From: Eutreptiella sp. 'Long Island Sound 2002'
Lineage: Eukaryota > Protista > Euglenida
NCBI GenBank assembly: GCA_964036045.1
Contig: OZ038378.1
Span: forward strand, 184,264,001 to 184,328,000
DNA: 64,000 bases
Direction of reading: 5' to 3'
Below the pieces are notes generated by a model. It did not search any database and had not been told where the DNA came from. It saw only the letters and a program-made list of their open reading frames with translations. The position numbers and the translations under genes are program-made. Below are positions 1 through 64,000 of this stretch, piece after piece (position 1 is the first letter of the stretch; every line of letters begins with the position of its first letter).

Positions 1-3000
1 ACTGGTGTTCCTCCGACAGAATCACGCTTTGAGGCAAAAATAAGTTATGTTCATGCTTTCCATGGAGATAATCAACTCCATAAACCACCTGATATCCTTG
101 TTTGCAGCCACACTTCATGCTGCACTTTTTCGGAGGCCTTGCAATTGCGTCGTCGATGTTCTCACTCGTGGAATGTTTCGTACGTAGTGGTGTCCCAAAT
201 TGCAAGTCAAGATAACGATGTTTTTACATGATGCTTTCACACGGCTCCCCTTGGACTACAGTTACGTTACGTGGGTGGGGTGCCTACTCCACTCCGGGCC
301 GAGACCGTTGGGAGTTTTGGACGCTCTAGGTTGCAAGTTGGAGCAAAGAAAAGTCCAAAATGGTTGCAGATTGGGGGGGTTCTCAAGAATGATCTCCCGG
401 AGGAGCGAAAGTTCACCAACCCGACCTATGCCGTATTCTATTGATCGTTTGACTAAACTTTTTCTTGCATTTGGTCATTGTCATAAAATGGAGGGGTTGG
501 GCATATGACTACAAGGGCGTGACCACATCAAAATTCTTCATCGCCATGGAGACAACTTAACGGGGGGGGGGTGTCTTCGATACCATGTTTGGTGTGCAAA
601 GCGCGTCGATTATTATCGCTTGTGGGAAGGATAGTCTTGACTTGGGGGATTGTTTGGGCATCGAAAACGGTTTCTTTCATAGCACGTTGTGCGCGAAGCA
701 CCACCGTCCATGTGGGGTGCGACTCCTAGCCATGCCGGGGGGTATCGGATTCCGGCTGTGGTCGATGGGCTCTTCACCAACGGCTCCACCGGAAACGGCG
801 CCGTCCATCCCTCGGTTCGCAACGGTAGTCCCACTCTTGGAAACTTCTACGGTGGCCTTCCGGAATCTCCGTACGCCGCGAGCTTCGGAACCGTTGTTCA
901 TCCAATTGGCGGCTTCACCGGAAGTGTGTATAATGGTGCATCCTATCCCAACGGCACCTATGGCCCCACCTTGGCGCGTGGCATTGCGGATGTCAACGGT
1001 TATGCAATATCTGGATACACCGGTCCTCCGACGTACCACAATGGTGTTGTGGGTTCCGGTTCTCCCTTCGGCTCTAGTGGTATGGCTCCTCGTGCAACAA
1101 GATTAGTGGCGGAAACATGCGTTTAGTCATGGCGTTTTGGGGGCGTGGTTGGAGGTGGTATTTTTGATTGCTTGGTCACCACAGAAACCATGCCACGATT
1201 TGGCCACTCCCGTCTCGTCCACACTTGGTGGGATACTGGGGAAGGTCTTGTGTGGCTCCGTGTGCAATGAGTTGGTTGGGGAGGGGGAAAGCGCTAAGAG
1301 TTTTGCGCTACGAGCCCCTTGATCTTTGTGGTGCGATCCCTCTCAAAAAGAAGAGGATATCCTTGTGTAGTCGTGGGATAGTTTGTCAACTTCGAATCAA
1401 ACGACATGAACGCCACAAGTTAAATGAAGTGAATGACATGATCTTGATTCTTTTGGCACTGGCTGGAATAGTGTTTGTGTAAAGACACGCACCGCCGACC
1501 ATAAAATATGAAATGTTAAGTGCTTTACCTTTTTCTCGAAAAAGCATCGTATGAAAGTACTGTTCGTCGACTTGATGCTTTTTTTTAAAGTTGTTGAGCT
1601 TGTGCTCGTGTCGTTGCGCTGCAGTCAGTTGTAGACATGATCTTCGGTGCATGCTTGTGCACGGGGGCCGGATTTGTTTTCCCTCAAAGGCAAGCCACTA
1701 GGATTCCTAAAGGTTCCGTTCATACGTGCGCCAACTTCTCGTCAAAGCCCTCTCGTTGAATCGACGAATGCCGATGGGTAATCGACGAATGCCGATTGCC
1801 CGTCCCGGTCCATTTGAGTGTGGTAGGTCATGCTTGTGTCTTAGGTCAAGGCACCCCGTGGAGTTCTTCGAGTGTTGCAGAACAACAAAGATTAGCCCGT
1901 AGACAAACTGACCCTGAGCCGGTCGGGAGCCCGAACGCTCAATCGCGGTACGGGCGCCACCTGTCTGATCAACAAGTCGTGACGGCACAATTGTCGCGTG
2001 TGCGCCCCGCGGCCTTGGCGGCGCATCAAATCAAACATGATGCAACACCTTCACCGAGCAACAAGCGAGCAACATCTACGCGCATGCCATCGCCTGTGAC
2101 CCCATCCAACAAATCGAAACGTGACTCCACAACTCAATCATTACCGCGGCAAGATTCAATGAATGCACCACCAACTGTGCGATTGCAAGCCCCGCCTTCG
2201 CCTTCGGCCGCAACACGCCCAACTCGCACGAACCATTCCTCATCCGGAAAATTGAAGCCAAGAGAAGTACAATTGAATACGACCTCGGCTCCCTCAACCC
2301 CACACAAGGTGCAATACGATCCAACCTCCATCGCAATATCAAGGGACACTTCGCAACAGGATTCATCCTCCGCAGCATCAACTCAAACCAACGCGAAGGA
2401 GAATGTAGACGCGGAGGAAATGGCAACCTTCCCGTCACTGAGTGACATTCCATTCGTATCCGCCCGCGGTGACCTAGATTTTCAACGGGATTCTACAATG
2501 GATAGTGTGCTATCTCTTAGCAACATGCCGCATGTGGCCGTGTCGGCTCCAAGCCGCTCTTGCACTGACGACATAGGCGCAAGCCCCCTAATAACGACTA
2601 CCCCCGGGAGTCCGCCCAAGCTATCCGAAAGCACGCAAAGTAATGACCAAAGTATGTTGAATTCGTTGAAACCTTCATGATCGTGTTCATTCGTCATTGC
2701 GCGATTCGTACATAGCCTCGGTTTGGGTAGATGCATGATCACCCTTCCGAACAAACCATGCATGTTTTACTCCTTTGAAACGTGGATGGACGCGTCAACT
2801 AAAATTTCAAGGTATTCGTTCGTTGGTTAGCAACCCGAAATCCGCGCAGAGAGAGAGAGGGGGGGAGGGAAGGAGGGAGGGAGGGAGGGAGGGAGGGAGG
2901 GAGAGACGAAACTCACAAACGGAGAAGATCGTGGACACGGTAAGGCGATAGAGAGATCAACGGAGACGTGCTTCATGGCACAACGGCGACATGCAAAACT

Positions 3001-5576
3001 AGCAGAAAAGTTTTGTGAAGCAAGTGATGAACAGAGCGGAACCTCTGAAGGCGGGCCCCCGGTCCGACTGGGGTCGGAAGCGGGGGGTTGCGTTGCCAGG
3101 GCCACGGGGCCAGAGCGTGACCTTTGGCCCGCCGCGTGGGTAGCGGCTGTGCGCGGGGAAGCGGCGAGGGGCGTTGATCAGTCGGAGGGGGCGGAACCAA
3201 ATTTTACGACGGAGACGGTAACGGAGCCGGTGAGATAAAACGCAGACAAAGACGGAGAACACATTTTGTGCCTCGTCATTGCATGGAATACTACACATGC
3301 TTCATCCTTCACATTGGACCCAAATCCGAAACCCAAGCTACACCTCCATGAAACCCCGACCTCGTGGTGTGGTGTGCCCAGGAGATTGGACCAGAAGGAG
3401 TAGTGGCGTGTCTTTCGATGCCGACCGTTTGTCCACAGGTATGTCTGCCCACGGCATAGCACAGCACAGCAAAGCGCTGCACAGCAAATTGTGGCATAGC
3501 AACATAGCAACAACGTCTCCTGCCCTTTGTGCATTGCTGCGCCTACGTGTGTAGGAGATGCAACAGGAAGCCGACGGTCCTCATTGTCGGGACGCGTGTC
3601 GTTTGAGCGTATGTCCGGCTGTCGCTCTGCTACCTGCCTCAAACCGCATGAGCCTGCCGTCTCCACATCCTGCGGATTACAGGAAATCAATCGGTGCAGA
3701 GCATTGCAGTCAGATCACCATCGCAACCACAGAGAATGGGCTGCTGCCCCCATAAGTGGTGCCAACCCCCACCCCCCCTCAGCGCGGAGTCCCTCATTCT
3801 CACCCATGAGCCGATGACGCTTCCTCAATCCCAGGTCATTACTTCTGAACCATCACCGGGACCCCCCCCCCCTTGAGACTCCACGACGGCGAAGCGACTC
3901 GCAGATGGGAAACAAGAGGAGTGTGTTGGGCGGTAAGGCATGCAGAAGGGACACTGTTCTATCCAATTATCATCCCTCCACGCACTGTAGACCTTCAAGA
4001 CATAAACATGCGCAAAGATCTAAGATCCAGAAACATGCGCCAGGAACCACCATGCAGGTGGGGCATTCAGATTAGACCCCCCCCCCGGGTTCCCGAATGA
4101 GCCCGAACCCTTGGCTCGAATCAGTGGATTTCTGACAGCCGTACAATTTCATGAGGTTCTTGTGTTGCCTGTGTCCACCTTTTCTAAGCAGACAATTCTT
4201 ACGGAAAAGTGCGCTGCTTGTGGCACCAAGGTGTCAGTCACCGTTGAGTTCAATCATGGACCTTGATGCACAGTTTGAGGAACAACACCCTGGCATTGCA
4301 ACAAGGGCTCTTGTGTTCACTGAGTGTGCGGTAATTCAACCATCTGTGGTTTGTGCAACGACAGCTGCAACCACATGACCCAAGAGGCGCAAAGTGACAT
4401 AACGCCAACGGTCAGGATGATGATCATGATCCTGACGAGAGGTGGCGCATGCTCCTTGACCACAGCCGTTGAGCCCCACGTGAAACTCTATGGTTGTGTT
4501 GACGTTTCCTTCTTCCGAGAGACCAAGACAGGTGCCCTATGGTGACCAGTGGGCACGTCTTTGTTTGTGCTGCTTTCGCGTTTTCTGGCGCTGCGCGTGT
4601 CTGCCTGCAAGTCACTGTGTTGTCGTTGTGGGCGGTGTAGTAGCCATTCTACATAGCTCCACGTGTCCTCTGGTTCAGAAGTTGACAGCGAAAGTAGTGA
4701 CGGGTCACGGCCTCAATCCCCATGGCGACAGAGTCCAGGTGTGCCCCCTTGCACAGCCGCTTTGCTGGTTTTTGGGGGGAGGGAGCAAACGTGGTGGGAT
4801 GGGATGGGGAGAGGAACAACGAAATTGAAGTGAAATAGACATCCCATGGGAAGGAGGAGACGCGAGCAGCCTCTCTTGGTTCCCTTCCCGTTCCCAAAAA
4901 CACATCACGGACCATTCGAGACTGGACCACCAAACCAACCAACCAAAGCTGTACCTGTCCAATTTGCAGTGGTGGCGGTCAACGAATGGTTCAGCCTGAA
5001 AGCCGTCTGCATCCAAAATGCCTCCGCTGGGTTGGATTGCCTAACCCAGAGGACGGCATCCCATCGGTCGCCCTCTTGCTGGCACCTCCCGTCCTCCCCG
5101 CTGGTGGTGTAGTGCCCCGCCACCTCTTTGGCACCTTCTGTGTCAAGTCTTCCGTCCGGCCCTACCTTCGACTGGTGCGTGGCTACCGCAAAATGCAAAT
5201 CCTCGCATGGGGGGGCAGGCGGGTGGGACAGGAGGGGTTGCATGACAAGGGCACCCAGGAGCGCCAGCAGACAGGGGGAGGAGCAACACAGACACACAGA
5301 ACGCGGGAGCCACACCAGGAGGGACAAGGGCGAGCACAGCACACAAGGAGGAGGGGCACAGCAAGGCAGGAGAGGCAACCAGAACAGCGGGAACAGGGAA
5401 CCAGAATGGAGCGGATGGGAGAGCGTGCGCATGGGAGGCAGCGACAATAAAGGGGATGGCTTGGCGAGTCAGCCCCGTCGCTACCGGGTGCCACGGCAAC
5501 CCCTGCTCAACCGGCATCAGGTGGGGGTGTCTCCCGCAGCCCAGATGAGCTGTTTGCGCAACAGGAGCGGGAGCCC

Positions 5577-6005
5577 ATCAGGGGCAGACCAGCCGTGAGG
5601 GGGAAAAGGACATATGGTGGACGGCAGGGACAGCACGTGGAGGAACAGGGCACCTGGGCCTCACGCACACAGAAACACAGCGAGGCAGACTACGGACGGC
5701 CTGTGGACAGAGGCGTGTGGACAGCAAAAACAGTCAAACGACCCCGCCAACAACCAGCACATCCTCAATACGCCAATTATTGGGCGCCGCTGACGCGCAA
5801 ACGGCACACCATGCCACATTCAGCACAGCCCCAACACACTAACTACTGGGCTCCGCGAACACGGAAACGCCACCAGCAAGAGCACCGGCCGCAGCGGCCG
5901 ACAGAAAGCAGCAACCCGACGCAACATGCGAAGGGAAGAACGGGTGACTGTCCAGGGCCCTGTAGAGGAGCAACAACCGGACGGAATGTCACACAGGGGG
6001 GAGGG
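5577..6005 (+). repeat. Interspersed repeat-like element with an internal duplication (AATTATTGGGCGCCG / AACTACTGGGCTCCG)
   Basis: Internal direct repeat, followed by a (CA)n tract; only one copy in this window, so family status is from recollection. Confidence 0.4.
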
Positions 6006-6043
6006 GGGCAATTACACTACATGACACACACGGGGCACGCACG

Positions 6044-6047
<4 letters not shown>

Positions 6048-6100
<53 letters not shown>
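6048..6100. repeat. (CA)n microsatellite
   Basis: Direct reading. Confidence 0.98.
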
Positions 6101-6101
<1 letters not shown>

Positions 6102-7626
6102 GCTGCCTCTCGCGACGCACGCCGAGCGGCATGCGTTTGTGGTTGGCACAGGCTGTCGGCATGGTGGTGGCAGTTGTGGGTACCACTGCCGGTTTATGCT
6201 GGGGGCTCTGGGGCAATGATGGATCGATGTATCACACGCGCTTGTACATCACCACCCTTCAAAACCGTTTCCTGTGTCATGATGCAGCAGTCGCCGAAGG
6301 GGATTGAAAAGCAGTCGTGAATATCCAATCGTACGTCAAGGTTTCAGGGGGGATCCGTAGGGATTGTTAAGAGAGGACACCAGGAGTTGATGAGAATACT
6401 GGGTGATGCTTGCTGTGGTCCAAGTGCCCTTCCACAACCCTCGAATCCCCGACGCAATCGACTTCCCCCTGTGTCTGATAGGTCGCTTCGACTCGATGAT
6501 GTCCAGGCGCTTTTCTGTTGGAGGTTCGTGCACGATTGCAGCGCTCTGATGCTTACCGACGCCAATCCCTGTGCACGTGCCCTAAGGGAAGGGAGGTTGG
6601 GGTAGAATGGCACGGGAGGGGGTGCTCCAGAAGGTGTTGTATGCACTTGAGTAGTGGCAGGGCGATTGTAGTACAGGCATTGGACGGCATGAAAGAGGGT
6701 TCGTACGAAGCCTGCAGTTGACTGTGACACGATACATGCCACTGGTTCTACAGAAATGTTGACGGAGACGTTTGTTGTACCCATTGAGCATCCCGGATCA
6801 TCTCACCACTCCGACAGTTCACGATTTTATCCTGCAGAGCTGACTCACAGCTCCCTCACAGCCCTGATAGGTTTTTACGAGCATCGTCCGGTGCGGATAT
6901 TTTGGAGTTCCAATTTCACTTTGTCGGCAGCCTCACCGACATCAGATACCATTTGAACATTTGAACATGAACGCGACATTACGTTCTGTTTGTGCAGGCT
7001 CCATCCTTCCCAATCCTCATCAGTTTTGCAGAGTGGGCGGATGTTCAGGTGAGGCCACTGTGGCCAGTGAGCCTGCCATTAGGCCTGTCAGTGCAAAACA
7101 ACAAAAAAATCTGCCCCACCAACAAATCGTCCTTCAGTCTTCCTAGTCAAACAATCGTTGTCACTTAGCGTGCGAGGGAACTTGAATGTGGCTAGCATGC
7201 CCTCATGCTGTGACCTGTTTCTGTTTTCATGCACTGCTTGACGGCACAGCATTGCAACAAGTGGCATTTTTGTAGGCCCTAGACACAACGGCAGGGAACA
7301 ACAGCCGCAGGGAGATTTGGTGGGAGCCCCTGTCCCCTCTTGTACATCAGATGCAGATGGAAATTCGCTCATGAACTCCTTCGTCAAATCGAAAGACTCC
7401 ATGGACGACGTGACACCACTCTCTTCTCGTGCGGGTATCAACTCTGGGCTGGGGTGATGGTAAAGGAGACCCATGGGACCACTGTTGTGCTCCCTGGCCA
7501 AATCTGCTATGTCATCAGGCGATTGGTTTCTTCGTTCGTTGGTCTTAATCTCTGTTGAGCAGCACCTCCCAGGCACATGGACCAATGAGGCACCGCAGTG
7601 ATGAGCCCTATATCTCTTTCTCTGGC

Positions 7627-7650
7627 CACACACACACACACACACACACA
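7627..7650. repeat. (CA)n microsatellite
   Basis: Direct reading. Confidence 0.95.
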
Positions 7651-8349
7651 TACATATTGTCTCTATTAACCCTGATCCATGCTGCTAGGCCTGAATATGA
7701 TGCCCCCCATCCTCAGGAGGCACATGCTGGGAACGGCGAGAAGCGCACACCAGGAACAGCGGGACGAGGTGGCTGAGAACGGCCACCGGCAAAAGCCAGG
7801 ACAGGCCCAGAGCCCCGGCCGGGAATGGAGCGGGAAACACAAGCCGGAAACGGCAAACCCACAGAGGGGGTTGACACCACCAGAGCCCGCATGCCACAGC
7901 CACATAAAAATTGGACGAGGGGGCACTCAGGAGGGAGGGGTGTGGATGCGCGACACAGTGTGGTGATCATATGATTCCGCTGGCCTCAGGTCCTTACATC
8001 CAGCCTCAGGTTTCAGAGGTTCAGTGGCCCACAGGGCTGGGCCGCGGCTGGGGGTCCCCTCTGTCCCTTGGTATCTCAAGGGCGCCAGAAAGCGATACCG
8101 CAGCCGGCATGGCGGCAGCACCTTGCATACTACTGCCGAGCTGCCCCCCTGCATTAGTTGCACCACTGGCCTCAGTGCAGGGTCGGGGGACGGGGCGGGG
8201 TTGCGAGATGGAAGTCATCCCCCTTCATTTGGAAGCTTTTTATGGCAGTGTGGCACGCACACACCAGCACATGAAACAGAGCAGAGCCTCGTCAGTGGCT
8301 GTCAACAAAGCACAGGCACCTGTCGGACACAAAACAAGAGTTGTGCAAC

Positions 8350-8720
8350 ACAGAGACACAGGGAAGTACTTCAACACATGCAATACAAGGACAGTGTGAA
8401 GTAGGCAAAGGCCCGCAACAAAAGGACACAACAAAAGTAGGTTGAGGCATGCCACACTAGGGCCCCTGGAAGTAGGCAGATGTTCACAATACCATGACGC
8501 ACTGAATGAGGTAGACGCGCAACAGAAGGACACAAGGGAAGTATGTAGAGGCGTGCAATAGAAGGAGATGGTCGAAGTAGGTGGAGCGTTGCAACAAAAG
8601 GTCACCAAAAGGACATAGGGCAGGAGGCCAAGGGTTGCAAGGGAAGGCCAGTAGGAAAGTGGTCAAGGCTTGCAATAGCAAAAGCCAGGGGAGGTAGACA
8701 CATTGCAACACAATGATAAA
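8350..8720. repeat. Degenerate ~35-bp tandem repeat (GAAGTAG...GCAACAAAAGG)
   Basis: GAAGTA recurs at 34-37 bp spacing. Confidence 0.55.
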
Positions 8721-9789
8721 AGGAAATAGGTAGAGGGATTCTACTTTCAAGAAATGTGTCCAAACAGCTAGTGATGAGGTTGATATTGGAGGGCAGGGTG
8801 AGCTGCCCATGATGCACATGCATGCCCATCCCCATAGGCGAGCCCATTTAGTGTCAATGTGCACGGGTTTAAGCCACATGCTAAGATTTGCCATGCTGAG
8901 TGAGCTCATGTTTATCTGTGGGAGGGGGGGGGTTTTGATAAATGGGATCTCATGAGGGGGTTTGGAACCCCCCGCCATGTTTTAAACTGCTGTGTGTGGG
9001 GGTTTACGGGCATTTGGCGACACAACCCCCCCCCGGCCCCTTCTAAATCATGTCTATTGAGGCAAACTTTTTGATCCCCATTCAGGGGACCTGAGACATT
9101 GGGGATGCCTGATTCATGCCCATCTTGAGGAACCCACGATGGGAGGGTTATGTAGCCCTTGACATCCCTCCCCGCTCCAGGGACCCTTGAGACGGCAAGG
9201 GTTGTGTAGCCACTGAGTGGTTTAATTCCTCCCTGCTTTGGGCATGTCTAGTCACATGATTACACATGCTTGCCAAAGCTTGCCAAAGCCACCGCCACTC
9301 CATAGAACAAACACAAGTGTGTTGCTGCACAGCCTCTTTAGGCTGTGCACTAGTATGCCAAGCTTGCATATGGTTCTACATGCTACTGAGGATAGTATGG
9401 CCCTTTGCACAGAGGTACTCAATGTCCCCGATGGGAACACCGAACGACCTTCTACATCCATTCTGGCATCAGGAAATAGCACATGCCAACATATGAAGTC
9501 ACACTTTCCTTTGGGTGTGGGTTTCCAATAAACAAAATGTGCACAACTATGGAAAACATTTGTTGCCTTTGATGGTGGGTCGCTTTTGGTGAGGATTGAG
9601 GCACCTTTGATTGTTGCGACAACCATCGCAACCTAGCTGGGTGCACTGCGCCGCAGCAAACGGGTTCACCAAGGAGGGGTTGTAGCCAGTGAAAGTGCAA
9701 ACAAAACAAGCATGAGTGGAAGGCTTGGAATGCACATAAAATGGCAACATGAGAAAATGACTGCACAATCAATGCCGTTTCACGAGCTC

Positions 9790-10195
9790 AAAATCAGCAA
9801 AAGTGGCTATGTAACCTTTGCAATCTAAGGCGTCCCCAAAGCGGTGAGTCAAAAGTGGCTACATAACCCATGATGTTTTGGGGTTCCCAAGATGGGGAGG
9901 AATCAAAAGTGGCCTCGTAACACCTACCGTCTCATGGTTGCGAGAGCGGGAAGGGATGCAAACGACTACGTGACCCTTATCATCTTGTGGTTACCCCGTG
10001 TTGTCTCAAGGGTCCCCAAGATAGGGGGTGAATTGTAACCCTTGTTGCCTTGGGGATCCCCCATATGGGGAGTTCTTTAAATGGCTACATAGCCCTTGTT
10101 GTCTCGGGGTCCCCAATATGGGGAGGGATCAAAATGGCAAAATAACCCCACCTCAGGGTCCCCAAGAATCAAAAAAGCTACACAACCCCGGCAGC
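9790..10195. repeat. Degenerate ~50-55-bp minisatellite (AAAAGTGGCTACATAACCC...GGGGTCCCCAA)
   Basis: Roughly seven to eight recognisable units. Confidence 0.75.
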
Positions 10196-12408
10196 TTGAC
10201 TGGCAAAAGGGGGAGGTTGTAGGCGAAGGCGGCTTGCATGGTGAGGGAGAACCTTGTGGTTTGTGTGGATGCACTATAGGATTTTGTAGATGATGAAGAG
10301 TTTTGTTAACATGGTTCACATCACATGCCCATTTGGATTGTAGTCAAGCCTACCATTGCGGCACGCAAACAAGAATATGTTCCCGGTGTATGTCACAATC
10401 TTGGGTGCAATGCAACCCCATGGGTTCCCAATATCCACCACCCCCCCCCCCCCCCCGGCACATTGCCATCCCATGGTTTGCTAACAATATGGGGACTCTA
10501 GCACCCATGGGGACCCACATAGTGGCTTGGGGCTCATGAATGAAGCCCATGCCATGGCCCCGAAAGTGCTGTTTTTGGGGGTGTTTAGTGCAGTGGTTCA
10601 AGCTGAAAATTGTTTAGAATTTGCTTTTGTTTGAGAACTTGTCCGTTGTTTCTGAGTGTTTTTTGGTGTTCCTTTGGTGACGCCATGGGTACTAGAGCAC
10701 CCATGGGGATCCATGCAGTGGCCGCTAGGCCCATGTAGCCTGGGCCATGGGCCCCAAAATCGCTGTTTCTTTGGCCGTATAGTGGCACTAGAATTTTTAG
10801 GCAATTTGGCTTTTTAGATGCATTGTGGCCCCTTGGATGTCTTTTGGATTGTTGGTTCGCTTCAAGGTGAAGCAAGTTGAGTACTGCTACTTGCTATGTC
10901 TACTCCCCGTTCCATGGTGCCGACCTGGAATCTGCCTGTTGCTATATCTACTTCCCCATTTTACATGGAGCTACGCTAGGAGCAGAGGGCACACAGGCTG
11001 GTTCCCTTGTCGGTGCACAAAGACCATGAGCATAAACAAATGTATGAGTGGCAAGAGTTTTTTGGGTATCCAGGCTATAGCACGTGGAAAGGAGAAGCTT
11101 GAAGGGGCAGCCACAAACACCCATGGTCAAAGACGCCCCTGGCGGTTTATTCCCATGCCCTATGTGTGAGAAGCATGGGGCAGTCAAAACAAGCTACATT
11201 GGACGAATCTTGTAAAACCTGAAAAATTCATAATTTGGACCTAAATTGTCGGATTTTGACAACTCAAGTTATATTCTAGGATAGTTTCCTTTATGCAATA
11301 TTCAGATTTCACCCAAAAATCTTGCTCAAGTGCTGCCAAATCGACAATTTTTCCGACAGGCGACAGGCTTGCGCATCTACGCCAAAAATCAATTCAACAA
11401 CATTTTAGAGATTTTAAATGGCTTTACATTCATGCTGTCAAATCAATTTTTCATGGTAAAAATCGTAGTTTGTAGTACACTCTAGTGACACAAGCAATCA
11501 TGATAGTTCTACATCATCTGAAGATGGTGGTAGCTTCAGTTCATCTTCTGATGATGGTGTGGAAGTGGTACCTTGAAAGAAAAAAGAAATCGTGAAGGGA
11601 AAGGGGAAGGCCAGAGTACCATCCAGCAAACAGCCCTTTACCAGCCCAATAGGTACATGCGTCAAAATACCTGCACAATTGTGTGGCCCCTGGCACATCC
11701 AAGCAACCTGTTGCACAACAACAATCTGCATTCAATAGGCTCACGCGCACCTCCGTATGCCCCTATAGGGGAGGGGGGTCTCTCAAATATCGGATAACAT
11801 ACTTAAAACCCCCTCCAGACCAAAATTCGAAAACCGGGGGGGGCGTTGGGGGGGCTCAAGGGGGGGGTTTTCGCTGCGTGAGGGTATCGTTGGGGGGAGG
11901 GGGGTGACCCTTCCCTGGCCCCCTGTGGTTTGCCACCCAGATTTTTGAAAAAATATTCCTGCATGCTGGCGTGTGTATGCAAAACAAAGAGTGTTGGGCA
12001 TCTCCGAATACGCACTGGAAACCTCAAGCGGTGGGTGTCCCGAGCAGTCATTGTTACAGGTACATCATAGGGTTAGAGGTACATCATCGGGTGAGAGGTA
12101 CAATATACTCCACTTGATTGTGGAAAAGAGGAGGGGTCATATCATTGTCCATGCCAAATTGAGGTGAACATTGGGCACTAAGAATATTGCCCCTTCCATG
12201 GTTGGGGAGGGGGAGTGAAAGCTTACGTAGCTTGGAGTGGTGGCCTTGGACCACACAGTGCTAAGCTACATAGCACTCAGCCTCGCGAAGCCAACAACTC
12301 AACAACCGGGGAAAAGGACACGCTCGTGTGAGTGCCACCTGTAGGGGCTTTGTGGCACACATGCAAAGAAGAGGGTAACCAATTGTAAAGGCCACTCATG
12401 GGAACTCT

Positions 12409-12434
12409 CACACACACACACACACACACACACA
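12409..12434. repeat. (CA)n microsatellite
   Basis: Direct reading. Confidence 0.95.
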
Positions 12435-12876
12435 TAAAGGTGCCATGGCGTTGGCTCTGATGTCTTGTGCATGCATTGTTTTTTTTTTAGAGAGGTGGTG
12501 TGTGTTAGTGAATACTTCACAGAGTATATCTAGAGGTGGCACGGTGGGGATGTGGCTTTGGACTCAGGGTGGGGGTTGGGAGGTGGGGACACAACTCCCT
12601 TACCAACCAACAAGTGCAGCTTGTTTGTCGTTGAGAGCACAGACAACATCCTTGCGCAGAATGATGTAAGCAAACAAGCAAATTACGTGACTCGCATGTA
12701 CGGCTGTCAGATCTCCGTATTTCATGGCGATACACACATACACACACGCACACACACACACACACACAGGAAAGGCCGCACGGAGCGAAGTCCAAACATT
12801 GCTGCAGTGCGAACAATGCTGTAGAGAGGTGATGTATGTTAGCGAACGCTATGGAGTTTGTTGAAATGATTGGGCG

Positions 12877-12877
<1 letters not shown>

Positions 12878-12941
<64 letters not shown>
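12878..12941. repeat. (CA)n microsatellite
   Basis: Direct reading. Confidence 0.98.
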
Positions 12942-12943
<2 letters not shown>

Positions 12944-15900
12944 ACGCAGATGCATGCAGCGCTGGATTTATGGTCGGCATGCACCTGTGCAAGTGTGACC
13001 AATTTTTTGTTCCCCACCGGGTCCTTTGGTCCAGCTTCTCCCTCTGCTTTTGGTGGTAGCAGAGCGAAGCAGAGCGCTGAAGGTATGCAAGAATGTAAGT
13101 TGAAGCGGCAGAGGCCACGCCCCGTATTGCCAGTGACCGCTTTCTGGACGAAACATCCAGTTGTCCATGTTAGTTCGCGATCCATCTTAGAGAATTGCAA
13201 GATTGTGGTCCTAAAGCAAAAGAAACAAAGCATTGTGGTAAATTATGCTGTGGACATGCTTGGTGCTCCTGTTTGCGCAAGGTCAAGGGAATATTTCTTC
13301 CTCAACACCACCTGAGATGTGGGTCTGGGATGCATACCCGGCCTTTGCGCACACAGTGTAACTATTCGGCATGCATGGCAATACCAAGCCACGGGGTTGG
13401 GTCAGAGTGTATTTGGCCCGGAGCATTTGGTTCCTCAAATTTGGCCGCTAAACAAATGAGCAACAGTTCCAGGGCAGGAGGTCCCTCCTTTCTTGCGCGG
13501 TAGGCAGGTACTGGTGCAGTTGTCGGCAGCCAGTCCGTTTATCACGTCTGTTTCCTTGTCACGTCTGTTTCCTTGCTTGTGCATGAATGAGATGTTAGTC
13601 GTATCGATGGTGAGGATGTACAAGGGGGCTGGAAGTTGGGTGCCTCATCAAGTTTGCACAGCTGAAAAGCCGAATCAATTTGGCAGGGCTAAACGCTAAA
13701 TCAATGCGGCAGGCCTGAATTTGGGAAATTTTGGCGGCGGGTACCAGAAACAGCATTGAACCATCAGTGCCAAATTTGGTGGAAGGTCCCAATGCCTACA
13801 TCCTGTATGCTTTGGAGAGGATAGTGGGATCAAGGCCCCGCACCCATGGAAACGCAGTCATCCTATCCTGAGCGCGTCCACGCCCACATCTCCAACATCT
13901 CCTGGGAGACCATCTGGAGAACAAAATTGAACACGGAAGCACCAGACTAAGAAAAGTAGCCACGCCAAGGGGATAATATGATCTTCTTGGCCCATTACTT
14001 GTGACCTAGGATAGCACAATAGACCAAATGAATGCTGCACCCTACCTTTGCCACGGGTGCCGAGTACTCTCTTGGCACCATGAGCCATTATGTGGAAACA
14101 CATGTCGCAATTTAGCACAGCACAGAATGCATTGACGCTTTTCTCATCTTGCCCGCATGCAGCACTGTGCCGGAGGGTATGTGTGGCAGGGCACACATGT
14201 GTGCGTTGGGGCAGGTGTTTGACAAGGAGACTACGTTGCACCCTCGCTGTGCAGGCTTTCAGAGCTCCAAGGAGTTATGGAGCAAGTTAAGCATGTGTGG
14301 ATTGTTTGGCAGCGGTATGTGCCACTGTTGCCCTGAAGCCCTGGGTATCTGAACCGTGCTACACTTGCTTGAAACACTGCCAACTTTTGCAGGCCAGAAG
14401 TCAATTTCATTGCCAGTAGGTGCAGAGGGATGACCCCCCCCACCCAGCCCCCCATGCCAATATAAGGGGGACTCTAACCGACCAGCCACCCGTCCGCCGC
14501 CCGCCCGTCGCCACTTCGAGCCATGTCAGTGAAGCAACCACACCCAACTCCCTGGTGGTGGTTGCTGCACCACCACATATTGAATTGCAGGTCACAGGCC
14601 ACCGCGCCATCAGCGCCATCAGCACCAAGGACCCTGCACGTTAACCAAAATGACCCACCGCACGGCCCGGGGGGTCTGCACCGGCAGGAGTGTTTTGCCA
14701 ATGCGGCTCGCCCAGGCACAAGGACTGCCCCATACGCTGCTACACACGCGCTTCCGCTTCCACAATTTGCCTTGCCCCCTCACCCACGGCCTTCTGCATT
14801 ACCTGCACCTGGACACTCGGGATCGAGTGAGGGAGGCGTTCTGCGTACATACCCCCTGGGCATGACCCAATGTGTCCAGTTGGTGGGGCATGGGTAGACT
14901 GTCTCTGGGACATGGTACGGAGGAGAGAGTATGGCCTCACTGCAGAAGCTTATGTCATCTTCTGTCTCCAAACCAGAGACATGACCTCGGAATTCGAGCT
15001 CATGTTTGGCTGATTCAAACTTTCCGCCCAGAAATTGCCCCAACCTCTTAACCCTCTGGCTCCTGCACACGGCCACCCAATCAGACTGCCCAACGCACGC
15101 ACACGAGCACCAAAATGCACAGCACACGATGAGCGGCAGAAGGGAAGGGAGGGGGCATTGGTAGTGCCGAAGAGGTGGGGCCGTCCGGGCCCCCGTGTCT
15201 TGGCCGGCGGCGGCAGTTTGCAGCAGTGGCCATCCCGGCCAGCGGGCAAGATTCGCGGTTTCCACACCAGACGGCAAACGCTTCTACAGAGGGCCAGCCG
15301 CGGCTCAACAGCCCCCTGCAATGGGGTGTATGCATTCTGTCGCTCAAATAGGAAGGATGGAGTCGGGCTTGCCTGTATTCCTTTCTGGGGGGTCCTTGTA
15401 TGCCCCCCAATCCCCGTGAGTCCCTTGTTGTGGTAAATCATGCCGGGTCAATAGCCAGCTCTCGCTCACGCTCGGGGAGGGGGTCCAGGCGCCTGTCAGT
15501 CGGCATTGGTCACAGCAGCGAAAACCGCCTAAGAGGCCCGGCAGGTGATTCCTGTGGGGGGGAGCGATGAGCCATGAGACCGGGTCCATGCCGTACTGTG
15601 AGCTGGCGCTCCGCAGAAATTTCCCGTGACACTTGGCGACACTCGGCACTTCCTAGTGCTGGCTCATAGTACGGTCTATGCCGTGGAGGGGTGCGTATGC
15701 AGGTCCAGGGTGGGGAGTCTGGGAGGATCTGGACGGTGCCAGTGTGGTCCGTCAGGCGGCCCACGTACCCCCCTTGCGCAAGCACCGCCTTGTCCGTGGT
15801 ACTGTCGTTTTTGTGATTTTTGTGGTCCAGAGCATCCAGCCACACGAAGAGCCCAGTGTGTGTGACAAGGGGACGAGGGGCGGGGGCACACATCCAAGAC

Positions 15901-16293
15901 CTGTCTCTGCCCATCACAGTGCTGCGCTTTGCCATTTGGATGGGGTTTGATGTGACTGGGGGCCATGGCCAATGTTGCCGTACCCAATGTGCACCCCCTT
16001 CTCGTGTCAGCACAGCCTGGCCTGACCGCGGGGATCCGGTGTTGCCGCCGTTTTTGTGGACCTGGGCCGTGGTTGTGCAGGGGGTGGATCCAGTAGAGGA
16101 GGCCTCCTCTCCTGCCTCCCCACTGCCTCGCCCCGACCTGTCAGGCCCCTACTGCGACGGTCAGGGCCCTGTGATGTACAGGACCGGGGCCCGTTCCGCA
16201 AAGCAGGCCCACTGTGTGCTCGCGTCGGTGCAAGGACGGTGCCCCGCAGGACGCCATTTTGGGCCCGGGCGCGTCACAAATCGAACGGTGCGA

Positions 16294-16372
16294 ATGGCTC
16301 TTGTTGAAACGGGCGTCACTCGCGTCGCACGAAACAAGGGCGGTTTCTCGAAGCAGCTGTGCAGAGACGTGG
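16294..16372 (+). CDS. Exon 1 ([27 protein letters not shown]), candidate start
   Basis: ATG 16294; phase-1 donor G|GTGCGT matches the phase-1 acceptor of exon 2. An upstream CCGCAG at 16244-16249 could be a trans- or cis-splice acceptor. Confidence 0.55.
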
Positions 16373-19300
16373 GTGCGTTTTCCTTTTCCTTGGTGGGACA
16401 TGCGCCGCGACGTTCTTGTGCCCCTCTCAGACAATGTGGGAGAGACGCACGCACGACTGTCTTCTTGATTCCGGGCCCTGCATGGCAGTGAAAAGAGGGG
16501 TCCGACTGAGCACTCCAAGTCCACTCCAAACGAGGGTGCGTGTCGGGTTCCGTCGGGTGACACAGGCCTGAAACGCACACCAGAACGATTCTTGGCTCTC
16601 AGTGTGTGCACACTCCACTTCAACGTTGCAGACTCCGAGGACATTCCCGAGGAAAACTGGTTCAATCGCTCCGTGTCCGACCCGAACCATGCCACGTTCG
16701 AGGAAGTCACAACTCTGGGGCTGTGCCTGAACGTCAGTGTGGACCTGATATTCTCTCCGCACAATGGCGGCGCGGAGTACGACAACGGCATCGATGCCGC
16801 GTACACGGACCAGTGCGACTACTGGGTCAAGGACCCCGAGCGCATTGCCCTCCAACTCAACTTGCCAGTGTCCAAACTAAAGGCTGCGGCCAAGATCAGC
16901 CCCCGCAGCACCATCACTCTTAGATGGCCTCAGTACGCGGCCTTCGGCATCCCACTCAATGCCTTCTCCTTCGCCTGGGCCAACCCCATCATGAGCGAGG
17001 ATGCCACGCTGCTGTCGGCTGAGGACGATTTGTTCTGCTTCTTAAATTACGGGGGCTACGTCTACTTCGACAAAGGTGGGTACGTCATCAAGGTCACAGC
17101 CCTCTTCAACCCGCTCCAACGGGCGCCCACCCTCCACAACCCGGAGCAGCCCTTTACGCTGCGGTAGAAGGCACTGCCGCAGCGCATAGCAAAGGCGCGC
17201 TGCGATGTTGGGCCGACTTTGTTCCAGATTCAGATTTGGGGATGTGCTGTTGTTTGCGAGCTCCCTGGGCTACCGCATCCCTGTGAGTGAACCCTTTGCC
17301 GCTGTTGGCCGGTCTAGAGATGTGATGGTGATTCGGTGGTGTTTGCTTTGTGGCTTTGCTGACCTTTCTTTCTTCGACGGGATGGCACGCACAGTGCCCG
17401 CTCCGTACGCGCTCTGTGCAACGGTTTTCTATGTATTGGCATCGAAAGGGGATGTTTAGATAACACAGCAGGGGAAAACCTCGAGCTCCGTGGCGGAAAA
17501 GAACAGATCCTCTGACCCATGGTAACCCTCTCAGAAAGCCAAGTGCAGTCTGCTGTGGACGTCACTTGGGAATGCACGGGCGTGCACAGACGTCCAACCC
17601 GACATCCGTACCATCTTGCACACCACCACAACAAGGCACACCTGTGTTCAGGGTTGCAAAAGGGATGTACCGGGTGAAGAGGGCGGTGCAGGGGTGTCGA
17701 GTGTTGAAGAGGCTTGGTCACGGTTGGAAGGGGTTATGGTGGGAAGGGTCTGGAGGGTTGGCACAGGGTGTCGGTCGAGCAGCGGTCCGAGGGCAGGGGT
17801 TATACCAAGAGTGCCTCACGATCTGTCACTGACCGGTCAACAATGTCACAATGGCGTTCCCAGCAGCCTTTTGGACAACCCTCTACGGTCCTCTCCATCG
17901 TAATACCTCCCATCCTCTCCAGCCATCTCCGAGGCTCAGCTGTCACAGCACATGACGCCTGACCAGGAGGTACCCCGTTGGGGTCTCTCCAACGGGATTC
18001 CGGACGGGGGCATAAGTGATAAGCGGCCCCAGGCACAAGGGTGTCCTTGGTGACCCCGCGAGCCGGAAGGGACTAATAGTGGTTCTCGCCGGTGCCTGGG
18101 CGTCACATGGGTATTCAACCTCCACCACTACCCTCTCCAGCCCCAAGCAGATGATGGAGACGTTCGAGGGACCATGCCCCACGAGCAGCGTGCTTCGTGA
18201 GAGGTCCTCGGCCTGTGGATCCCATGTGTTGCCATATTGGGCGTCACCGTAGGGTGTTGCCTCAGCCGGCAACGAGCCGTGCTGGGCGCGTGAGCTGCGG
18301 CCTGGGCTGCCTGCCGGCAGCCTGGTCCAGTTTAACGGAAACCGTCACAGGTTCCGGAGCTGTAGACACGGGCCGCTGATCGCCATTATCCAGCTTTCTC
18401 CAGCCCAGCGCCTCTCGCTCCAGTTCACCAACCACTGCCGCCATTTACCCAACCCTCCTCAGCCTCTGAAATTTCACGCGCCTGCAATCCCCCCGTCCCC
18501 TCCACTGCCTCCCAGGTCAATGGGGTCCGCCTCGGGAACCAGACCAGCCCCTTGCGCTTCATCGGCCCGTATCCGTTGGGACGCAATCGCGACGCGTACG
18601 AGCGGTTGGTTTGCCGCAGCCGCCTGACGCGGGTGACGCTGTCGGGCCTGAAGGACCACGCCGTCCGCTTCGGGTGGGTGCTGCCCATGGAATTCGACGA
18701 CTGCAGCTCCGGCGCGTTCGTTTACGAGTACAAGGATCCCAGCGAAACGCGGTACATGCGAATGGACCTGGAGCCCGCAGGAAACAACGCAATGGACCGC
18801 GCAGCCAGTGATCTGGGGGTGCAGTTGGAGTTCGTGAACCAGCAGCTGCACGTCGTGAGCCTGTCGGACAGCAGCACGCTGAACGCCTGCGGGATCGAGC
18901 GAGGCGATGTGATCCTGCAGTGGGACGGGAACATCATCACCAGCAAGGAGATGTTCGACGCCATCTACGATACCGCGAAGCCCGGCTACGCCGTGACGCT
19001 GCGCGTGCGGCACCCCAGCGACCGGACCCGTGTCATCTGTGGGTTCTTCCGGATGCCGCGTCCCAGCGGCACAGAGGAGTCCGAGAGCCTCCAGGTGTTT
19101 GTGTGGGGATGGACGTGCGTACGCGCGTCTCATTGTGCTGTTGGGCGGTGTCGCATGGCACCTCTAACGTATCCTGCCATCCTGCCATACAATCCATACC
19201 TGTTGTGCATAGCTACCCATCTGCAGGGCGACGGGGTGCGACTTGCACAGTCCGTGTGTGCTTGCTACACCGACGTGTTGTGCTTGGAGTGGGGCGATAT

Positions 19301-22300
19301 GGGGTTTCCATAATGCCGAAATAGCCCTGCCGTGAACTGAGATTCTGCGGGTTCTACCCATCCCACACAACAGACCGGGCGGCCCTGCCCACCGAGCACA
19401 GCGCCAAGCCAGGCAACATGCCTGAAAATGCAGCCTGCCACTGTTGTGTAACACTTGGTGGTCCCGAACCCCCTGGCCCTGTGTGAAATTTCCCACATGG
19501 TTTGTGGTGGCGCGCGCCCTCCAAACCTCACTGCTCTGGGGAAGATGCATCTCCTGTCGTCCAAGCACCGTCAGTGGAGCTTTGGCCGCTGTCGGTTACC
19601 CTGCAACCACCGCCCGACCGCCGTCGGTGACCGCCCGAATGTGACTGGAATTTGTCCCAAATTTTGCAGTGGCATTTAAGAACTGGTGCCAAATTTTCTC
19701 TGCACCAAATTTCGCACATTCCTAATTTCCCCCACAAACAGCACGTGTGTCGTCTCAGGGGAGTTTCAACAGACCTCTCTTCAGCTTCCTCCGGACCGCC
19801 ACCGGAGGGGGCGAAGATGACTTCGGCCAGGCGCGGTCCCCAGGCTTCTTGCGGTCCCCAACCAGCTTCAACCTGCCAGTCAGCGCCCCGTCCCCTGCGT
19901 CCCTCCGCATGACCGTCGCCGGGTCCGGCAACGACCTCCCGCTGTGGTTCGCCCCCATGGACCCGGGGTGGTTCGAGTTGACCTTCCCCAAGTACACCCT
20001 CCAGTGCTCCGCCGTCACGACCCCCCTCGCCGGCATGCTCTCGGCCTGGTCCCGCCTCAATTTGGGGTCTGTCGTCAAGGATTTCCTGATGCCGGAGTCG
20101 AACTGCATGGTGTTTGCCTACCCCCCGCCCCCCCCGCCCGAGGGGCTGCCTGAGTTGCCCCTGGAGCTCGCGAGCTTCATGGCCAACGGAGCATTTCTAT
20201 ACTTCAATGAGGACAAACAGCACTCAGTGTGCCAGGTGCGTGCCTCCGCCCCTGCTCTGTGTGCTGGGTTTGCTCCAGCCGGCCTGTCATCCCCCGCTCC
20301 CTGTTCCACCTGCACAACACGCACGCAGGCAGCCGCACAGGAGAGACGGCCCCGCCGCGGACCAGCGAGACACAGGACACTGCAAGACACACCGGCGGCC
20401 GAGCAACGGCCGGGACTCCGAATGCGGGGCGCAGCAAACGGGCGGTGTCGTTCAAGGGCACCCAGCGAGCGCCCAGGCGCAGGCGGAAAATGGCCAGGGC
20501 TGCAACAGCAGCGGGGCATGGGCAAGTGGGGACGGATGTCACCCGAGCTCCTACCACCAGAGGGCCTTGCCAAAGGCGAGGGGACAGGCGCAGGGACCCG
20601 GCACCGCCCTGGGATATGCACAGAGCGCCCAATCTGCACGTCTGACCCTGGTGACCCGTGCTGGTGTCCCTCCTTAATATGGCATAATTGCTTAATTGCT
20701 TAAGAGTGTCCTGAACTTTGATAGTCTTGTATCCTCCTTCATATGGTTTCCTCCTGTAGGACAGCACCCACCCATCCACCCACAAGCACACACAAACACA
20801 GACACACAGCCGCGCACGCGCGCGCGCGCACACACACACACATATGTACATTGTCAGTCGCACAACGCCTCCAAGCATTCAAAGTTCTGCCGTTTGCAGA
20901 TTGCCCCATGTGTGGAGAAGTGGAAGACCACTTCCATGTCTTCAAGAAGTGTTTCTCCTCACAGGATTCCCTGGCTTTTATCAGGCAGTTATGGGAGTGT
21001 GGGTAGAAGACAACAAGTGGTACGAACCCTCTGGGACGTGTACCCATTTTCCTTTCCTTTCAGTCACAACGGTACAGGGCTGGCTAGTGTGGTCGGCGGT
21101 TTATGCCTTGGGTACTACATGGCAAAGGGAACAGTATCAGTTCTTTACAATTTTTATTGCTGCTTGTTGCGCCCTCTTTCCCCCCAGTTTTTAAATTTTG
21201 TTGTATGCGATTTCCCCGTCCCTTTTCAAAGAATGTGTTTTCTATTAAGGTTTTTATGGCTGTGAGCAGCATGTTGTTCCTGACACACAGGCCCAGCATA
21301 TTCTCAGTTTCTTCCAGATTCATTGGTTTCGACTCTCGGAACGAGAGAGTAAGAGGGCTACCAGGCCTATGTGTATGCGTTGCCAACAGCAGCAGCAGCA
21401 GCAACAGCAACAGCAACTGCAACTGCAACAGCACCGATACCAAGACCAAGACCATGACCATGACCAAGACCAAGACCAAGACCAACACCAAGACCAACAC
21501 CAACACCACCAATAACACCAACACCGACACCAACACCAACATCAACACCAACACCAACATCAACACCAACACCAACACCAACACCAACACCAACACCAAC
21601 ACCAACACCAACACCAACACCAACACCAACACCAACACCAACACCGACACCAACACCACCAATAACATCAACACCAACACCACCAACAACAGCAACACCA
21701 CCACCACCACCACCAGCATCAACGCCACCACCAACAGCATGAGCAACAGCATTAGCAACACCAATACAACACTAACAGGAACACCAAAAACAATGACACC
21801 ACCACCACCACCACCACCACCACCACCACCACCACCACCACCACCACCACCACCACAACCACCACAACCACCACAACCACCACCACCACCACAACCACCA
21901 ACACAACCAACTGCAGGCGCTGGTGGTCCTGGACCCACGCGACCCGTTGTCCGACGAGCGCGCGATCCTGCGCACGAAGCTCTGCTTCGAGGAAGGGGAG
22001 GCCACGCGCCGCCGCCCCGGTTGGCTCGAGGAGGCGGCGAACGCCGTCGTGCTGCAAGACGAGCTGGTGGAGGTCCCCCGTGCGAGCCACTGGCAGCACA
22101 CGCTGCCGGACGGGACGTGCTTCACGAGGCTGGCGTGGACGCCTGCGCTCGCGTTGGGCAACGAGAGCGAGTTCACCAACGGCGGGTATATCTTTCTGGA
22201 CGACGGGGGCAACAGCGTCAGTTTCGGGTGGTTGCAGGGGTCAAAGAACCTCTTTGAGGCGAAGATCGACTGCATGACGGGGGAGCGCCACCGGGCGCAG

Positions 22301-25300
22301 CGGGAGGCCACGGAGGTACAGTCCCATTCACCAGCCTTGGCAACGATTGGCAACCCTTGACATCGTTGTTGAGGGGATGGGGATGAGAATCGGGGGCGGG
22401 TGCAGGTGGAGGGGGAGGGCATGAGGACGGAGAAGAGATGGGGGTGGGCCGCCCTGCCTGCCACTGGGGTGGCAAAAAATGGCGCTTTTAGGCCAGCCCC
22501 CTCCATGTCCCTCCCCAACCCCACCTCTCTCCTCATTCCCTTCGCATTCCCCTCAAGATCCCCTCCCAAGCGGACGCTGGCGAGAATCAGGAGTTCCCCC
22601 CGCCCAAGGGCCGTCGAGGGCCTTTGGAGTGCATTTCATATGGCATGGCCGGCCGGCACGCAGTGTTGTCGGGGAGGCCATCATGCACACCCCAGGCGGC
22701 CTGTGAGTCTGTCTGAAGATCGGCCTCCAACTCCAAACCTTAATCGCACGCCCCTCCTACCTCACCCCTTTCGTCTCCCTCTCCCCGTCCCCTCCCCATT
22801 GCCAATTCCCTTCCCAGTACAGGAGCAGGGAGGGCCCCTGCCATCAAGTACAGGAGCAGGCAGGGCCACCGCCCAAGCAATCAAGCGGCATTGTCCCTCC
22901 AACAAAGCAGAGGGACAGGGTCACAGGATCTTGGCTCGTGGTCCCTGCTCACTTTTTTGAATTGTATTGTTAAACCAATTTTTTGACTGCAGGTGACCCA
23001 TGTAGCCCTACCCTGGCATATGCACCATGCGGCACTGCCAACAGCGTGTTGAAAGGGTTTGCATTGTGCAAGGGGCTTGCCACCATTCCTTTTCATCCTC
23101 ATTCGCTAACAAGAGGGTTCTGTAGAAGGGTCGTAGCCCGGAGCCCTCCAGAGTGGCCAGATGTGGAAAACTTTTGCTCTTGCAGTCATTTCAATAGCAA
23201 AAAGCGGTCACTGAGGGTGATAAACAGTACAACAAGATGCTAAAGAGTGAGAAGAAGCATGAGAAGAAGTAAGTAGGCTGTAATTTTCATCATCATCCAC
23301 ATCATTCATCACGCGCTCTCCCACAACCAAAACAGTCCAAAAACAAAACAGCCCTCTGTAACCCTCCCCAGGGTACCTAGTACGTTCTAACTAACATATT
23401 GGATTTAGAATGTATTTGATCTCATACATCTTGGGTCTTATATGTCTTAGCTCTTCCGTATTCGTACGGAATTGTGCAAATATGTATTTGATCTAATACG
23501 CATGAGCTAATATTGCTGGGGCTCTAGTAACATAGGTGAACGAATATGTACGCATTGTCTGCAAACTATACACAGTGTCTACAAGCTGCACACAGTGTCT
23601 GCATAATGCACACAGCATGTACAGAGGGTACATGGGTAGATGGGGACACGGGTGCTGTGGTAACACGTATTATCTAATACATAGTGGACAACCTATCATC
23701 GCAGCTCTGTTCCCTTTTCAACCCTTCATAGCCTTCTTTGACAACCCTCGCCGGCCCCTCCCACCATCTTCCACCAGGTGCTGCAGGGTCTGAAGCCATT
23801 CGACCGCTTTTACCGGGTTGGAATCAAGCATAAGAAACAGTGGAGCCTCGCGTTCGAGGTGCCCGCAGTGCTGCGACCCGCCGCCATGATGCTGGCAATG
23901 CTGGGTCGGAAGGGGGCAGAGCAAGAGGTCGTGAGCGGTAAGTCGCACTACGAGTGCGCGCCGTCGGAGGGGCAGCCCCTCGGCATCCCCAACGTCCGCA
24001 TTGACGGCGAGTTCCAGGGGATCGAGCTGAACGTCAAGAACATGGTTGCCATTTGGCGGCGGCGCGGGGAAGAGGCGGTGCTGCAGGAGGCGTTGGCGTC
24101 CGTGGGATGGATGTTTCAGCCCGTGGAGGACCAGCCCATGATCAACCTGCACACGTGGTACGGCGCCTACGCCCCCCACCAGCCCGAGGTCACCGCAAGG
24201 ATCCAGGAGCTGCTGCGGGGCCTGTCCAACGACGGGTTTCGGCTGCTGCGGCAATGGCTATTCGCAGCGCACGTGCGCAGCGAGGACGTGGAGACGCCGC
24301 TGATTGGCATCCGGAACAACGCAGTGGTGGAGGATGAGGCGGCGTGGATCGACGCACACCTGAGGAAGGCGGATCTGAAGCCCACCAGCACCGACCGGTG
24401 AGCAAGATGCTTGTTTTGTCCTGTTTGCATTGGATGCTGTGTTCATTGCTGGGGGGTTGTAGGGGGCGGTGGAGGGCTGTGGAGGGCGGTGGAGGGCTGT
24501 GGAGGGCTGTGGAGGGCTGTGGAGGGCTGTGGAGGGCCGTGGAGGGCTGTGGAGGGCGGTGGAGGGCTGTGGAGGGCTGTGGAGGGCTGTGGAGGGCTGT
24601 GGAGGGCTGTGGAGGGCTCTGGAGGGCTGTGGAGGGCCGTGGAGGTTGTATTTGTTTCGAGCGATCGGCCGTACGTTTTATGTGCACAGTGCCCTCAGTG
24701 GATATGACCGGTCCTCTGCGGAGTGCACAGGGCCCTCAAGTGGCAGACGGGGGGATGCACCCGAAAATGCAGAACAGAAAACTAGTCGGAACAATCGGAG
24801 TGGCTCGTGTGTGTTGCATGTTCGCCCAGAGACGGCCCCAACTCGCTCTGATGATGCGCAGGGCGCTTGCTGGTGTCCGCCGAAATTAGCCGGCGGACAC
24901 ATCGACGCGGCGCACACCCGGCCGGCCGGGTGGGCCGCGAGTCAACCGGCCGCTAAGCCGCCGGCTGTGGACTTGCACGTCATGAAAGTCGTACCCGGAA
25001 CATGACCCACAGACCACACGACTGGACGGTGGACTGGCACGTGTCGCGCCCCCTCCCTCGCGCCCCTCCATGCGCCTGCCGCCCCGCACCCGCGACCCCC
25101 CGTTCCGCATCCCAGGGCCCTCATCCGACGGATCAAGGACTTCAGCATCGCGGCGGTGTGCAGCACGTCCCCGATCAGCGGCCTGGAGGAGCTCTACGGG
25201 GCCGCGACCTGGACGCTGGGGTACGACGAGTGGACGAAGATCCACGAGAGCACGCGGATCTACACGAGTCGCCTGCTCCCGGGCCCCTTCTTCGTGGCGC

Positions 25301-28300
25301 TGGCCGCCATCCTGTCCGACGACGTCGCGGCGCGCGCCGCGGCGCCCGCGCCGGTGCAGTACTGGAAGGAGCACTCGCACATGTTCCTCGGCGAGATCAA
25401 GAGCGTCGACCTCAAGACGGTCCCGGTGGAGTGCCGCAGGTCCGTGGACAAGATGCAGCAGCTGCTGCTCGAGGTCGAGGGCCGGTACAAGGCGTTCGGC
25501 TTCGGGTCGCGGGAGGTGTTCGAGACGATGCTGTGCACGCCCATCTGCTCGCTGGCGACGTCCGTCTGCGTGGCGCAGAAGGGCTACTGCCTGCTGGACG
25601 AGGACCGGCAGCTGCAGACCCGCATCGATACCGAGCTGGTGTGCCGCACGGCCCCCCGGATCGCGGGGTGCATTTGCGTGCAGGGCCGGACCCCCCCCCC
25701 ACCCCCCAACGTTCCTCCTCAAGGGGGAGGGACAGGGCGTGACGAACCCCCATCCCCCCCCCCCCCTGCTCTTCCCCCTCCCCTTCCCCCTCCCCACAGC
25801 AACACGGTCCCCCGCCGCCCTTTGCCCCCCAGGACAGGACGAACACGGAGAGCCTAGAGGAAACTGGGCAGGAGGAAGGGGAAACACAAGGGGAGGTAAC
25901 AGGGCAGGGCAGATCGCGCTCGCCGAAAATGGTGCAGAGCGCAGAGGGAGGCAAAGGAAAGGAGGAAAGGGAAAGAATCATTGTGGTTGTTAGAAGCCCC
26001 TGTCACGAAAATGATCCTGCAGATGCACACACCAGCGCGCACAAGTCAGTGCTGGGGTTCGCAAACCCAGCCTGGACTCGGAGTGTGCATCTGGATGCAC
26101 CTGGTCTACTGGCACGGGCAACAGCCCGTCTCTGGGACGGCAGACCCTGGAGTAGTCAAACAGGACAAGTCATCCAGGGGCTCCGTTGACACAACCAAAA
26201 CACGTTCGGACCCGCAGAGGGTCGGAATGTACAATGGCGAGGGGCCAATCGGCGCCGCCAAAGGCAAGCAAACCAACACCATGGCCTCGTGCCCAACCTC
26301 CCCAACCTACGCCAATGGGGAGCGTTTGAAGAGCGGAGTCGTGACTCTGATCTGGATGAGCCGCATCAGCGATTGAGGGTTTGATCGGAATTTATTGATT
26401 TTATTTATTATTTAGACGGTTGAGGTGGGGTTTTGGGGCCCATCAAGGGGTGGGATGGGCTAAAAATAGGGTCCGCAGCGATTCTACCATCCCGTGCCAT
26501 CTTGTGCCGTCCGATCACCTTGTCCCTTGCATTCCGTGACGCCGTAGGTGTTTGTATCGGCGTGCGCGCCAGACTTCCTGGACCCCAACAACCGCCCGCA
26601 GGCGCGGCGGGAGATGCAAAACTATTTCGTGCCGCCCAACGAGTACGGCGAGTGGCGCCTGCACGCGGCATACCACGGGCGGACCGCGCTGCTGCTGCGA
26701 CTGACCGGGATCTGGCAGCGCTTCTTCACGGCCTGCAAGGACATGGGGGTGACGCATCCCAGCCTCCTGCCCATGGGCCTCGGAATCCTCCGGCCGAAGG
26801 TAGGGTACTCGCGGTACAGCAGCAGCGTGCGTCAAGGGTCAACTTCCATGGAGGCGGACGTCGTCCAGGTGTGTGTACACGTCTAGGTCTTGTTGACGCT
26901 GCACATTGGGCTCGTTGACACGCTCCTGAGGAGGGGAATGACACCGAGGACCATTGTTGTGCCGATGCCTTTCACGCCAATTGTGTGTTTGTGCGTGGGG
27001 GGGGGGGGGGTAACCAGGTGCTGTTTCGTTCCACTCGGGCGCTGCGCCCATAGGCGACGTCCTGCGAAATTGCCGGTTGCAGGTGGATTGGACATGCATT
27101 TCGGAGTGTTTTGTAGTTCCCATGTGGTGGTTGCAACCACACCACACCACACCACACCACACCACACCACACCACACCACACCACACCACACCACACCAC
27201 ACCACACCACACCACACCACACCACACCACACCACACCACACCACACCACACCACACCACACCACACCACACCACACCACACCACACCACACCACACCAC
27301 ACCACACCACACCACACCACACCACACCACACCACACCACACCACACCACACCACACCACACCACACCACACCACACCAAAGGGGCCATGTGGCGGCGCA
27401 CAGAAGAGGCCGCCACAGCCTGCGGCCCATGGGCTCATCAAGGCCTGAGCAGCCATTGCCTTTTGGTAACAGCGCCTTCGGCACAGCACACGACGCGGCA
27501 CCACACAACAGAACATACCACTCTATCTAGTCCAGTTTCGTATAGTCTCCGTCTAGTCCCTGACGGACTCCGAGCCCTTTGGCCGTGAGCTACGACCGAT
27601 GCTTTTAGGGAGCGGGAGAGGCCGCGTGCCTGGCAATTTCCAGCGTGCGGCTTCCCATTGTTCTACGTTCTCCCTCGCTGTATCTGTCCCGGTTTGTGGG
27701 GGTTCACCATATTCATTCCACCTGGGGCTGAACCAGGAAACATTGATCAGCAGCCCCTGCTGCATACATGCGGATGAACGCGCCCCCTTTTTGATTGGAA
27801 GTCGGGGGGAGGGGTGGCAACTTGGGTTTGCGCGCATAAGGTGACCATTGAATTATTCTGCTTTGTGAATATAGCCGCATGTGCGACACTCCTGTTGCGC
27901 CACGTTTGGTTGTTGGGGCTGCGTGGGCATGCGCGAAGTAGCACCTCCCCCGCCTTTGCAACAGGGCAGGCCCTGCAGATGTGGATCTGGCGGACCCCTT
28001 TATCTTACCTCCTTGGGAAGTCGGGAGGGCTGGGGGGGGTGTCGCCTATGGTACCACTGATGAGGATTTTGTTCTGCTAACGCTGTGCGCCGGTTGCTAT
28101 GGCCAGTGCCCTGCACGTCTCCGTACGGCGGGGGATGGGGGCCTCAAGAGAGAGCCCCGATCGAGGCTGGGGGCAGATATTGCTCAGTGGCACATGGTAC
28201 GGGACTGACCTCGCCTGCCTGGCACTCGTGGCATGCCGGAGCAGCATCCTGTCCGATGCTGACTGGCGGGGTTGTCCGCAGCGGCGGAGTGGAAGCGGCA

Positions 28301-31300
28301 GATTGTCTGCTTTTGTTGTCGAGGACAGCCGTCGGCACCGCCCCTTCCGCATTGCCAACGCCTGTGCACAGGTGTACTTTGAGGCACAGCTGACGGCTCT
28401 GGAGAGCGGCGCTTACGGCTTTGACACGGTGTACCTCAACCCGCGGAACAACAAAGCGGAGCTGCTGCACGTCCTCCGGAGCAAGCGCTGGCAGTTCTCG
28501 TTCCATCTTCAGATCCACGACCAGGATGCCGAGGCTGTGGCCAGCCGCCTGGCCAAGCGGGGCTGTCGCTCGTGCATCACCATCCCGGCCGATTCGCTTG
28601 GGCTGCTCCAGGGCCTCATTGGGTCGTGGTGGGAGGTTCAAGCCCCCCCCCTACAAACCTCTCATCTGTGGCATAGGGTTTGGTTCGGAACATGTGGCGT
28701 GGCAGTGCAAATCGGTTGCATCGGTTGGTGTGTGTCTTGTGGCACTCCACACAATTTTGCATTCTGCAGTGGGCCCGTTGCCCCCTGCACGAGCCATGGG
28801 AACCATATGTGGGCCACCGCTGATGCACCGCACGCAAGAGGGACACAAGATGAAAGATGATGGTAGGGCTACGATTGATGTTGGCGCTTCGTACCAAAAG
28901 CGCCCTGCCACTCCTTGTGGCCATCACAGGGAACATCATTGTGATGACTGTATTGCTCAACACACTTGTGCAGACACATTCACGTATGCAGAGGTGTTGA
29001 TTGCCATACTTTCGTCTTGCTTTTGGTGTTCACATGACGCAGTAGAGAATTGGTTTTCGTCTAAGGGTTCGGAGAGTGACAAGTTTCTGGTTGGTGAGTG
29101 GGCTTGGGAAGAGTATCCAGCAGTCTGCATTTACCACTGCCCTGTGAGCTTCACTTCCCGTGGCCCCTTATGAATATGCGTCTGGATGCCTCCAATCCGG
29201 TGCATCGAACATCCGGTTTACTGTGCGCATGGGGGGTTGCACTGTGTACTGTGCGTGGGGGGGGGGAAGGGTAATTGAGTTGTTTTTGCAGTGGCATGTT
29301 TGCTGCAGCTTGCTTTTTTCGTGAAGTGTTGGCACAACGCTTTGCAAATACTGTGCAGTCGGTGAATCGATTTGCCTGTTTTGATGTTGTGCATGTGTCC
29401 GTGCAACACCCCACCTCTCAGTACGGATGGACCTGCAGTTCCCTGATCCGACGGTTTCACCACGATGTGGCTACTTGCGTGATCATGCCCTGGCTTGGAT
29501 GTGACCACAACGTGGCCACCATGTGCAGGGGCCGTGTAAGTCGCTGCACACCCCACACTCTCCAAAGTCTTCTTCCACAGTGTTTGGCGGGTGTTGACCA
29601 GGGAGCTGGAGGTTGGATAACGAGAGCACTGAGTCACGTTGATGAGGGTCCCAAAGGGTTGCAGCCCGTTGAAGAGGGGTTGCATAGGGTTTACTGATCC
29701 TGTCCAAGCCCGGCAACCCTTGGCAACCCAATCCAGAGTTGCCACTAACGTCGGGATTGCTTGGGTCTGAGTCTTTACGGGTCGCACTTCAGGTGGAGGT
29801 AAAGTTTACTGAGTGCTGAATGGGCGGGCGCAAAGTTCTACTGGGGAGGGAGGGGCGGGGTGTTCGAGCCCCCTGAAGAATGAGGGGGTGGTTTGGAAAA
29901 GGGGCTTTTGTGATCAAAGGTATGTTTTGAATCCTCAGAGAACCCGCTTGAAATCGGGCAGCAGAGCGGCTCGGACCAAAATTTTTTAACATTCGTTTCC
30001 CCGATGACGCAGACCTCCAAACGGTCAGCGCGTCGAGGAGGATCCGTTTGAACGCATATATGTTGGGGTACCCCCCCCGAAACCTCCTGAGGGGCCCGTT
30101 GGTGGGTTACGGGATCCGGAAAGTAGGCGCGAACCCCCCCCCCCTTTTCAAAATGAAGTCCTCCCACGCCACAGGCCGAGGCCTTAAGTGAAGGAGTGCC
30201 TGAAGGGGGGCTCCATTTTTTTCAGTGCACATTTTCAAGTCATGCACTTGTCTGACATGCGACACGTCTGCAAACAACACTCTTAAATCGTCTTCAATCC
30301 CCTCCCGACCCCCGCACCGTGCCGGCTCTCAGTGGCTCACACCCTCCTCCTCCTGCACGTGCCCACCCCTCCAATGCTCTGATGTCAAGGGGGTGTGGCA
30401 CCCAACGCCGCTGAATTGCAGGGCGGTGTCATTTCAGGGCCCGGGCCAAGCCCCTCGGGGCAGGACCTGCGTGCCACCACCGCGCATTTCTTGCGCATTG
30501 CCCTTTCAACCCACATCAACCCTCTCAGTGCGGCTACAACGAGCGGTACACGGGCGAGTCCCACACCGTTGCAACGTCCACGGCGGTGCTCGCTCGCAAG
30601 AACCTCTCGTCAGTGTGGACGGACGAGGAACGGATCTCGATGGCGGACCTGAACGTGTCCCAGCGCACGAAGGAGGTGGGGCTGCCGGTCTGCAGCTACG
30701 ACGCACAGATCTACAACGATGGCAAGCTGTCGCGCCCCACCATCATGACGTTCTCGCACCTCGTGTTTGTGGACTTCCCGAAGTGGTGGGGTACGGGGAG
30801 GTCGAACGAGCCCACAAACATAACGCAGGTGTGGGATGCCTGTGCCCGTGCTCAGGAGCTGCCGCATGCGCGAGAGGCCATTGCTCAAAGGCCCTCGGGC
30901 AATAAGTTTGGCGTCAGCTGCGTTCCGGACATTCTTGGGAGGCCCATCTGCACTTCCACCTCCAGTCCCTCCCCGCCTCCACTGCCACCTCCACTTTAGT
31001 GTCCACTTCTTCCTCTACTCCCACAAAAAAAAGGGGCTGAGATGTACCCAGACTGGGGACATCTCCTGCAACATCATGACCGGAGGTAAGGGGAGCAGTT
31101 GGGAGTGGAGATGAAAGTGGTGGTGGAGGTCGGGGGTTCGGGGTGGACGTGGGAGTAGAAGTGGGAGAAGAGGTGTGGGCGGAGGTGGGAGCAGCGCTGG
31201 GACGTTCCTGGCAGAGTTTCTGATGAAGTACCCGGAGGTGTTGCGGGATGTCCCCAGAGGGAAAATAGGAAAAATGGAAAAATACGGGGAAATGGGGGGG

Positions 31301-34300
31301 GGGGATGTGGAAGGAAAGGGGGGAAAGCGGGGAACCCTTCAGTGAGCAGGACCAGAAAGTTTCCAATTCACTTCCCAAGCAGTCCTCAATTGCTGGCTGC
31401 TCCAACGGGGGTCAAACACCCTTGCCGAAGGCCACAATAATTCCCATGCCCACCTCCATTTTCACTCACAAACTGAGCGTCGTGCTCACTGAGGCTTGCT
31501 GAGTGGAGGTGGGAGTGGAGCTGCGAGTGGGGCTGGGAATGGAAATGGGTGTGGAGGTGGGTGGGAAAATGGGGGGAAACGGGGGGACATGGGGGAGGGA
31601 AAATGGGATGTAATTGGAAAAATGAGCAGAATTGGGGGAGAACGCAGGGATCAACAATGCATTAGGTGTTGGGGCAGTCAGTAAAGGGAATTGGTGATGC
31701 ATGGATGGTGCTGCGCCATTTGCAACAAGCGCATCCCGAAATGTGCATTGATCTTGATACTGTTAACTCAATCTTCAGTGGCACCCCCATTCTCCCAAGC
31801 GAGCCGAACAACCAACCAATTTATAACCGCCGTGGGCCACCACATCACCCTGCCTTAAGGGATCCCCAGTGTGCCCGGCCAAATTCCATTCCCTACCCGC
31901 ATATACTGATGCAGGTCACCAGCCTGCTGAAGCGTAGTCAATGGGGAGCCATCACCGTCACCCAGCTGCAGATGAGGGAGGACGACGACGTGCTGGGGCA
32001 GGATTTCTACTCGCTGATCATGCAGGGCTGGCGGGCCTGCATGCAGCTCATCCGCGAGCGCCTCTACTCCGCACTGCTGCTCATGTGCGGCCGGCAGAAG
32101 TGCTCGCTGGAGGACCTCAACGCCGTCATTGTGCGGGTCGACTTTGGGAAGCTCCGCGAGATCTCGCAGGCGGTGGCGGTCCTGCTGGGCGCCTTTCTGG
32201 ACCTCCGCCGCAAGAACCTGTTCAATGGGGCCATCCTGTGCGCGGGCATCCGCCATGGCAACAAGGCCCAGCCTCGGCAGGTGCTGCATGTTTGGACTAG
32301 TGGGGGTTGAGCCTGGGGGTGTTCTAGGCATGCGCTTGAGGGGGTGCGGGGTCAACTGTGGGGTTTGGAAAGTGGTTATAAAAGCGGTGACCGGTGGACG
32401 GAGATGTGGTTGAGAGGCAATTTCTAGCAAGTACAAACCCATTGAAGGGTCGTCGGGGGCGGATAGAAGCAGCTGGAAGGGTTGCCATCACCCCAAAGAG
32501 AAGGGGGGGGAAGGGGGGGGAAGATGTGCATATCTGGAGGAAACGATTTCACACAAAAAAGGTGAATTTTCGATACACACTGGTAATTTGGTGGTACAAG
32601 CTCCTCTAGGGTTGGGGTGCCAACCAGCTGAAGTAACTTGATTAGGCGAAATTTCGCTCATTGGCTAACCATGAAGTTGAACAGTTAGTTACTTCAGCAA
32701 GTTGGCACCCCAACCTCAAAGGAGCTTGTACCACCACATTTAGCTACGTGATTAGGCGAAATTTCGCCTATTGGCTAACCACGGTATTAGAACAGGTAGT
32801 TAACTAAATGAAATACCTCCATGATTAGCCAATAGTCGAAATTTCGCTCAACCCTTTTGTGTCTGATGGTCGTAGCGTGACACACAGCAATGGCATTGAA
32901 ATCGCAAGATGAAGCATTCTAGCAGTATAATCCCATATTCATATGTACCATATGATTTGTTGTTATGCACACCAGAAGTGATTGCGAGGATTAATACAAC
33001 AAATCTAAAAAAGTCGAAATTTCGCCTAATGGCAAGTCGAAAAGGCATGATGAACATGCATGCACATCACCGGCAGCAACATATATAGTGTATTGGCTCT
33101 GAGAAGACTAGTTCTCATTCTCGATCGGCTGCTCTAGTGCAAGCACCATTGGCATATTTTTTCAAAATCTAGTCCAATTCAGACCACAGTTAGCAATGCC
33201 TTTTTCCAAAGAGATTAGTCGAATTTTCGCTTAAATTGCCCATGCGCCTAATTTTTGTCCATGAGAATTATTGCTACACATGTTCATGAGAAGTTAGTCG
33301 AAATTTTGCGTAAATGAGTTAGTCAAATTTTTGCCCAATGGCCAGTTAGTCGAATTTTTTGCCTATTCAGTTCAAATAGTTCCTCAATGAAGTTACGGAT
33401 ATGTTAGCCGGATATTTGCTAGATGGATGCTCCTACACTGCATCCTATACGCATTGTTATCAAGTGATATACATCACAAACAGCGAAAACCCTTGTGACA
33501 GCTCATTGTTTTGGAAAACCTCATTCACCTACCAATGAGCCGTCAATAGTCATTTCACCCATTTTGACACATTGTCTGGGGCTTTTTTTGGGATGCAATC
33601 CTTCTTCTTTGCACCTGAAATTCCCCCTATACAATACCTCAATACCTCGTTTTCCAATATTCATACATACCGATTGATGTTGTTTCTTAGGCTAAGTTGC
33701 AACAGGGCACATGCAAATCCTCTCCTGCGGGTGCAGTTTGGGCTGCCTAAGTCCTCCTCCTCCTCCTTCTTCCCCTCCTCAAGTGATCAGGCAAGTTTTC
33801 TTCGGCTCCACCAATGTTTTTGATTATTCATACCATGTATCTGCACCACATCCTATCCTTTTTGCAGAGTTTCGAAAAGGGCTTGTAACACCCCCCTGTA
33901 GAGCAATGGTTGGTTGCTGTACAACAATGGCCGGTATCTTATGATTACCCAATGTTTTGATTCCTTGCGTCAGTACCACCCAGATGCCCCCACCCCTCTG
34001 GAGCCTCTGGTCAGCATGCAGCCCCCGGCAGAAGCATGGGGTCACGTGCATCTGGCAGAGGGTAAGCAGCACTCTTCGAAGCGTGGAGGAAGATGGGGTT
34101 CTCTTCTTGGAAAAGTCCAAAGCACAGTGCAAAGTGTAGAATAGTGGAAATCGATACCCGTGAGGCGAAAAATGTGTCCTACATATATCCTGTTGTATTC
34201 GCTCTGACAGACAATGTCTGATGCAATTACACCCGCTTTGAGGCCTAACATATATATATATTTAGCAATCGGGATGGTTGAACAAACCAGCACCGTGGCA

Positions 34301-37300
34301 GTTCCATCAAGTCAAGCCCCAACAGCGTGCTTCTCTACATCCGCAGTGTTTCTGGCGTTCTCCATCAGCAGCCTTCAGGAAGAAATGTGGAAAAATTCTT
34401 GCAGGGCATTTCAAGCTAATCAAAATTCAGTGCACCAGCAAAGTGTGCCGGCATCCTTCTGTCCGCTGTAGTGTTTTGGGAAACAAAAATTTCTGGGAAA
34501 TGGACGTAAGTAAAAGTGATCACAGCAGTCTTCAGGATTGGGGCAGAATTGATACCGGCATAATTTGCGCACATTTTTCCCCTTCCTCCGGGAGTGGGAA
34601 ACAATCCGGGCTTTCCGTGAGGTGGGACGGCCGCCTCAAGAGGTGCGCGCAGTGCATGCGCCTGTGTGAGTACTCCTCCGCCGTCACGGGCTTGTCGTAT
34701 GATCTCTTTCTCTGGCCAGGTGCAGCACATCATGCAGTTAGGGGCGGACTGGGTGTTCCTGTACGAGCCCTCGAACGCGAAGGTGCCGCCGGCGCATACC
34801 TTCAACCGCCTCATGATCGACCTTTCGCGGCTGCAGCGGATGTCGCCCGTGCTGCTGCAGGCCGTGTACGACGGCCGCCTGCAGGTGGTGCGCAAGCTGC
34901 TGGCCAACGGGGCCGACCCCAACTGCCTGCACTGCAGCACGGGCCCGTGGGGGGCCCCGCACCTCGTGCACTTCTCCCGGCAGCAGAAGCACGTGCAGGC
35001 GGCTATTCTTGACGAGCTGCGGCACCACGGCGCAGACTTCGAGCTTGGTACCACATACCCCAAGGTCTTCCTGTCCGTGCCCTCTGTCCTGCTCCGACGC
35101 CTCTCCCTTTCCACTCGTGGTAACGAGGTCACGTGGCTCAGTTGTAGCACAGTGCACCTGACCAAGAGATCCCGCGTCCGTGTCCCGGACATAAGTACTG
35201 ACGCCTAGTCGCCCAAGGCGCCAGGGTGCCCTCGGTGCCTTGGGCCTCTGCCCTCGTGAAGCTTTCCCTGTCTCCTGTCCAGGGGCTGTGTTAGCTCTAG
35301 GGACCTCTTTTTTATCATCGCCGACAGGCTCCTCGGTTCTCCTCAGAATTGCCTCCAAGAAAACCATCCGGGTTCCTCTAGGAACTAATAGCAACCATCC
35401 AAAAGCCTTCAAACAGAAACATTAAGCATCCAAGAGCCTCGAGGAAGTAGCAATGACCATACGAAAGCCTCCAAGAAATGTCAAGGACCATCCAAAAGAG
35501 ATAACGGCTACTACTCAAGCATCCATGGCCCTCAAGCAATTAACAGCAGGCATGCAGAAGCCTCTAACAAATAACAGCAGCCAGCCAAATGCCTCCAAGG
35601 AATGACAGTATTCATCCCAACCTCAGTGTGCACATTTCTGGGTCGGGTACATTGGAAAGGGGCTTCTCCGACTGGGTAGCACAACGAGTTTTGTTTTTCT
35701 GTGTGTCAGCATCCCCGCACTATGCACTCTTGCACTGATGAATGCAAACAATGCTCAGGCAAGAGGACGTTTCTTGCAGCGTTTAACGTATCGTGCTTGG
35801 AATGTACGCCTCGGGGCACTTTGGTGGGCCCAGCCCCAGGCGCTGAATACGAGGGGGTCGAGGTTGGGACACAGTTTGGGAGGAACCCCTCCCCCGGAGT
35901 TGCACTGGACCCCGGGCCCTGCAAAGCCCCTGATTTCCATGCGGGGATGCTTGCGATTCCCTGATATGTCAGCCGCACTGCTTCGTGAGGCTCGGTGCTG
36001 CAGTCGGCATCAGCACTGCTGTAAGGCACCCTCCCCATCCCGCCCCGCCCCGTCCCGTCCCGTCCCAGGCTCCCGCCCTGTCGCTCGCCGTGCCCCTTTC
36101 TCCTCCACCCCAACCAGGGTTGTGCTTCGTGTTCAGCCTACGGGATGGAGGGGGGGGATGGGTGGGTGAGTATGGGGACAAACAAAAGTTTGTGTACCTA
36201 AAATGGGCCTCTCATTTTTGGCTCTCTATTCAAATTCCATTTTTCTTTGGGTGGGTGGTTGGGCCTGGGGGGCGTTTGGCACAAGGCCTGGGGGGGGGTC
36301 CGCCAGATCCACCCCCCCCAGGGGGCGTTGCTTTAATTTTCATTCCGGCAGGGGGGGGGGGGCTCCCCCCTGGACCCCCTCCCCCCCTCCCCTAGACCCC
36401 CTCCTCCCTCTGCTCTAATTCACCTGAGAGGCAGGGTTCTGGGAACCTTTTTTCGTTTGGGCCAATTTTTGCCTCCCGCGCCTTTGGCGCACCTATAGCA
36501 GGGTTCTTTGGTCACTCCACTGGTATCATTTCTTCCAACATGTCCCAGCATCCCATAAGTACATTCTTTAGCACCCCAGTCCAACCATGTCCCCGCGCAA
36601 AACGCGACGACGTTGTAAACACGACCCTCTATTTTCGCTTCCAAGATAGATGGACTGGGAAGAAAAGGCAAGAGGCATACAATGTTGCACAGAAAGCATG
36701 TTCCACACTTTTTCTGAACACTCCAAGGGCAACTATGTGCGAGTTTATAAGACAAGCAGCCATAATGGCACAACAAGACTGCAGAAGCTCAGGTGAGTCG
36801 AACTCTGATTGATGTTCGGCAAACAATTGGATAACAATGAGCATTCCTCCGTGTTTCTTGTTTGTGTTGCCTGGTGGTGTTTAGGTGAGGGCACAATGTA
36901 TGGACCCAAAAAGATAAGTTGATTACCTATCTTCAGACATTATGACAAATGTATATGCTGAATGGGTCAGTGTGGTGCATTTTTGCAATTCCTGGTGAAT
37001 ATGGTTCCTTTCGGCAGGGGGGGGGGGGGGGCTCCCCCCTGGACCCCCTCACCCCCTCCCCCTCACCCCCTCCCCCTCTCCCCTGAACCCCCTCCCCCCC
37101 TTTCCCCTCCGCTCAAGCAACACCCTGCCCCCCCCCCCCCGTGGATAAGCACATCCCTGATCCCAACCCCTGTGCCCCTCTCCATCACAGGCGAACGTCG
37201 CGCGTGGCATGTGCATCCCCGACATCGACGACCCCGACCGCCAGCCCAGCGCGCGCAACAAGATCAAGACCACCCACCCCCTGCGGATGTGGGGCCTGTG

Positions 37301-40300
37301 GATGACGCTGGACTACCGCACGTACTGCTCCGCGGCGCAGCCGGACAAATGCAGTTGGGTGGACCTGTCGCAGTCCCCCGTGTCCCGCATCAAGTGGAGC
37401 ATGATGCACCACCACTCGATGGACCTGTGGCAGGTGCACTTGTTCATGGACTCGGAGGTCCGCTGGGACCAGTGGCTGCCCAGCACTCGGGTGTGTGTTG
37501 CGTGACCTCAGCCTATTCCCATTCCTGACTAGCGCTCAAAGTTTAACAATTGTGATCCGATAGCGTAGGAAACGGGCCCATGCATCCCCCAATGCACCGG
37601 GATGAGCTCCGATGGGATGGGATGGCGTGGGGTGGTATTTTGTGGGGAGATGGGATGGGATGGGATGGGATGGGATGGGATGGGAGGGGATGGGAGGGGA
37701 CGGGATGGGATGGGATGGGATGGGATGGGATGGGATGGGATGGGATGGGATGGGAGGGGACGGGATGGGATGGGAGGGGAGGGATGTGACGGCGTTGGTT
37801 AGCGGGTCATGGGTCGGATGGCATGGGATACGGTGGGATGATGACGTGGTTCGATGGGATGGGATGCCCTGCCCTTGCAGTGTGGCAGTGTACTGAAGGA
37901 TCCTCACTGCCCACTGCCCCGTGCAGTGTAGAAGTGCTCGGAAGGATTTTCACTGCCCACAACCCCTGCAGTATTTAGGGCGCTCCTGCATTAACCCCAT
38001 TTCATGGTATGGCGCTGAGGATCGCCCTTAGAGAGCGCCCGAAACAAGTGCTCAACCGCCGCCGGTTGCCCTCCAACCGCCTTCGGTCATGCTTCGTCCG
38101 CCGTCGGCTGCCGCCCAACCGCCGTCCCAATATGACTCAGTACATGGTCGGCCACTTTCGTTTTTTCTTTTTATTTTGCAGGAGCGCCCTGTTTTGCCTC
38201 TTCATCTCTCCAAGTAGCACTGGAGGTCAGAGGTTGGAGGTCAGGATTTTTTTTGGACGCTTGCCTTCACATTTTCGTTTTTTTTCGGTGTCACAGGTGC
38301 GATCGCGTGACACTTCGCATGCTCGCGCGACACTTGACCTAGATTTGGCGTGTTGCTGTCGAATTACTCGAGCCCCCAACAATCCCCTGTCTCTTTGGCT
38401 GCTGCGTCGTACCGGGTCATCATATCTGCGTCGCATTCGTGCCAGACGTTTAGCCCTGCCGTGCCATGGTCACGCTTTTTGGCATTTGGGTCACACTCGT
38501 GTCACGTCTGTGGGTCAGTGATTTTCCATTTGTGTCAGCGTGCGTCAGCCTTTCAGTGGTGGTCACATGCAACAGGAAATCTTTCGTGGCCATTTTTGCC
38601 CCCCAAAGCGAGTTCCGTGGGGAGGGGGCGGGGCTTTTTCAAAATCCTCCCCCGCCCCCCAAATCATTTTCCAAGTGCCATACCATTGGCGGGTGCACCG
38701 CAACCTTGAAGGGGTACCCTTCATTGTAGGGTGTCGTGATGTGGCATCGCTTTGCGTTCATGTGTGCACCGCCAGCCTACCAGGGCATGCTGCAGGGCAC
38801 ACCGAGAAGGGCCTGCTGCATGTAACATCGCCCACACAACGCTGGCTTCCAATGCTGCTGATCGGCGTGTAGCCACTCAGTGTGACTCCTGCCACACCTT
38901 CGGGGCTCGTGACCACTTGGGGGGGGGGGGAGGGGGCTGAAGGCGTTTTCAGCTCACGTAGGCGACAAAAGGCCACCAGCAAAAAAGAAGGGACCGGCAA
39001 TTGTGAAGAATCGGAAACGGCCTCAATGAGCACAGACGGCGCCAGTTCTGCACCAAAAGCGGAAAAAGGCGAGGCGGAATAAATGTAAGGGCAGTGAAAC
39101 GGCCAGGGCTGCAACCGCCCAATTATTGGCTCTGTACGTATGTTTGGCGTCCTACTGGCCTTGCCTTTACCAAAACAGCTGCGACACAGCGCACTTCTGT
39201 TATTGGACAGCGCCTTTTCACAAACAAAAAGTTTTCTTTCTCACAGAACTTCCAAGAACAAACCACAAAAGCCCTTCTGACGACGCAGGCCGTGTAAATG
39301 TCTGGTATTGGGGGTTGCTGCCACCTGGTGGATGGCCTGCCAGCGCCCGCAGGGGAGTGGACGCCACGGAACAGTGGTAAGCAGGGGGGAAAACACTCCA
39401 CTCTCACCCACAAATCGCACTCTCCTCCCCTCACTCCCCCCATCCACACACCCACAGCCACACCAAGACATCCGGACATTCACAGTCACCTCTCTCTCGC
39501 TTACTCCCTTGCGCCCTCTCTGTGTGCCCGCTTGCGTGTGTACATGCCCTGCCGTGCTTTCGCTGATTTCCTGCCTATCTGCAATGATCAGGACTATGCT
39601 GACAGTGACGAGAGCCTGCTGGACTACCTGCGCTATGTCGTCATTGAGGTGGTGGTGCCCTGCACGACAGCCCGTGTGGTGCGGTGGATGGACAGCATCC
39701 TGACGGTACTACCTGTGTCTACACCTGCGTGACTGCCGCACCCCACGGGGAGTGTTTGGCAAAGGGATGCCCTTTACGGGCACTGGAAGTAGGTCAACAC
39801 ATCGAGATGCACATCACTTCATCCCAGCACCAGCACCGGTGTCCTGTCAGGGCTGTCGATGACGTGAGTGGAATGAAATAAGGCCGGTTTGGGGGTCCAG
39901 TGTCAGGCGAGCGTCAAACAAAAGTGACAACGTTTTCTTCCATTCAATTTCCTATTTTATCTTTTGGCAGCGTTTTTGTTTTTTGCAGGGTCTTGATGAT
40001 CCATCGGCGCCGCAGCTCTGTTGCAATGGTGCTTGGAGTTCCCATGGCGGGTGAAAATTCACTGGCGGCGGCGGGAGGGGGGGCACTCGAGCCCCCCAAA
40101 ATAGTGTGTGTGTGTGTGTGTGTGTGTGTTTCGGCGCGGCATCCAATACATGCATACATACATCTCTTGCTTGCACTGTGACTGATCGGTGCTGGCCTGT
40201 GAAACCTGCTGTTCTGTGACTGGACCCTTGGTGCAGCAGCCGGCCTCCCATAGAAGTCAGCGATGACAGTGAGACGTCACACCAAGGTGCTCGCTGATGG

Positions 40301-40485
40301 AGAGAGATAACTTGGTAAACCAAAGTTGCAGCTGGCCCTGAGCACCAGTCACCTGCTGTCTGTTGCTTACCGCTTGCTGCTTCCCGCAGGTCAGACCTGC
40401 TGAGGGCTGGAATAACCCTTCCGGACATGGCTTACACATGTTTCTTAACCACCTTTCTTGCTCCGTTCTTGTTTCGTGGTTCTCC

Positions 40486-40532
<47 letters not shown>

Positions 40533-43500
40533 AACAGGGGCTCCATGACTGAGCAGTACATTTGGAAAAAGTAGGCATTTTGTACCAGCCCTTTGCTATT
40601 CGAGCGCACTGGCCGGCAGGTGACAGCTCATGGCTCATTCAGCGTCTTTGCGAGTGCAAGGGTGGTGATGCCCCCCAAGGGCCAGACCTCCTTTCTTTTG
40701 TGTCAATGGCTTTTGCACCCTCCTTCTCGGCGGATCCATTGGGAAAGAGGGGAGAAGGACAAACGGGTGACCGGGGACGCCCGGGGCTGCTCATCAGGTT
40801 TTCCTCATTCACGAGCAATGCCCATCCCTCTTATAAAGCGGGGCTGGAAATTAGGCTCCGTCACGGGTGCCCCTTTGGGGGGGCGGGTTGCGGTTGGGAA
40901 AAGGGGCTTGAGTGACCCCCACCCCCCGCAAACAAACTCTTCACCGACCCAAAGTGTCTGTGGGAGTCCGTTTGCCTTTCTGCATCCCTCCAAGGGGCAC
41001 TGGAGGTCAGCTGGAATTTGTTTTCTGTGCTCATCTTGACATAAGAAAAAGGGTGCGCGCTGTGACAAAGAAGAAAAGTCGAAAAGCATGCTTCGTTTTC
41101 GTATTGTTGTGCCATCGGTGCCACATGAGCGCTGGCGTGGCACTTCGCATGGGCCCCGATTCATTTGGTCCCAAGACCGTGAAGTTTGGAGGGTGCCGTT
41201 CCCCGCGTCAGATGTGCGACCTCCGTCGCAGGGCCGTGAGGGGCCGTGCCATTCACACTCATTTGATTGAATGCGTACAACACTGCCAAATGGGGGCGGT
41301 TGGCTACGCCGTGCGGCAGGCACGACGCCAGACCTGCGGGGAGGTGTCACGCTCCCAGGCCGTCACAAGGGCAGCATTTGCAATTTGAAGCAGTGGGACA
41401 GACATTCCACCCTCACCCACGAAACTGCAATCCCCCCCCCCCCCCCACAACAACGCCTCAATTAGGTCCCATCCCCCCCTTCCCCTTCCCCCACCCCTGA
41501 CCCCATCAGACAGGGCATCACACACCCCTGGCCGCCCACCCATTCCTCGTCCCTGGCCATCCATGGCACTGCACTGACACTCGCAGCACCGCAGGCAATG
41601 CGTGCCCTGGGACGCCCGGGTGTGCGCCAAGCCTTCCCGATGGCGTCAACCGTCATCTTGGCGTTCTGCGTTCCCTGGGTCAGGGCCAGGGAGGTGCAGG
41701 ACAAAAGGGGAAGGAGGGGGCCCCAGGAGACCCCACGGTCCAAACCCTCCGTCCCCACCGACGGTGAACAATGAGGAACCGACCTGGGGCCCAGCGGCAC
41801 CCGGAAAATATTTTGGCCTCAGTGGACCGGGGCCCAAAATTCTACCCCCATTGCCCCCCATCGTCCCCCATACCGCCATTTGTGGGGAATGGCAAAAGGG
41901 GAATGTGTCCCCGGTTTTGTGTGGATTCAAAATACTCCGAATGCAACGGGGAATTCAGAAATGCCCCCCGAACCCAAAAAAAAAGACCCACCTCTCGGAT
42001 CCCCCCTGCCCATGCCACGGGGGTTGGGGCCCGGAACTGAACTGCCCCCCGGTGCTGCCAGCCCTCCATTCCCCTCAGGGCACCCTCGTGTCTGAAACAC
42101 GGCGGCGGGGCTGTCACCCACCACACACACAGAGGCCCCCCTGCCCCTGCCTTCCGTCTGGCTGCACGGCGCCAGAGTCCGAAGCTACAAAGATGGGACT
42201 GCGCAACGGGTGTTTGAGTTTTTTTGCGCCGCGGGTTGTGGCAAACACCCCCAGTGCCCCTGAGTGTTGGGGGGGGGCTACTGATATGCCCCCAGGGATT
42301 CAAGTGGCGCACGATTGAGTCGAGGGCCGGGGGGGGCACATGCCATAAGCAGCGGCAACTGATTCGCAGGGGCCAAAGGCTTTCTTGGCACCGCAACTGC
42401 AACGACAACCATTAGTCTGGAGCCTGCGCAGCGACAGCCCCGGGAGCAGGTCGCCCATGTTGAGCACTTCTGTCCGCCTGCCCCCCCCGCCATCGCCACC
42501 GTCAGGGCCTCATCGACGAGCTGTACAGCGCCAAACACCCCGCGGACCCCACGGCCGGTCCGCAGGGGCTCCGCGACTGGAAGTCGTGGATTGACAGCAG
42601 CGTGATTGTGTACGTGCACAACGCCACGGTGCTGGAGGGGCCCGCGAAGGCCACGCAGCTGGCGATGTCGCTGGTGCGCGACGGCAAGCACACGGACGAG
42701 CAGGTGTGCCTCACGAAGAAGTTCCCGCTGTCCGGCACGCCGCACGTCGAGGCCGTGGACCTGTGCATCAACAGCCAGGACCTGCACGACCGCCTCAAGC
42801 GCGCCACGGTCCACTGGGTGGTGGTGCTGAAGCGACACACTGGGTGTGCTCCATGCGTGCCTTGCATGTGCACTGTCTCTGGGGCCGTCCCTGCCCCACT
42901 ACTTCGCCCCTGCTTGGGTTTGGCCGACTCCTGCCTTTGCTTTGATGCTTTACCGTCCTGCTTAGCGACTGGTGCGTCTGGTGGAATTGGTCCTGGGCAT
43001 TGACACCGAGACACCGAGACATCCCAGTGCACCTGTGCAGCATGGCCCAGTGCTCCCAACCCCAGTGCACCACACCCCCGGTGCACTGGGTGTGGTACAC
43101 TCCCCCTCTCACAGAGAGGCGCGGGTAGCGGCGCGCGGTGGATGGCTCCCTTGAGGTTTGGGTGTGAGGAGCAGTTGGATTTGCTTTGGTTTGGTTGGGT
43201 CAAGAACGAGAAGGTCACAGAGGAAAGAGGTTGAATGAAACACGGTAATAAGAGTGGCATAGCAGGTGCCATGTCTGGCTTGGAGGGGGGGGGGGGGCAC
43301 CCACACCGTGAAGCGGAGACCCAAAGCCAAAGCCAAAGCCAAAGCCCAGTGCACCAGACCCCCAGTGCACGACACCCTGGTGCACCACACCCCAGTCCAG
43401 TGCAGCCCCCCGCCGTGCAGCACACTTACCACCCACCCACCCCAGTCTACCATGCACATGCCCCAGTCGGCCACGCCACTGATTCCAAAGGTTGGACTTG

Positions 43501-46500
43501 CATGTGGTGGACTAGGTGTGGTGTGGTATGGTGTGCTGAAGGCGCTGTTACCAAAAGGCAATGGCCGAGAGGGTCTTGCATACGGGTAATGCAAGCCGGG
43601 AGGGCTGTGTGTGTGTGCTGTGTGTTGTGTGTTGCGCACCTGTGCGCTGGCTGGAGTCGTCCCCATGCTTGGTGGGCTTAGTTCATGGCCGCCCTGGGGA
43701 CTCCTTGCCGCTCCGCTTGCTCGTGCAGCTGCAGCTCCCGTAGGGTATATGTCATGGTACCTCATATGGGTCCCGCATGGGCCTTCATGAGACCTTCCCA
43801 GGCCTTGGCGTGTTCGAGCCAGACTTTCTGTGATTCCGACTGTATTTGCCGGATGAACTCCGTCCCAATGTCGTGTGGCCCCGCCAGTCCCATATGGGCC
43901 GCTCGCACGGACGGTGTGGCGATTGCCGCTGACCATTGTTCTAGGCCGGTGGGGTCCCACAGTTGGCCCTGCACCTGTGAAGCCCGCGGCCCAAGGTAGG
44001 TGGTGAGCCATGTATGCAGGCGCTGTCGGGCTGGGCGCCACTCATGGGACTGCACTGGGCACTCCCACAGGTGGCGGGCTGCTGTTGCACAGTAAGCACT
44101 GCGTGCTCAGCCATACGTTGCGGTGTGCCGAGTGTTCCACCAGCATCGTCAGGGTGGGCAGGTTGTGCATGCGGTGGGCCACGAGATGCCGCTGCTGGTC
44201 ACTGGTGCAAGACACCACACTACACACTGCGCCTCAGTCTACCGTACCACGCCGCACCACATCTCACATTTCACATCCCCCAGGATGCAGTTGCCCATCC
44301 GCCACTACAACATGAAGTTCTGCATGGAACTGGAGCGGCGTTATGCCGAGGGCTCGCACATCGTGACGTACAGCCGTTGCGATGTGCGCCGCGATTCGCG
44401 CGCCCCGCAGCACCCGGGTGGCGGTGTGCGCGTGCACCTGGACCTGATGGTGGAGGTGACCGACCGCGGCAACGGCGCGTCGGAAGTGCAGAAGGTCGTG
44501 CGGGTCCCCAACCACATCGACGTCATGGACTGTCTCCGGGAGACGCCGCATCTGCTGCACGAGTTTTCGTCGCGAAACGGGGTGTGAGAGTGGGTGGGTG
44601 TGCACAAGGGTGGGTGAGAGGCAGGCGGTGGGCCTGGAAAATGGGAGGGGCAGTGGCAGTGTAACAGGGGGCGGGCTGGGGGACCGGGATGTGCATTGGT
44701 GGATCGCTGCACATGCACAGGCTGTGTCACAACTCAGAACGAATACGCCTCGGACTGTCCCACTGTTGACTTTAAGTTTTTTTCTTCCGCTTGGGACGGG
44801 TGCTGTTGGACTCCGGACATGCACTTCGGAGTAGGTACAGGAAGGGGGGGAGGGATTTGGGCACGGGTCAATTTCATGGGGGAACGAATGCTCGTTGGGT
44901 CGGTGGCTTACATTTCGGTTCTGCAGATGCCGCAGTTGTCCAACAATCTCAGTCTAGACGGCGAGACTGGGGCTACGCGGCAGGTCCTATAGATACGGAC
45001 AGCCAAACCATCCCAGTCCCGCCGGCGAGGCTGCAGGGTTGATTTCCCACAGCGCAGTGCCTTGCCAAGGGCACTCAGACGCCCGAAGCGGGGCCGCAGG
45101 GTGTGGGCCTGCAAAACGGTGCTCATTTGATGGAGCCATTGATCATTGACGAGAAAAATCACAGCGCTTATTGGATTCAATTAGGGTCCATTCGCTGGCA
45201 TGCGCCATCGCCGCCTGTGGGCCCTCGGTTTTGTGACAGAACGCCCTGGCTCGCTCCCCGGGTATTGGGCATACAGCTGACGAATGTGCGCATTCCCTCC
45301 GCAGGCGCGTCGCACCCCCCCCCCCCCCCTCCGCGCGCCCGCCCACGCACACAGGCACCCTGACGGCGTCTCCCGCTCACCTGCGCTACGGTGTGGTCCA
45401 TGGGAGCTGTCCTAGTCCGTTCGGCCTTGGAACCGGACAGCCAGGATTTGGGACCAGTGCCACGCAGTGAAGGACACGCAGGCCTGCAAACCCCTCCTGT
45501 GTGAGGCCCTGTCCCAACCCCCCCCCGTCCTGCATCAGGTGCTGTTCCTGGGCTCCGGCTTCTCCATCCCGGCGGCGCTGCCCAACTGGGCGGACCTGCT
45601 GAAGCAGGCGGCGTCGGAGGCGCAGCAGTTGCTGTTCGTTGGCCGCGACGTCGAGCTGGACGACGACACACGCATCGTCTCGCGGTCCGTCAACCGGGAC
45701 GCCCTGCAGCTGACGGTTGTGAAGGCCGGCCGGCAGAAGGCGGAGGTCAAACTGCCGAGGGAGCAGCTGCGGACCATGAGCCGCGAGGTGTCCAATCTGC
45801 TGTCGGACCCGTCGGGCGTGTTCTCGGCGGAGGTGCTGGAGCTGGCGGGGCAGCTTCTGGAGGACTCGTTGGGGGACATCCTCAAGTGGCTGCTGAAGAG
45901 GATGCTGGAACGCGGCAACAAGGTGGCCCCTCCTCCTGCCCTCGCCCATGAAAGCCCAACCGTTAGCTGGTTTGTACTTATGCTCAGTGCCGAGTTCGAT
46001 TCCCATGAACCAGTGGAGTGCGATCTGGGAGTGGCGGCCTGACTATCCTGGCCATGAATCGTTCGGAGGCAAGGCTGGACCAAGGTCTACGCGACCTCCT
46101 GGAAGTGGGGGTACGGTATTTCGAACAAAACAATTTTCCAACGGAAATGTACTTTCAACAAAACGGTTTTCCCAGTGAACAAAGTTTTCCAACAAACTGT
46201 GTCTTCGACAGAAAAGTTCTCCAACATTTGTTTGTTGGAAAAACAACTGGAACTGGAACAACAACTCAATTTTTCTTGGCACAACCAATTTTTTTCCCAG
46301 AATTGTTCGTTGCAAATAAATTTTTGGAGAATTTTGTTTGCTGGAAACATCTTTTCGTTGGAAGATTTATTTGTTGGCAAAGTACGGCATTGCGGTCGGA
46401 TTGATGGCAATTGATTTGTATTGGTTTCTACCATCCGAACCCATGCACCAGAGTACAATGGTTCTGGAGCAGGGTCCGAGGCCTTTGGCACTGGTGCGTC

Positions 46501-49500
46501 GCGGCTGCGAGGCGACCAGCCCAAAATACTGGATTGCGAGGGACAATAGACAAGCAGGTTGCACACCATCAGAGCCGAGCCCAGGGCACACAGATAAAGG
46601 GGGTCGACAGCTCACATTCCTCGCCTGCGACATATAATGTGGGCGCAGGGGAGCGGACGCCGCGGGCGTAGAATACCGCGACTGTGAGCAGTGGGACAGA
46701 CACCAGATTCAGTCCCACAACCCCCGCCCCCCCCCCCAAGTGCTTCCTTCCCAAGAATACTTTTTCCCACCGTCCGTTGACACGCAGTAGTCTGTACACA
46801 GGTTCCCCTTCAAAACCCAAAGTGGTGCGTGCACCCGGGAGTACCGCAGGAACCGGCACGCGTATCTCAGCCCTTGTGGCAACCAAACGTACTCCCTCCA
46901 CACGTACACCCCAGCCGCCCCTCTCCTGGGCGGCGGTTTGACAGTCTCCGGGAGCGGTCCAAAAAAGGGGGGGGGGACTGTGGGCGTCCTGAAGGACCGC
47001 CCTGCTGCTGTATTTCGGATGGGGTGGGGGTGGGCCAGGGCTTCTTTAGAATCATTAAAAACCAAGGGGGGGGGGCCTCCCCCAAAACCCCCTCCCCCCC
47101 TCCCCAGACCAAAGTGACCATAGTGGGAAAAAACGAAATTTACAATAGGGAAAATCTGGTCAGGCCATTTTTGGTACACCAAGTTTTGGGTCCCAAACCC
47201 CCTCCCCCTCTCCCCCCCCCTGCTCAAAAGAAGCCCTGGGGTGGGCTGCTCGGCCCACTGCCCATGACAGGACTGACCTGGACCAACAGCAGCAGGTCAC
47301 ACAAAATGTGGCTCTGGACCCGGGGTGTACCACACGGCACGCGACCAGCCTCTGTGTGCCTTGGAATCAAGTGGCGGTTGAAGTCAAGCATTTGAGAGGC
47401 CCGGGGGGGACGGGGACACGGGGTGTGTGCAGGCTGTGGCTCCGGGTGCATCGCGTTTTAGAGAGGGGGGCTACTGGAGGGGGGTTAGTCATAAATGGGG
47501 GCGGGGGGTCTATCAGTCCGGAGTGCCATAGGGCGCCTTGAAGGCGTGGTGGGCTTCATGTATGCCGGTAAACTGCAACAACAGTCCTTGGCCTTAGGGG
47601 TGGGCGGTGAGTGGTAAACAGAAGTCTTCCTCCCCTTCGGTGCACTTACTGTGTGCAGGTGATTTGTTGACGTCCTATTGGATTTATGTTGAGGGGAACC
47701 TGCACCACATTCTGGACACTTCGACTTCGCTCCGCAAGTGTAGGTGGGGGGGGCGCCAGGGAACGCTCCCACAGGCTCATCCCCCCCTCCCCCGACCACA
47801 AAGGCTTTGTGCCAACGCCCCCCCCCCGACCCCACTTGTACGCCACGCAGAAGTGGGGTCAAGTCACGTTGAACGTAGTCGCGTGGGGTCGCGTCAAGTA
47901 GAATTAGGTTTCGGGCCTGGCCTAATCGCTTGTTTCCGCGCCGTCGTCTCTGCAGTCCGCCCCGCCTCCTTCCCTTTGCACGTCCGTTCAGATGGAGGCG
48001 GGGAAGGTGCTGAACGGGGACTACATCTTGTCCCGCAGCGAGGAGTACCCGGTCATGGCAGCCCGCATGCTCATGGTCAAGCACTTGCCCGTCCGTGGCA
48101 TCCTGACCACCAACTACGACCAGTTGCTGTGCCTGTGTACCGAGGTCCGTCACTGCCTCGGCCTACTGCCTGTCCACGCCCCCCTCCGACACCGATGGGG
48201 CCACCCCCCGCTTCTCTTGCTCAACCGCCAGCGGTCACCGCCCCTGCCAACGCAGGCAGCAACGGACGGCTTCCGCTGCTTTGCGGCGCCCCTGCCTGAC
48301 CTGCACTGTGCACAAGCCATGTCGAGGGGCGCCGCGGAGCGATGTGTCTTGGCCCTCACTTCTTCCTTCAACAGTTGAGCCATCAGCTGTGCATTACACA
48401 CCTTCGTCACCTCAAATCACGGGTGGATGTGATATTGACGCAGTTATTTTGGTCGCCGCGCGGGGGTGGGGGGGGGGCAGAAGGGGCTCTTGAGGGCGTG
48501 ATGACAAATGACGAGTTACGAAGTTCTCACAACGGTCGTGAGAAAAGGGCCGTCTGAGAACTGGTGATGGCTCATGAAGTGGGCCGCCAAGCGGCCCCGA
48601 GGGCAATTTTCCGGGAAGGAAAAACACTTCGCAGCACAAAAAGATCATCGCATCATGGGGTCTATGTTGGGGTGTCAGAGACCCCGGCTCCAGCCCCTTT
48701 GGGGCCCCTGTGGACGACAAGAGGCACAGCAGCGCAAAGCGGTCACAGGGTGATGGGCTCCAAACACGTCACCAGGCCACACAGCACAATGAATTAGTCA
48801 TGAGGCTGGCCGCCTTTCTGCTGCAGGACAGTGTAGAGAGTGAAGCACAGGAGCCTCTCATTTATCGCAAAGATCACTCGCTCCCACCCGCTGATCGTAC
48901 CCACCCATCTGCAGCCATGGGGAGGGGAAGAATGTGTACGTGTACCCGCAGCACAGATTTACGTGTTGTGATTGATTGTTTGGAAGGGTGTGGAGGGTGG
49001 ACCCAAGCGTAACCGCTTGCTCGCACACACGCGCGCGTCCACACACACACGAGCGTGCGTGAGTGCGATCCCAAAGTGGTGCAGGATTTCTCCAGAAATC
49101 GGGCACTGCCGAAAACCTCCGAAGAGATGGTATGCCTGCCGCAAGCTGCCTCCCAACATGCAAAGTGGACGGTCGTTGTTGCTCGTCGTCGATAGTCGGG
49201 GTCAATGTTTGTCATCGTTGTTGTTGGTTCACCGTTTGTCGTTGGTCGCGGCTGGCCGATCGCGGATGGGCGTTGTTGGTGGTCGTTGTTGTGGGTCGCT
49301 GCAGGCGCCTCGTCCGCTCGCCCACTCCCCACCGCTCGACGCCCCGCCTTCCAGGACGAACGCAAGCAGTTCATGTGCTGCGTGTGCCGGGGCTTCACGC
49401 CGCAGACGACCGGGAACAAGCCGCAGTACCTGACGCTGATCCGGAACCACGGCCGCGAGCGGGAGCACGAGCCGTTCAGTGCGCAGCGGCACGAGGAGCG

Positions 49501-52500
49501 CCCCATCATCCAGATTCACGGGAGCACCTCGGACCCCCCGTCCATCGTCTTCACACGGGAGGGGTACCGCTCGCTCCTCCACCTCAACCCCGCCTACTCC
49601 AATTTCATTAAGACCGTCATGGCCCGGTCGACGCTGCTGTACCTGGGCTTCAGCTTCACCGACGGCTATTTCAACGAAATCCGCTCGGAGCTGATGACGC
49701 TCCGCGAGCGCGCGGTGGAGGGCGGCGGCCAGCCCTTCAGCTACGCCGTCATCTGCGACAAGCCTCAGGTCTGTTGGGGTGCCCCTTCGGAGGAGGTGGC
49801 CGGCGGTGCGTGACGGATGTTGCATGTGCGGCGGCTGCCGCGTGAGGCCACAATTTCTGCCGGACACGAATGACAAGTCCGCTGCGTCCCGCCATGCGTT
49901 TTTGCTGTTGTCGAAGGCCGCCCGTAACGACTGCCCCGGTGCCCCTGGGGTTCTGCCCGGCCTTCGGTCGCATCCCGACTGCCTTCGGAGGCTGTCCCAT
50001 CAACCCGCTTTGCTCATGGGCGGACCATGCGCCGATCTTGAGGCGCAGAGTTGGTACGGGGGGTTCCTGACGAACGAGATGTGTGTGTTTTTCTCAAGGG
50101 AGCATCCCGCTAAGGACAGCCCTCGGGCCTCGGGGCCGGCGGTTCACCGCCAACCGCTGGCGGTTGGTGGTCAGCAGCACAGTCGCATTAATGAATGGCA
50201 TGCATTCCCTTATAAAATGTCCGTCACAGCGTGCCACCGGTAGCCATCACAATGACCGCAGACGCAGAATTGGAGAATAGGATACGAAAGGACGTTTTTG
50301 CAGCCTCTAGCCTAGGGCCCGTAATTGTTGTTCATCGAGTGAACGCCCACATGTATCCTTTTTATTGTTTGGTAACACAAGTCCAAAGGCTCACAGTGTC
50401 CGTCCAACTCAGGAAACCATCCCGTACCAATCGGTCCCCCACGTCCCAGTTCATGAGTCTTCTCTTTGCGCTCGACAGACTGTAGACGGATGTGCCACTC
50501 GATGATTGGAGACCGTGTGGGGTGCCTGACTGCCTTCTCCCGGGCGGTGTTTGCGCGTTTGTGGGGTTTGTGGGGTCACGCGTAAGTCAACGTCATTGTC
50601 TTTGTTTTTGCGGGAAGGACCCCCCTGAATTTGAGGCCGCAGGCGCCGGAATGTGTTTCCACTTACAATTCCGCTCGAACGCTTTTCGCTGCCGCCCCAG
50701 ACAAAGGGCCAATGCTGCGTAACACTGTCCAACCGCTGGGCGCCATGTAGCGGACGCCGGGTGCTTTCCTTTCGTTGTTGTCGCTGTTTAAGACCGCCCC
50801 GCCTGCCCCGGGCGCTGCGCCCGTTCGCTTGACTGCGTGTGGCAGGCGGTGCGCAGCTTCTACAACAATCACGAGGGGGTCCACTTGTTCTCCTGGAAGC
50901 CGAAGGATCACGGTTTTGGGGTCATGGACCGATACCTGGACGGCATCTTCCGCGGCACGCACCTCGCGGCCGCCCTTTCGCACTGCACAGTGATGCTCTT
51001 CAACCCCAAATCGCACACGGCGTTCTTCGCGGACGGGCAGCGGCTGGAGGTATTCGTGTGGGCCCTGGGGTTGTGTCCCGCGGGCCCCATATTTTTGTGC
51101 ACCCTCTCTGCGCCCCCGTCGTATCCCCTGTGCTCTCCGTGAGCCCCTTTTGGTTGATTTTGTGCCTCTCAGAACTCTCCCAAAGAACTGCGCTCGTCGA
51201 ACAGCCGTAGAACGGACGGTACCAGACAGCGGTTGGCGGGTAATAGACGGTACCTTGTGGCTAATCGGTGAGTCCCCTGCTGACCGATGGCGGATTTTCC
51301 CGCAGGGGTACAGTGGAGGCATGGAATGAGGCCTGGCGCTCGGTGTCCCCGCGTACATGTGCTGTGTGCCCTCTTGTGTTCTGTGTTGCCCCTTGTTTTG
51401 TGGTGCTCGGCCTCTGTGCCCCTTGTGTGCCCCTATGCGCCCTGCGTGCCCGCTGCGTGTGCCCCTGTGCCTCTGTGTGTCCCCTTGTGTGCCCAGTTGT
51501 TTTGGGGTGCCCAACCGCCCCCTGCCTGACCTTCATGCGCCCCGTGCGTGCCCAGGTGTTGACGAAGGTCGACATGCTGATCGAGTGCCTGCCGTGGTTC
51601 TTGTCGCCGGAGCGCTTCTCCAAAAGGGTCATCAAGGGCACCATCAAGGACGAGTTCTCCACCGAACACCTGGTCCTTGTGAAGCTGAAGTGCCGCCTGC
51701 TGGATGACACTGGCAAGCCCCTGAGCACTGTCTTCTCCGACGTCCTGGGCAAAGAAGTCATGGAGGGCAAGCCCTTCTTCATTCCGCAGGAGTACATTCG
51801 ACCCGTGGATGGGGGCTCAAAGATTGACGGGGTTCTGTGTTGCCATCACCAACATGTGCCCTGTGGCAGTACGTGGGCGGGGCGCAGGGGTAGTGAGGGA
51901 ACCAGACCTCTGCACCTCTGTTGGGGGTTTGGGGGGAGCTGACATGGTGCCATTCGCCAGCACTGTCTGCACCCCATTGAATGCCACAGGAACACTACAA
52001 ATGAGGAAAGACCACTTCAGCACTTCTGCAACTTCCATGGGAAATTAATCATCATTAACCAAATCCTCTGGCACGTGGCACAAGTGAGCAAAGGCACAGC
52101 CTAACGTATACCCGTGCAAATCCTGAAAAATACCGAACAAATTATCTACAAAAATTTCGCACAGAATTTGTACCGCGGGAATTCTACCCTGCATACCCCC
52201 CCCCCCCCCTATTGCCAAGCAATTTCCTGCCAGGAACAATAGAGAATGGAGGGCTACAACAACAAAAACGGTGGGTCGTGCCCCGAACCGGGCGGCTCAA
52301 CGGGCTGCAACCAGGTTGCTAGCGACGGCGACGAGGATAAAGTCCTCCAGGAAACAACAGCAACCGTCCACTGTTTCTCATGAGCAACTTTTGCCACCCC
52401 GGCATGATTTGTCTGCTCATTTTTAAGAAATGGCACGGGTTTTGTCGCGCCAGAATTTGTAGACCCAGATTGGCCTAGACACGGAATGCCCCCCCCCCCC

Positions 52501-54877
52501 CCCCGCGGTAACAATGTGCCCTCTCCCAGCCCCAGTCCCTGGTTTGGTGGTTGGGTGGCCGGGTGCATGGGTGGATGGGTGGATTGTTGAGGTAGTCGGG
52601 CCGTTCAGATCGGGCCAAATCAGACGCCTGCTGCGGTATGACCGCCAACCCACGTCCGCAGACCCCCTGGGACGCCTGGACGTACCCCCACCCCCCTCCC
52701 ATACCAGCGAGAGGGCACTACATCTCCCGCACGGTTCGACAGGGCACGGAGGTGTGTCTGGACCCCGCACAGCTCCAGAACCTGCACGAGGACTACGAGC
52801 TGGGCATCGACGTGGACCTCCTGCACTACCTCATCCCCTTCGGCCTCTGCGTGCTGGACACGCGCTGCTACGCCGTCGTGCTGGACGACGCCCCCGGGCC
52901 GCCCGTCCTGCTGCCGGGGCGGCTGCTGCGGCTGGAGCGCAAGGGCAAGCAGCCCGTGTCGCTGAAGGAGGTGGCCAAGCGCGTGACGGAGCGCATCACC
53001 CGCGACTGCGGCAGCAGCATGTCGCTGATCATGCGGAAGAAGGGGCGCGCGATGGCGAAGGAAGAGCTGGTGCTGCGGCTGTTGGAGCAGATGCAGGCGC
53101 AGATGACGGACGAGATGGACCACACGATGGAGACCATTACGGAGGTCCCTCCTTTCTCCGAGTGCCCCCATCTCTTTGGCGGGGATTTGTGACGGGGCTG
53201 ACCGGAGGGCTCCACAGGGCCCTCCACATTTGCATGCCATATTGCTGGCTGTACAACCACCACAACCATGAAAACCCCATTCAGCCATTGCCGTGTCTAC
53301 ATCTACGTCCCCTCCTCCCATCCCATGCCAAACCCCTCCCCCCTCATGAGAAACCCCCCCCTTTAACAAGATTGTTGGGATGGGACCCCCCATGCCAAAG
53401 TAAAATGGCGGATGCCCCCAACGTCATGCCCCAATGGGCCTTGCAGACAGGGGGTATCACCCATGACCAGAAAATCACTCAACCGGACCGCCTGTCACCG
53501 GTGCATAGCACGCCATAGGTAGTGGGTCCTTGTCTCAAATTGCAAAACAGATGTACCGAGAAGAATTGTGATCCTGCAATACCCAGAATTGCCACTGTCT
53601 CCATGACCCTCAGTGTCCGTGACACACATCAATATTCACAGGGGCCCCGAGATCAGCTGCGGTATGATTGCAGGAGAGAGCTCGTGGCCATAGACTACAG
53701 ACACATTTTTTTCTCCAAAGGTGACAGGGACATGTGAGAGCGCAGGAAAGAACGTGGTGAGCACTTCGGTGTGTGGTGGGTTAGACATGGCGTGCTGCAC
53801 GCATGCGTTGCTACATCGACAAATGTCGCCAGCCGATGGCCCAAGCCTGCCCCAGGGCCTCTCAGGGGCGTTTTTCACTCTGAATTTCTTGAAATCTTCG
53901 TCCTCATTGTCCGGGGCGACCATCGTTGCATGATTTATAACAAAAGCGCAGCTTGCTTTTCACCCACAAAGCCCCTACATTGGCCTTTGTGCATGATGGC
54001 CTGTGTGTGTGGCAACATCTTTGTCCAAACAACACTGGGTGTTGTTCTCATGCATTTCTTGGCTCCAACCGTTGTGTCCCCTCCCCTCGCCACACCACAC
54101 CTTGCCTCACCTCACCTCCACGTCCACCTCACTCCACCTCACCTCGCCTCACCCCACCTCACCTCACCTCACCTCACCTCACCTCACCTCACCTCACCTC
54201 ACCTCACCTCACCTCACCTCACCTCACCTCCAGCTCCACCTCACCTCACCTCACCTCCACCTCACCTCACCTCACCTCACCTCACCTCACCTCACCTCAC
54301 CTCACCTCACCTCACCTCACCTCACCTCACCTCACCTCACCTCACCTCACCTCACCTCACCCGACCTCCAGCTCCACCTCACCTCACCTCACCTCACCTC
54401 ACCTCACCTCACCTCACCTCACCTCACCTCACCTCACCTCACCTCACCTCACCTCACCTCACCTCACCTCACCTCACCTCACCTCAGGGCTGGTGACCTG
54501 GCACCAGTCTAAAAACCCTCAGGATGGTAGCTGTAGGACGGATTGCCTACACGCACTGCCACGCTCGACACCAATCGTGAATCGTCGTGATAGTCGTGCC
54601 ACCACGTGACTCAGCTCTGCCATCGTGGCCCCCTCTCCGCTCAACTCCACCCGTATGGTGCACTCTCTCTCTCCCTCTTCATCCCGTGTCTCCAAGGGCT
54701 GAGTGCCGCACCTCAAGTGCGTCCCTCCCCCTTGCAAGCCGTTTCCTGCTCACAGTGGGCACGTCGTTATACGTTCGGCTCTGGCAAGACGTCGACCTCG
54801 CCGTGGCAATCTTCCAGGCCGCTACGCGGGGAGCCGCGACGGGGACTGCATTCGACGTATCCGCCGCTCAAGCGTGA
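16294..54877 (+). CDS. Giant multi-exon gene (25 exons, ~8010 nt CDS, ~2669 aa): repeat domain x4 + PDZ + PARG/macro-like + ankyrin + C2-like + SIR2_2 NADase-like protein
   Basis: GC3-rich blocks bounded by AG/GT join in one continuous reading frame from ATG 16294 to TGA 54875-54877, with intron phases matching at all 24 junctions. Motifs continue across junctions (e.g. HEFSSRNG|[14 protein letters not shown]|CGYNERY, HSVCQ|ALVV). Confidence 0.8.
16566..17163 (+). CDS. Exon 2: aromatic repeat copy 1 (FAWANP...GGYVYFD...VTAL)
   Basis: ACACAG| acceptor, open GC3-rich frame (ORF 16592..17167), phase-2 donor CG|GTAG. Confidence 0.85.
17228..17282 (+). CDS. Exon 3 (55-nt micro-exon, [18 protein letters not shown])
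   Basis: TTCCAG| acceptor and consensus |GTGAGT donor; converts phase 2 to phase 0 exactly as needed between exons 2 and 4. Confidence 0.75.
18516..19094 (+). CDS. Exon 4: repeat copy 2 + PDZ domain
   Basis: CCCAG|GTC...CAG|GTG. LGVQLEF...[18 protein letters not shown]...[11 protein letters not shown] (~18813-19014) matches the HtrA-type PDZ pattern. Confidence 0.9.
19759..20235 (+). CDS. Exon 5: repeat copy 3
   Basis: TCTCAG|GGG...CAG|GTGCGT; contains VFAYP...[10 protein letters not shown]. Confidence 0.88.
21384..21910. repeat. Compound microsatellite (AGC)n-(ACCAAG)n-(ACCAAC)n-(ACC)n, intronic
   Basis: Direct reading; ends about 6 nt before the exon 6 acceptor junction. Confidence 0.97.
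21917..22315 (+). CDS. Exon 6: repeat copy 4
   Basis: CTGCAG|GCG...GAG|GTACAG; contains LAWTP...[11 protein letters not shown]. Confidence 0.88.
23778..24397 (+). CDS. Exon 7 (unassigned region)
   Basis: CACCAG|GTG, ORF 23778..24401, phase-2 donor CG|GTGAGC. Confidence 0.9.
24461..24645. repeat. (GGAGGGCTGT)n 10-bp tandem repeat
   Basis: About 18 units, direct reading. Confidence 0.97.
25116..25638 (+). CDS. Exon 8 (helical region leading into the macro-like domain)
   Basis: CCCAG|G phase-2 acceptor; donor CTG|GTGTGC chosen for phase 0 (alternative at 25677). Confidence 0.8.
26548..26868 (+). CDS. Exon 9: macro/PARG-like motifs [10 protein letters not shown] and LLPMGLG
   Basis: CGTAG|GTG...CAG|GTGTGT (alternative phase-0 donor at 26799). 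Confidence 0.85.
27136..27379. repeat. (CACCA)n pentanucleotide repeat
   Basis: Direct reading. Confidence 0.98.
28372..28635 (+). CDS. Exon 10: macro/PARG-like ([10 protein letters not shown]...ITIPAD...GLIGSWWE)
   Basis: GCACAG|GTG...GAG|GTTCAA, 88 codons, GC3-rich. Confidence 0.87.
30529..30828 (+). CDS. Exon 11 ([18 protein letters not shown]...)
   Basis: TCTCAG|TGC...CAG|GTGTGG, 100 codons. Confidence 0.87.
31915..32280 (+). CDS. Exon 12 (unassigned alpha/beta region)
   Basis: ATGCAG|GTC...CAG|GTGCTG, 122 codons, GC3-rich. Confidence 0.88.
32586..32740. mobile_element. ~155-bp hairpin/MITE-like element with ~50-bp imperfect inverted arms
   Basis: GGTGGTACAAGCTCCT..GGTTGGGGTGCCAAC..GCTGAAGTAACT (32590-32638) is the reverse complement, apart from a few mismatches, of 32687-32735. 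Confidence 0.75.
34720..35064 (+). CDS. Exon 13: two ankyrin-like repeats
   Basis: GGCCAG|GTG...AAG|[32 protein letters not shown] is a canonical ANK pattern; the second copy ends [10 protein letters not shown]. Confidence 0.9.
35345..35620. repeat. Degenerate ~30-bp tandem repeat (CATCCAAAAGCCTCCAAG-like)
   Basis: Recurring CATCCA...AGCCTC units. Confidence 0.6.
37191..37490 (+). CDS. Exon 14 (Trp-rich, unassigned)
   Basis: TCACAG|GCG...CGG|GTGTGT, 100 codons. Confidence 0.87.
37611..37785. repeat. (GGGAT)n pentanucleotide repeat
   Basis: Direct reading. Confidence 0.97.
39592..39705 (+). CDS. Exon 15
   Basis: GATCAG|GAC...ACG|GTACTA, 38 codons ([23 protein letters not shown]...). Confidence 0.75.
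40104..40129. repeat. (TG)n microsatellite
   Basis: Direct reading. Confidence 0.95.
40489..40530. repeat. (TG)n microsatellite
   Basis: Direct reading. Confidence 0.97.
42506..42843 (+). CDS. Exon 16: first part of a C2-like domain
   Basis: CGTCAG|GGC...GG|GTGTGC (phase 2); [11 protein letters not shown]...[25 protein letters not shown]. Confidence 0.85.
44284..44581 (+). CDS. Exon 17: end of C2-like domain and helix preceding SIR2
   Basis: CCCCAG|G phase-2 acceptor, GGG|GTGTGA donor. Confidence 0.85.
45539..45922 (+). CDS. Exon 18: SIR2_2 N-terminal motif [21 protein letters not shown]
   Basis: CATCAG|GTG...AAG|GTGGCC, 128 codons; GxGxS...LPxW motif. Confidence 0.92.
46118..46385. repeat. 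AT-rich foldback-like block: TTTTCCAACAAA-type units in the left half, inverted TTTGTTGGAAAA-type units in the right half
   Basis: The left-end sequence aligns with the reverse complement of the right end. Confidence 0.6.
47992..48144 (+). CDS. Exon 19: SIR2_2 motif ILTTNYD
   Basis: GTTCAG|ATG...GAG|GTCCGT; TTNYD at 48106-48120. Confidence 0.9.
49355..49768 (+). CDS. Exon 20: SIR2_2 core (IHGS...IVFTREGY...[10 protein letters not shown])
   Basis: TTCCAG|GAC...CAG|GTCTGT; IHGS 49514-49525, LGFSFTD 49643-49663. Confidence 0.93.
50846..51049 (+). CDS. Exon 21: end of the SIR2_2 domain
   Basis: TGGCAG|GCG...GAG|GTATTC; [13 protein letters not shown]...MDRYL fits the terminal strand-helix of SIR2_2. 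Confidence 0.87.
51556..51831 (+). CDS. Exon 22 (unassigned)
   Basis: GCCCAG|GTG; donor GGG|GTTCTG is approximate. Confidence 0.8.
52743..53144 (+). CDS. Exon 23 (unassigned, helical end)
   Basis: CGACAG|GGC (the acceptor may lie slightly upstream)...GAG|GTCCCT; GC3-rich. Confidence 0.83.
53642..53720 (+). CDS. Exon 24 ([26 protein letters not shown]), tentative
   Basis: TCACAG|GGG...AAAG|GTGACA; phase 0 to 1, linking exon 23 to the tentative last exon. Confidence 0.5.
54105..54486. repeat. (CTCAC)n pentanucleotide repeat
   Basis: Direct reading. Confidence 0.98.
54756..54877 (+). CDS. Exon 25, tentative terminal exon ([25 protein letters not shown]...QA*)
   Basis: TTTCCTGCTCACAG| acceptor, phase 1, stop TGA 54875-54877. 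Confidence 0.5.
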
Positions 54878-55232
54878 CGCCTTGTGCAGGGGTATCATCA
54901 GTCGTCCGATTCGTCGTCCCAACGTGGGGCCCCTCGCTCCCGTGCGCCACTAGGGTTGCAGCACCACGCGCCAGCGCGGTGCTCCCCTCGCACCCCCGCC
55001 CTGTGTGTCCTGGGACCCCCGCTCACCGACCCGGTCCGCCAGGCGGCCCCATGTTACTCCGCGCCATCGCGCCATGCTCTTTGTTTTGTCACACTATGGC
55101 CACGCTCGTGGTACCCCTTGTTTCTCTCCTGCGCGCCCCATCCGACTGGGGCTGCCTATGATGTCAGTGCACCTCCGTTTGCCGACACCTCGATCTGCTC
55201 CCCCCCCCCAACATATTGCGGCCACAGGCCAC

Positions 55233-55252
55233 CCGCTCTTTTCTCGCCACAG
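55233..55252 (+). promoter_or_regulatory. Pyrimidine tract + CAG splice-acceptor-like site 5 nt upstream of the LINE ORF1 ATG
   Basis: CCGCTCTTTTCTCGCCACAG|CTACCATG read directly from the sequence. Confidence 0.5.
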
Positions 55253-55257
55253 CTACC

Positions 55258-58251
55258 ATGTCAGACCGCTCAACACCGTCCCAGGACACCCCCTCTCCCG
55301 CCCCCGACACCGGTCGAGGCGGCGCCATTCGTCGGGGGCCGTTCCCCATGTTTCTGATGGACATCGCCCAGTCCGACGATGCTGACCGTCTGCTGCGAGA
55401 ACTGGACATGCTGAAGGATGACGCACTGGAAGCGGCAGATACGGCTATCCAGGCCACCGACCCCGCCCTGGCTGACTTGTGTGATGCCCTGCGATGGACG
55501 GCTGCCAACGGCGACATCCAGGCTATTACAGCGGTGACGGGGGTGTGGACGCCGCGGGGGCTCCTGCTCACAGCCACCGTAACGGTCGCCGCAGGCCCGT
55601 CTGACACGAAGGTCATCGAACACGTCCCCCTGTCGCTGGTACAAGGAGGCCCACTGCTGGAGTATATCTCCAAGGACCCTGAGGCCCTCACAGCGGCTCT
55701 CGTCACGCGGTGGAGCCCAAGCCATGCCCCAATCTCGGCGTCACGCCTCCGCAGCCAAGTCTTCAAGGGCCTGTACACAGCCCGCGAACAGCCACCGCCC
55801 GTCGACACTGCCGGCCCTCCGGACATCCAAAGCCAGAAGGTCTCCCACAAGATCCACAAGCCCATCAGCCAGTTCCTTGCCCCCCACCTCAGACCGTCAT
55901 GGGACCGCCTCCGCACCCGAGAGGTAGTTGCGACCTTTTGGGCGCTACCCAACGACGTGCATGCGGTCCTGCAGGCAGCCCACATCCCGACAGCAGACCT
56001 CGTCTCGCTGAAGTTCGGGCTCCTGGCGTGGGCCTCCTCCGTCTGCCTCACAGGACAGTACACGCCAGCCCCCGTTCCCACACCCCCCGCCCTCGCCAAC
56101 AAGGGCATGTGGACCCCCGAGCAGCTGCGGCCGCTGCTCGAATGCTCGATCTTGCCGATCCGCAGCGTGGAGCTGCTTCATCAGATCGAGCAAGCTGGCG
56201 AGCACTCCTGGGCCACAGCCCCCACTTTCGCCCTGCTGCAGGCCGGCATCGCCGACACCGCCAACCCGCCCCCGCTCACGCCGCCCAGCCACGCACCTTA
56301 CCTCACCAAAGGGCAAGCAGCACCCAGCCCCGCCGGCACTCTGTTCGCCACGGCGGCGTTCACCCCAGCGTCAGCCCTGTACAAGGCCCAGGGCAAGCCC
56401 ACCCCCTCAGGGTCCGAACCATCGCCTTCATCACTGTTGCCCGAACAGACAAGGCTTTCTTTCAATCTCCCAGAGCCTGCCTCCCAGGTACCACCGGCTG
56501 CCGCAGACCCCACGCCTCCGGAGTCACCGGCCCCGGCCGTCGAGTCGGCCCCCCCCAGCCCCTCCCAGGTGGGGGAGCCTTTCGTCCCGGACCTGGATGT
56601 CACGGCCTACTCCACCGACTACGCTCAATTGCATGACGAGTATGAAGCCCAACGACGGGAGCTGGCCGTGGCACGGGGCGACCTGGAGTCCCTCACGCGG
56701 GATCTGGACACGGTGCGCACCGAACGGGATAATGCCCAGCAGCAGGCCCAGCGTTGCGCCGCGGCACAGCGGCAGACCGAAGCCGTTAGGCTCAACAACT
56801 TCATCAGGTTGGTACCCCCCCTCCTGTCCATCGCCACCAGACTCCACGGCCTCCAGTCCACGCCGCCGGCATTCGCCAACGCCGTGCGCAGTACCGTTCC
56901 GGCTTCATTCGAGCTGCCTCCCCCCGGCTCTCAGCAGTTCCTGGTCCTCGTGCCGGTCATCCTCGCCGCAGCAGTTCTCACCTCGCCCCAGGCACCCAAC
57001 CTCGAGGAATTGGCCGACGTCCTCCGTAGGGCTATGGCCGCGCCAGGCGCCGTGCCGGTCCCGGAGGCCCCTGCGCGTGCGCCCGAACTGTCGTTCGCTG
57101 TCCCGGACCCGATCCCTAAGCCGAGGGCGGTCTCTGCCTTTCGGGCACCGGGCGCGACCGCCCAGCCGCCGCCGTCTCTGCCGTCGCCTGCTGATGCCGC
57201 CCTGACCGACCTGCTGGAGTGGATCCCGGAGATCCCCAAGGGCTGTGAGGACGAGGTTGCGCACGCGCTCCACCTCCAGCTCTTCCGCCAGTACGGCGCG
57301 AAGGTCAACACCCTCCCGCAGTCGCCGATCCGGGAGCAGTGGGCCTGGGTCCACAGCCACGCGCCCAGCCTGCCCGGCATCGCGGAAGTCCTGCGCTCCT
57401 TCCTCTCCAACCCCCCTGCAGTCCAGCGGGTTTCCGCCAGCCCAGCCACCTCCCCATCAGAAGCTGCAGCCGCCAACCAGGCACAGGGCGCAGCGAAAAA
57501 GAAGGGGTATACACCCCAAAAAATCGATCCGCAAGTTTACTCGAAAGCCCTGTGGGTCGGCTGGCAAGAAGTCGACGATCCGCCGTCCGGTGAAGTTGAT
57601 GCAGGACTCCTCGGTGGTATCCTTCGGGATAAATTTGGTGCAGGCCTTTCCTCCATTACTGAAGAACAATTGAACCATACATCCAAGTTCACAATCGTCG
57701 GAATCCGACCAGCAGAGTACGAGCGCGGCATGCGACTGACGAGGCAACACACGGCTCGTGGCTGGCGAGTGACGTGGGCCGAATCGAAGAAACAACCGTT
57801 CACGCCCTGGGTGCCTGACCCTGACCGAGACCATCCGCCCCGGAAGACTCATCGGGGAAGCCGCGGGAAGCAGCGCCGTCCACGGGACCCTGACGATCAG
57901 GTGGACCTTACGGCAACGTCGGGATCGGACGGAGAACCAGACTCCAAATATCAGCGCAGGTACAGCCCCCGCCGCTCGGACCGGTCCCCGTCCCGCCGCC
58001 GCAGCCCAGGCCATCGCCGCGACAGCCCGCCGCCGAGGCGTCGCAGCGCGTACCGCGATGAGCCACAAGCGCTTTCCAGCCGCCACGACCACCATGCAGC
58101 AGCCCCCCTCCTGCCCTACCCGTACTCGGGGGACCCCCACGACCCCCGAGTGGCCATGGCCCACAACCCCTACGCTCCCCCGCCCTGGAGCCCCCCAGCC
58201 GACCCCCACCGCTACCAGCCGTACTTCGGTCGGCATCCGCGGGACCGGTAA
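55258..58251 (+). CDS. LINE ORF1 (~997 aa from ATG 55258): Pro-rich, coiled coil, RRM-like segment, RS-rich tail
   Basis: ORF track 55216..58251 starts at TTG; the first ATG at 55258 follows a pyrimidine tract + CAG. Coiled coil ~56620-56800; ALWVGW...KFTIVGI...WRVTWA ~57547-57786; RS-rich 57950-58060. Confidence 0.88.
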   Translation: MSDRSTPSQDTPSPAPDTGRGGAIRRGPFPMFLMDIAQSDDADRLLRELDMLKDDALEAADTAIQATDPALADLCDALRWTAANGDIQAITAVTGVWTPRGLLLTATVTVAAGPSDTKVIEHVPLSLVQGGPLLEYISKDPEALTAALVTRWSPSHAPISASRLRSQVFKGLYTAREQPPPVDTAGPPDIQSQKVSHKIHKPISQFLAPHLRPSWDRLRTREVVATFWALPNDVHAVLQAAHIPTADLVSLKFGLLAWASSVCLTGQYTPAPVPTPPALANKGMWTPEQLRPLLECSILPIRSVELLHQIEQAGEHSWATAPTFALLQAGIADTANPPPLTPPSHAPYLTKGQAAPSPAGTLFATAAFTPASALYKAQGKPTPSGSEPSPSSLLPEQTRLSFNLPEPASQVPPAAADPTPPESPAPAVESAPPSPSQVGEPFVPDLDVTAYSTDYAQLHDEYEAQRRELAVARGDLESLTRDLDTVRTERDNAQQQAQRCAAAQRQTEAVRLNNFIRLVPPLLSIATRLHGLQSTPPAFANAVRSTVPASFELPPPGSQQFLVLVPVILAAAVLTSPQAPNLEELADVLRRAMAAPGAVPVPEAPARAPELSFAVPDPIPKPRAVSAFRAPGATAQPPPSLPSPADAALTDLLEWIPEIPKGCEDEVAHALHLQLFRQYGAKVNTLPQSPIREQWAWVHSHAPSLPGIAEVLRSFLSNPPAVQRVSASPATSPSEAAAANQAQGAAKKKGYTPQKIDPQVYSKALWVGWQEVDDPPSGEVDAGLLGGILRDKFGAGLSSITEEQLNHTSKFTIVGIRPAEYERGMRLTRQHTARGWRVTWAESKKQPFTPWVPDPDRDHPPRKTHRGSRGKQRRPRDPDDQVDLTATSGSDGEPDSKYQRRYSPRRSDRSPSRRRSPGHRRDSPPPRRRSAYRDEPQALSSRHDHHAAAPLLPYPYSGDPHDPRVAMAHNPYAPPPWSPPADPHRYQPYFGRHPRDR

Positions 58252-58259
58252 CCCGGGAC

Positions 58260-61200
58260 ATGGCGGGGCGCAACGAGGACATCCCTGCCGCCGTGTCTCA
58301 GCTCCGCCACTCCCACCTCGACGGCGTCCCCCATGTCCGGGACCTGCACCTGGGCGCATACACTCCCAGCTCCCCCCCCAGAGAGTGGGGCCTGGTACCG
58401 GTACCGGCCTCGGGCACTGCCCAGTTCATCACGCCCCCCTACGCCCTCGAAATGTGCCTGCACCTGCCGGTGGGTGTGCACTACTACCGGGCGTGCAGCG
58501 GGGCGGACCCCTGGCCCCGTAACGTTCTGTCGTTAGTGGGCGCCGTGCACTGTGTGCAGGTGACGGGCTCCCATCAGTTGCAGCTCTGCCGCAAGGGCCT
58601 GCCACCCACCTCCTTCATCTTGCCCGAGCATCACCACGTGGTCCTCCCACAATCCCTACACAGCCGTGTCTCCATCACAGCCACAGGCCTCACCCGGGCC
58701 AGTGTCTTGGCGATGGCGGCCACGTACCACCACCGGCACCTCCGCAAGTGGGTGCGAGGCCTACCTTGCGCCCTCCCCGCAGCCGTGGACCGCAAGCTAA
58801 CCCAGCACTCCACCGCCGCCGGCTCCTGCCCTGGTCCCCCCCCCACCGGCCACGTGTCGCCCCGCCCAGACGTGATGACCCTCAACGTGCAGATGTCCCT
58901 ACGACCCAAGCTCCGCGCCCTGGACGTCCTGGTGCGCGAGTGCCAGTACCCGCTAACCCTGCATGTTCAAGAAGCGGGGCCCCTGATCATCCAACGGGTG
59001 CACCCCCTGTACCACACCATCCAGGCACCTGCAAGAGTGGCTGGGGGATGTGCCACTCTCCTCTACAGGACCCCGGACCTGGTCGTGACCGGCCACAGCG
59101 CCCACCCGTCGGGAAGAGCCCTCGTCACGCACTTCACCATGGCTGGCGTGACCCACTGCCACGCCAACGTGTACTTCCCCGCCGACGGGAACCTCGACAC
59201 CCTCCAAGAAATCCTGGATTGGGTGTACCCGTACCTCCTCCTCACCCCGGCTAGAGTGGTTGTCCTGACAGGGGACCTGAACGCCAACTGCCGCTGGGTC
59301 TCGCACCTCCCTGTCTCCCCTGCCTCCCTCTGTGACCTCGTCCTCCCCACGCTCACGCGCCTTGGGATGCGCCGTCTACGCCCCCTTGCGGAGGCCCCCA
59401 CGTGGGTGAGCCCGCAAGGTTTCGCCGGTGCCCTGGACCACATCTTCCTCCGCACCCCTTCGGAAGCAGCCCACACCACGGAGGTGCGCTCCGATTCCAG
59501 TTTCCCATCTGACCACCTACCCGTGACTGCCACCCTCCATGACCTCCCGCCACCGCCCCAATTGATATGCCCTTCGAAAAAGGGCCGCTTCCCCATCCCG
59601 CGGGAGCCCCTCGCCAGCCAGCTCCGCACCCTCAACGACACCTTTCGGGCCGAACTCGCTACGCCGCCCCCGGGCGCGCCCGAAGCACAGCCACGCTATA
59701 CCGAGGTGACCTCAGCGCTATACGCCGCGGCTACGGCTGCCTACGGGCCCCCCGTCCCCAGCCAGCCGGTACCGTCGACGGTACGTGTCCACGTCACCAA
59801 CCTTCAACGCTACACGCTCGCCTACCCGGATTGGGCGTCCCAATCGTCACACCTCGTGGAGGTCGCCCGCCTCAAAGAACGCATCCGAGCGGCCTGGGAC
59901 GTTCTCCTTCTGGAGAAGGATGTAGGGCTGGCGCCCCTACCCGCTGCCCCTGGCCAACCCACCAAAGTGGACTACCGCCGCACGTTGGGGGCGCGCTACG
60001 TACCCCCAGCGGATCCGGTCTACGTGGTGGGCGTCCCAGTACCTCTTCATCAACAAGCCGCCGTTGCGTTGGACCAGCTGCGCCAAAGGCACCTTGCCCC
60101 TCTTGAGGCGCTCTCACTCGCGCGCGTCCGGACCATCACGGGATGGGAGGGAAGGCCGCTCGGCCCACCACCCAACGCCACCACCGCAAACCTGCGGGCA
60201 ATCATCCGCCGGGCGGCGGCCACTGTGCCGTACCACGACTTACTGGAGTACCGGCTGTTTGGACAATTGGAGGATACCCAGTTTGCGACGATCGTGAGCC
60301 TGATCAACAGTATTCTCCGTGGGGTGCCCGTGCCCCAGGCACACTCTGCAGACTTCATCAACCTTCCGAAAAAGACGCCGCACGGCCCCATTGCAAACGG
60401 CAGGCCGCTGACCAATCTGGCCACGATATGGAAACTCACGGCTGCCCTCATCAAAGACCACTACCAGCCCCGCCTGGTTCAGAACGGCATCCTGCCGCCC
60501 TACCAGTTCGGGATGTCCCCGCACTGCTCCTCCGTGGAGCTACTCCGCGTCCTACACGATGTATGGTGGGACCGCTGGCGCAGACGCCTCGAAGCGTGGG
60601 TCCTGTCGGACGATGTCCGCCACGCGTATGGCTCCATCAACCACACCACCGAGTACGCCGTCCTCACCGCCGCAGGGATCTCCCCAGCCGACGCCGCGAC
60701 CCTTCAGCACCATGACCGCGCCCTTGAGGTGCACATGGGGGGAGCTGACGGACGCTCTCCGTCCTCCACCCGGCTGGGGGCCGGCACGGGGCAAGGGTGC
60801 CCCGTGTCCGGCATGAAGTACTGCATATATGGCGAAGTTCGGGGGCACGAGGCCTGCCGTTCCGTCCCCCCCACCGACACCCCCGCGGGCCCGCTGAACC
60901 GGGTTCTCCTGATGGATGATACCCAGTGGCTGCCCGGCGACCGTTGCCATTTGCCCGCCCTCGCCAGCGGCATTGAGAGAGCGGGCCGCCTCACCAACCT
61001 CCACTCAGACCCAACAAAAACGGTCTTGATCGGCACCGACATGCGCGATGGTCAGGTCTATTTCCTCAACGACACGGTATACCTCAATGGTCACCCCGTG
61101 CGATGTGCCACGAGCCAGGACTACGTCCGCGTCCTTGGCCGCCATGCCCTTCCCCACCTCTTCCATCCCGTCGACTCCCGGCGCCTGTTCTCGGGCGCCC

Positions 61201-63554
61201 GCGCTGCGTGCCGGGCGCTCCGCGCCCCACGACTCCCCGCCCACTACCCCCTCGCCATGTATACCGCCAAGTGTCATGGGACGGTCAACTGGTTTACCAG
61301 TGTCCGCCCCCCCTCCTACGGGGCCCTGCGCGTGCTGGACGCCATGACCGCCTCGGCCATGCGCGCCACCGCTGGGTGGACCCTCTCCGCCTCTGCTCAC
61401 TTCCTCCGTGAGGTCCCCGAAGGGGGAGTCGGTATACCCCCGGCACCGGTTGTTGGGTTTACTAACTTCTTCGGCGTCTACATCCGACACCTGAACCACC
61501 CCAACTCCCTGGTCTGCCGGTCCACGCGCCACGGGCTCCTCACTGCCCTCTGGCGGTTCCATCCTTCCCAGCCCTGCCTCACCCCGGAGCTCGGGCTCCG
61601 GTGCACCGCACACCCCACGGACCACGATCTATTTGTTGCCCTGTGCCACCGGTGCGACATCGCCATCCACTTACCCCCTGACAGCCATCTGCCACACCAC
61701 ACCCCCCATGTGATGGCCCTGTCGTCACCCGGACTCGAGGTCGAGGACACCCACGCGTGGATGCTTGCGGGCCATCGCAGTACAGAGGACGCGCGACGCA
61801 AGGGGTGGCCCCGGGCCTCGCCCCGCCCCACTCCGCCGGTCGGCACCGTCCCCCCGGTCAGACGCTGCCAAGCGGTGACTGCGACCGTCCCCACGTTCTC
61901 CTGGCTCCCTGAGAACTATGGGATCCTCCACGACGCGTCGTGGTGCCCGAAGACCCGGCGCTGCGGCGGGGCAGTGGCGGTGTTCTGCCCCGTCACCCTC
62001 CGGTACCAGGTGTACCCCGTCCCCATCCCCTTGAGGCTGGACAACGCCTACACGGCGGAGCTGTACACGGCATGGGTGGCCCTCACCGCCAAGGGGCCCT
62101 CAGCCGACCCTGCCATCGGCTTCCGATCCGGTGCGTGGCACTTCGCGGACTGCAAAGGGTACATCACGGCGCAGGAAGGGCGCCGCGAGCCGGAAGACTC
62201 GCTACAAGGAGATCTCATAAGATCGTGTCGCGACATGGCCCACGGTCACGCCCCTCCCCATCACCTCTATTCCCATATCGCCGGCACCTGGCTCGATACC
62301 CTGCTGGACCGGGTGGACGAAGCGGCAGGGCAAGCTGCGGACACTTGCCCGGACGCCGTGGGATGGCTCGGCCCCCTACAGAAACCCCGCGTCTGCTTCT
62401 CCCACGCGGGCCTCCAGGTCCACGACGCCGTGCCCCACGCGCGCCGCGCCTTGCTCGCCTCCCACCACGCCTTTTCTGCGTCCCCCCCGCCACAACGCCG
62501 CCCCGACCTCAACGAGTACGCCAACATCGTCAGCCACGGTCTCGTCACATGGGGGGACCACCTCACGGTCACCGGCATCCGCCTCTCCCTGTTCCCCCCA
62601 AGAGATACGTCCTGCCCCCTCTGCACCATGCCCGCCTCCGGGGACCACATCCTCTCGTGCCCGCTAGACCCGCTCATCCGCGCCCACTACCATCGGTGGC
62701 TTGCGGCCCGACTCTCTCAGAGGTGCCATGCCTGGCGCCACTGTACGCCCACTGCTTGGGGCACCCTCGTCCTTTGGGGGGACGAGCCGTTCATACTGGC
62801 TGTGGATGGCTCCCCGGCCCACCACACCATCGCGACCTACACTGTTGGTCGTCTCGGAGCCATCTCCACGCCACACAGGGATGCCCTGCTGCACAGAGGT
62901 CTGCGTCCTGCGCGTCTCCGTCGCCTACTCTGCGATGTCGTTCTCACTACCGTTCTCCTACATAAGCGGCACGCGGTGCCCGTTCTACCTCTTGCCGACC
63001 ACCTCTCTCCCCTACCGCGGGCCCCCGTGAACCAGTCCCTCGCCAACGACCCACCGCCAGAGTGGTATCACGTAGCCAACTGGGCTCCAACGCCCGGCTC
63101 GGGCAGGTGGCCGGCCTGGGACGTCCTCCTAGGACTCTGGCTATCAGGGGACCTCCTCCTGGCCCCTAAGGTGAAGTCCGTCATCTCCACCCGGAGCAAG
63201 CACAGTCCGTACCGCGTCCTGTATGTGTACAACGGGTCGAACCAGATTCCGCCGACCATGTGGCAGGAGATTGAGCAGAATCCCCATGACGTGATCATCT
63301 TGGACAGTCTCGGACGGCACGGGCTTGCCCCTCATCTCCCAGGTCGACGCCGCCTCTGGGCCATCCATTACGGTGGCAATGGACGGAGCCTGGAAGCCGG
63401 CCTCTGTGGAGATGTGATCCCCTCGTGGTGTGCCGCACTACATTCTGCGTTCTCGGCCATCCTCACTGCGGCTTCCCAAGGACCCCGCACGGTCTTTAAG
63501 GACATGCAGGTGGCCATGGGTCGGCCCGCCCCGTGGCCCTGTCCCCGCCCGTGA
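58260..63554 (+). CDS. LINE ORF2 (1764 aa): APE endonuclease - reverse transcriptase - RNase H - CCHC knuckle
   Basis: APE: TLNVQ/HVQE/NVYFP/GDLNA/ALDHIF/SDHLPV (~58869-59535). RT: FINLPKK, RPLTNL, GQGCPVS, LMDD 60909-60920, YVRVLG. RNase H: D61932/E62058/D62148/D62316. CPLC-x7-H-x3-C at 62613-62660. Confidence 0.95.
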   Translation: MAGRNEDIPAAVSQLRHSHLDGVPHVRDLHLGAYTPSSPPREWGLVPVPASGTAQFITPPYALEMCLHLPVGVHYYRACSGADPWPRNVLSLVGAVHCVQVTGSHQLQLCRKGLPPTSFILPEHHHVVLPQSLHSRVSITATGLTRASVLAMAATYHHRHLRKWVRGLPCALPAAVDRKLTQHSTAAGSCPGPPPTGHVSPRPDVMTLNVQMSLRPKLRALDVLVRECQYPLTLHVQEAGPLIIQRVHPLYHTIQAPARVAGGCATLLYRTPDLVVTGHSAHPSGRALVTHFTMAGVTHCHANVYFPADGNLDTLQEILDWVYPYLLLTPARVVVLTGDLNANCRWVSHLPVSPASLCDLVLPTLTRLGMRRLRPLAEAPTWVSPQGFAGALDHIFLRTPSEAAHTTEVRSDSSFPSDHLPVTATLHDLPPPPQLICPSKKGRFPIPREPLASQLRTLNDTFRAELATPPPGAPEAQPRYTEVTSALYAAATAAYGPPVPSQPVPSTVRVHVTNLQRYTLAYPDWASQSSHLVEVARLKERIRAAWDVLLLEKDVGLAPLPAAPGQPTKVDYRRTLGARYVPPADPVYVVGVPVPLHQQAAVALDQLRQRHLAPLEALSLARVRTITGWEGRPLGPPPNATTANLRAIIRRAAATVPYHDLLEYRLFGQLEDTQFATIVSLINSILRGVPVPQAHSADFINLPKKTPHGPIANGRPLTNLATIWKLTAALIKDHYQPRLVQNGILPPYQFGMSPHCSSVELLRVLHDVWWDRWRRRLEAWVLSDDVRHAYGSINHTTEYAVLTAAGISPADAATLQHHDRALEVHMGGADGRSPSSTRLGAGTGQGCPVSGMKYCIYGEVRGHEACRSVPPTDTPAGPLNRVLLMDDTQWLPGDRCHLPALASGIERAGRLTNLHSDPTKTVLIGTDMRDGQVYFLNDTVYLNGHPVRCATSQDYVRVLGRHALPHLFHPVDSRRLFSGARAACRALRAPRLPAHYPLAMYTAKCHGTVNWFTSVRPPSYGALRVLDAMTASAMRATAGWTLSASAHFLREVPEGGVGIPPAPVVGFTNFFGVYIRHLNHPNSLVCRSTRHGLLTALWRFHPSQPCLTPELGLRCTAHPTDHDLFVALCHRCDIAIHLPPDSHLPHHTPHVMALSSPGLEVEDTHAWMLAGHRSTEDARRKGWPRASPRPTPPVGTVPPVRRCQAVTATVPTFSWLPENYGILHDASWCPKTRRCGGAVAVFCPVTLRYQVYPVPIPLRLDNAYTAELYTAWVALTAKGPSADPAIGFRSGAWHFADCKGYITAQEGRREPEDSLQGDLIRSCRDMAHGHAPPHHLYSHIAGTWLDTLLDRVDEAAGQAADTCPDAVGWLGPLQKPRVCFSHAGLQVHDAVPHARRALLASHHAFSASPPPQRRPDLNEYANIVSHGLVTWGDHLTVTGIRLSLFPPRDTSCPLCTMPASGDHILSCPLDPLIRAHYHRWLAARLSQRCHAWRHCTPTAWGTLVLWGDEPFILAVDGSPAHHTIATYTVGRLGAISTPHRDALLHRGLRPARLRRLLCDVVLTTVLLHKRHAVPVLPLADHLSPLPRAPVNQSLANDPPPEWYHVANWAPTPGSGRWPAWDVLLGLWLSGDLLLAPKVKSVISTRSKHSPYRVLYVYNGSNQIPPTMWQEIEQNPHDVIILDSLGRHGLAPHLPGRRRLWAIHYGGNGRSLEAGLCGDVIPSWCAALHSAFSAILTAASQGPRTVFKDMQVAMGRPAPWPCPRP

Positions 63555-64000
63555 CCCGTCCTCGACCTCACGCGCCCGGACCGCTCCGGTGCTGCGCGCA
63601 GTCGTGCCGGACCGCGCTCCTTGTCTGGCGGCGTTCTAAGTCGGAGGTGATGCCCCGGGAGACCCACATCTTCCGTGCACGTTGATCTTGGAACGCTTAC
63701 TCGGGTGGATCCAGGACAGTTCGGAGCGGTTGGTGGCCGGGACCGGAGAGCAGATCGAGCCGTAGCGTTGTCGTACACTGACGTTGTGACCCAGACGGCC
63801 TGCTGGGAGGAGCGTTCTCAGGTGTGCGACGAGATTCGTCTTGCTCTAGCGGAGGTAAGACGGAGGACTCCCTCGGCAGAGCCTGCGTGGGGCCCCCGAG
63901 GGACGACGCCAAGGCTCACCGTACGTGGGACCGCGGCAGGCGCTCCTCCTCCTCCTCCTCCTCCTCCTCAGGGGGTGTTGCTTCACTGCCCTCCACTTGC

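Follow-up and report, generated by a model that had tools for sequence, protein, structure and literature searches.

A very large split euglenid gene with a predicted MavL-class macrodomain and an antiphage-type SIR2 domain: a candidate NAD+/ADP-ribose sensor

Does the 64,000-nucleotide stretch of Eutreptiella DNA analysed here (the window) carry one giant gene that joins an antiphage-type SIR2 domain to a macrodomain and protein-interaction modules, as had been proposed from the sequence alone, and what could its product do? A very large split gene is present at this locus. To the complete reading, i.e., one intact euglenid (Euglena-like) gene of at least 50 kb, with its last two exons beyond the window and a product that would sense ADP-ribose and consume NAD+, we give a little more than even credence.

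Exon structure and extent of the gene

Every coding-like frame (GC3 0.72-0.91) from 16.5 to 53.2 kb is on the plus strand, with the minus-strand frames as antisense shadows of these. A splice-aware dynamic programme joined them into a GT-AG exon chain with a single open frame; the full model comprises 23 exons (2,756 aa) and, with the 5' exon, 23-24 exons and about 2,780 aa. The sequence-only reading (25 in-frame exons, ~2,670 aa) was right about one giant in-frame exon chain, but not about these counts or the 3' end. The features are as follows (window coordinates).

16294..16368, plus: putative first coding exon; ATG at 16294, GT donor after 16368, phase-compatible with acceptor 16640
16640..17092, plus: exon, N-terminal repeat module R1; acceptor uncertain (16603 or 16640), donor 17092 fixed by RNA
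18516..19096, plus: PDZ exon, PDZ_2 at about 18810-19028; acceptor 18516 confirmed by a spliced RNA contig
19785..20226, plus: exon, repeat module R2; from the dynamic-programme model and phase, boundaries ab initio only
21378..21910: repeat-rich stretch
21917..22315, plus: exon, repeat module R3; coding score 55.6
23778..24397, plus: exon before the macrodomain, the first with cross-species homology; residues 395-439 of Petalomonas P0021 match 23874-24002
25116..25677, plus: predicted macrodomain (Larg1/MavL/DUF4804 class) part 1; colinear with P0014:230-590 and paralogues
26548..26826, plus: macrodomain part 2, by homologue alignment; strand-loop-helix 'VTHP...GLG' at 26749-26784, the putative diphosphate loop
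28324..28635, plus: macrodomain part 3, by homologue alignment; 'PADS...QG..GSWWE' at 28582-28635, a putative catalytic-loop remnant
30529..30790, plus: macrodomain C-terminal helix ('STAVLAR', 30577-30597) and linker, by homologue alignment
31949..32289, plus: linker exon, coding score 54.9, with no Pfam match; contiguous with its neighbours in paralogue L005/L008
34720..35076, plus: ankyrin exon, clearest repeat at 34852-34923; residues 1-64 of transcript-derived P0151 match 34879-35064
37191..37490, plus: middle exon; P0151 residues 89-164 match 37263-37481; in paralogue L009 it is joined to the ankyrin exon
39592..39705, plus: short middle exon; P0151 residues 168-223 match from 39601 on
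42506..42843, plus: exon with the beginning of the WWE-like domain at its end (about 42782-42843, 'ATVHW'); P0151 residues 204-306 match 42509-42835
44284..44583, plus: WWE-like domain, second part; [10 protein letters not shown] at 44324-44353, 'VVRVP' at 44495-44509
45445..45922, plus: SIR2_2 part 1; NAD-binding Gly loop 'FLGSGFS' at 45545-45565; homologue HSPs start from 45539; N-terminal matches to PADLOC ThsA and LmuA
47992..48144, plus: SIR2_2 part 2, by homologue alignment; catalytic-Asn motif 'TTNYD' at 48106-48120, CxC at 48130-48138
49355..49768, plus: SIR2_2 part 3; CxxC at 49376-49387, catalytic His 'IQIHGS' at 49508-49525, 'LGFSFTD' at 49643-49663
50846..51049, plus: SIR2_2 C-terminal part; 'HEGV...GFGV.DRY' kept in all homologues
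51556..51838, plus: post-SIR2 exon with no Pfam match; P0151 residues 756-875 match 51451-51825
52714..53144, plus: post-SIR2 exon, not the last; donor after 53144
53145..64000, plus: window part of an intron (whole intron 53145-64002, 10.9 kb) that holds a same-strand LINE
55216-58251 and 58260-63554, plus: LINE ORF1 and ORF2, within this intron
about 64003-64338 and 65794-66105, plus: two terminal exons beyond the window (L003:15744-16079 and L003:17535-17846)

The gene had been thought to end at 54877, which is wrong: P0151 remains similar exactly as far as the GAG|gt donor (53144), from which the transcript is spliced to the two outside exons, and these match the C-terminal 200 aa of the orthologue (E 4e-24 and 3e-18). 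The 3' part of the earlier model (53.2-54.9 kb) showed neither homology nor coding support. ORF2 of the LINE encodes an APE-type endonuclease and RVT_1, and paralogues L001 and L006 have introns of about 2 kb at the position of the 10.9-kb intron. Following SIR2, there are about 500 aa of C-terminal domains with no assigned fold.

From 23.8 kb onward a single transcript is established by homologues that are colinear with the model (Petalomonas, 2,831 aa, Rhabdomonas and a metatranscriptome transcript), together with intron-poor paralogues. Colinearity with Petalomonas and Rhabdomonas transcriptome proteins covers 23.9-51.0 kb; P0151, a metatranscriptome contig of a relative, is one transcript spanning 34.9-53.1 kb plus the two outside exons; and neighbouring window exons are fused in intron-poor paralogues, one of which (L005/L008) aligns with model residues 1087-1575 as a single HSP (E 9e-73). 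Exact-match metatranscriptome contigs cover parts of the window (a minority of exons). In run X7, one RNA contig continues from 17061-17090 plus AG straight into 18516, which proves the 17092|18516 junction, and exact contigs of X12 cover 18658-18957. The start codon proposed at 16294 is plausible rather than proven; the codon bias of its exon resembles that of coding sequence only mildly, since 3% of open intron windows reach the same score.

A long open frame could also be an artefact of splice sites chosen to fit, in a family member that is decaying or does not function. Several boundaries, namely 19785-20226, the 5' end and the repeat-rich 21378-21910, are indeed ab initio only, the intron holds a full-length LINE, and some paralogues look truncated (L005/L008 adjoins a DDE transposase). 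We nevertheless regard decay as highly improbable, given 23 exons with no stop in the read-through, intact catalytic motifs, exon ends that coincide with the ends of homologue HSPs, the exact RNA matches with a spliced junction among them, and a codon bias that is strong across the whole gene.

The probable link between the PDZ exons and the core

The three R modules are mutually similar (z 3.1-4.1); the codon bias of R2 is coding-like, and the sole database match of R3 is the window's own ORF call. The PDZ motif noticed earlier was confirmed in the 18366-19310 frame (PDZ_2, 33.9 bits against a Pfam cut-off of 27). Both the R modules and PDZ are absent from every homologue and paralogue examined; PDZ is lineage-specific, and we infer its attachment to the core, so that the protein probably includes a PDZ domain.

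This attachment depends on the 22315|23778 junction, for which no bridging transcript or homologue was found among the RNA contigs and homologues searched; the evidence for it consists of phase and codon bias, and we consider the link likely. The claim of one transcript thus holds from 23.8 kb onward and at 17092|18516, and is less secure between them. Trans-splicing at AG acceptors is common in euglenid mRNAs, and there may instead be two adjacent same-strand genes: an upstream one of ~650 aa (R1-PDZ-R2-R3, 16.3-22.36 kb) closed by the in-frame stop at 22358, and a downstream macro-ANK-WWE-SIR2 gene with spliced-leader trans-splicing at 23778, in which case PDZ would lie outside the SIR2 protein. 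The unbridged junction and the lack of R or PDZ modules in core relatives would suit such an arrangement, as would the start of cross-species homology only at 23874, near the first in-frame ATG (23886). The codon statistics, however, point to 22315 as a donor and to 23778 as an internal acceptor. Codon bias collapses past 22315 (-0.82 per codon, GC3 0.50, against +0.36 inside the exon), and the 36 codons that separate acceptor 23778 from the first ATG in frame are coding-like (their score is reached by only 0.7% of null, i.e., open intron, windows), so 23778..24397 behaves as an internal exon. Moreover, the phases agree (0/0), the gap of 1.46 kb resembles the gene's other introns, and the N-terminal exons equal the core in codon bias. 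Two genes are thus a rather unlikely arrangement.

Domains of the core

For the macrodomain, the fold comes from a model of a Rhabdomonas homologue (P0014:230-590; 28-34% identity to the window exons), which four window exons tile colinearly. The AF2 model (pTM 0.75) has Larg1-ADPr as its top Foldseek match (E 3e-7, probability 1.0), with VIA Z of 17.9 for Larg1, 14-15 for CG3568/CG2909, 12-13 for MavL and 8 for bacterial PARG; AFDB-cluster and atlas leads (PARG, MavL) agree with this fold. Sequence-level searches against the MavL and MavL-like models of Pfam and against PDB chains gave no match. As judged from the model, the macrodomain is real and specific, of the Larg1/MavL/DUF4804 class, which bears out the macrodomain-like fold in cis suspected earlier. 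Its 'VTHP...GLG' loop lies between strand 210-213 and helix 224-244 (pLDDT 69-94) and partially matches the class motif [VIL]xGxGxGx[FWY] (PMC10951314); in the second motif, WDxx[SA]xPGN[DE][FY][FWY], the first Asp is kept, whereas the second acidic residue is not in the corresponding position (mapped by eye). Since the two signatures are only partly kept, hydrolase activity appears doubtful.

The ankyrin exon scores slightly under the Pfam cut-offs (Ank_4 20.9 bits, Ank 19.4 bits; 19.8-20.9 bits against 22.7 in the 34621-35205 frame), whereas ankyrin passes Pfam in homologues (P0021 Ank 28.2 bits, P0113 22.5 bits). Pfam WWE is found immediately upstream of SIR2 in P0014, P0021, P0017 and P0152, and was not called in the window or P0151; a family WWE HMM gives 14.5 bits for model residues 1767-1869, where the second Trp is lost. 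The domain directly before SIR2 in the window is thus a weaker call, a divergent WWE-like domain, and its homologues carry bona fide WWE. As WWE directly precedes SIR2 in the family, the ADP-ribose theme is stronger than first seen. Of the accompanying modules expected earlier, the protein-interaction ones are represented by PDZ and ankyrin; a C2 domain or other membrane-binding module was not found in any exon translation (Pfam, E up to 0.1-1).

The antiphage type of the SIR2 domain was borne out at several levels. SIR2_2 reaches 58.8 bits in the 49196-49810 frame (Pfam cut-off 24.5), and the family alignment shows the Gly-rich NAD loop, the catalytic Asn and the catalytic His all intact, the His aligning to the HG of solved SIR2-like defence proteins. 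The best PADLOC models on the orthologue were LmuA (76 bits) and ThsA (69 bits), LmuA giving 49 bits on exon 49355..49768 alone; the best solved relatives are KomC, ThsA and DSR2.

Proposed role and relation to known systems

The protein is plausibly an NAD+/ADP-ribose immune or stress sensor of an uncharacterised multi-copy euglenid family. Its order would be three lineage-specific modules (PDZ between the first and second), a Larg1/MavL-class macrodomain, a linker with one or two ankyrin repeats, a divergent WWE-like domain, SIR2_2 and the ~500-aa C-terminal part. The macrodomain and WWE may serve as receptors of a ligand derived from ADP-ribose, the candidates being ADP-ribose itself (free or protein-linked), iso-ADP-ribose, poly-ADP-ribose and an Arg-ADP-ribosylated protein, with PDZ and ANK tethering the protein to partners; ligand binding would switch SIR2 on, and the protein would then respond to stress or pathogens by consuming NAD+, much as ThsA-type effectors do.

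The same single gene may, alternatively, encode a self-contained ADP-ribosylation signalling enzyme rather than an NAD+-depleting immune effector: SIR2_2 would be the writer (an ADP-ribosyltransferase), WWE the reader and the MavL-like macrodomain the eraser of Arg-ADP-ribose, with housekeeping targets recruited via PDZ/ANK. Writer, reader and eraser domains do stand together in cis, and some macrodomain-paired sirtuin-family enzymes (SirTM) are ADP-ribosyltransferases. MavL-class macrodomains bind ADP-ribose and hydrolyse Arg-ADP-ribose (PMC10951314). The SIR2 profile, however, groups with NADase effectors (LmuA, ThsA, KomC, DSR2) and not with the SirTM class, the catalytic-loop motif of the macrodomain is degenerate, and families that occur in many copies and shuffle their architecture are more typical of conflict systems, which makes the signalling enzyme unlikely and favours the sensor-effector.

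With Larg1 (Lpg0081), MavL and Drosophila CG3568/CG2909 (DUF4804, Arg-specific macrodomain ADP-ribosylhydrolases), the euglenid model shares the fold over ~265 residues (VIA Z 12-18) and a strand-GxG loop-helix at the diphosphate-loop position. It differs in its identity of ~10% with no Pfam match, in its partly kept class motifs with the second catalytic acidic residue out of place, and in being embedded in a giant multidomain protein; DUF4804 is reported only from bacteria, fungi and arthropods (PMC10951314).

By profile, the euglenid SIR2 is best matched by two bacterial NADase defence effectors, Thoeris ThsA and Lamassu LmuA-SIR2, which have the same GxG loop and catalytic Asn and His. In contrast to them, the euglenid protein lacks the SLOG/STALD sensor and Lamassu partners, has an additional CxC...CxxC cluster that lies between its Asn and His motifs, and is encoded by a eukaryotic gene with introns; its likeness to ThsA does not imply activation by cyclic ADPR isomers. 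Vertebrate FAM118A/B (SIRanc), described as eukaryotic SIR2_2-type sirtuins akin to antiphage SIR2 (PMC12700824; preprint 10.1101/2024.09.18.613514), are short single-domain proteins, unlike the giant euglenid one, and FAM118 chains were not among the PDB sequence matches of its SIR2 (E up to 0.01).

The search of EukProt for the same architecture in other protists was successful: Petalomonas cantuscygni P043467 (2,831 aa) and Rhabdomonas costata RCo054904 (1,858 aa), RCo053411 (2,322 aa) and RCo041248 (1,535 aa) align colinearly with the window's exons between 23.9/25.1 kb and 51.0 kb and share the core order of MavL-class macrodomain, ankyrin, WWE and SIR2_2, except RCo041248, which has no Pfam SIR2_2 and ends at its WWE. 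They are 42-46% identical to the window over the SIR2 exon and 22-34% over the macrodomain. These homologues lack PDZ and R modules, differ at both termini, and have a WWE that passes Pfam, as opposed to the degenerate one of the window. A SIR2-region match comes from Notosolenus. Within the same genome the family has multiplied, and its assembly, ERZ25074135, holds at least seven further paralogous loci of varied architecture. Sequence comparison indicates that the macro-ANK-WWE-SIR2 core is an old euglenid family (Petalomonas, Rhabdomonas).

The architecture had been called unrecognised among characterised proteins; the euglenid family is uncharacterised, but as a class the architecture has precedents. 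A 2024 preprint surveying EukProt describes eukaryotic antiphage-type SIR2 ('SIRim') clades, treated as independent acquisitions and often fused to Macro or NLR-type modules, one clade typically to Macro (10.1101/2024.09.18.613514). A term search of the preprint's text gave no mention of Euglenida, WWE, PDZ or a MavL-class macrodomain. As described there, SIRim clade C resembles the euglenid protein in the fusion of a ThsA-like SIR2 to a macro-type domain in a eukaryote, and in an immune role suggested from architecture alone (10.1101/2024.09.18.613514); the euglenid protein is far larger and has more modules.

The SIR2 domain and its euglenid relatives

The exon at 49.4-49.8 kb matches, on its own, the Pfam model SIR2_2 (PF13289) with 58.8 bits (cut-off 24.5), and the complete domain is spread over four exons of the window; P0002, an orthologue derived from a metatranscriptome, scores 75.1 bits. 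Three motifs of this domain are conserved in the family.

Conserved motifs of the SIR2 domain (positions in the window)
45545-45565, + strand, Gly-rich NAD-binding loop FLGSGFS
48106-48120, + strand, catalytic Asn motif TTNYD
49508-49525, + strand, catalytic His motif IQIHGS, its HG aligned with that of SIR2-like defence proteins of solved structure

The PADLOC models matched by the domain were LmuA, ThsA, PDC-S25, SIR2, Dsr1, and Dsr2, with LmuA (76 bits) and ThsA (69 bits) being the best on the orthologue's domain and LmuA reaching 49 bits when only the window exon was scored, while the best PDB sequence matches were KomC, ThsA, and DSR2-type chains. The sequence-only reading was therefore correct in calling this SIR2 antiphage-type, and by these profile matches it lies nearer to defence NADases than to deacetylase sirtuins. 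The stretch from the catalytic Asn motif to the catalytic His motif contains a cysteine cluster, CxC (48130-48138)...CxxC (49376-49387), which is kept in the window and in the Petalomonas and Rhabdomonas giants, partly lost in the metatranscriptome-derived homologue P0151, and missing in P0017 and P0009, which are short WWE-SIR2 proteins. The cluster may represent a zinc-knuckle insertion.

When the SIR2 exon served as query in an exhaustive HMMER search, 567 proteins were returned, with the window's own ORF call at the top. Among the matches were giant proteins of two euglenids, Petalomonas cantuscygni (2,831 aa) and Rhabdomonas costata (1,858 and 2,322 aa), and a 395-aa protein of Notosolenus, which places the genome among the euglenids; the JGI metatranscriptome contigs that encode P0002 (1,121 aa) and P0151 (1,241 aa) are nearly all open reading frame. 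Pfam indicated ankyrin, WWE, and SIR2_2 in the homologues. The search for the same architecture, proposed earlier as a check, recovered the order of the core (i.e., the macrodomain, ankyrin, WWE-like, and SIR2_2 regions, encoded from 23778 onward) in the Petalomonas and Rhabdomonas giants.

Eleven window exons (34879-53147) are colinear with P0151, and the Petalomonas and Rhabdomonas proteins are colinear with the window from 23874 or 25147 to 51007. Moreover, seven further loci were retrieved from other contigs of the same assembly (ENA ERZ25074135), with SIR2 exons 44-81% identical; two of the seven are intron-poor. In one of these paralogues (L005/L008), a single HSP (E 9e-73) extends over model residues 1087-1575; in another (L009) the ankyrin exon is fused to the next exon, and three SIR2 exons are fused with one another. 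The colinear homologues, P0151, and the exon-fusing intron-poor paralogues show that one transcript carries the region that starts at 23.8 kb, includes the SIR2 domain, and extends past it.

Several relatives deserve a separate mention. At L007:6710-10339 (ctg10662), the SIR2 exon with TTNYD lies no more than ~0.5 kb past the C-terminal macrodomain part, which suggests a short macro-SIR2 form without ankyrin and WWE. The intron-poor and apparently 5'-truncated locus L008:13868-19805 (ctg8981) holds model residues 1040-2295 in ~6 kb, downstream of a PiggyBac-like DDE transposase ORF on the opposite strand, and may be a retrocopy. P0017, a 951-aa intronless WWE-SIR2_2 protein from a 13.6-kb contig (JGI sample 3300010883), is encoded next to a TMEM135-like gene and a methyltransferase gene; the WWE-SIR2 pair thus occurs in another, uncultured, compact-genome eukaryote.

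The macrodomain, ankyrin, and WWE-like regions

A domain of ~360 residues, conserved in all four euglenid giants (28-34% identical to the window), is tiled in order and without overlap by the exons at 25.1, 26.5, 28.3, and 30.5 kb. The region gave no Pfam match at E ≤10 (PF16062 and PF24754 included), its family profile no match among PDB sequences, and the piece alone nothing in a protein word-index search, which with full-length context returned Rhabdomonas paralogues only. An AlphaFold model of the Rhabdomonas copy was built with the four-giant alignment (pTM 0.75). In Foldseek against the PDB it matched first Larg1/Lpg0081 with ADP-ribose (E 3e-7, probability 1.0), followed by Drosophila CG3568/CG2909 and MavL and then by bacterial-type PARG. 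The VIA-align Z scores of this model were 17.9 for Larg1, 14-15 for CG3568/CG2909, 12-13 for MavL, 8 for bacterial PARG, and ~6 for classical macrodomains; AFDB clusters and the language-model atlas agreed with this direction. The macrodomain-like fold suspected from the sequence was thereby borne out through the model of a homologue and the tiling window exons.

The MavL/Larg1/DUF4804 class comprises Arg-specific ADP-ribosylhydrolases with the motifs [VIL]xGxGxGx[FWY] and WDxx[SA]xPGN[DE][FY][FWY] (PMC10951314). Motif mapping by eye showed that the euglenid domain lacks the full signatures and retains a remnant of the first, 'P.GLG.[FL]', in the correct strand-loop-helix position, and a remnant of the second, '[SA]D.....QG..G[NSY].W', with the second acidic residue absent at the aligned place. 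As the class motifs are present only as remnants, we assign to the window domain a predicted Larg1/MavL-class fold, taken from the Rhabdomonas model, with class membership unproven, and the domain may be a binder and not a hydrolase.

The ankyrin proposed previously is putative in the window, where the single repeat at 34.85-34.92 kb stays just below the Pfam thresholds (20.9 bits vs. 22.7 and 19.4 vs. 21.1); ankyrin passes them in the Petalomonas homologue P0021 (28.2 bits) and in the homologue P0113 (22.5 bits). A further domain had gone unnoticed. Pfam WWE (PF02825) lies directly before SIR2 in P0014 (Rhabdomonas), P0021, and P0017, and is precomputed for the homologue P0152, while P0151 has no Pfam WWE match. 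The corresponding window position is split by the 42843|44284 intron, and the exon-wise Pfam scan was weak there, with no match; an HMM made from the homologues' WWE domains gave 14.5 bits at this position. 'HW', 'ELE..Y..G', and 'vvRvP' are kept and the second Trp is lost, so on sequence grounds the region upstream of the SIR2 is a putative divergent WWE-like domain. For the C2 module of the sequence-only reading, Pfam gave no C2 match across the translated exons and frames at E up to 0.1-1.

The gene model, its 3' end, and the PDZ part

The window (G+C 47-68%, no Ns) contains long stop-free frames with GC3 of 0.72-0.91, all on the + strand between 16.5 and 53.2 kb; the minus-strand open frames at the same sites are antisense shadows. 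Exons were chained by a dynamic programme on codon usage and splice sites, trained on the clearest window frames, which GT-AG introns (acceptors with a strong C-rich tract and CAG|G) joined into a single ORF. The model corrected by external evidence comprises 23 exons (2,756 codons), the sole stop being terminal; of the earlier chain of 25 exons, the single frame persisted, but the exon number, the length, and the 3' end changed. One short 5' exon is probably missing, and the ATG formerly placed at 16294 is compatible with the model, though unproven. Intronic tandem repeats at 27117-27527, 37556-37896, and 53997-54509, which translate into periodic pseudo-peptides (HHTTP, GMGWD, SPHLT), are non-coding by GC3.

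A GAG|gt donor after 53144 marks the exact end of the similarity to P0151, which itself runs 220 residues further. The contig was therefore followed beyond the window (as L003, equivalent to window 48260-73554), where the P0151 tail matches two exons in phase.

Features downstream of the 53144 donor (window or window-equivalent positions)
55216-63554, + strand, full-length same-strand LINE inside the 10.9-kb intron of the gene
64003-64338, + strand, exon outside the window, P0151 match with E 4e-24, in phase
65794-66105, + strand, exon outside the window, P0151 match with E 3e-18, in phase

The reading frame ends with a TAG stop codon at 66103-66105, and the exons previously drawn at 53.2-54.9 kb are unsupported. 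The downstream homologous exons also contradict a gene end at the 53190 stop, and a candidate exon at 55285-55871 falls within ORF1 of the LINE, which encodes 1,011 aa and is accompanied by a 1,764-aa ORF2 with an APE-type endonuclease and RVT_1. The introns of paralogues at the position of the 10.9-kb intron measure ~2 kb. A 2,084-aa element similar to the window LINE lies upstream of the SIR2 exon in the paralogue L010. The AF2 model of the C-terminal domain had a pLDDT of 41, and an atlas feature search of the post-SIR2 region was uninformative (score 0.56).

At the other end, the PDZ recognized earlier was confirmed in the 18.5-19.1 kb exon (Pfam PDZ_2, 33.9 bits, above the gathering score of 27). 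A 324-nt spliced metatranscriptome contig (run X7) runs through 17061-17090 and AG and continues at 18516, fixing an in-frame GT-AG intron (17093-18515); this junction rules out a mini-exon at 18141-18189. Exact RNA contigs of run X12 partly cover the PDZ exon. The exons at 16.6, 19.8, and 21.9 kb (R1, R2, and R3) each hold a diverged copy of the same module (pairwise z 3.1-4.1; observed score reached by 0-3 of 300 shuffles, unlike in controls), and this repeat links the PDZ exon with the exons downstream of it. An atlas feature search of R1 was uninformative (score 0.85). A low-complexity exon at 21396-21723 was dropped as unnecessary with the donor at 20226. Just upstream of the R3 exon, at 21378-21910, there is a long low-complexity, microsatellite-like tract, the conceptual translation of which is poly-His/Asn, Pro-Thr, or poly-Thr depending on the frame.

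The putative splice 22315|23778 between the PDZ part and the core is bridged by nothing among the RNA, two metagenome scans, R3-exon relatives, homologues, and paralogues checked. Read mapping over 18480-24420 (with the tract at 21378-21910 skipped as repeat) gave one spliced junction and no RNA cover at 19.9-24.4 kb. The word-index search with the R3 exon protein matched solely the window's own ORF call, and the metagenome contig scans with the 23.8-kb and PDZ exons as queries gave pattern matches and zero relatives. The R-module HMM had no matches in core homologues, neither R nor PDZ modules were found in any homologue or paralogue examined, and the upstream walk in the paralogues L005/L008 and L009/L011 found neither these modules nor the N-terminal half of the macrodomain. 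Four intronic stretches (19276-19872, 20470-20867, 22460-22658, and 23455-23653) have a word depth of 220-2,700x vs. 25-40x in their flanks in run X1, which is DNA, not RNA, and are dispersed repeats of high copy number, on which RNA contigs from other loci end as well.

The link was also assessed with codon statistics trained on homology-proven exons only. The 14 read-through codons past 22315 are non-coding-like (-0.82 per codon), and the 36 codons from the 23778 acceptor to the first ATG are coding-like, with 0.7% of open intron windows scoring as high; the splice phases agree, and the codon bias of the N-terminal exons is that of the core. These statistics, the phase match, and the common bias favour a single gene in which the PDZ part is spliced to the core, and we consider this arrangement fairly probable.

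Candidate function and comparison with known systems

Eukaryotic antiphage-type SIR2 proteins (the FAM118/SIRanc and SIRim clades) are a current topic, and to our knowledge almost nothing is known of them outside animals and fungi. As in the sequence-only reading, we know of no characterised protein with a macrodomain-ANK-WWE-SIR2 architecture (plus a probable PDZ). A eukaryotic SIR2-Macro fusion class has, however, already been described: according to the preprint 10.1101/2024.09.18.613514, EukProt was searched and five eukaryotic antiphage-type SIR2 clades were found, one of them typically Macro-fused. EukProt holds the euglenid homologues, and a term search of the preprint returned neither euglenids nor WWE. 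New here are the macrodomain fold of the MavL class, the presence of a WWE and probably a PDZ, the giant size, and the expansion of the family.

The analysis shows which domains are encoded (the ankyrin and WWE-like ones being putative in the window), that the SIR2 catalytic motifs are intact, and that the family is conserved across Euglenida and multiplied in the genome. By analogy to the ThsA, LmuA, and DSR effectors and to the Macro-fused eukaryotic SIRim clade, the SIR2 would consume NAD+, the macrodomain and WWE would sense an ADP-ribose-type ligand, and ANK and PDZ would tether the protein. The principal functional alternative would be an ADP-ribosylation module of the writer-reader-eraser kind. 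The NAD+-consuming effector may be taken further, to a single-polypeptide euglenid analogue of ThsA-type abortive defence, although we regard this joint reading as unlikely. Its receptors would be the catalytically degenerate Larg1/MavL-class macrodomain and the WWE; they would perceive either an alarm signal derived from ADP-ribose or host proteins that a pathogen toxin has Arg-ADP-ribosylated, and would turn on the SIR2 NADase, and the copy-number expansion and the shuffling of N- and C-terminal modules (the PDZ here) would reflect an arms race.

The family combines three ADP-ribose-centred modules, i.e., a Larg1/MavL-class macrodomain fold, WWE, and a defence-type SIR2, in a single protein of a protist that lives freely, which makes it a candidate for NAD+ depletion gated by a ligand in a eukaryote. 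Its conservation reaches from Petalomonas, a deep branch, to Euglena-like algae, one genome holds multiple copies, and the predicted fold extends the MavL class beyond its earlier reported range of bacteria, fungi, and arthropods. If the proposed function is true, eukaryotes would have their own, independent counterpart of Thoeris-like logic; if not, a large, previously unnamed euglenid gene family has still gained a useful annotation.

In Thoeris ThsA, the SIR2 is coupled with a sensor of the SLOG/STALD (or Macro plus TM) type, and a TIR protein, ThsB, is the partner, whereas Pfam found neither SLOG nor TIR in the window translations, and the PADLOC ThsA matches of the euglenid protein are confined to its SIR2 part. 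With Larg1, the euglenid macrodomain shares the predicted fold, the motifs of the class being reduced to remnants.
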